From contig JANOLC010000329.1 of assembly GCA_031419575.1 (NCBI GenBank), forward strand, positions 1 to 33,042: a DNA stretch of 33,042 bases, in the 5' to 3' direction. The position numbers and the translations under genes are program-made. Positions 1 through 33,042 of this stretch are shown here, piece after piece. Source of the stretch: Burkholderiales bacterium. GTDB taxonomy: Bacteria > Pseudomonadota > Gammaproteobacteria > Burkholderiales > Burkholderiaceae_C. The notes below the pieces were generated by a model that was given only the letters and a program-made list of their open reading frames with translations, was not told where the DNA came from and did no database searches. How positions within the stretch are numbered: the first letter of the stretch is position 1; every line of letters begins with the position of its first letter.

Positions 1-167
1 GGCACCGTGCCTTTGGGCGAAGCCGCCAGCAACTCGGCTGGGTTATGCCTCAATGCCACTTCTTGAAGCTGCACCGATACCCCCGCAGAGCAAAGGGCCA
101 TGCGGGCGCGGATGGCGTAGGGACACCGCCTGAACGAGTACAAAACTGGCAGAGGAAGGGTGGTCAT
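1..167 (-). CDS. GST N-terminal-domain / glutaredoxin-2-like protein, 5' part only (continues past the window edge)
   Basis: Hand translation of the minus strand from the ATG at 167-165 gives MTTLPLPVLYSFRRCPYAIRARMALCSAGVSVQLQEVALRHNPAELLAASPKGTV, open to position 1. The YSFRRCPYA...SPKGTVP pattern is typical of the thioredoxin-fold N-terminus of GST-like proteins. It is absent from the ORF track because it has no stop in the window. No clear Shine-Dalgarno sequence. Confidence 0.6.
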   Translation of the reverse strand, partial: MTTLPLPVLYSFRRCPYAIRARMALCSAGVSVQLQEVALRHNPAELLAASPKGTV

Positions 168-571
168 GTCACTGGCGCGAACCGCATTGGAGTGGGGATG
201 AATTCATTCAGGGCCATGGGGGGCGTATTACCCGTCCAAATCAGCATGTTTTGCACCAACGCCACGGGAATCGTCATGCTTTTATTTGCCATGGGGGCCT
301 GGTGCTTTAAAAGCTCGCGTCAAGGTGGAAGGGCTCGAGCGGTTAGAACAATCGGAGTGGCTGGAATGGCTATAAATTGGGCTGAATTTGCAATGCCTGA
401 CCACACAATCTTAACTACCATAAAAACATGTACCTTGTATTTTCGCCTCGCTCACGGCGGTCTATGACGACATACCTGGGCGCCTTCGTGGACAAGTCCT
501 TGCCCAAATTCGCGCTGAAAGTGTTGTGACGGAGTTACATTTTTAAAACCCATTAACCTTCGTTTGAAGCC

Positions 572-1717
572 ATGAATATTCCACAAACTTCCATCCCCGC
601 TTCGCTCAGTCAAGTCACCCTGATGATGAGCCCGCGCATTCGCCGTTCACCGTTTTACGAGGCCACTGTGCGTGATGGGGTGACGCATTTCACGGTTTAT
701 AACAAGATGCTGATGCCGACCTCGTTTGGCAATCTGGCGGCTGAACTGCATCGGTTGATGCACGGCGTGGCCATGTGGGACGTGGCGGTAGAGCGGCAGG
801 TTGAAGTATCTGGCCCGGATGCAGATCGGCTGGTTCAACACTTGAGTGCCCGCGACTTGTCAAAGATGGTGGTGGGGCAGGGAAAGTATGTTGCGATGTG
901 TGATCACCAAGGGCGGATTTTGAATGACCCGGTGCTGCTCAAGCTGTCTGATCGGTACTGGTTCTCATTGGCTGACAGCGACATGTTGTTGTGGGTTCGG
1001 GCCGTGGCCGGCGAGGGTGGTTTCGATGTGAACGTGTGTGAGCCCGATGTATCTCCATTGGCGATTCAGGGCCCCAGAGCCGAGGACGTTGTGGCTTTGC
1101 TATTTGGCGAGTCCATTCGCAAAATCAAGTTTTTTGGGTGTGTTGAGACCAGTCTTGAGGATATTCCCGTGGTTATTTGTCGCTCCGGCTGGAGCAAGCA
1201 GGGCGGGTTTGAGCTCTTCCTGCGCGACGGCAGCAAAGGAGATCAACTTTGGGCGCTGGTCAAGACTGCGGGTCAGGCCTTCGGCATTGGACCCGGCAGC
1301 CCCAATCATATTGAGCGAGTTGAAAGTGGCTTGTTGTCTTGGGGTGGCGACACCACACCTGACAGCAACCCGTTTGAGGCCAACATGGGCAAATACGTCG
1401 ACGTGGATACCCCAGTCAATTACATCGGCAAAGCGGCCTTGCAGCGGATTGCCGCTGAAGGACCCCAACGCTTGTTCGTCGGGCTGATTCTGGATGGTAA
1501 TGCCCCCTCGGCGTGGCCATTGATTGAGCGAGTTCCTGTGATGGCCAGCGGTAAAGTCGTTGGAACCCTGTCCGCCGTTGTTTACTCGCCAAGATTGGGC
1601 CGCACCATCGGGCTGGCACAAATTGACCGTCAAACGGTGGATTCAGGCACACCACTGCTCGTGCAGGCACCCAATGGAGTGCAAGGCGCCGTGCTGTCGC
1701 CACTGCCCTTTGTTTGA
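572..1717 (+). CDS. GcvT-family folate-dependent aminomethyltransferase (DmdA-like demethylase subfamily)
   Basis: 381-aa ORF. Segments RIRRSPFYE, VYNKMLMPTSF, WDVAVERQVEVSGPDA, LAIQGPRA and GWSKQGGFELF resemble glycine-cleavage T protein and DMSP-demethylase-type enzymes. Assigned from memory of the family. Substrate unknown. Confidence 0.8.
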   Translation: MNIPQTSIPASLSQVTLMMSPRIRRSPFYEATVRDGVTHFTVYNKMLMPTSFGNLAAELHRLMHGVAMWDVAVERQVEVSGPDADRLVQHLSARDLSKMVVGQGKYVAMCDHQGRILNDPVLLKLSDRYWFSLADSDMLLWVRAVAGEGGFDVNVCEPDVSPLAIQGPRAEDVVALLFGESIRKIKFFGCVETSLEDIPVVICRSGWSKQGGFELFLRDGSKGDQLWALVKTAGQAFGIGPGSPNHIERVESGLLSWGGDTTPDSNPFEANMGKYVDVDTPVNYIGKAALQRIAAEGPQRLFVGLILDGNAPSAWPLIERVPVMASGKVVGTLSAVVYSPRLGRTIGLAQIDRQTVDSGTPLLVQAPNGVQGAVLSPLPFV

Positions 1718-1765
1718 GGCAGATTCATCTGTTTAAAAGAGGCGGCAGACAAAAAGGGCGACTAC

Positions 1766-1795
1766 TTGCGGTAAATTAAGTTCTGGCAATATACT
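1766..1795 (+). promoter_or_regulatory. Candidate sigma70 promoter of imuA (-35 TTGCGG, 18-nt spacer, -10 TATACT)
   Basis: TTGCGG at 1766-1771 and TATACT at 1790-1795. The -10 element overlaps the LexA box. Pattern match only. Confidence 0.4.
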
Positions 1796-1811
1796 GGTTA
1801 TTTAATCAGTA
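1792..1811 (+). promoter_or_regulatory. LexA (SOS) box TACTGGTTATTTAATCAGTA
   Basis: A 20-nt palindrome with perfect TACTG...CAGTA arms (CTG-N10-CAG), matching the beta/gammaproteobacterial LexA consensus TACTG(TA)5CAGTA. It lies 3 nt upstream of the imuA ATG. imuA-imuB-dnaE2 cassettes are classically LexA-regulated. Confidence 0.75.
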
Positions 1812-1814
1812 TTC

Positions 1815-2633
1815 ATGGGAAACCCTTTACCTGTGCCATTCGCCAAAGAGCTACCTTCCGTCTGGCGGGCCGATGAACTGGCACGTCCGGTGGGTGCTGT
1901 GGTGGCCACCGGGCACGCCGTGCTGGACGCCCAGTTGCCTGCGGGCGGCTGGCCGATTGGCTCGATGGTGGAGGTTTTGCAGGCCCACAGTGGGCAAGGC
2001 GAATGGCGTCTGTTGTTGCCTGGGTTGGTCCGCACGGCAGACGGCCCCTTGGTGCTGGTGGGTGCACCTCATGTGCCGTTTGGGCCGGGGCTGGTCGGCC
2101 AGGGCCTGAGCCCGCAGCGGCTGCTGTGCATCAATACCGCCGCGCCCGCTACCCGCCTGTGGGCCACCGAGCAGGCGCTGCGCTGCAAGGAGGTGGTGGC
2201 CGTGCTGGCCTGGCTGCCGCAAGTGCGGGCCGACCAGTTGCGACGCCTGCAAATCGCCGCCGCTGAGCACGCCAAGCTGTTGTTTGTAATGCGTCCGGCG
2301 CAGGCGCAAAGCGAGCCCTCTCCCGCCGTGCTGCGGCTGTTGCTGTCCCTGCAGGCTGGCAGCGACGCGCTGATGCTGCACATCTTGAAGCGGCGCGGCC
2401 CGCCGTTAGAGCAACCGCTGGTGCTGCCTGCTCGGGCTGCGCGCTTGTCAGCACTGCTGACCTTGAGCCGGGAGCGTGGCGTGGGGCTTGGTCAAACCGA
2501 TAAGAGGCTTGTTTCCACTGCCGATTTCACGGCCACCTCCAAAGCTGACTCTGCGGCCGCCTCCACGGTCATTCCGATTCACGTGCTCAAACGACAAGAC
2601 CATGCACTGGATCGCATTGCAGCTGCAGCCTGA
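1815..2633 (+). CDS. imuA: ImuA, RecA/SulA-like translesion-synthesis accessory protein
   Basis: 272 aa. N-terminal VWRADEL...TGHAVLDAQLPAGGWPIGSMVEVL is the ImuA signature. It is the first gene of an imuA-imuB-dnaE2 cassette and has a LexA box directly upstream. Confidence 0.85.
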   Translation: MGNPLPVPFAKELPSVWRADELARPVGAVVATGHAVLDAQLPAGGWPIGSMVEVLQAHSGQGEWRLLLPGLVRTADGPLVLVGAPHVPFGPGLVGQGLSPQRLLCINTAAPATRLWATEQALRCKEVVAVLAWLPQVRADQLRRLQIAAAEHAKLLFVMRPAQAQSEPSPAVLRLLLSLQAGSDALMLHILKRRGPPLEQPLVLPARAARLSALLTLSRERGVGLGQTDKRLVSTADFTATSKADSAAASTVIPIHVLKRQDHALDRIAAAA

Positions 2634-4032
2634 AGCGTTGGCCGATGCCCTGCATGATGGCTTGCCCGGTGCCCTGGCAGACCCGCTCACCGCCCTGGGT
2701 TGGTGGGCTTTGCAGTTCACCCCCAAAGTGGCGCGCGCGGGGTTGGATCAAGCGCAAGACCTGCTGGTTTTGGAGGTGTTGGCCAGCGAGCGACTGTTTG
2801 GAGGGCGGCAACAGCTTCTACAGCAAATGTTTGAGATAAATAAGCCTGTAGTCCCCGTCAAGTATGCACGGGGCGCTACTTCTTTAATAGCAATAGCCAG
2901 ACTGAAATCACTCCAATCCTTACCCGCCAGCCAGCCTAATGACCTGTCGCTTGCCACACTGGCAGCCGCCCACCCCCACCTGCCCACGCTGGCGCGCATC
3001 GGTTGCACCCACTGGGGACACTTGCGTGCGCTGCCGCGTGGCGGCGTGGTACGGCGCTTTGGCGCAGATTTGCTGGATGCGCTGGACTGCGCCTATGGCC
3101 TCAAACCCGAGCTGTACCCCTGGTTGGTGTTGCCCGAGGTATTTGAGGCCCAACTGGAGTTGCTCGCCCAGGTTGAGACTGCACCCGCCCTGATGTTCGG
3201 CGCACGCCGCCTGCTCAACCAGTTGCAGGCCTGGCTGCAAATGCGCCAGTGCGGCGTTCTGGCGTTAGAGCTGGGCTGGACCATGGACGCGCGGCGCAAC
3301 ACGGCCACCACCGGGGAACTGGTGGTACGCACGGCACAGCCCACGCTGGACATGGCCCACCTGCAACGCCTGCTGTCTGAAAACTTGGCCCGCATCACGC
3401 TGCCTGCCCCCGTGTTATCCCTGCACTTGCGCACGCTGGAAACTGGCAAGCTGGGAAATCAAAGCCTCAGTTTGCTGCCCGACGCGCAGCGTCCTGGCGA
3501 CAGCCTGCACCACCTGTTAGAGCGTCTGAGTGCCCGGCTGGGGCCAGAGAACGTGTTGCACTGCGAAGCCCACGCGGATCACCGGCCCGAGCACATGCAG
3601 GTGTGGCAACCCATCTCATCCACTTCTAAATTAGTAGCAAACTATTTATATTTAACGGGGACTTCAGGCCTAAATGATGCACAAATCAGGAAAAAAAAGT
3701 CAGCAAAGCCGTCAAAAACCACAGAGTCGGCCGGCGACGCGCTGTATCCCACCTGGCTGCTGGCCCGGCCCCTGAAGTTGGCCGTGCATCACAACACGCC
3801 CGTCTATCAAGGCCCGCTGACCCTGCTGGCGGGGCCGCAGCGGCTGGAGGCCGGATGGTGGAGCGCTACGACGGCCCTGCGCGACTACTTTCTGGCGCAT
3901 AGCGAGCAGATGGGGCTGCTGTGGATTTACCGGGAGCGGTTGACGGCGGCGCCAAAGCCACAGGCGCAGTCCAGCGGGCAGAGCGAGGCTGGCTCGGGAC
4001 CGGACTGGTATTTGCATGGCTTGTTTGGATAG
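2602..4032 (+). CDS. imuB: ImuB, Y-family-polymerase-like protein of the SOS mutagenesis cassette
   Basis: Start set at ATG 2602 (MHWIALQLQPEAL, a typical ImuB N-terminus) rather than the ORF-track start at 2476. It overlaps imuA by 32 nt. The protein contains LEVLASERLFGG. It sits between imuA and dnaE2 and carries two AT-rich repeat insertions (about 2838-2915 and 3613-3722) that stay in frame. Confidence 0.85.
   Translation: MHWIALQLQPEALADALHDGLPGALADPLTALGWWALQFTPKVARAGLDQAQDLLVLEVLASERLFGGRQQLLQQMFEINKPVVPVKYARGATSLIAIARLKSLQSLPASQPNDLSLATLAAAHPHLPTLARIGCTHWGHLRALPRGGVVRRFGADLLDALDCAYGLKPELYPWLVLPEVFEAQLELLAQVETAPALMFGARRLLNQLQAWLQMRQCGVLALELGWTMDARRNTATTGELVVRTAQPTLDMAHLQRLLSENLARITLPAPVLSLHLRTLETGKLGNQSLSLLPDAQRPGDSLHHLLERLSARLGPENVLHCEAHADHRPEHMQVWQPISSTSKLVANYLYLTGTSGLNDAQIRKKKSAKPSKTTESAGDALYPTWLLARPLKLAVHHNTPVYQGPLTLLAGPQRLEAGWWSATTALRDYFLAHSEQMGLLWIYRERLTAAPKPQAQSSGQSEAGSGPDWYLHGLFG
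2849..2893 (-). repeat. Repeat copy A (core, reverse orientation, partly diverged), inside imuB
   Basis: The reverse complement reads TTGCT-ATTAAAGAAGT-AGCGC-CCCGTGCATACTTG-ACGGGGACTA, with the same 5/11/5/14/10 spacing as the other copies. The right flank CAGGC is shared with copy B. It is an AT-rich island in a roughly 70% GC gene, translated as PVVPVKYARGATSLIAIA. Confidence 0.65.
3620..3664 (+). repeat. Repeat copy B (core), inside imuB
   Basis: CCACT-TCTAAATTAGT-AGCAA-ACTATTTATATTTA-ACGGGGACTT. The AT-rich flank extends to about 3722. Translated in frame as SKLVANYLYLTGTSGLNDAQIRKKK. Confidence 0.8.
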
Positions 4033-4051
4033 CAAGGTGGAGACAGCGTGC

Positions 4052-7000
4052 ATGACCATTGCCCCCGCCTACGCCGAGCTGCATTGCCTCACCAACTTTA
4101 GCTTCCAGCGCGGTGCCTCGCACGCGGAGGAGCTGGTGGCGCGTGCCCACGCACTGGGCTACGCGGCGCTGGCCATCACGGATGAATGCTCGGTGGCGGG
4201 TGTGGTGCGCGCGCATGTGGCGGCCAAAAAGTGGGGCTTGAAGTTGCTGCCGGGGGCCGAGTTCATCTTCCCCGATGGTTTCAAGCTCATCGCTTTACCG
4301 CACAACCTGGTGGGCTGGGGCAACCTGTGTGAATTCATCACCGCAGCGCGGCGTGCGGCCCCCAAAGGCGCGTATGAACTGAGCTGGGAACACAGCGATT
4401 TTGACCTGCTGGATGCGTGTGAAATTTTGTTGACGCCACCCCGAGTTGCTATTAATTTTGAAGCGATATATGCCCGCTGCATGCGGACTTCGGTCTTGTT
4501 TGGCACCAGACTTTGGCTGGCAGTTGAGTTGTTGCACAGTTTGGACGATGACCTTTGGCTGCACACCCTGACGCGTGTGTCTGTGCTGTTGGACGTGCCA
4601 CTGGTGGCGGCGGGCAACGTACACATGCATGTGCGTTCGCGCAAGCCGCTGCAGGATGTGATCACGGCGGTGCGCCTGGGCCGTTCGGTGGCTGAGTGCG
4701 GTTATGAATTGCAGGCCAATGCCGAGGCCCACCTGCGAGCACGCCAGCGGCTCGCTGCTATTTACCCACTCGAGTTGCTGGCCAACACGCTGGCCGTGGC
4801 CGCGCGCTGTAGTTTCAGCCTGGATGAGCTGCGTTACCAGTACCCGGTGGAAACCGTGTTGCCGGGCCTGAGTCCCGCGCAGACCCTGCGGCATTTCACG
4901 GATGAAGGTGCGCTGGAGCGTTACCCGACAGGTATGCCAGGGAAGGTGCAGCAGCAGGTGGCGAACGAGCTGGCGCTGATCACCGAGTTGAAGTACGAGA
5001 TGTACTTTTTGACGGTGTTTGACATCGTGCATTTCGCTCGCAGCATCGGCATCCTGTGCCAGGGCCGCGGTTCGGCGGCCAATTCGGCTGTGTGTTACTG
5101 CCTGGGTATTACCGAGGTCAATCCGGTCGACGGCAACCTGCTTTTTGCGCGGTTCATCTCCAGAGAGCGCAACGAGCCGCCCGACATCGACGTGGACTTT
5201 GAACACGACCGGCGTGAAGAGGTCATCCAGTACATCTATCAAAAATATGGCCGTGAGCGTGCTGCGATTGCGGCCACCGTGGTCACCTACCGGCCCCGCA
5301 GCGCCATCCGTGATGTGGGCAAGGCGCTGGGCGTGGCGGACGACCTGATCGACCGCTTTGCCAAGGAGCATTTCTGGTTTGATGGCGGCGTGATGCACGA
5401 GCATGCGTTGACCGAATGGTTATCCGTTCGCCCTGAGCTCAACCCGAACGCAAGCAACACAACGTTTGTTCATAGCCGTGACAACATTCAGCAATGGCTG
5501 GAGCTCACCAAACAGTTGCTGGGTTTCCCCCGTCACCTGAGCCAGCATGTGGGTGGCTTCGTGTTGACGCAGGGAAAACTCACGCGCCTGGTGCCGGTGG
5601 AGAACGCGAGTATGGTCGATCGGTCCATCATCCAGTGGGACAAGGACGATCTCGATGCGGTGGGCCTGCTCAAGGTCGATGTGCTGGCCCTGGGCATGCT
5701 CAGTGCCATCCGCCGCTGCCTGGAACTGGTCGGCCAGCAGCGCGGCACCACGATGCGCATGCAGGACGTTCCCCGGGAAGACAAAGCCACTTACGACATG
5801 ATCTGCGCCGCCGACACCGTGGGCGTGTTCCAGATCGAAAGCCGCGCACAGATGAGCATGTTGCCGCGCCTCAAACCCCGCGAGTTTTACGACCTGGTGG
5901 TCGAGGTGGCCATTGTGCGCCCCGGCCCCATTCAGGGTGGCATGGTGCACCCTTACCTCAAGGCCCGACAGGATCGTGAGAATGTGAAGTACCCCAGCGA
6001 TGCATTGAAACAGGCGCTGGAGCGTACCCTGGGCATTCCGATTTTTCAGGAGCAGGTGATGCAGATCGCCATCCTGGCGGCTGACTTTTCACCGGGTGAG
6101 GCCGATGAGCTGCGCCGCTCCATGGCCGCGTGGAAACGCTCAGGCGGTGTGCACAAGTTTCACGACCGGCTGGTGCTTCAGATGGTCAAAAACGGCTACC
6201 AGCCTGAGTTTGCCGAGAACATCTTCAAGCAAATCCTGGGCTTTGGTGAATATGGGTTTCCTGAAAGCCACGCCGCCAGTTTTGCGCAACTGGCCTACGT
6301 GAGCAGCTGGCTCAAATGCCATGAGCCCGCCTGTTTCTTGACCGCCCTGCTCAACTCACAACCCATGGGGTTCTATCCTGCCCCGCAACTTGTCTACGAC
6401 GCCAAACGCCATGGTGTGGAAGTGCGCGCCGTGGATGTCATGCGCAGCGGCTGGGACTGCACGCTGGAGCCCCTTGTCGGAATCAGCCAAGCCCCTGTCC
6501 GTCTTGGCTTCAATCTGGTCTCCGGCCTGAACCAGTCTGCCGCAGAGCGCATCGTCACTGCGCGAGCAGAAGCCCCCTTCACCAGCACCGAAGACCTGGC
6601 CCTGCGCGCCGCCCTCGCCGCTGGTGACCTCAAAGCCCTGGCCAGTGCCGACGCCCTGGCCGCACTCTCTGGTCACCGCCGCCAGCAGGTGTGGGACGCA
6701 TCAGCCCTCAAACCCGCCCCACCCCTGCTCAGAAGCGTGCCAGTCCATGAAGTGCCCCTGCTGCTGGATGCCGCCAGCGAAGTCGAGGAGGTGGGGTTTG
6801 ACTACGCCTCTATCGGTCTTACCTTGCGCCGTCACCCGCTGGCCATTCTGCGCGAACCCTTGACCCGCATGAAGCTGCTCACCGCCGCCCAGATGCACGA
6901 CCTCCCCCATGGCCGGCGGGTGCGCGCCTGTGGCATCGTCACCGCGCGCCAGCAGCCGCCCACCGCCAAGGGCGTGGTCTTCATCACCTTGGAGGACGAA

Positions 7001-7243
7001 ACCGGCACCGTGAACGTGATTGTGTGGAAGCGCCAGCGCGAAAAACAGCGCGAGCAAGTGCTCAAGTCACGCCTACTGGCGGTGGTGGGGGTGTGGCAGC
7101 GCAATACGGAAGATGCAGAAGAAGATAAAGCGAATCCTTCGGGGAAGCACCAGGGTGAAGTCCGCCACCTGATCGCTCACCACCTGATTGACCTTAGCCA
7201 CCTGTTGGGTGAACTGGCGACCCAGAGCCGGGAGTTTCATTGA
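4052..7243 (+). CDS. dnaE2: Error-prone DNA polymerase DnaE2 (ImuC)
   Basis: Start set at ATG 4052 with the Shine-Dalgarno sequence AAGGTGGAG at 4034-4042. The N-terminus YAELHCLTNFSFQRGAS is the PHP domain. Pol III alpha core motifs are present (GRGSAANSAVCYCLGIT, PPDIDVDFE, FQIESRAQM). About 1063 aa, and last gene of the imuAB-dnaE2 cassette. Confidence 0.95.
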   Translation: MTIAPAYAELHCLTNFSFQRGASHAEELVARAHALGYAALAITDECSVAGVVRAHVAAKKWGLKLLPGAEFIFPDGFKLIALPHNLVGWGNLCEFITAARRAAPKGAYELSWEHSDFDLLDACEILLTPPRVAINFEAIYARCMRTSVLFGTRLWLAVELLHSLDDDLWLHTLTRVSVLLDVPLVAAGNVHMHVRSRKPLQDVITAVRLGRSVAECGYELQANAEAHLRARQRLAAIYPLELLANTLAVAARCSFSLDELRYQYPVETVLPGLSPAQTLRHFTDEGALERYPTGMPGKVQQQVANELALITELKYEMYFLTVFDIVHFARSIGILCQGRGSAANSAVCYCLGITEVNPVDGNLLFARFISRERNEPPDIDVDFEHDRREEVIQYIYQKYGRERAAIAATVVTYRPRSAIRDVGKALGVADDLIDRFAKEHFWFDGGVMHEHALTEWLSVRPELNPNASNTTFVHSRDNIQQWLELTKQLLGFPRHLSQHVGGFVLTQGKLTRLVPVENASMVDRSIIQWDKDDLDAVGLLKVDVLALGMLSAIRRCLELVGQQRGTTMRMQDVPREDKATYDMICAADTVGVFQIESRAQMSMLPRLKPREFYDLVVEVAIVRPGPIQGGMVHPYLKARQDRENVKYPSDALKQALERTLGIPIFQEQVMQIAILAADFSPGEADELRRSMAAWKRSGGVHKFHDRLVLQMVKNGYQPEFAENIFKQILGFGEYGFPESHAASFAQLAYVSSWLKCHEPACFLTALLNSQPMGFYPAPQLVYDAKRHGVEVRAVDVMRSGWDCTLEPLVGISQAPVRLGFNLVSGLNQSAAERIVTARAEAPFTSTEDLALRAALAAGDLKALASADALAALSGHRRQQVWDASALKPAPPLLRSVPVHEVPLLLDAASEVEEVGFDYASIGLTLRRHPLAILREPLTRMKLLTAAQMHDLPHGRRVRACGIVTARQQPPTAKGVVFITLEDETGTVNVIVWKRQREKQREQVLKSRLLAVVGVWQRNTEDAEEDKANPSGKHQGEVRHLIAHHLIDLSHLLGELATQSREFH
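4446..4490 (+). repeat. Possible degenerate repeat copy F, inside dnaE2
   Basis: TTGCT-ATTAATTTTGA-AGCGA-TATATGCCCGCTGC-ATGCGGACTT. Spacing is identical to the other copies but identity to the consensus is only about 58%. It is a local AT-rich patch in a GC-rich gene. Could be chance. Confidence 0.35.
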
Positions 7244-7260
7244 CGGGAGTATTGATAATT

Positions 7261-7305
7261 TTGCTTCTAATTAAATAGCAAACGATTGAATATCAACGGG
7301 GACTT
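7261..7305 (+). repeat. Repeat copy C (core), intergenic between the convergent genes dnaE2 and betC
   Basis: TTGCT-TCTAATTAAAT-AGCAA-ACGATTGAATATCA-ACGGGGACTT. With its flanks it fills nearly the whole 81-nt spacer (7244-7324). Confidence 0.85.
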
Positions 7306-7324
7306 TCGGCCAATTTCATATCCA

Positions 7325-8869
7325 TCAAGGCCGTGGAAACCGCGCCCGCCGCTCCAGATCATCCAGGTCAATGTGGTTGCGCATGTACTGCTGGCTGGCA
7401 TCCACCATAGGCTGATGGTCCCAGCTGGTGAGCTTGCCTTGGGTCAGCGCGCCGTCTACAAACCGGCGGCGGCGCTGGCTGGCCAGCACCTGGGCGTGCA
7501 AGGTGGGCATGTCCCAGCGTTTGGCAGTCTCAGCCAGGAAGTCGTTCAACAAGGCTTGGTGTTCGGGGGTAATTGACGTCGTGGTCGAGTTAGCCAGGTT
7601 GTTCAGTTCATCCGGGTCATTCGCCAGGTTGAACAGCAGGCACGGATCCTGGGTGGAGTAGATGAATTTGAAGTCGCCCCGGCGAATCATGATCAAGGGA
7701 GCATTGGTGCCTTCGGCGGTGTATTCGCCAATCACTTCATCGTGCCCGCCCGTGCCTTGCAGGTGAGGCAGGAGCGACCGGCCATCCAGCGGCAGTGAGG
7801 CGTCCAGGCTGCCCCCTGCCAGTGCCACAAAGGTGGGCAACAGGTCGATGGTGGAGACACTGGCCGCCACCTTCTGCGCGGCAAAACGGCCCGGTGCATG
7901 GATCACCAGGGGCACGCGCGCCGCCATCTCAAACCAGTGCATCTTGTACCAAAGGCCACGTTCACCCAGCATGTCGCCATGGTCGCCCGAGAACACAATA
8001 ATGGTGTCGTCCCCCAGGCCGCAGTCGTTCAGCGTTTTGACGAGTTTGCCAATGTTGGCATCGATGTAGCTGCACGCGCCAAAGTAGGCGCGACGCGCGC
8101 GTTTAATCGCCTCGGGCGGCATGGTCTGGCCCCACAGGTCAATCACTTTCAGGATACGTTGCGACTGCGGGTCTTGGCTGTCCTGCGCGATGAAATTGCG
8201 TGGCATGGGCACGTCATCGTCGTTGTACAAATTCCAGAACTCGGCCGGAATGGTGTATGGGTCGTGCGGGTGCGTCATGGACACCGTCAGGCAAAACGGC
8301 TGGTCCGGCGTGTTGCGCACATGGTCAAACAAATACTGGCTGGCCTTGAACACCACCTCGTCGTCAAAGTCGAGCTGGTTGGTGCGCACACACGGCCCGG
8401 CCTGCAAGACCGAGGACATGTTGTGGTACCAGCTGGCGCGCACGTCGGGTTCGTCCCAGTTCACGGCCCAGCCGTAGTCGGCCGGATAGATGTCACTGGT
8501 CAGGCGCTCTTCATACCCATGCAACTGGTCAGGGCCACAAAAATGCATCTTGCCCGACAGGGCGGTGCGGTAACCCAGGCGGCGCAGGTAGTGGGCGTAG
8601 GTGGGCACATCAGCCGCAAAATCGGCGGCGTTGTCATAGGCACCAATTTTGGACGGCAACTGGCCACTGACCAGGCTAAAGCGCGACGGCGCGCACAGCG
8701 GGCTGTTGCAGTAGGCCGAGTCAAACACCACACCACTGGCCGCCAGGGCGTTCAAATGCGGCATCTTGATGATTGATGCGGCATCGTGCAGGGGCAGCAG
8801 AGGTGCGGCCATCTGGTCGGCCATGATGAACAGGATGTTGGGTTGTTTGGCACGTGGGGCAGTGGTCAC
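7325..8869 (-). CDS. betC: Choline-sulfatase (Cys-type sulfatase)
   Basis: Start set at GTG 8869, preceded by AGGAG (8879-8875) with 5-nt spacing. The longer ORF-track N-terminus has no sulfatase similarity. Contains KQPNILFIMADQ and the formylglycine motif SPLCAPSR. At 514 aa, its length and C-terminal region fit choline-sulfatase. Confidence 0.85.
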   Translation of the reverse strand: MTTAPRAKQPNILFIMADQMAAPLLPLHDAASIIKMPHLNALAASGVVFDSAYCNSPLCAPSRFSLVSGQLPSKIGAYDNAADFAADVPTYAHYLRRLGYRTALSGKMHFCGPDQLHGYEERLTSDIYPADYGWAVNWDEPDVRASWYHNMSSVLQAGPCVRTNQLDFDDEVVFKASQYLFDHVRNTPDQPFCLTVSMTHPHDPYTIPAEFWNLYNDDDVPMPRNFIAQDSQDPQSQRILKVIDLWGQTMPPEAIKRARRAYFGACSYIDANIGKLVKTLNDCGLGDDTIIVFSGDHGDMLGERGLWYKMHWFEMAARVPLVIHAPGRFAAQKVAASVSTIDLLPTFVALAGGSLDASLPLDGRSLLPHLQGTGGHDEVIGEYTAEGTNAPLIMIRRGDFKFIYSTQDPCLLFNLANDPDELNNLANSTTTSITPEHQALLNDFLAETAKRWDMPTLHAQVLASQRRRRFVDGALTQGKLTSWDHQPMVDASQQYMRNHIDLDDLERRARFPRP

Positions 8870-8959
8870 GAAAGCTCCTGTTTTGAGGGAATGGCAACGA
8901 TTCAGTCGCTTCACTTTACACTTCGCTCCGCGTTTAACTTTCAATATGACGACCTCTCC

Positions 8960-9985
8960 ATGACAACCTACGACCTCTACGCCATTGGCAACGCTTTGGT
9001 GGACTCTGAATACGAAGTAACGGACGCCCAGCTGCAAGCCATGGCCGTTGAAAAACGCCACATGACCTTGATTGATGCCGCCCGTCGGAGTGACTTGTTG
9101 GCGCATGTCAAAGACATCCATTCGCGCCGCAGTGGCGGTGGCTCAGCGGGCAACACCGTGGTGGCCCTGGCACAACTGGGTGGCAAAGCGTTTTATGCCT
9201 GCCGCGTGGCCAATGACGAGCTGGGTGCGTTTTACGCCAAAGACTTGCGCGCCAATGGCGTGGGCAGTAATCTGCAGGATGCCCCTTTGGCCGACCCCTC
9301 TTCAGTGGCCACCGGTGAATGCATGGTGATGGTCACGCCCGACACCGAGCGCAGCATGAGCACGTTTTTGGGAGCCACCGCCGAGCTGGACTACCACGCA
9401 CTGCGCGCCGATGTGATTCGCCAGGCGAAGGTCTATTACATGGAAGGCTACCTGGCGGCTCAGCCCAATGCACTTGATGCCGCGCTTAAAGGCCGTGCCA
9501 TCGCACGAGAGGCGGGCGTCAAGCTGGCTTCGACCTTAAGCGACATGAGCATGATTAACTTCTGTCGCCCTGGCCTGGAGGCTATTTTGGGCGATGGTTT
9601 GGATTATTTGTTTTGCAACGAAGAAGAAGCCCAGACCTGGTGTGGCACCCAGGACATGGACGCCATCTACAAACAGGTGAGCCAATTGGCGACCGTGGTG
9701 TGCCTGACGCGCAGCGCCAAAGGCTGCGTTGTGCTGGAAGGCGGGCAACAAACGGCGGTGCCCGCAGCGCAGGTCAAAGCCGTGGATACCAACGGTGCGG
9801 GCGACATGTTTGCTGGGGCGTTCTTATACGCAGTCACTCAAGGCCACAGCCACGCTGATGCGGCGTGGTTGGCCAATCAGTCTGCCGGGCAGGTGGTGAG
9901 CCAATATGGCAACCGGTTGACGCTGGACGCGATGCGGCAGATCAAGCTGCGGTTTGAGCAGTACATCAAGCCTCACTCCGCTTGA
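8960..9985 (+). CDS. PfkB-family kinase, adenosine-kinase-like
   Basis: Start set at ATG 8960 (MTTYDLYAIGNALVDSEYEV). The PfkB signature DTNGAGDMFAGAFLY lies near the C-terminus. 341 aa. Divergent from betC. Confidence 0.8.
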   Translation: MTTYDLYAIGNALVDSEYEVTDAQLQAMAVEKRHMTLIDAARRSDLLAHVKDIHSRRSGGGSAGNTVVALAQLGGKAFYACRVANDELGAFYAKDLRANGVGSNLQDAPLADPSSVATGECMVMVTPDTERSMSTFLGATAELDYHALRADVIRQAKVYYMEGYLAAQPNALDAALKGRAIAREAGVKLASTLSDMSMINFCRPGLEAILGDGLDYLFCNEEEAQTWCGTQDMDAIYKQVSQLATVVCLTRSAKGCVVLEGGQQTAVPAAQVKAVDTNGAGDMFAGAFLYAVTQGHSHADAAWLANQSAGQVVSQYGNRLTLDAMRQIKLRFEQYIKPHSA

Positions 9986-10561
9986 AACTGGCTGGCATTT
10001 TTGCCCTTGAACGGCGCGTAAAACGCCTTAATTCGAATCATGTCGGCATCAATGTCCCCGCTGGGGTGAAACACCGGCCCCAGCCCGCTGATCTTTTTCT
10101 CAAAGTCCATATAGGCCATCACGATGGGAACCTGCGCCCCCACGGCGATGTAATAAAAGCCGGTTTTCCAGAAGCGGGTGTTGCTGCGGGTGCCTTCGGG
10201 AGGCACGACCAGTTGTAGCGGGCCGTCGGCTTGTTGAATGGCTTCGATGGAGGCGGCGACCAGGTTGCTGGACTTCGCGGGTCACGGGGATGCCGCCCAG
10301 CCACATCATGAGGCCGCGAAATGGGGGCTTGAAAATTTGCTCTTTGCCCATCCAGTAAATGTGCAGGCGCAGGCTGAAGGCCACCATCAGCGTGTAGGGC
10401 AAGTCCCAGTTGCTGGTGTGGGGCGCAGCAATGAACACGCTCTTGTCGCAGTTGGGGGGCAGGCTTCCCAGCACCTTCCAGCCGGTGAGTTTGAGGAGGC
10501 TGACGGAGAGCACGCGCAATACGGTGTTGACGATGGGGGTGTCGAAAATAGTGCGGTGCAT
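9973..10561 (-). pseudogene. PlsC-family 1-acyl-sn-glycerol-3-phosphate acyltransferase-like gene interrupted by a 1-nt frameshift
   Basis: The N-terminal ORF (10561 to about 10277) has the HX4D motif (AAPHTSNWD) and ends in GGIPVTR. Reading resumes one base out of frame at 10275 as KSSNLVAASIEAIQQADGPLQLVVPPEGTRSNTRFWKTGFYYIA, which includes the PEGTR block. Joining the halves gives about 195 aa. The shift is at about 10276. Confidence 0.75.
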
Positions 10562-10695
10562 GGCGTGTGGAAACGGTGCCGCTGAAGGCGAAGGTGGGAG
10601 GGGGGCAGTGGGTCGCAGGTTAGACTTGATTTGCCATCTGCTCAGTCTGAAGGGCCGCCTGATGCCGCGCTGGTTGTGGAATTGTCGTCTTAAAA

Positions 10696-11145
10696 ATGAG
10701 GATTTTAAATCTCGATATGGTGATGAACGTCAATGAGTTGTTGGGCCAGGAATGGGTCACGCTGCAAAACAATTTCGAACAATATGAACGCAGCGCCCTG
10801 GCCCTCAAGGGATGCAGCTTGGTGATTTGTTTTGCGGGATTGCTCATGGCACTGGATGCCAATTTGATGGCTGCTGTGATGCTGGTGTGCTGGTTGCAAG
10901 AAGGTATTTTCCGAACCTTTCAGTCGCGGCTGGGGCATCGAATTTTGAAGATCGAGTCGCTGATTGCGCAGGGCGCGTTGTCGTCATCAGCCCCCTTGCC
11001 ATTTCAGCTTCATTCCGAATGGCTGGCTACGCGCCGAAGTGGTGTGGCTTTGTTGCAAGAGTACGCCGCCAGCGCCTGTAGGCCTACGGTGGCTTACCCG
11101 CATGGTTTGTTTTTTGTGGGCTTTTTGATTCTGGGGCTGTGGTGA
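10696..11145 (+). CDS. Small hypothetical membrane protein (KdoH1-like by context only)
   Basis: 149-aa ORF with hydrophobic segments (CSLVICFAGLLMAL, LMAAVMLVCWL and C-terminal GLFFVGFLILGLW). Its stop overlaps the GTG start of the downstream BNR gene. The start is uncertain (10696, 10717 or 10723). I recognise no family. Confidence 0.5.
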   Translation: MRILNLDMVMNVNELLGQEWVTLQNNFEQYERSALALKGCSLVICFAGLLMALDANLMAAVMLVCWLQEGIFRTFQSRLGHRILKIESLIAQGALSSSAPLPFQLHSEWLATRRSGVALLQEYAASACRPTVAYPHGLFFVGFLILGLW

Positions 11146-12314
11146 CCACTCGGGCGACGAATGCGCTGCAGCGCGCTGGCTTGGGGCTGCTGGCCTGCTT
11201 GCTGCTGCTGGGCGTGGATTTTGCGCAGCGCGATGTCGTGCCCGCTGCTGCACGCGCAGCGCAGTTTCAATTGCCTGCGACCACACCCGTCAATTTGGTG
11301 CTCAAAGCCCACGGCCTCTTGCCCATGCCTGCCAACACGCCCGCTGCCCACGCCAGCAACTTGCTGGCCATGCCTGTCACATATCCCGCATCGGTCATGG
11401 CATTCTGGTTCGCCGGAAGCCGCGAAAGCGCACCGGATGTGCAAATCGCGCACTCCCGGTTTGACCGCGCCACTAAAACCTGGACACCCGCGCGTTTTGT
11501 CGTCAACCGCCATGCGGTGGGCGATCAACTGGGCTTTGGCCTGCGCCGCTTGGGCAACCCGGTGGCGTGGTTGGACGCGCGTGGCAAGATTCATTTGTTT
11601 GTGGTGGCCACCGGCTTGGGCGGTTGGGCGGCTGGGCGCATCGTGCATCTGGTTCAGAAAGACTCAGCCAGCGGTGCCGATCCGCTGTCACCACTGTCAT
11701 TTATGCCCGTGCGGGTGTTGCCGCTGTCCTGGTTGTGGAACACCAGTTTTCTGGCCCGCGCAACCCCTATGTCGCTGGCTGACGGTGGCATGGTGTTGCC
11801 GGTTTATTTTGAGCTGGGGCGCAAATACCCCGTGGCTCTGCGGTTTGATGCGCAGGGTGAATTCAAAGGCATGACGCGAATCTCATCACGTTCCAACTTG
11901 CTGCAACCCACTTTGGTCCCGATGGGCGAATCCAATTGGCTGGCACTGATGCGGGACAACCGCCTGGCTGGCAATGTGGCGGTGGCGCAGACGTTAGACG
12001 GTGGGCAAACCTGGCATGACTTGCCCAAACTGGCGCTGATCAACCCCGATGCGTCCATTGTTGGGCTGACCCTGAGCCCGCAGCAGCACGTGCTGGCACA
12101 CAACTCATCACCGGGCAGCCGAAGGGTGTTGGACTTGAGCCAATCGGCCAACGGACGGGACTGGACGCTGTTGCACACCCTGGCACAAGGGGGCGACATT
12201 GCCGAGTTCTCTTACCCCGCGATGGCATGGGCAGAGGGCAATTTGTGGGTAAGCTACACCGACCACCGCCACGTGATTGCCTGGCAGCGGTTTGCGGATG
12301 GGGGAGCGCCGTGA
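11139..12314 (+). CDS. BNR/Asp-box sialidase-like beta-propeller protein with an N-terminal membrane anchor
   Basis: 391 aa. N-terminal hydrophobic stretch GLGLLACLLLLGV. Asp-box-like motifs TLDGGQTW, SANGRDWT and FDRATKTWT. Segment WFAGSRESAPDV. The GTG start overlaps the upstream stop, suggesting translational coupling. Confidence 0.7.
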   Translation: MVTTRATNALQRAGLGLLACLLLLGVDFAQRDVVPAAARAAQFQLPATTPVNLVLKAHGLLPMPANTPAAHASNLLAMPVTYPASVMAFWFAGSRESAPDVQIAHSRFDRATKTWTPARFVVNRHAVGDQLGFGLRRLGNPVAWLDARGKIHLFVVATGLGGWAAGRIVHLVQKDSASGADPLSPLSFMPVRVLPLSWLWNTSFLARATPMSLADGGMVLPVYFELGRKYPVALRFDAQGEFKGMTRISSRSNLLQPTLVPMGESNWLALMRDNRLAGNVAVAQTLDGGQTWHDLPKLALINPDASIVGLTLSPQQHVLAHNSSPGSRRVLDLSQSANGRDWTLLHTLAQGGDIAEFSYPAMAWAEGNLWVSYTDHRHVIAWQRFADGGAP

Positions 12315-12330
12315 GGACTATTTTTCATCC

Positions 12331-12996
12331 ATGAACGGGGCTGAACTTTTGCTGGCGTTGACGACCACCACCACGCCCGCTTTGCCGGGGGGTGGGTTGT
12401 TGGGTCTGGCTTTGCCTGTGATGTGGGCCCTTGTGCTGACGGGCTGTGTGTGTGCGCTGGGCCCCCGGTTACCGTACCGCTGTCGGCTGGGGCTGACGGT
12501 GCTGGTGGCAGCGTGGGCGTTGATCCCGGGGTCGCACTCCATCACCTATTGGCTGGGTCTGGCGTTTCAGATGCCAAGCCTGATGACAGGGCTGATTTGT
12601 GCCGGATGGCTGGTCGCGGGGCTGACCCGATGGAGACCATTTAAAGCATCCCGGCTGGGACTGGACCGAGTCGGGCTTATTGGCATCGCTCTGGGTTGGC
12701 TGTTAATGCTGGACACGCTGGCTCTCATGCCATGGTCAATCTACTCGCTGGGCTTTGGCATGGCGGCGCTGGCGCTGGTGTCAGCCTTCGTCGTGCTGCT
12801 TTGGGTCTTGACGGGCGGCAATGCCCATTGGATTCATTGGAACCATGGTTTGGCGTTGACTGTTGCTGTGCTGGCCTTGTTCGTGGTGACCCGCCTGCCT
12901 ACAGGCAATCTGTGGGATGCATTGATTGACCCCTGGCTGTGGGTGTTTTTGCAGGTGGTCTGGCTGCGCCGGCTTTGGCGTCAACGCCGGGCTTGA
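12331..12996 (+). CDS. Hypothetical polytopic inner-membrane protein
   Basis: Start set at ATG 12331, 17 nt after the BNR gene stop. About 221 aa, very hydrophobic, with about 6 predicted transmembrane helices by eye and a basic C-terminus (RRLWRQRRA). No recognisable family. Confidence 0.6.
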   Translation: MNGAELLLALTTTTTPALPGGGLLGLALPVMWALVLTGCVCALGPRLPYRCRLGLTVLVAAWALIPGSHSITYWLGLAFQMPSLMTGLICAGWLVAGLTRWRPFKASRLGLDRVGLIGIALGWLLMLDTLALMPWSIYSLGFGMAALALVSAFVVLLWVLTGGNAHWIHWNHGLALTVAVLALFVVTRLPTGNLWDALIDPWLWVFLQVVWLRRLWRQRRA

Positions 12997-13002
12997 TAAA
13001 AC

Positions 13003-14853
13003 TCAGCGCTTTACCAACAACCACTCACGTGTGAACAGCCAGGTGTGCGCATACCAAAGGTTGGCCCGCGTGACGTCCCCACTTTTGTGGCGCTCTTTCA
13101 CCACCCAGCGTGTGGCAACCACCTCGCAATCAGGCAGGCACGCCGGGGAAGTTTCAGTGGAGGCTGAAGGGCCCCACACTACCGCGTCATGCGTTTCCAA
13201 AAGCTGGGTGAGCTTTGGCGCAGAGTCGTTGCTGTCCGTTATGACAGCCATGTCAAAGGGCTCGAAGTGATTGCCGGGCAACAAAAACTGAAACCGCTCG
13301 TATTGCCCCCGAAAGTTGCTGGGTACTGCGATGCGGGCGTTGTTGAAGCGGGCTGCGACATCTGCGCTAAAACGACCAGACGGGCCGTCCAGCGGGGCCA
13401 CCGTCAGGTTGAAGCAGGCATAGAAACCCAGGCAGGCCGCCACCACGCCAACCCCTGTGAATCGGGTTTTGAGAAGCCCCGCCAGCGTGGCCAGTGCCCC
13501 CACGATCGCAAAAGCCATCACCCAGCCCAGCTCTAAACCCGAGGCAATCCCCAAATCATGTGCGACCCACGCAATGCGTCCCAAGGTCAGCGTGGCGATA
13601 CCCGTCAAAACATAGGAGGTCAAAAACCAGCCGCGCGGGATTCGCTCCCACACCAGTGCCATCACGATGGCCAGTGCGGGCATGGCGGGAATCACGTAGC
13701 GGGCCGAGCGCTGGCTGGGAATGCTGAACACCACCAGCCACACGGCCAGCCAGGCCAACAAAATCCAGAGGTGTGCGGGGATGGGATTTTTTATTGTGTG
13801 GATTTTTGAGAGGGAGGGTGTCTTCAGACTTCTCAGCCCCACCCAGGTCAGGCCAGGCACCAAAAAAGCCAGCAAACCCGCATTCTGCATGTAGGCCAGG
13901 GCCTGCGCCCACAGGCTGGCATCTCCCCCGTAAAGTGCCTCGTGCCAATAGCCCTTTTTGTCGGACATCTTGCCTGCGTTTTCACCAATGACGAACTCCT
14001 GCCACACGGCAACCGGGTCAGGGTCCAGCACAAACCACAGCCCAAAAATACCCAGGGCCAGCACCGCGCTGACAAACACACCGCCTGATACCTGAACTGC
14101 GCGCCGCCACGTCAACGCGGGCTCACTCAACAGCAGTGCACACCAGAACGCTGCGGCGGCGGGCGCGATCAGCGCGAACGATTTGTAGGCGGAGCCCAGC
14201 CCCCACGCGACCCCAAGCCCCAAAACAGATGCTACTGAAATAATAGCAATGTATTGATTATTGACGGGGACTTGAAGCACATTTGATACCAGAAATTGGG
14301 TAGAAACCTGTTTGGACGGCTGGTTTGAGCGGTTCTGGGCCAGTCGCACCCATAGCAACCCAAACAGCGGCAAGTCCAGCCAGAAGGTCTCTGGCGCGCT
14401 GGTCAGATAAGGGCGTCCGTAGCGAAAGGTGCAAAAAAAGCTCAAATAGACGCAGGCGGCAATCAGGGCGCTGCGCTGGCTGCGGGTGATGGCATGGGTG
14501 GTGTAGCCAACCGCAGCGGTGATCAGCCCGGTGTAAATCAGGCTTGGCAAGCGCAAGGCAAACAACGTCCAATGGTCGCCCCAGTTGCCCGCGACCATCG
14601 CCTGCCAGAACAACAACGGCGGCTTGGTGTTGCGCATGGCTTCGAACTCAGACGCCAGCGGCAGCCAGTGCCCCGTGGCAGCGGTGACGCGGGCGATGTG
14701 GGCATACACCAGCTCGTCGCCATTGGTGGGGATGTACTGGCCGCTGATCCCGAAAACGTAGACGGCGATGGCCAGTGCCAGCAAGACCCACCACAGCGCG
14801 ACCGGCGCGTCGCGTGCGGTGTGATGGGCACCACTGCGGCCGGGCGCTGTCAT
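13003..14853 (-). CDS. Glycosyltransferase family 39 (ArnT/PMT-like, lipid-linked sugar donor)
   Basis: 616-aa polytopic protein. The N-terminal GDELVYAHIA...GHWLPL motif is typical of ArnT/PMT-type transferases. It follows a GtrA-family gene. It contains repeat copy D in frame. Confidence 0.8.
   Translation of the reverse strand: MTAPGRSGAHHTARDAPVALWWVLLALAIAVYVFGISGQYIPTNGDELVYAHIARVTAATGHWLPLASEFEAMRNTKPPLLFWQAMVAGNWGDHWTLFALRLPSLIYTGLITAAVGYTTHAITRSQRSALIAACVYLSFFCTFRYGRPYLTSAPETFWLDLPLFGLLWVRLAQNRSNQPSKQVSTQFLVSNVLQVPVNNQYIAIISVASVLGLGVAWGLGSAYKSFALIAPAAAAFWCALLLSEPALTWRRAVQVSGGVFVSAVLALGIFGLWFVLDPDPVAVWQEFVIGENAGKMSDKKGYWHEALYGGDASLWAQALAYMQNAGLLAFLVPGLTWVGLRSLKTPSLSKIHTIKNPIPAHLWILLAWLAVWLVVFSIPSQRSARYVIPAMPALAIVMALVWERIPRGWFLTSYVLTGIATLTLGRIAWVAHDLGIASGLELGWVMAFAIVGALATLAGLLKTRFTGVGVVAACLGFYACFNLTVAPLDGPSGRFSADVAARFNNARIAVPSNFRGQYERFQFLLPGNHFEPFDMAVITDSNDSAPKLTQLLETHDAVVWGPSASTETSPACLPDCEVVATRWVVKERHKSGDVTRANLWYAHTWLFTREWLLVKR
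14229..14273 (+). repeat. Repeat copy D (core), inside the GT39 gene
   Basis: ATGCT-ACTGAAATAAT-AGCAA-TGTATTGATTATTG-ACGGGGACTT. The AT-rich flank extends to about 14312. The minus-strand gene reads through it as LQVPVNNQYIAIISVAS. Confidence 0.85.
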
Positions 14854-14871
14854 GCCGATTTCATGCCGACA

Positions 14872-15372
14872 TCACGGCTTGGGCCGAACCTTGAAGGTCC
14901 AGCGGTCGTTGGCCAAAAAATTGATGACGCTGGCCGCAATGATGGAAATCACGTTGGCCAGCCAGTCCACCATGTAGTGGGAGAGCCAAATCGTCACTAC
15001 AAACTGGAAAGCCATGCCAAACCAGGAAGCCGCGCAATAGCGGCCAAACTGGATCGTCAGGCGTTCAGGCAGCGGTGCTTGAGGGGCGCCCAGATCCACC
15101 GCCAATGCGTCTTGACGATCGGCCCAAGTCCACAAACGGTTCCAGGTGAAGTTGCTTAACGTGGCGACAAAGATGGCCAGTACCAGCGATGCAGCCAACT
15201 GAACTTTGGGTGACGCCATCCCGCTGAAGATGTAGTTTTGGGCAATTTTCAAGACGGCGATATTCACCACCGTGCCGCTGGCCCCCACGATTCCAAATTT
15301 GATGTAGCGGAATTGATTGAGCCAGGCCAGCAGATTCAGGACCTGTTGCTGCAAAGTGACGGACGAATTCAT
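14872..15372 (-). CDS. GtrA-family membrane protein
   Basis: 166 aa with four hydrophobic segments. FIKFGIVGASGTVVNIAVL and the C-terminal NFLANDRWTF are typical of GtrA-like proteins. Its ATG overlaps the GT9 stop (ATGA). Confidence 0.8.
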   Translation of the reverse strand: MNSSVTLQQQVLNLLAWLNQFRYIKFGIVGASGTVVNIAVLKIAQNYIFSGMASPKVQLAASLVLAIFVATLSNFTWNRLWTWADRQDALAVDLGAPQAPLPERLTIQFGRYCAASWFGMAFQFVVTIWLSHYMVDWLANVISIIAASVINFLANDRWTFKVRPKP

Positions 15373-16586
15373 ACTGCCAGCGCTTTCAGGGCATCGGCCA
15401 GCACCGGGTCAGGCGCAATGCGCTTGAGGCACTGGTTGTCGCCGTCACAAAACGTTCTGCGGTGGTTGTAGGCGCTCAGGCAGGGCGAGCAGGCAATACC
15501 GGACTCATAGGTACTGGCACGTGGCCCCAGCGGGCCATACAGGCGCGCAGTTTCCGGCCCAAAAAAAGCAAAGGTGCGGATCGGTGTGAGGCTGGCGAAG
15601 TGGCCGGGGCCACCGTCGTTGGTAATGAGCAGCTGCGCGGCATGAAACAGCATCAGCAACTCGCGAATGCTGCGCGTGTAGCCGGTCAAATCGGCGCACC
15701 AGGGGCTGGCAATTTGGGTTGTCAGCTCTTTCGCCAGGCTGGCGTCCTCGCTCAGACCAATCAGACCGACGGCGTGACCGGCATCGCACAGGCCGCGTGC
15801 CACCCGGGCATAGTGTTCCATGGGCCAGGCGCGCTCGGGGAGCAGGCCTCCGCCGGCGTAGAGCAGGACAATTTTGCGGTCGGTCAGGTTGGGGTGGTCG
15901 GCCAGCAGCTTGTGTTGATAAGTTGCCAGCTCAGCGGCCGTGAAGTCCACGTTCAGTTCGGTTCGGGTGGGCTGCGGGCGAATGGCAGCCGCCTTGTTGC
16001 GCGGCACGCTGGTGTCCTCCAGCGCATCAACCAGCGACAAAAACTGCTGGGTGATGTGCTGATACGGGTTATACGGAATAGCGTGGTTGATGTAGCCACC
16101 CCGGTACAGACCTTCCTGCGTGTGCGGCGTGAAGCCCACCCGAATCGGCGCACCTACCAGGTACGCCATCAGGCTGCTGATGCGCGAGAACAGCTCGCAG
16201 TCGATGACCGCATCGAGCTTGAGCCCGCGCATGGTGCGCACAACGCGCCAGATATCCTGAATCAGCTCAATGCCCGAGCGGTCATTGAGCGAATGAAAAT
16301 TGTCAGGGTGCGCCAACTGCAACAGTTTGGCCACCTCCTGGTTACGCTTGAGCTGCAGCACGTGCAGCGTGGCGGTCGGGTAGCGCTGGCGCAACGCCGC
16401 AAACATCGGGCCCGCCAGCACCATGCTGCCCATTTCGGACAACAGAATCACAAGAATGTTTTTGGGTTCAGCTGGCAGTGCCGAAGCGGGCTTGAGTCCA
16501 CCCAACAACCGCGCCCAAATTGACACAACACCACACAGAAGCTGGCCTATCCAGCGGTCGATCCAGCGTTGTGTGTTGACATTCAT
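15369..16586 (-). CDS. Glycosyltransferase family 9 (heptosyltransferase-like)
   Basis: 405 aa. ILVILLSEMG, LLITNDGGPGHFA and GPRASTYESGIACSPC fit ADP-heptose:LPS heptosyltransferase-type enzymes. It begins 21 nt after the metK stop. Confidence 0.8.
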   Translation of the reverse strand: MNVNTQRWIDRWIGQLLCGVVSIWARLLGGLKPASALPAEPKNILVILLSEMGSMVLAGPMFAALRQRYPTATLHVLQLKRNQEVAKLLQLAHPDNFHSLNDRSGIELIQDIWRVVRTMRGLKLDAVIDCELFSRISSLMAYLVGAPIRVGFTPHTQEGLYRGGYINHAIPYNPYQHITQQFLSLVDALEDTSVPRNKAAAIRPQPTRTELNVDFTAAELATYQHKLLADHPNLTDRKIVLLYAGGGLLPERAWPMEHYARVARGLCDAGHAVGLIGLSEDASLAKELTTQIASPWCADLTGYTRSIRELLMLFHAAQLLITNDGGPGHFASLTPIRTFAFFGPETARLYGPLGPRASTYESGIACSPCLSAYNHRRTFCDGDNQCLKRIAPDPVLADALKALAV

Positions 16587-16607
16587 CCGTTGAGTTTGCC
16601 GGCAGCT

Positions 16608-17795
16608 TTACAGACCCGCCGCCGCGCGCAAGGCCTGAACCTTGTCCGTGCGCTCCCAGGTGAACTCGGGCTCTTCACGGCCAAAGTGGCCATAGGCGGC
16701 AGTCTTCTCGTAGATAGGGCGCAGCAAGTCCAGCATCTGGATGATGCCTTTGGGGCGCAGATCAAAGATGTCACCCTTGGCCACGATGGCGGACAACTTG
16801 TCGTCCGAGATCACGCCCGTGCCTTCAGTGTAGACCGTGATGTTCATCGGCTGTGCCACGCCAATCGCATAGGCCACCTGAATCTGGCACTGACGCGCCA
16901 AACCAGCTGCCACGATGTTCTTGGCCACATAACGTGCGGCGTAGGCAGCAGAGCGGTCCACCTTGCTGGGGTCTTTGCCGCTGAACGCGCCACCACCGTG
17001 TGGGCAAGCGCCGCCGTAGGTGTCCACAATGATCTTGCGCCCGGTCAGGCCGCAGTCGCCTTGCGGGCCGCCGATGACGAAACGCCCGGTAGGGTTGATT
17101 AAATAACGGGTGTTGACCAGCCATTCCTTGGGTAATACGGGCTTGATGATTTCTTCAATGACCGCTTCAATGAAAGACGCCTTCATCTTGGTAGGCGACT
17201 CGCTCTGGCTGGGGTCGTGCTGGCTGGAGAGCACCACGGTATCAATGCTGTGGGGCTTTCCGTCCACATAACGCATGGTGACCTGGCTCTTGGCATCTGG
17301 GCGCAGGAAGGGCAGGCGGCCATCTTTGCGCAGTTGCGCCTGGCGCTCGACCAGGCGGTGTGCGTAGTAGATGGGCGCTGGCATCAGCTCGGGCGTCTCG
17401 TTGCAGGCGTAGCCAAACATCAGGCCCTGGTCACCGGCACCGATGTTCAGATGGTCGTCGCTGGCATGGTCTACGCCTTGCGCGATGTCATTGGATTGCT
17501 TGTCGTAGGCCACCAGCACGGCGCAGCCCTTGTAGTCGATGCCGTAGTCGGTGTTGTCGTAGCCAATGCGTTTGATGGTGTCGCGGGCCACCTGGATGTA
17601 GTCCACATGCGCGTTGGTGGTGATCTCACCTGCCAGTACCACCAGACCGGTGTTGCACAGAGTTTCAGCCGCCACGCGAGACTTGGGGTCTTGCTTGAAA
17701 ATCGCGTCCAGAATCGCGTCAGAGATCTGGTCAGACACCTTGTCGGGGTGGCCTTCAGAGACGGATTCAGAGGTAAAGAGGAAATCGCTCGCCAT
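16608..17795 (-). CDS. metK: S-adenosylmethionine synthetase
   Basis: 395 aa. [33 protein letters not shown] and [19 protein letters not shown] are canonical MetK motifs. Confidence 0.97.
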
Positions 17796-17879
17796 TTAAA
17801 TAAACTCCAATCAAAAGTTAAGTCAACCATTAATTTGCGTTGCTTTGGCTTCGGAGCTTCGGCGAACGCTTTAGCAGAT

Positions 17880-17906
17880 TTGCCAAAATTTTGAAAAATT
17901 TGGCAA
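17880..17906. promoter_or_regulatory. Palindrome TTGCCAAA-N11-TTTGGCAA in the divergent metK / lpxL-like intergenic region (candidate operator)
   Basis: Perfect 8-bp inverted arms read directly from the sequence (ttgccaaaattttgaaaaatttggcaa). The binding factor is unknown. Confidence 0.35.
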
Positions 17907-18005
17907 GGCACAATGGCGAACTTTCGAATCTTGAAAGATAGCCCTCGCACGTGTCGCCCTGCAAGTAGTTCCATAACTCAGCGACCCCCGTATTTTATCT
18001 GACTG

Positions 18006-18836
18006 ATGAATTCCCTTTTTCGAATCTTCGCAATGCTTCCCCTGTGGCTGGTACACGGGCTGGGTTGGGCCTTGGGCTGGTTGGTCTTTCTGGCGTCGGG
18101 CGTTTACCGCAAGCGGTTTCTTGCCAATGCGATGCAAGCAGGCATAGCCCGGCGCAATAGGCTCACTGCTGTGGGCGAAGCGGGCAAGCTGGTCGCCGAA
18201 TTGCCCCGCCTTTGGCTGGGCGATCCGTTGGCCGTGCAATGGGATGGGTTTGAGCACATTGACACGGCGCTGGCGACGGGGCATGGCATCATTTTTCTGA
18301 CCCCACACCTAGGCTGTTTTGAAATAACCGCCCAAGCGTATGCGCAACGTTATGGCCAATCCAGCCAGCCCATGACCGTGTTGTACCGCCCACCGCGCCA
18401 GCGCTGGCTGCGCGAGATTGTGGCAAACGCCCGTCACCGGCCCGGGTTGGACACGGCCCCCACCACACTGGGTGGCGTCAAACAAATGCTCAAGGCCCTC
18501 AAACGGGGGCAGTCGTTGGGTCTGCTACCTGACCAAGTGCCACCAGTGGGCTTGGGGGTTTGGGTGCCATTTTTTGGACGCGATGCCTACACAATGACCC
18601 TCTCAGCCCGTTTGGCCCAGCAGTCTGGTGCCACCGTGTTGACAGCCTGGGGCGAGCGTTTGTCCTGGGGTCAGGGTTTTGCAGTGCATGTACGCCCCCT
18701 CGATGCGGCACTGCCCCCCAACCCGGTAGAGGCTGCCGTCGTCATCAACGCGGCAATGGAGCGTTTGATCATGGAATGCCCCGGCCAGTACCTGTGGGGT
18801 TATGCCCGCTTCAAGCAGCCGCGTGCTGAAGTGTGA
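18006..18836 (+). CDS. Lipid A biosynthesis acyltransferase, LpxL/HtrB family (paralog 1)
   Basis: 276 aa. N-terminal membrane anchor, FLTPHLGCFE (a variant of the catalytic H-x4-D/E motif), and the C-terminal QYLWGYARFK typical of the LpxL family. Classical position divergent from metK. Confidence 0.8.
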   Translation: MNSLFRIFAMLPLWLVHGLGWALGWLVFLASGVYRKRFLANAMQAGIARRNRLTAVGEAGKLVAELPRLWLGDPLAVQWDGFEHIDTALATGHGIIFLTPHLGCFEITAQAYAQRYGQSSQPMTVLYRPPRQRWLREIVANARHRPGLDTAPTTLGGVKQMLKALKRGQSLGLLPDQVPPVGLGVWVPFFGRDAYTMTLSARLAQQSGATVLTAWGERLSWGQGFAVHVRPLDAALPPNPVEAAVVINAAMERLIMECPGQYLWGYARFKQPRAEV

Positions 18837-18855
18837 GCACAAGCATGATCGAGAC

Positions 18856-19740
18856 ATGAAAAAGTTGAGTGTTTTCTTGAGCCACTGCGGCATTTTTTTC
18901 ATGCAGGTTCTGGGACGCTTACCTCTGTCATGGGTGCGCGCTTTGGGCTGGATTTTGGGGTGGGTGCTGTACGCCGTTGCGGTGCCTCGGCGCAGGGTGG
19001 TCTGGATCAACCTGCGCTTGTGTTTCCCGCAATGGACCGCCGACAAAACCCGAACCGTGGCGACCCAAACCTTCGTTCACTTCGCACAAGCCTGGTTGGA
19101 CCGTGGCTGGTTATGGCATGGCTCACAGACAACTGCCAGGAGGCGACTGCGCATCCACGGTGCGGTTCATGCGTTGGAGGGCGACGGTGCCGTCGTCATT
19201 TTTGCGCCCCATTTCGTTGGGTTGGATGCAGGTTGGACGGCGTTGACCCAGCAAATCCCGCGCCGCTTCACCACCATTTATTCGCACCAAGCCAACCCGG
19301 TGGTGGACGATTGGGTGTTTGCAGGACGCCAACGGTTTGGTGAGGCCACGCTATTTGATCGGTTGGCAGGCCCCAAGCCGGTGTTGACCGCTTTGCGCAC
19401 CGGAGAGGCTTTGTATTTGCTGCCTGACATGAACTACGGCTTGCCCGAGTCCATTTTTGTGCCGTTTTATGGTATGCCTGCGGCGACGGTCACGTCACTG
19501 TCCCGCCTTGCCAAACTGGGCAAAGCCACGGTGGTCCCAGTGGTCACGCGCCTGACGCCCAGCGGTTACGACGTGGAGGTCATGCCCGCCTGGCGGGATG
19601 TGCCCAGCGATGACGTAGGTGCGGATACCCTCACCATGAACCAGCGGCTGGAAGGCTATGTGGACACCATGCCCAACCAGTACTACTGGGTTCACAAACG
19701 ATTCAAAGACCAGCCGCCAGGGTCGCCGTCGGTCTATTGA
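18856..19740 (+). CDS. Lipid A biosynthesis acyltransferase, LpxL/LpxM family (paralog 2)
   Basis: Start set at ATG 18856 (MKKLSVFLSH). Contains FAPHFVGLD (HX4D) and the C-terminal QYYWVHKRFK. 294 aa. Confidence 0.8.
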   Translation: MKKLSVFLSHCGIFFMQVLGRLPLSWVRALGWILGWVLYAVAVPRRRVVWINLRLCFPQWTADKTRTVATQTFVHFAQAWLDRGWLWHGSQTTARRRLRIHGAVHALEGDGAVVIFAPHFVGLDAGWTALTQQIPRRFTTIYSHQANPVVDDWVFAGRQRFGEATLFDRLAGPKPVLTALRTGEALYLLPDMNYGLPESIFVPFYGMPAATVTSLSRLAKLGKATVVPVVTRLTPSGYDVEVMPAWRDVPSDDVGADTLTMNQRLEGYVDTMPNQYYWVHKRFKDQPPGSPSVY

Positions 19741-20431
19741 TTTTGGGGTGAGCCCAGTCCCACAGCAGCATCGACACATCGTCAATGCCGATGCGTTTGG
19801 GCGCTGAAAACAATCGCACTTCGCCGCCACCCGATTGCAGCTTCATGATGGACAGGGCCTTGATCTGCTCAGACTTGTTCAGCTTGTCGGCTTTGGTCAA
19901 TACCACCAAAAACTTCAAGCCTTCGATCACGCGGGGGCGAATCACGTCCAGCAAAATTTCGTCCAACTCGGTCAATCCATGGCGCGGGTCGCACATCAGC
20001 ACGATGGCTTTGAGGTTTTCGCGCGTCACCAGGTAATTGGCCATCACCTGCTGCCAGCGGATCTTGTCCTGCTTGGGCACAGAGGCGTAGCCATAACCCG
20101 GCAAATCGGCCAAAACTGCGTCGGTGATGCCCTGTTTGCCCAGCGTGAACAGGTTGATACTTTGGGTGCGTCCCGGTTTTTTGGACGCAAATGCCAACTG
20201 TTTTTGCTGTGTCAACGTATTGATACAGGTGGACTTGCCCGCGTTGGAGCGGCCCACAAAGGCGATCTCGGGAACCTCCAGCGCCGGCAAAAAATGCAGT
20301 TGAGGCGCAGTGGTCAGAAATTTGGCGGTGTGCAACCAGCCGGTAGCGACCAGCGCTTGCGCTTTGGTTTCTACCGGGGGGGACTGGGGTGCGCTGGGCG
20401 CAGAGGGCGTTGGGTTTGTATTGGTGGTCAT
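19703..20431 (-). CDS. engB: Ribosome-biogenesis GTPase EngB/YihA
   Basis: 242 aa. G1 motif GRSNAGKST, then DLPGYG and TKADK. Its 3' end overlaps the second lpxL paralog by 38 nt (convergent). Confidence 0.9.
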   Translation of the reverse strand: MTTNTNPTPSAPSAPQSPPVETKAQALVATGWLHTAKFLTTAPQLHFLPALEVPEIAFVGRSNAGKSTCINTLTQQKQLAFASKKPGRTQSINLFTLGKQGITDAVLADLPGYGYASVPKQDKIRWQQVMANYLVTRENLKAIVLMCDPRHGLTELDEILLDVIRPRVIEGLKFLVVLTKADKLNKSEQIKALSIMKLQSGGGEVRLFSAPKRIGIDDVSMLLWDWAHPKINRPTATLAAGL

Positions 20432-20514
20432 TGCTACTTAAGGGGAAAACCCATATCGCCATTGTAGAATCATGCTGTTTTGCACCTCTGACCAGACACG
20501 ATACGACACTCCTT

Positions 20515-21204
20515 ATGAAGCTGCTTGCCCATCTGTTTACCCCCTTGCTGCTGGCTTCTGCCGTAGCCTTGACTTCTTATTCCGCCATCGCGCAAGAGGT
20601 CAAATCTGCTGCTCCCGCGGCTGAAGTCAAAGCCGAGGCCAAGCCTGCTGAAGCAAAAATCGCCAAACCAGACTTGACCAAAGGAGAGGCTAGCTACACG
20701 GCCGTTTGTGCCGCTTGCCACGCGGCAGATGGCAACTCTGGTACCCCTGCCAACCCCAAACTGGCGCAGCAGCACCCTGAATACCTGATCAAACAATTGC
20801 AGGAATTCAAATCCGGCAAGCGCAACAACGCCATCATGAAGGGTTTTGCCAGCACGTTGAGCGAAGACGACATGCGTAACATCGCGTACTGGGCCACTTC
20901 CAAGAAGGCCAAGCCCGGTTTTGCCAAAGAAAAAGAGCTGGTCACCCTGGGTGAACGTATTTACCGTGGTGGCATTGCCGACCGCCAAGTGCCAGCCTGT
21001 GCGGGTTGCCACAGCCCAAATGGCGCGGGCATTCCATCGCAATACCCACGCTTGAGCGGCCAGCACGCTGACTATGCGATTGCCCAGCTCACCGCGTTCA
21101 GGGACGGTGTTCGCAAGAACAGTCTGCAAATGTCGCAAGTGGCGGCCAAGTTGAATGACCGTGAGATCAAGGCCGTGGCCGATTACGTCGCCGGGCTGCG
21201 ATAG
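20515..21204 (+). CDS. Dihaem cytochrome c4
   Basis: Start set at ATG 20515 (signal peptide [27 protein letters not shown]). Two CxxCH motifs (CAACH, CAGCH). 229 aa. Classical engB-divergent position. Confidence 0.9.
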
Positions 21205-21259
21205 GTCTTATTGCAAGGGATCTGTATCGCCAGGGAACTATTTCGGGGTTTTGACCCCC

Positions 21260-21300
21260 AAAAAAGGCGGACCAGTCTCTGATTGGTCCGCCTTTTTTTA
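21260..21300. terminator. Rho-independent terminator, bidirectional in appearance
   Basis: A 9-bp GC-rich stem (GGCGGACCA at 21266-21274 pairing with TGGTCCGCC at 21284-21292) and a 9-nt loop. It is followed by T7 and preceded by A6. It lies downstream of the cytochrome c4 gene. Confidence 0.8.
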
Positions 21301-21367
21301 TTCCTGCCCTGCTTGTAAGAAATCGCTATCGATATCTACTAACAGGGAATATTTCAAAGGAGACTTC

Positions 21368-22372
21368 ATGCTGATCAAAACAGGCAACGACGGTTTCATC
21401 CATTCGATCTCCAGTGAGATCACAAGCGCTGCGGCCTATCAGGGGCGGCGTGATGCCCTGAAGCTGATGGCGACTGGGGTTGCCGGTGTGGCGATGGCCT
21501 CTTGGGCTTCGCGTGAGGCGTTGGCGCAAGGCGTGGTGCCCCGGCCCGGCAAGCTGGCCGCCTTGGCCGGTGCGAAGTCCTCTGTCGCTGGCGCAGTCAC
21601 CATGGAAAAGCTGACCGACTACAAAGATGCCAGCACCTACAACAACTTCTATGAATTTGGCACTGACAAAGCCGACCCCGGCAAAAACGCCCATACCCTG
21701 AAAACCACGCCGTGGACGGTTGAGGTGGAAGGCCTGGTCAAGAAACCTGCCAAGTACACGCTGGAAGACTTGCTCAAGCTCAGCGCGCAGGAAGAGCGCA
21801 TCTACCGGCTGCGTTGCGTCGAGGGCTGGTCCATGGTGATTCCGTGGGTGGGTTATTCACTGTCCGAGCTCATTAAAAAGGTGGAGCCCACGGGTAGCGC
21901 CAAGTACGTGGAATTCATTACCCAGGTCGACTCCAAAACCATGCCGTTTGTCGGCTCTCGCGTTCTGGACTGGCCCTACGTGGAAGGACTTCGGCTGGAT
22001 GAAGCCATGAACCCATTGACGCTTTTGACCTTTGGCATGTACGGCGAAGTGCTGCCGAACCAGAGCGGTGCACCCGTTCGTTTGGTGGTGCCGTGGAAAT
22101 ACGGCTTCAAAAGCGGCAAGAGTCTGGTCAAGATTCGCTTCACCGACAAAGAGCCCAAAACCGCCTGGAACAAGGCCGCAGCCAGCGAATACGGCTTCTA
22201 TTCCAACGTCAACCCCGATGTGGACCACCCCCGCTGGAGCCAGGCGACCGAGCGTCGCATCGGTGAAGAGGGCGGTCTGTTTGCCAAAAAACGCAAGACG
22301 CTGATGTTCAACGGCTACGAAGCCCAGGTCGGCCAGTTGTATGCGGGCATGGACCTGAAAAAGAACTTCTGA
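21368..22372 (+). CDS. msrP: Protein-methionine-sulfoxide reductase, molybdopterin catalytic subunit MsrP (YedY)
   Basis: Start set at ATG 21368 with AAAGGAG upstream. Tat-like signal ([18 protein letters not shown]). Contains [25 protein letters not shown] and [14 protein letters not shown]. Confidence 0.9.
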
Positions 22373-23064
22373 TGGATAGCGGCACCGCACCCGCCATGGC
22401 CACCGTGATCGCTACCAAGCTTGGTAAGGCCCTGCTGCGGCCTACAGCCAAACCGCTGCTGTTTGCGCTGTGCCTTCTGCCATTTGCGTGGTTGCTGTAC
22501 GCGGCCCTTGCCAATCAGCTCGGGGCCAACCCGGCGGAAGCTTTGGTTCGGTCAACGGGCGACTGGACGCTGCGGTTCTTGTGCGTCGTGCTGGCGGTGA
22601 CACCCCTTCGTGTGATGTTGAAAGTACCCGCGCTGGCCCGGTTTCGCCGGATGCTGGGGTTGTTTGTGTATTTTTATGTCGTGGTGCATCTGCTGAGCTA
22701 CAGCTGGTTTGACATGGGTTTTGATGTGGGTGACATCGCCCGCGACATCATCAAGCGCCCGTTTATTCTGGTGGGGTTCAGTGCCTTTGTTTTGCTGACC
22801 CCGCTGGCGGCCACGTCGTTCAACCGGGCCATCAAGGTGCTGGGAGCTAGGCGCTGGCAGCTGCTGCACAAGCTGGTCTACGGCGTGGCGGTGTTGGGCA
22901 TCCTTCACTTCTTCTGGATGCGGGCTGGCAAAAATAACTTTGCCGAGGTGCTGGTTTATGCCGCTATCCTCGCAGCCTTGCTGGGGTGGCGTTTGGTCGA
23001 GTTAATGAAGAAAAAGACCAGAAAGTCCCCGTCAAATATCAATAGTTCGCTATCAACTCGATAG
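22372..23064 (+). CDS. msrQ: Haem-binding membrane subunit MsrQ (YedZ)
   Basis: The ATG overlaps the msrP stop (TGATG). Polytopic protein with the conserved His-containing helices of the ferric-reductase-like family. The last 13-18 or so codons and the TAG stop lie within repeat copy E or its AT-rich flank (from about 23005). Confidence 0.85.
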   Translation: MDSGTAPAMATVIATKLGKALLRPTAKPLLFALCLLPFAWLLYAALANQLGANPAEALVRSTGDWTLRFLCVVLAVTPLRVMLKVPALARFRRMLGLFVYFYVVVHLLSYSWFDMGFDVGDIARDIIKRPFILVGFSAFVLLTPLAATSFNRAIKVLGARRWQLLHKLVYGVAVLGILHFFWMRAGKNNFAEVLVYAAILAALLGWRLVELMKKKTRKSPSNINSSLSTR

Positions 23065-23067
23065 CAT
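23023..23067 (-). repeat. Repeat copy E (core, reverse orientation), at the 3' end of msrQ
   Basis: The reverse complement reads ATGCT-ATCGAGTTGAT-AGCGA-ACTATTGATATTTG-ACGGGGACTT. It is translated in msrQ as KSPSNINSSLSTR followed by the stop. Confidence 0.85.
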
Positions 23068-23094
23068 CAATCTGACCGAGGTCTGGCCTTCAAG

Positions 23095-24390
23095 TCAGAC
23101 CGCAAACGGCAACCGCTCGTTGCGAATCTGGTCAGCCAGGGTTTCGCGTTGGCGAATCACGTAGGCCTGGTCGCCATCCACCAGCACCTCTGTGGCGCGA
23201 CCGCGTGAGTTGTAATTACTGGCCATGCTCATGCAGTAAGCCCCAGCGGACAACACCGCCAGCAAGTCCCCTGGCTGCACGGCCAGGTCGCGGTCATGGC
23301 CAATCCAGTCGCCACTCTCACAAATGGGGCCCACCACCTCCCAAGTGGTCGTGACATCGGCGCGCGGCTTGAGTGGGACGATGTTGTGGAAGGCCTGGTA
23401 CATGGCGGGGCGAGGCAGGTCGTTCATGGCCGCGTCGATGATCAAAAAGTTTTTCTGCTCACCCGGTTTTAAATACAAGGCCTCGGTCAAGCACACCCCG
23501 GCGTTACCCACCAGCGAGCGGCCTGGTTCAATCATCAGTTGGCGCTGACCAAAGCCACGCGCGTCCAGCTTGGTCAGCATGGCAACCCACAAGGCATCGG
23601 CTTGGGGTGGCTCGTCACCGCTGTAGTTGATGCCCAGACCGCCGCCAAAGTCGATGTGGCGAACGGGGATGCCTGCGGCTTCAATGGCCTCGACCAAGTC
23701 CAGCATGCGGTCAACGGCATCCAGATACGGGTCGATTTGGGTGATTTGCGAGCCAATGTGGCAGTCAATGCCCATCACCTGCAGCCCGGCCAGCCCGGCT
23801 GCCCGCTGGTAGGTGTGCACCACGCGCTCATGAGCGACACCGAACTTGTTGCCTTTGAGGCCGGTGGAAATATAGGGGTGTGTCTTGGGGTCCACATTGG
23901 GGTTGACGCGAATGCTGACGGGTGCCCGTTTGCCGCACGACAAGGCGACTTCGTTAAGCACGTCCAGCTCCGGTTCGCTTTCCACATTGAAGCAACCAAT
24001 GCCTACCTCCAGCGCGCGTTGCATCTCGTTTCTGGTTTTGCCGACGCCCGAGAAGATGATTTTGCGGGCATCAGCCCCAGCGGCCAGCACACGCTCCAAC
24101 TCACCGCCCGACACGATATCAAAGCCGCAGCCCGCTTGCACAAATACCTGAATCACTCCGAGCGCCGGATTGGCTTTCATGGCGTAGCAAATCTGAACTT
24201 TGCGCCCGGCAAAACCGCGTTGGTAGGCGGCTAAGGCTGCCAGCATGGATGCTTTGGAATAGACAAACAAAGGCGTGCCGTGCTGTTGGGCCAGTCTTGC
24301 CAGCGGTAGTCGCTCTAAATGCAGTTGGTCACCTTGGTAGGCAATGTGGGGGTGGCCGGGCAAGTTTTGGGCGTTCATGGGGACATTCAT
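23095..24390 (-). CDS. lysA: Diaminopimelate decarboxylase
   Basis: Start set at ATG 24390, with ATG 24378 as an alternative. The longer ORF-track N-terminus overlaps the lptM-like gene in another frame. Contains YAMKANP (PLP lysine) and a C-terminal CESGD motif. About 431 aa. Confidence 0.92.
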   Translation of the reverse strand: MNVPMNAQNLPGHPHIAYQGDQLHLERLPLARLAQQHGTPLFVYSKASMLAALAAYQRGFAGRKVQICYAMKANPALGVIQVFVQAGCGFDIVSGGELERVLAAGADARKIIFSGVGKTRNEMQRALEVGIGCFNVESEPELDVLNEVALSCGKRAPVSIRVNPNVDPKTHPYISTGLKGNKFGVAHERVVHTYQRAAGLAGLQVMGIDCHIGSQITQIDPYLDAVDRMLDLVEAIEAAGIPVRHIDFGGGLGINYSGDEPPQADALWVAMLTKLDARGFGQRQLMIEPGRSLVGNAGVCLTEALYLKPGEQKNFLIIDAAMNDLPRPAMYQAFHNIVPLKPRADVTTTWEVVGPICESGDWIGHDRDLAVQPGDLLAVLSAGAYCMSMASNYNSRGRATEVLVDGDQAYVIRQRETLADQIRNERLPFAV

Positions 24391-24397
24391 GGGGCGT

Positions 24398-24640
24398 TCA
24401 GGGGATGTTCGCAGGCTGAGCAGCCGCAGAATTTCGCGTTGTAGTTGGAGTGACTTTAGAAGGCGGTGATGGGGTTGCCGATGTGCCGGGTTTAAGTGTT
24501 TGCGGCAAGGTGGCACGCTGGGCGGCGGCAGCTTCGGTGGGCAAATAAAGAGCTCCCGTTTGACCACAGGCGCTCAGAGTCGTCGCGCAAACCATCGCAA
24601 GGATTCGGAGACTGACTAAAATTTGACTAATTTGCAACAT
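24398..24640 (-). CDS. lptM: Small LptM/YifL-like lipoprotein
   Basis: Internal start ATG 24640 gives [36 protein letters not shown]. This has the lipobox LSAC followed by G..G.LYLP, the signature of LptM-type lipopeptides, then a Pro/Thr/Ala-rich tail. Its stop is 7 nt before lysA. It is divergent from cyaY, as in the E. coli cyaY / yifL-dapF arrangement. Confidence 0.6.
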
Positions 24641-24652
24641 GTGGAAATTGTA

Positions 24653-24982
24653 ATGACTGACCCTGAATTCATGGACCGTGCCGAGACAGCGCTTAAACGC
24701 ATTGAGGCCTGTTGTGACCGCATCAACGACGAGAGTGATGTGGATGTGGACAACCAGCGCACGGGCGGCATGATCACGCTGGTGTTCAGCAACAAGAGCC
24801 AGATCGTCATCAACCTGCAAAAGCCGCTGCATGAAATCTGGCTGGCGGCGAAATCAGGGGGCTACCACTACAAATTTGATAGCAAAGAATGGCGTGATAC
24901 CAAGGACTCCAGCGAGTTTTTTGCCCAGTTGACGCGCCAGGCGAGTGCGCAGGCCGGGTGTGAGCTTAGCTTTGCACTTTGA
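24653..24982 (+). CDS. cyaY: Frataxin homologue CyaY (iron-sulfur cluster assembly)
   Basis: Start set at ATG 24653 ([18 protein letters not shown]). Contains [24 protein letters not shown], the conserved CyaY core. 109 aa. Confidence 0.9.
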
Positions 24983-27409
24983 TCAGTTCTTGAACAAGTC
25001 CATGATCTTTTTCTTCTCGTCACTCGGCGGCAGGGGTTGAACAGCGGGTGCGCCACTGGCTTCAGCTTCGGACTCCAGCCCCACACTTCTGATGCCTGCG
25101 CCTTTGGCGTACTCATCGTAAAACCACTCGCCACCCACGTTGACGACACCTTCCGGCGGGGTGGCCTCTTGCACGGGTACGCCTTTGAGCGCGTGCTCCA
25201 TGAAGCTGATCCAAACCGGCAGACTCAAGCCACCACCGGTCTCGTTGCTGCCCATCTTGCGCGGCGTGTCGTAGCCAATCCACGTCACCGCCGCCAACGT
25301 CGGCTGGTAGCCGGCAAACCACGCATCCATGGAGTCATTGGTGGTGCCGGTTTTGCCGTGCAAGTCAGTGCGTTTGAGCGTGGCCTGCGCCTTGGCGGCA
25401 GTCCCGCAGCAGGCTACTTCGTGCAGCAGGCTGCCCATAATGAAGGCGTTGCGGGCATCGATGGTGCGCATGGACTCATTCAATACGGGTGCTTTGGTTT
25501 CCATCAAAATCTTGCCCCTCTGCTCGGTCACTTTGGTGATCAGCCAGGGATTGATACGGTAGCCACCGTTGGCAAAGACCGCATAGGCCGTCGCCATCTG
25601 CATGGGGGTCACAGAGCCTGCACCCAAGGCCATGGTCAGATAGGCGGGGTGTTTTTCTTCCTCAAAACCAAATCGCGTGATCCACTCCTGTGCGAATTGA
25701 GGCCCAACGGCCTGAAGAATCCGGATAGAAACCATATTTTTGGACTTGGCCAAACCCCGGCGCATGGACATGGGGCCTTCAAATTTGCCGTCGTAGTTTT
25801 TGGGCTCCCAAGGCTGACCGCCCGTCACCCCGGCACTGAAAAACAGGGGGGAATCGTTGATGACTGTGGCAGGTGTGAAGCCTTTTTCCAACGACGCAGA
25901 GTAGATGAAGGGTTTGAAACTGGAGCCGGGCTGCCGCCAAGCTTGGGTGACATGGTTGAACTTGTTTTTCCCAAAATCAAAGCCGCCGACCAAGGCCGTG
26001 ATACCACCGGTGCGAGGGTCCAGTGCGACAAAGGCACCCTCAACTTCTGGAAGTTGGGTGATTTCCCAGGTGTTCTTGACGGTCTTGCTAACGCGGATGA
26101 CTGCCCCACGCCGAATACGGATGTTGGCTGGAGCCTTGTCAGCCAAGCCTGACTGAGCTGGTTTCAAGCCCTCTCCGGTGATCTCAACGGATTCACCGCT
26201 CTGGCGGATCGCCCTAATTTTTTTGGCATCTGCCTCCAGCACCACTGCTGACATGACATCGCCGTTGTCAGGGTGCTCATCCAGAGCTTCGTCAATGGCG
26301 TCTTCGAGTTCTTGCGCACCTGTAGGCAGATCGACAAACTTTTCCGGGCCGCGGTAAATTTGACGGCGCTCAAAGTCCATGATGCCTCGACGCAAGGCTT
26401 TGTAGGCAACGTCCTGGTCAACCGCCTTGAGGGTGGTGTACACGTTGAGACCACGGGTATAGGTCTCATTGCCATATTGGACGAACATCAGTTGGCGCAC
26501 AGTTTCGGCAACGTACTCTGCGTGCACTTTGGTGTTGTCAGAGCCCACTTTGACTCTAAGTTCTTGCCGCTTGGCCAGGTCCGCCTCCTGCGCGGTGATG
26601 AATTTGTTCTCCAGCATTCGGTCAATGATGTGCAATTGACGCGTTTTAGCTCTTTTAGGGTTGACGATGGGGTTGTAGGCTGAGGGGGCTTTGGGCAGGC
26701 CTGCAAGCATGGCAGCCTCGGCGATGGAGATGTCTTTCAAGGGTTTGTCGAAATAGGCCTCAGACGCTGCGGCAAAACCGTAAGCCCGGTTACCTAAAAA
26801 TATCTGGTTCATGTAGATCTCAAGGATTTGATCCTTAGTCAGCATGTGCTCCAGTTTGAAGGTCAGCAAGACTTCATAAATCTTGCGCATGTAGTTTTTC
26901 TCGGACGAGAGGTAAACATTGCGGGCGACCTGCATGGTGATGGTTGAGGCACCTTGGCTTTTGGCCCGGCCCAAATTGGCCAAACCTGCGCGCACCATGC
27001 CCTTGTAAGACACACCACCATGTTCATAAAACTCGGAGTCCTCAATCGCCAAAACGGCATCAATCATCACTTTGGGGATGTCTTTGACGGGGGTCAAATT
27101 GCGTCGTTCTTCACCAAACTCACCAATCAAAATGCCTTCAGTCGAGAAAACCCGCAGTGGCAGAATAGGTCGGTAATCGGACAGGTCTGAAATGTCAGGC
27201 AAATTGGGAAACGCCACGGCCAGCGCAATCGCCACAATCATCAAAACGGACAACGCGCTGGCCAATGCAATGCCACCGGTCCAAAAGACCAGACGCGTTA
27301 AAAATCCTGTCAGGTCAGGCCTGACTTTTTTAACCGCTGGTGCTTTGGTCGCTGGCACTTTTGGGGCAAGCGGCGGGCTGTTTTCGTCAGGATTGGTGTT
27401 GGGAGGCAT
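24983..27409 (-). CDS. mrcA: Penicillin-binding protein 1A (bifunctional transglycosylase/transpeptidase)
   Basis: 808 aa. Glycosyltransferase-51 motifs (EDSEFYEHGG, GASTITMQVARN, RKIYE). Transpeptidase motifs SSFKP, SKN and KTGTTND. Classical position divergent from pilM. Confidence 0.95.
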   Translation of the reverse strand: MPPNTNPDENSPPLAPKVPATKAPAVKKVRPDLTGFLTRLVFWTGGIALASALSVLMIVAIALAVAFPNLPDISDLSDYRPILPLRVFSTEGILIGEFGEERRNLTPVKDIPKVMIDAVLAIEDSEFYEHGGVSYKGMVRAGLANLGRAKSQGASTITMQVARNVYLSSEKNYMRKIYEVLLTFKLEHMLTKDQILEIYMNQIFLGNRAYGFAAASEAYFDKPLKDISIAEAAMLAGLPKAPSAYNPIVNPKRAKTRQLHIIDRMLENKFITAQEADLAKRQELRVKVGSDNTKVHAEYVAETVRQLMFVQYGNETYTRGLNVYTTLKAVDQDVAYKALRRGIMDFERRQIYRGPEKFVDLPTGAQELEDAIDEALDEHPDNGDVMSAVVLEADAKKIRAIRQSGESVEITGEGLKPAQSGLADKAPANIRIRRGAVIRVSKTVKNTWEITQLPEVEGAFVALDPRTGGITALVGGFDFGKNKFNHVTQAWRQPGSSFKPFIYSASLEKGFTPATVINDSPLFFSAGVTGGQPWEPKNYDGKFEGPMSMRRGLAKSKNMVSIRILQAVGPQFAQEWITRFGFEEEKHPAYLTMALGAGSVTPMQMATAYAVFANGGYRINPWLITKVTEQRGKILMETKAPVLNESMRTIDARNAFIMGSLLHEVACCGTAAKAQATLKRTDLHGKTGTTNDSMDAWFAGYQPTLAAVTWIGYDTPRKMGSNETGGGLSLPVWISFMEHALKGVPVQEATPPEGVVNVGGEWFYDEYAKGAGIRSVGLESEAEASGAPAVQPLPPSDEKKKIMDLFKN

Positions 27410-27688
27410 AAAGAAATCTGTGGAATACCGATAACATTATAAAAAGATGCGTATGTTCGCGGAGTTATCAAGCTTCAGGGGGGCTGAACTCGTTGCAGCG
27501 GCTTATCTATTGAGTGTCAGATTGTGTGTTTGGTGCGGTTGTTGGCGAGCTTAAAGCGTCTGCTTTTGACAACGCTTCAGGACCCGTAAAATGGAAAAAA
27601 CCTTTGCGGGACAATGCGCTTACTGATAGCATTCAAGTGAAGTCTTAAGTTTCGCCGGTTCTCAATCGGCTCGTATCAGGGGATAGTT

Positions 27689-28768
27689 TTGATCTCATTG
27701 GGGTCGTTGTTCAGCCGCCAACCAGTGCCTATGCTGGGCTTGGATATCAGCTCGTCCAGTGTCAAACTGGTGGAGTTGAGCCGTGACAAGGCAGGCCAGC
27801 TGGTTCTGGATCGATGCGCCATCGAGCCCTTGGAGCGCGGGTGGATCACGGACGGAAACATTGAAAAATTCGATGAAGTGGCCGAGGCTGTGCGCCGCTT
27901 GGTGAAAAAAAGCGGCACCAAAACCAAAAACGTTGCCATGGCCTTGCCCCCATCGGCTGTCATCACCAAAAAAATCGTACTCCCCGGCGGCATGACAGAC
28001 CAAGAGCTTGAAGTGCAAGTTGAAGCCGAGGCCAACCAATACATTCCTTTCCCGCTGGATGAGGTCAGTCTTGATTTCTGTGTGGTGGGACCTAGCGCTA
28101 CCTCGGCCGGTGATGTTGACGTGTTAATTGCTGCGTCACGTCGCGAAAAAGTGCAAGATATTCAAGGCCTTGCAGAAGCAGCCGGTTTGAGGCCAGTTAT
28201 TTTGGATGTGGAGTCCTACGCATCGCGCTTGGCAACCGCCCGTTTGATTGAAAACTTGCCCAACAAAGGCGTGAGCACTATCGTGGCTCTGTTTGAGGTG
28301 GGCGCCTTGACCACCAGCATGCAAGTCATTCGCGACGACGAGGTTTTGTACGATCGTGATCAAGCTTTTGGCGGTGCTCAGCTCACGCAATTGATCGTGC
28401 GGCACTATGGGTTTTCGCTGGAAGAGGCTGAGAGCAAAAAACGCAGCGGCGAGCTCCCTGATGACTATGAGTCCGGTGTGCTAAAACCCTTTGTTGAAAG
28501 TATGGTTCAAGAAATTGGCCGGGCTCTGCAGTTCTTCTTCACCAGCACCCCCCATAACAAAGTGGACTACATCATGCTGGCTGGTGGCTCTGCGGCCCTG
28601 CCGGGGCTGACTGAGGCGGTTTCGCTACAAACTACTTTCCCTTGTAACCTGGCTAACCCGTTTGAAGGCATGGAAATGGGTGACGGAGTTCGGCTGAAAA
28701 AAATGGCTCGCGAGGCGCCGTCTTACTTGACTTCTTGCGGACTGGCGTTGCGGAGGTTCCAGCAGTGA
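27689..28768 (+). CDS. pilM: Type IV pilus assembly protein PilM (actin-like ATPase fold)
   Basis: TTG start at 27689 preceded by AGGGGA. LGLDISSSSVKLVEL is the conserved N-terminal region. 359 aa. First gene of pilMNOPQ. Confidence 0.9.
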   Translation: MISLGSLFSRQPVPMLGLDISSSSVKLVELSRDKAGQLVLDRCAIEPLERGWITDGNIEKFDEVAEAVRRLVKKSGTKTKNVAMALPPSAVITKKIVLPGGMTDQELEVQVEAEANQYIPFPLDEVSLDFCVVGPSATSAGDVDVLIAASRREKVQDIQGLAEAAGLRPVILDVESYASRLATARLIENLPNKGVSTIVALFEVGALTTSMQVIRDDEVLYDRDQAFGGAQLTQLIVRHYGFSLEEAESKKRSGELPDDYESGVLKPFVESMVQEIGRALQFFFTSTPHNKVDYIMLAGGSAALPGLTEAVSLQTTFPCNLANPFEGMEMGDGVRLKKMAREAPSYLTSCGLALRRFQQ

Positions 28769-29418
28769 TTCTGATTAACCTGCTCCCACATCGCGAAGTT
28801 GCGCGCAAGCTGCGTCGTGACCGTTTCAATTTGTCTCTGGGGGCTTCGGCTCTGGTGGGGGGGGTGATTGCGGGTGGCATTTTTCTTTGGTTTCAAAGTC
28901 AGATATCAGTCCAAAAAGACAAAAATCAGGTGCTGACTCGTGAGATCAAAGTTCTTGAAGGTCAAATCAAAGACATCGCTGGTTTGGAAACTGAGATTGC
29001 CGCCTTGCGTGCGCGTCAGCAGGCAGTAGAAGATTTGCAGGCCGATCGTAATCAACCGGTTCATCTAATGACCGAGTTGGTGAAGCAGTTGCCGGATGGG
29101 GTCTATATCGCTTCCATGCGCCAGGATAATCAATCTGTGGCCTTGCAGGGCGTTGCGCAATCCAATGAGCGGGTTTCCGAGTTGCTGCGCAATTTGGCCA
29201 ACAACTCGCCTTGGTTCTCCAAGCCAGAGCTGGTTGAAATTGTGTCAAGCAGTGTCTCCGTTAGTGCGCGTGAGCAAAAAAGAGTGTCCAACTTCACTAT
29301 TCGTGTGCGTTTGTTGCGCGCCAGTGAAGTGCAAAAGGCTGCTCAAGCGGCCTCCGCACCAGCTCTAATAACAGCGGTTGTTCAGGCCGTCCCGGCGTCG
29401 GGCCCCGTTAAGAAGTAG
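28765..29418 (+). CDS. pilN: Type IV pilus assembly protein PilN
   Basis: Start set at GTG 28765, overlapping the pilM stop (GTGA), with GGAGG 8 nt upstream. N-terminus ILINLLPHRE is followed by one transmembrane segment and a coiled-coil region. Confidence 0.88.
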   Translation: MILINLLPHREVARKLRRDRFNLSLGASALVGGVIAGGIFLWFQSQISVQKDKNQVLTREIKVLEGQIKDIAGLETEIAALRARQQAVEDLQADRNQPVHLMTELVKQLPDGVYIASMRQDNQSVALQGVAQSNERVSELLRNLANNSPWFSKPELVEIVSSSVSVSAREQKRVSNFTIRVRLLRASEVQKAAQAASAPALITAVVQAVPASGPVKK

Positions 29419-29429
29419 TGAGCAGCGTT

Positions 29430-30104
29430 ATGGCCACCAAATCATTACCATCATTTGACTTCGCCGCGTTTCAGGAAAAGCTGGCAAGTCAGTTTAGAAA
29501 CCTTGACCCCAAAGACCCTTCCATTTGGCCTGTAGTCCCCAGAAACTCCTTATTGATTTTGACGGGTGTGCTGGTTATTGTTGCCTTGTGGTTCGCATGG
29601 TTGACGGGGTCTGAGGCTGAGCTTGAAGCCGAAAAAGCGTCCGAGACAAAATTACGGGACGACTACAAAGTCAAGTTGGCCAAGGCTGTGAACCTTGATG
29701 TTCTCAAAAAGCAGCGGGAGCAGGTGCAGCAGTACGTGACCCAGCTTGAAAAACAACTCCCCAGTAAAGCGGAGATGGACGCACTTTTGTCTGATATCAA
29801 CCAAGCCGGGTTGGGTAGAAGCCTTCAATTTGATTTGTTTCGGCCTGGGCAAATTGCAGTTAAAGATTACTACGCCGAGTTACCCATTTCGATTCGTGTG
29901 ACGGGTCGGTACCATGATATGGGTGCTTTTGCGGCAGATATTGCTAATCTATCGCGAATCGTGACCCTGAACAACCTTAACCTGACACCAGGGCGTGACA
30001 ACACCTTGGCGATGGACGCCACGGCCAAGACATTTCGCTACCTAGATTCGAATGAGGTCGCTGCCCAAAGTAAGGCAACTGCTGCCAAAGGGGTGAAAAA
30101 ATGA
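29430..30104 (+). CDS. pilO: Type IV pilus assembly protein PilO
   Basis: ATG 29430, with GTG 29418 as an alternative. Single transmembrane segment (LLILTGVLVIVALWFAWL), a coiled-coil region, and YAELPISIRVTGRYHDMGAFAADIANLSRIVTL, typical of PilO. Confidence 0.88.
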   Translation: MATKSLPSFDFAAFQEKLASQFRNLDPKDPSIWPVVPRNSLLILTGVLVIVALWFAWLTGSEAELEAEKASETKLRDDYKVKLAKAVNLDVLKKQREQVQQYVTQLEKQLPSKAEMDALLSDINQAGLGRSLQFDLFRPGQIAVKDYYAELPISIRVTGRYHDMGAFAADIANLSRIVTLNNLNLTPGRDNTLAMDATAKTFRYLDSNEVAAQSKATAAKGVKK

Positions 30105-30643
30105 TCACCTTGCGTGGTATATCTTTGTTGCTTGGCGTTGCCCTGCTGGCTGGCTGCGGTGCGTCCAGTGAAGACGAGTTGCGCCAATGGATGAATGAAC
30201 AAAAAGGGCAAATCAAACCCAAAATTGCACCGATTGCAGAGCCCAAACAATTTAAGCCAGAGACCTACGCCCAAGCTGGCGCATCGGAGCCCTTCAGTAA
30301 AGACAAGTTGACCCAAGCACTCAAAGGCGAGTCGACGCAAGCGGCTGCCAATGGCGCTTTGGTAGCGCCAGAGCTCGTCCGACGCAAAGAGGCATTGGAA
30401 TCGTTCCCCTTGGACGGTATGTCTATGGTGGGGAGCCTCGTGAAGGCAGGGCAACCGATTGCATTGGTCAAAGTTGACAATCTTTTGTACCAGGTCCGTC
30501 CAGGAAACTACCTTGGTCAAAATTATGGACGCGTGTTGAAAATTGCCGAAACCGAAATCACGTTGCGTGAAATTGTGCAAGACGCTGTCGGCGAGTGGAT
30601 TGAACGACCTGCGGCATTGCAGCTGCAAGAGAGATCAAAATGA
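30101..30643 (+). CDS. pilP: Type IV pilus lipoprotein PilP
   Basis: The ATG overlaps the pilO stop (ATGA). Lipobox LLAGCG. The C-terminal beta-domain (VKVDNLLYQVRPGNYLGQNYGRVLKI) fits PilP. Confidence 0.85.
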   Translation: MITLRGISLLLGVALLAGCGASSEDELRQWMNEQKGQIKPKIAPIAEPKQFKPETYAQAGASEPFSKDKLTQALKGESTQAAANGALVAPELVRRKEALESFPLDGMSMVGSLVKAGQPIALVKVDNLLYQVRPGNYLGQNYGRVLKIAETEITLREIVQDAVGEWIERPAALQLQERSK

Positions 30644-32742
30644 AAAATCAAAACTTGAATGGGGCTGGACGCATGTGGCAACAGCTGTTTGTATTTGCAT
30701 CTTTGCTGTGCGCCATGGTCACAGCCCAGGCGCAGACGGCCATTGAGGCGGTCTCGGGCTCAATTCAAGGCGGGTCTGAAGTCATCCGCATCGATTTGTC
30801 ACAGGCTTTGACGGTTGTGCCCACTGGGTTTTCTATACAGTCACCAGCCAGAATTGCGCTTGACTTTCCCGGTGTGACGAACAGTATGGGACGCTCAACC
30901 ATAGACATCAATCAAGGCAATTTGAAGTCCGTTGGCGTGGTTCAGGTTGGGGATCGTACGCGGGTCGTTCTCAACCTTAAGCAAGCAACCGCCTACAAGG
31001 CGCAATTGCAGGGCAAATCATTGTTGGTTGTGTTGGATGCCGTGGTTGGGGCTGCACCAGCCATGACGGCTGCGCCAACGTTTTCAGACAACCAAAATCG
31101 TGACACCTTGCCTCTGAAAGATCTTGACTTCCGACGTGGCGCGGAAGGTTCAGGTCGGATTATTGTTGCGCTGCCAAATAACCAAGTGGGCGTAGATATT
31201 CGGCAACAAGGGCAGACATTGGTCGTTGAATTTATGAAATCAACATTGCCCGAAGGCTTACGTCGTCGACTGGATGTTGCTGATTTTGGAACACCTGTTC
31301 AGTCAGTGACAACGTTCCAGACTGGGGACAGGGTTCGCATGGTCATTGAACCCAAAGGCGCTTGGGAACACAGTGCGTATCAAAGTGACGAGCAGTTTGT
31401 TATTGAAGTCAAACAGCAAAAAATTGATCCCACCAAATTAACCCAAGGTGTTGGTTTTACTGGTCAAAAGTTGTCGCTTAATTTCCAAAACATCGAGGTT
31501 CGATCTCTGTTACAAGTCATTGCGGATTTCACCAACTTCAATATTGTCACGTCCGACTCGGTGTCGGGTGCTGTGACGTTGCGGTTACAGGACGTGCCAT
31601 GGGATCAAGCGCTTGAAATCATCCTGCAAGCCAAGGGACTCGGTGTCAAGAAGAGTGGAAACGTTTTGTGGATCGCACCGCGGGACGAAATTGCAGCCAA
31701 GGAAAAACTTGAGCGTGAGTCCAGTGTTGCTTTGGAAGGTCTTGAGCCTTTGCGGACGCAATCATTTCAAATGAACTACACAAAAGCAGTCGAAGTCGCG
31801 ACTAGCCTTACCGGGGGGGGCGGTGCCGCTGGTGGTGCACGAATATTGAGCAGTCGCGGTAGCGTCATAGCGGAGGCGCGCACAAATCAGCTTTTTGTGA
31901 CTGACGTATCGAGCAAACTTGAGCAAGTTCAACAACTGCTGACCAAGCTTGACGTCGCGGTGAGGCAAGTGTTGATTGAAGCTCGCATCGTTGAGGCTTC
32001 CGACACCTTTGGCAAATCGTTAGGCGTGAGGCTTGGTGGTGGCACAAATGGTGCAGTACCTTTGGCGACAGGTAATAACGGATCTGTGTTGAATGGTTCC
32101 CTAGGAGCAAGCTATACCGATGGTGCGTCCGGGACTACGTCAGGTAGTTTTGTCAACTTGCCAGCTGTTGGTCAAAACGGTTACAACCCGGCAAGTGTGG
32201 CACTTTCAATTTTCGGCGAGGCCGCTGGCAGGTTCTTGAATCTTGAGATCCAAGCCTTGGAAGCAGATGGTAAAGGCAAGGTAGTTTCAAGCCCCAGGGT
32301 CGTTACCGCCGATCAAGCCAAAGCTCTGATTGAGCAGGGTACGGAGCTTCCATATCAAGTGGCGACGTCGAGTGGTGCAACATCGATCGCGTTCCGCAAA
32401 GCCAACTTATCGCTTTCTGTGACGCCACAGATTACGCCTGAGGGTAATGTTATTTTGGACTTGGACATCAGCAAAGATACCGTAGGACAGGCAACCGCTG
32501 CTGGTTTTGCCATTGATACGAAACACATCAAGACCCAAGTCCTAGTCGAGAATGGTGGTACTGTTGTGATAGGCGGTATTTTTACATTGGATGAAACCGA
32601 CAATGAAACGAGAGTTCCGGTCTTGGGTGAATTGCCTGTCGTAGGTAATTTGTTCAAAACAAGATCACGCACTTCTACGAAGCGTGAAATGCTGGTTTTC
32701 ATTACTCCAAAAATGATTTCAGACAAAACTGGTGTGCGTTAA
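30640..32742 (+). CDS. pilQ: Type IV pilus secretin PilQ
   Basis: The ATG overlaps the pilP stop. Signal peptide, two AMIN-like N-terminal repeats, and a secretin C-terminal domain (VLIEARIVEA, VPVLGELPVVGNLFK, EMLVFITPKMI). 700 aa. Confidence 0.95.
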   Translation: MKNQNLNGAGRMWQQLFVFASLLCAMVTAQAQTAIEAVSGSIQGGSEVIRIDLSQALTVVPTGFSIQSPARIALDFPGVTNSMGRSTIDINQGNLKSVGVVQVGDRTRVVLNLKQATAYKAQLQGKSLLVVLDAVVGAAPAMTAAPTFSDNQNRDTLPLKDLDFRRGAEGSGRIIVALPNNQVGVDIRQQGQTLVVEFMKSTLPEGLRRRLDVADFGTPVQSVTTFQTGDRVRMVIEPKGAWEHSAYQSDEQFVIEVKQQKIDPTKLTQGVGFTGQKLSLNFQNIEVRSLLQVIADFTNFNIVTSDSVSGAVTLRLQDVPWDQALEIILQAKGLGVKKSGNVLWIAPRDEIAAKEKLERESSVALEGLEPLRTQSFQMNYTKAVEVATSLTGGGGAAGGARILSSRGSVIAEARTNQLFVTDVSSKLEQVQQLLTKLDVAVRQVLIEARIVEASDTFGKSLGVRLGGGTNGAVPLATGNNGSVLNGSLGASYTDGASGTTSGSFVNLPAVGQNGYNPASVALSIFGEAAGRFLNLEIQALEADGKGKVVSSPRVVTADQAKALIEQGTELPYQVATSSGATSIAFRKANLSLSVTPQITPEGNVILDLDISKDTVGQATAAGFAIDTKHIKTQVLVENGGTVVIGGIFTLDETDNETRVPVLGELPVVGNLFKTRSRTSTKREMLVFITPKMISDKTGVR

Positions 32743-32784
32743 AAATTGGTGCCATCTGTTTTTTCTGAATCAGGCTCCAGCTAT

Positions 32785-33042
32785 TTGATTGTTAGCCTAG
32801 TAGGATTGCCTGGGTCGGGTAAATCCACAGTCGGTCGCCAGCTTGCACGGAGAATTCAGCTTCCCTTTTTTGATTCTGACCATGCTATCGAAACACAGCT
32901 CGGTTGCTCCATTCGTGAGTATTTTGAGCGCGAAGGCGAAGATCGTTTTCGTGATGTCGAAGAATCGGTGATCAACGACCTGACGAGCAATCATCATGGG
33001 GTAGTTTCAACAGGTGGGGGTTCCGTTTTGCGTGCGGTAAAT
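32785..33042 (+). CDS. aroK: Shikimate kinase, 5' part (continues past the window edge)
   Basis: Hand translation gives (L)IVSLVGLPGSGKSTVGRQLARRIQLPFFDSDHAIE...VSTGGGSVLRAVN, open to position 33042. Walker A motif GLPGSGKST. Classical pilQ-aroK synteny. The start is uncertain: TTG 32785 is listed, but in-frame GTG 32749 or TTG 32746 are also possible. Confidence 0.85.
   Translation, partial: MIVSLVGLPGSGKSTVGRQLARRIQLPFFDSDHAIETQLGCSIREYFEREGEDRFRDVEESVINDLTSNHHGVVSTGGGSVLRAVN

Follow-up and report, generated by a model that had tools for sequence, protein, structure and literature searches.

The window, that is, the whole stretch of 33,042 nucleotides (nt) of Burkholderiales bacterium DNA analyzed here, holds six short segments that resemble one another and that have a GC content of 31–49% in their 45-nt cores, against 59–63% in the flanks. 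This raises the question of whether they belong to one dispersed repeat family and, if so, how its members spread, what keeps them alike, and why several are read in frame within conserved genes. The sequences quoted in the first-pass annotation, which had proposed such a family, were recovered exactly at all six loci (Table 1). In a repeat search within the window, copies B, C and D form a 59-nt family, D and E agree at 78% over 46 nt, and B and E agree at 90% over 30 nt. Moreover, ACGGGGACTT is found 8 times in the window at one mismatch or fewer, whereas 1.7 occurrences are expected and none of 100 shuffled sequences reaches 8. A family profile, built from copies in related genomes and then scored against the window copies, gives a unit of ~58–60 nt (profile positions 8–66) with ~35 informative positions over 58 nt, consisting of GCTAY-N7-RTAGC, box 1, six variable bases, box 2 (ACGGGGACTTCAGGC) and a T run. 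The unit is thus shorter than the 65–110 bp first supposed, and the similar right flanks reported along with that estimate are real (CAGGC...TTT) but form part of the unit, those quoted for C and D having been swapped.

Table 1. Copies of the element in the window and one site that is empty in the window
Feature	Position	Strand	Location	Encoded sequence	Match to family profile
Copy A	2838..2898	-	inside imuB	NKPVVPVKYARGATSLIAIA	diverged member
Copy B	3618..3678	+	inside imuB, variable linker	STSKLVANYLYLTGTSGLND	E = 6e-15
Copy F	4444..4504	+	inside dnaE2	AINFEAIYARCMRTSVLFG	weak, not significant in the window
Copy C	7259..7319	+	intergenic		E = 4e-15
Copy D	14227..14287	+	antisense in ArnT/PMT-like glycosyltransferase gene (13003-14853, minus strand)		E = 4e-16
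Copy E	23009..23069	-	last ~18 codons and TAG stop of msrQ	KKKTRKSPSNINSSLSTR	E = 7e-13
Empty site	19736..19743	.	between second acyltransferase gene and GTPase gene; filled in two relatives		

The family extends well beyond the window. Strict matches number at least 52, of which at least 42 are in one related metagenome-assembled genome (MAG), and a profile search found 81 copies in ~0.4 Mb (~1 per 18 kb with ascertained copies left out); Rhodoferax/Polaromonas-like bacteria have a few hundred copies in each genome. Metagenomes often contain a broader, "classical" form (TGCTTGCGCA ... ACGGGGGCTAGAGGC), with at least 120 matching loci and one classical form dominant. Copy density is high in one island of low GC that was probably acquired. 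The plasmid search gave a single classical copy, carried by a plasmid of Rhodoferax antarcticus, and none of the window type, and the 13 pattern matches in viral contigs include no real copy. The six loci represent the dialect of one lineage within a short interspersed DNA element that is widespread in Comamonadaceae (Rhodoferax, Polaromonas, Hylemonella and related MAGs), and the profile, the shuffle test and the copies in related genomes all bear out a genuine dispersed family. That there is no family, and that the likeness reflects chance or ordinary conserved coding sequence, has practically no probability left, and for the family as a whole this reading is already refuted by hundreds of intergenic copies in several genomes, with E values down to 1e-17, and by empty sites in orthologs. 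In its favor, the peptide segments at A and F are found ungapped in distant ImuB/DnaE homologs; however, even these two copies fit the genome-specific repeat consensus in their DNA, with rare codons.

Nor does the family appear to have been described before. Rfam covariance models gave no match at the gathering score and, at E values up to 5, two unrelated weak matches elsewhere and none at the copies; full-text literature searches for the cores of the element returned nothing relevant, and BRE, the only betaproteobacterial repeat on record within genes of Comamonadaceae (compared below), differs in sequence. By these three approaches no description of the element was found, which agrees with the initial view of its novelty. 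A tRNA/tmRNA scan found no such gene, and a PDB search with ImuB gave no useful match.

Whole units come and go as blocks. Copy D encodes SNVLQVPVNNQYIAIISVAS in a loop; five orthologs of the glycosyltransferase (P0178, P0196, P0201, P0202 and P0229) have a 23-residue gap at this position, and the corresponding place in Rhodoferax locus L054 is 69–70 nt shorter, which makes it an empty site. Likewise, a FemAB-like domain and an epimerase domain are longer than their Pfam profiles by 22 and 20 residues, respectively, and the empty site in the window has 85–95 nt fewer than L072 and L073, which carry a copy there (L072 7289–7351, E = 2.5e-13; L073 7326–7388, E = 6e-15). Copy E gives MsrQ a tail, as the family model stops at residue 220 of 230; the tail is common to most relatives of 75–97% identity and absent from P0442. 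At the site of copy B, Rhodoferax orthologs have the classical form, with the reading frame unchanged, and more distant ImuB have no copy. Copy C fills an 81-nt spacer where dnaE2 and a sulfatase gene converge stop codon to stop codon; the flanking open reading frames (ORFs) are 15 nt and 5 nt away, and L055 has a copy at the same place.

The proposal that the copies were inserted into genes stands at least for D, on the 23-codon gap and the empty site of one relative, but fails for A and F, which lie on ancestral ImuB and DnaE2 codons at unchanged length, and for which simple insertion offers no explanation. Copy A adds no length relative to distant ImuB. Its 3′ half, the only half that matches the profile, does so at E values of 6e-4 to 4e-3; its peptide is the one that the classical element yields when translated in reverse frame, SNxP[LV]APVxYAQxAI, and the DNA hairpin box at this site, GCTACnTCTTTrRTAGC, is kept together with rare codons in orthologs down to 41–47% identity. 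The segment at copy F aligns to Escherichia coli DnaE residues with zero added length, and the orthologous site in L055, a 78%-identical relative, matches the profile at E = 4e-8. In L058 the neighbor of imuB is a gene other than dnaE2, so that copy F is untraceable beyond there. The borders of the unit give no sign of a target: among 67 copies no k-mer of 3–8 nt occurs at both borders above the permutation background, a filled site compared with its empty counterpart shows no target duplication, the information content of the flanks is ~0 bits, and the ends TTGCTAC... and ...GGCACTTTT are not complementary, as terminal inverted repeats would be. Among the copies examined, none showed the exact junctions that a recent insertion would leave.

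Four of the six window copies are inside genes, one is the 3′ end of a gene and one is intergenic, so that the first-pass statement of a mostly intragenic location describes the window but not the family, in which the intragenic share is 22–25% (20 of 81 and 23 of 105 copies within ORFs). In-frame readthrough in several frames, also proposed at first, is seen for copies inside genes, namely B, D and E in the window and copies in 17 further MAG genes. About a fifth of all copies are translated, as loop, linker or tail peptides of ~20 residues, and 15 of 17 ORFs with internal copies have Pfam domains. In each orientation the classical consensus leaves a single frame open, and 19 of 23 internal copies use it. 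In the window dialect, none of 5 internal copies but 37 of 61 others have the stop-creating TGA (P = 0.013), and the stop-creating CTA is found in 0 of 9 internal copies and in 53 of 61 others (P = 4e-7); copy B has TTA where the consensus has TGA, and copy D has GTA in place of CTA. Internal copies follow the dialect everywhere but at these stop-creating positions. The four copies in imuB-dnaE2 had given rise to the idea of an enrichment in genome-maintenance genes, and none of the 17 MAG genes with internal copies belongs to that class. Among intergenic copies, 15 are in convergent, 23 in tandem and 5 in divergent spacers, which indicates avoidance of promoter-bearing divergent spacers. Copies occur in both orientations, as had been stated, and do so equally often, with no orientation bias relative to genes, gene strand or GC skew (20 concordant, 24 discordant).

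The preference for gene 3′ ends (64 faced by copies, vs. 37 5′ ends) is what one might expect if the element worked as RNA, for instance as a terminator, processing site, small RNA or cis-regulatory hairpin, and a short hairpin is indeed usually possible, as 63 of 76 copies have the C-G pair and 71 of 76 have the T-A pair. We nevertheless consider this reading very improbable. Folding is weak (mean z-scores of −0.4 and −0.6, with the hairpin in 26 of 76 minimum-energy folds), promoter and terminator scans found no site at any copy, even permissive thresholds brought no Rfam match, and copies in tandem spacers have no preferred orientation relative to transcription (9 co-oriented, 14 anti-oriented). 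Covariation, which the first-pass annotation had read from the paired bases as a hint of a selected structure, is absent: Fisher's exact test on the closing pair gives P = 0.53 in 76 copies and P = 0.32 in 125 copies, mutual information over 76 window-type and 125 classical copies has its top values between adjacent columns only, with no long-range pairing, and the hairpin at site A in imuB has 0 compensatory pairs in four orthologs.

Copies at orthologous sites across genera are old, and throughout they carry the boxes of their own lineage. At sites A, B and F, the boxes are of the window type in the window, L055 and L056, and of the classical type in L053 and L054. Among the 77 copies of the MAG and the window, CGGGGACT is found in 66 and CGGGGGCT in none, including those with a classical box 1. 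There are thus no fossil copies of the old dialect (classical box 2) among 77 copies of the window's lineage, and intermediate states of box 1 coexist among copies. It is also evident, beyond what was first read from the window, that within a lineage the old orthologous copies have shifted together.

Our tentative preference, held with somewhat less than even confidence, is for a REP-like DNA element recognized by a putative co-evolving protein, with a behavior closest to that of REP/BIME. The unit would first have spread as discrete blocks of 60–69 nt, and within genes only those copies in the single open frame per orientation would have survived. The boxes may serve as the recognition sequence for a trans-acting DNA-binding enzyme encoded elsewhere, transposase- or recombinase-like and with a role of the RAYT type. 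If the specificity of this protein drifted in the window's lineage, existing copies could have been realigned by repeated enzyme-mediated replacement or short-tract conversion, with selection vetoing only the stop-creating bases during box replacement. The element would then act as DNA and not as RNA, and the finding that copies have no preferred orientation with respect to genes, GC skew or gene strand argues for action at the DNA level. A tblastn search of ~480 kb (about a tenth of a genome) for RAYT and IS200 TnpA, with approximate query sequences, found neither. Several observations speak against the REP-like reading: the element has no GC-rich palindrome, some of its copies lie within genes, the old-dialect fossils to be expected of a selfish element were not seen, and the codons at A and F are ancestral, with no length added. 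Furthermore, variable positions among near-invariant boxes resemble a binding motif more than recent copies, although this contrast is inflated because most copies were ascertained through the boxes.

An alternative is a recognition motif that the host itself uses, such as an uptake-signal-like or nucleoid-protein site, homogenized by molecular drive or selection and evolving in place by point mutation. Lineage dialects that evolve in place are known from the DUS of Neisseriaceae and the USS types of Pasteurellaceae, and here, too, orthologous copies show the dialect of their lineage at constant length, even in the conserved codons of A and F; old-dialect copies are gone, box-1 intermediates persist, the two orientations are balanced, and internal copies fit the dialect save where it would create a stop. 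We regard such a motif as improbable all the same. With ~58 nt, ~35 informative positions and 1 copy per 18 kb, the element contrasts with the 9–12-nt cores of uptake sequences at ~1 per kb, and the gain and loss of whole units as blocks, the density of copies in the low-GC island and the absence of genome-maintenance enrichment (0 of 17 MAG genes) likewise run counter to a host motif. An IHF site was considered, as the window-type consensus contains WATCAANNNNTTR; this IHF consensus is kept in only 13 of 76 copies and the classical type is without it.

A different function is raised by what lies between neighboring copies. Direct-oriented copies separate toxin-antitoxin/defense cassettes in three unrelated contigs (L040, L147 and L109), and a complete cas9-cas1-cas2-CRISPR locus, in L093, is placed between two direct copies, which agree at 98% over the 51-nt unit and no further. 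Adjacent pairs within less than 6 kb comprise 50 direct and 30 inverted pairs, the most similar pairs are all direct, and the closest are hundreds of nt apart. The copies of the L109 array have one common 7-nt spacer, which is variable elsewhere, and in L172 three gene-end fragments stand beside copies. The bracketing of defense/toxin-antitoxin genes and of Cas9 suggests a possible route of cassette mobility. The element could accordingly be an att-like site of site-specific cassette recombination, comparable to attC or pdif, with solitary copies as landing pads, the palindrome and 7-nt spacer as the crossover core, and the boxes as accessory sites. This is rather unlikely in our estimate, given that most copies are solitary, in core-genome spacers or housekeeping genes, and orthologous across genera. 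No recombinase adjoins the arrays (no integrase among the ORFs scanned there, on short contigs; L109 has an IS4 transposase only), the element has neither the dyad symmetry of attC nor its GTTRRRY / RYYYAAC cores, the orientation of the cargo relative to the element differs between arrays, and variable regions may simply collect cassettes and repeats alike. No copies are found at the borders of a toxin-antitoxin insertion between imuB and dnaE2 in L055. A more far-reaching version, also improbable, would make the element the site of an unrecognized genome-wide cassette recombination system, in which hundreds of landing pads are kept uniform by one co-evolving recombinase and the copies in genes and codons are by-products of homogenizing. 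If true, such a system would allow the insertion and exchange of toxin-antitoxin modules and even of an entire type II-C CRISPR-Cas9 locus.

Comamonadaceae are among the most abundant bacteria of freshwater, groundwater and glaciers, and a repeat with a few hundred copies per genome that is frequent in metagenomes appears to have gone undescribed in them. The dialect shift, complete at old orthologous copies and limited only by the avoidance of stop codons, offers a clear-cut natural example of short dispersed repeats that evolve in concert; it points to a factor acting in trans, which phylogenetic co-variation could bring to light. Moreover, the element rewrites stretches of ~20 residues in housekeeping proteins, in ImuB and DnaE2 even within conserved segments, so that orthologous peptides follow the dialect of the repeat and not the function of the protein, which matters for alignment, annotation and tests of selection.

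Among known systems, the BRE repeats occur in Polaromonas, Rhodoferax, Acidovorax and Delftia, sometimes wholly within coding sequences (Hot et al. 2011, PMC3110155), and are thus, like the element, repeats of Comamonadaceae that may lie inside genes; BRE is, however, GC-rich (69%), ~90 bp long and often tandem (TTTTTTTGGCCGCGGGCCGCCCAAGGCAAAAAAGCCCCC...), and shares no sequence similarity with the element. Rickettsia palindromic elements are in-frame repeats in conserved protein genes, translated as extra peptide (PMC3184786), and resemble the element in this and in the retention of orthologous sites, but they are palindromic, 105–146 bp long and elements of Rickettsia, whereas the element described here belongs to a different taxon, is 58–60 nt long and not palindromic, lies mostly between genes and shows dialect shifts across whole lineages. 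Unlike MITEs, the element is without terminal inverted repeats and target-site duplication, and unlike the IS200/IS605-derived elements (PATE), it has no fixed tetra- or pentanucleotide target and no replication strand bias. With integron attC sites and CALINs it shares direct-oriented arrays that separate small toxin-antitoxin/defense cassettes, and a lineage-specific consensus, but not the R″/L″-L′/R′ dyad symmetry or the GTTRRRY core; its hairpins are local only, and solitary, dispersed copies make up the great majority. As in DUS/USS, copies occur in both orientations, in and outside genes and at orthologous sites, with frame-constrained dialects that evolve in place, although the element is far longer, ~20-fold rarer, and gained and lost in blocks. 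REP/REPIN sequences are GC-rich imperfect palindromes of 20–40 nt that form a stable hairpin, and the consensus of such palindromic units is reported to be species-specific. The element differs from REP/BIME in being AT-rich without a stable palindrome (copy A alone has a REP-like one, an imperfect 10-bp palindrome, GTAGCGCCCCGT...ACGGGGACTAC), in having a fifth of its copies inside genes, and in neighbors that are mostly direct instead of inverted doublets or BIME clusters. Its invariant (R)TAGC recalls the GTAG head of REP, although TAGC is internal and follows a G in 14 of 76 copies and an A in 61 of 76. It resembles REP/BIME in its short unit, its lack of terminal inverted repeats and target duplication, its hundreds of chromosomal copies, its preference for gene 3′ ends and convergent spacers, its conserved positions and its species-specific consensus.

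The six window loci A–F, whose sequences on re-reading are identical to those quoted in the first-pass annotation, belong to a real repeat family, as that annotation proposed. With one mismatch allowed, the window contains the 10-mer ACGGGGACTT 8 times (1.7 expected), a count reached by none of 100 dinucleotide shuffles of the window. Independent repeat finding joins B, C and D into one 59-nt family; it also pairs E with D (46 nt, 78%) and with B (30 nt, 90%). The GC content is 31–49% in the 45-nt cores and 59–63% in the flanks. A profile made from copies of other genomes gives E values of 4×10−16 to 7×10−13 for D, C, B and E, and of 6×10−4 for A, of which only the 3′ half matches; F is below significance against this profile in the window itself. 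The repeat is confirmed; A is a member that has diverged, and F, as it stands in the window, is a borderline one. We give almost no credence to chance or ordinary coding sequence as its source. Its interest is above that of a routine repeat, mainly because of a genome-wide dialect shift at old copies in conserved codons and because of cassette arrays.

A strict pattern spanning B–E (TAGC-N5-ATTNA-N6-ACGGGGACTT) and a profile were used to seek the core outside the window, and the pattern matches at least 52 stretches among one-genome-per-species contigs; none of the listed loci overlaps the window. About 42 of these come from one MAG, the uncultured betaproteobacterium MFD02832.bin.2.65; the other listed matches lie in Burkholderiales, Betaproteobacteria, Polaromonas, Rhodoferax and Hylemonella MAGs, and one listed match in a Bdellovibrionales genome is chance. 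The profile from the strict-pattern copies finds 81 copies in ~0.4 Mb, which with the ascertaining copy of each locus left out is ~1 copy per 18 kb, so that a genome has a few hundred. Because information content goes up at profile position 8 and down after 66, the unit is ~58–60 nt. The window-type consensus is ttGCTAC, 7 AT-rich bases, RTAGC(A/T)AACTATTGA, ~6 variable bases, ACGGGGACTTCAGGC and TTTT, and at the same imuB and dnaE2 sites Rhodoferax relatives show a classical form, GCTAY-N7-RTAGC-TGCTTGCGCA-N6-ACGGGGGCTAGAGGC-cnATTTg. A joint pattern fixing only the parts common to both forms matches at least 120 metagenome contigs, and the classical form is dominant among the matches listed. 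The window family is thus the dialect that one lineage has of a widespread element. Among 72,556 plasmids a single copy was found, a classical one on a Rhodoferax antarcticus plasmid, and viral contigs yielded no real copy.

The description of the family as structured does not hold. A short palindrome is commonly present (of 76 copies, 63 have the C-G pair and 71 the T-A pair), and its closing pair shows no covariation in 76 window-type copies (P = 0.53, Fisher's test) or in 125 classical copies (P = 0.32). The top mutual information in both sets is between adjacent columns only, shuffled sequences fold with nearly as low an energy (mean z −0.4 and −0.6), and the hairpin appears in just 26 of 76 minimum-energy folds. 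No Rfam family was found at the copies, and no promoter-like or terminator-like site coincides with any of them; that the family is an RNA element is highly improbable. Neither terminal inverted repeats, target duplication nor a conserved flank was found at the copies, and their orientation is unbiased with respect to adjacent genes, GC skew and gene strand. The family amounts to a sequence motif in which variable bases lie between conserved boxes, a contrast exaggerated here because most copies were ascertained through those boxes.

Although the copies had been thought mostly intragenic, a crude gene finder using GC at the three codon positions places only 20 of 81 window-type copies inside ORFs (34 intergenic, 27 overlapping gene ends; coding fraction 0.81) and 23 of 105 classical copies (60 and 22; coding fraction 0.74). 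These counts indicate that the element is depleted in genes, yet about one-fifth to one-quarter of copies are internal. Among the MAG host ORFs with internal copies, which include MiaA, DapF, NadE, a radical-SAM protein, a FemAB-like protein and malonyl-CoA decarboxylase, 15 of 17 have clear Pfam domains, and the copies are mostly in linkers or termini, or in domains 20–22 residues over the Pfam profile length. The gene end that a non-internal copy faces is more often 3′ than 5′ (64 vs 37), and such copies avoid divergent spacers (convergent 15, tandem 23, divergent 5). Genes with internal copies outside the imuA-imuB-dnaE2 cassette (see table) show no DNA-repair bias.

Coordinates of the element copies and of neighbouring features in the window and in loci from other genomes or metagenomes
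Sequence	Positions	Strand	Feature
Window	2838–2898	−	Copy A
Window	3618–3678	+	Copy B
Window	4444–4504	+	Copy F
Window	7259–7319	+	Copy C
Window	14227–14287	+	Copy D
Window	23009–23069	−	Copy E
Window	1815–7243		imuA-imuB-dnaE2 SOS mutagenesis cassette; A, B, F and C, four copies in 4.5 kb (family average ~1 per 18 kb)
Window	4016–4032		imuB/dnaE2 overlap
Window	19736–19743		Empty site
Window	21155–22372		msrP-like ORF
Window	21244–21367		Sub-threshold Rfam hits STnc250 and Xoo2 (E 1.5, 3.8), probably chance, in AT-rich stretch around 5′ end of msrP-like ORF
Window	24000–33042		PBP1-type gene, pilMNOPQ; GC ~50–54% vs ~60%; no element copy
Window	24862–24887		Palindrome-box-like CACTACAAATTTGATAGCAAAG inside frataxin-like gene, same place in L072; matches profile 5′ part only (E 0.03); may be relic or chance
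L055	9606–11027		Two PemK-type toxin-antitoxin modules between imuB and dnaE2; no bordering element
L093	278–5879		Cas9 locus, with cas1 and cas2
L093	493–3567		Complete cas9
L093	4913–5763		CRISPR array, 13 repeats, period 66
L040	2400–5100		Cassette array in low-GC stretch
L147	1–4936		Cassette array
L109	1500–6100		Cassette array adjoining IS4 transposase
L172	9615–11270		Three UDP-glucose dehydrogenase C-terminal-domain fragments downstream of intact gene
L101	2607–2906, 5430–5729		300-nt direct repeat, 97% identical, 2.8 kb apart, element copy within

The proposed in-frame insertion into genes is borne out by orthologue alignment at D, B and E. In an ArnT/PMT-like glycosyltransferase, copy D occupies a loop; five orthologues show a gap of 23 residues at this position, and L054, a Rhodoferax locus, is shorter here by 69–70 nt. 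Copy B lies in a variable ImuB linker; the element is at the same place and in the same frame in Rhodoferax orthologues and absent from more distant ImuB proteins. Copy E forms the last ~18 codons and stop of MsrQ, whose family model stops ten residues short of the protein end, and this tail is common to most relatives of 75–97% identity and missing in one. Copy C is intergenic, occupies the entire spacer between two convergent stop codons and is kept in a relative with a 78%-identical ImuB. At the empty site in the window, two relatives have a copy, and the length difference of 85–95 nt equals the unit plus spacer. Simple insertion was not borne out at A and F. The peptides encoded there correspond to the two open-frame translations of the element; at the DNA level these sites follow the genome-specific consensus, using rare codons, and do so even in imuB orthologues of 41–47% identity. 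Because the alignment runs without gaps through these segments in distant ImuB proteins and E. coli DnaE, simple insertion fails to explain them, and replacement, insertion with compensating deletion, or in-place conversion may have occurred. The window ImuB is ~10 residues shorter than outgroups at this segment. In L055, whose ImuB is 78% identical to that of the window, a LexA-box-like palindrome TACTGTATATTAATACAGTTA lies upstream of dnaE2, which is called as two ORFs.

In each orientation a single frame of the classical consensus is open (AINLIAACAYSTGARGLFD forward, SNRPLAPVEYAQAAIKLI reverse), and 19 of 23 internal classical copies use these frames. The window-dialect consensus has stops in exactly those two frames (TGA in ATTGAT; TAG opposite CTATT). 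TGA is found in 0 of 5 internal vs 37 of 61 other window-type copies (P = 0.013), and CTA in 0 of 9 vs 53 of 61 (P = 4×10−7). Copy B reads TAT TTA where the consensus has TAT TGA, and copy D reads CAA TAC where it has CAA TAG.

At A, B and F, which are orthologous sites, the boxes are window-type in the window and its close relatives L055 and L056 and classical in L053 and L054. The encoded peptides track the dialect: one of these groups has AIYSIVTRTSGLFG in DnaE2 and the other has AACAICIRARGLFG. In the MAG and the window, CGGGGACT is present in 66 of 77 copies and the classical CGGGGGCT in 0 of 77; copies that still have the classical box 1 also lack CGGGGGCT, and intermediate box-1 states coexist. 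Copies older than the lineage split have thus changed to the new dialect, except at stop-creating bases. This most informative result argues that the copies are not dead fossils and that some directional process acts on every copy; candidates are selection, drive, conversion and replacement by an enzyme. A motif that evolves in place, either uptake-signal-like or bound by a nucleoid protein, would accord with this behaviour and with sites A and F, but the unit is too long and too rare for it and the gains of whole blocks would be unaccounted for; we regard it as unlikely.

In three unrelated contigs (L040, L147 and L109), direct-oriented copies occur every 0.7–2.2 kb between toxin-antitoxin or defence cassettes (ParE/HTH, VapBC, HepT/MNT, a DUF2442 pair, Schlafen-AlbA2, HEPN/MNT, UPF0175 and MazE/PIN); the L109 copies have one common 7-nt spacer, which is normally variable. 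In the metagenome contig Ga0073899_10013480 (L093), the Cas9 locus is flanked on both sides by direct classical copies, 98% identical over exactly the 51-nt unit. The arrays and this locus prompt the idea of an att-like cassette recombination site, a reading we consider rather improbable. In L172 each gene fragment has an element copy next to it, a pattern suggestive of recurrent rearrangement at the element; the L101 repeat is one larger duplicated segment and does not represent two independent copies.

We tentatively favor a REP-like element, that is, a non-autonomous DNA element read by a co-evolving trans-acting enzyme; the enzyme and the homogenising step are what we infer beyond the observed family, contexts, frame filter, orthology and dialect shift. 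Such an element would have come into sites as blocks and, in genes, would survive only where in frame and open; its boxes would be recognised by an enzyme encoded elsewhere, whose changing specificity would set the dialect. The element has no REP-type palindrome, lies in part inside genes and shows no fossil copies; these points, together with sites A and F, speak against the REP-like reading, and no RAYT or IS200-type gene was found in ~480 kb sampled, a weak test.

In-frame fusion of small repeats to genes is a known phenomenon (PMC3184786). The BRE, a GC-rich ~90-bp sequence and the only published betaproteobacterial repeat known from Comamonadaceae genes (PMC3110155), has a different sequence and is ruled out as the identity of the element. 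A full-text search returned nothing relevant on the cores of either dialect or on REP/RAYT work in these Comamonadaceae genera. In agreement with the first-pass annotation, which recognised no described family, the element appears to be a short interspersed bacterial repeat undescribed in the searchable literature. It differs from REP/REPIN in palindrome, extragenic location and inverted doublets, from MITEs in inverted repeats and target duplication, from IS200/IS605 derivatives in target motif and strand bias, from RPE in size and palindrome, from uptake sequences in length and density, and from attC in dyad symmetry and core sites.
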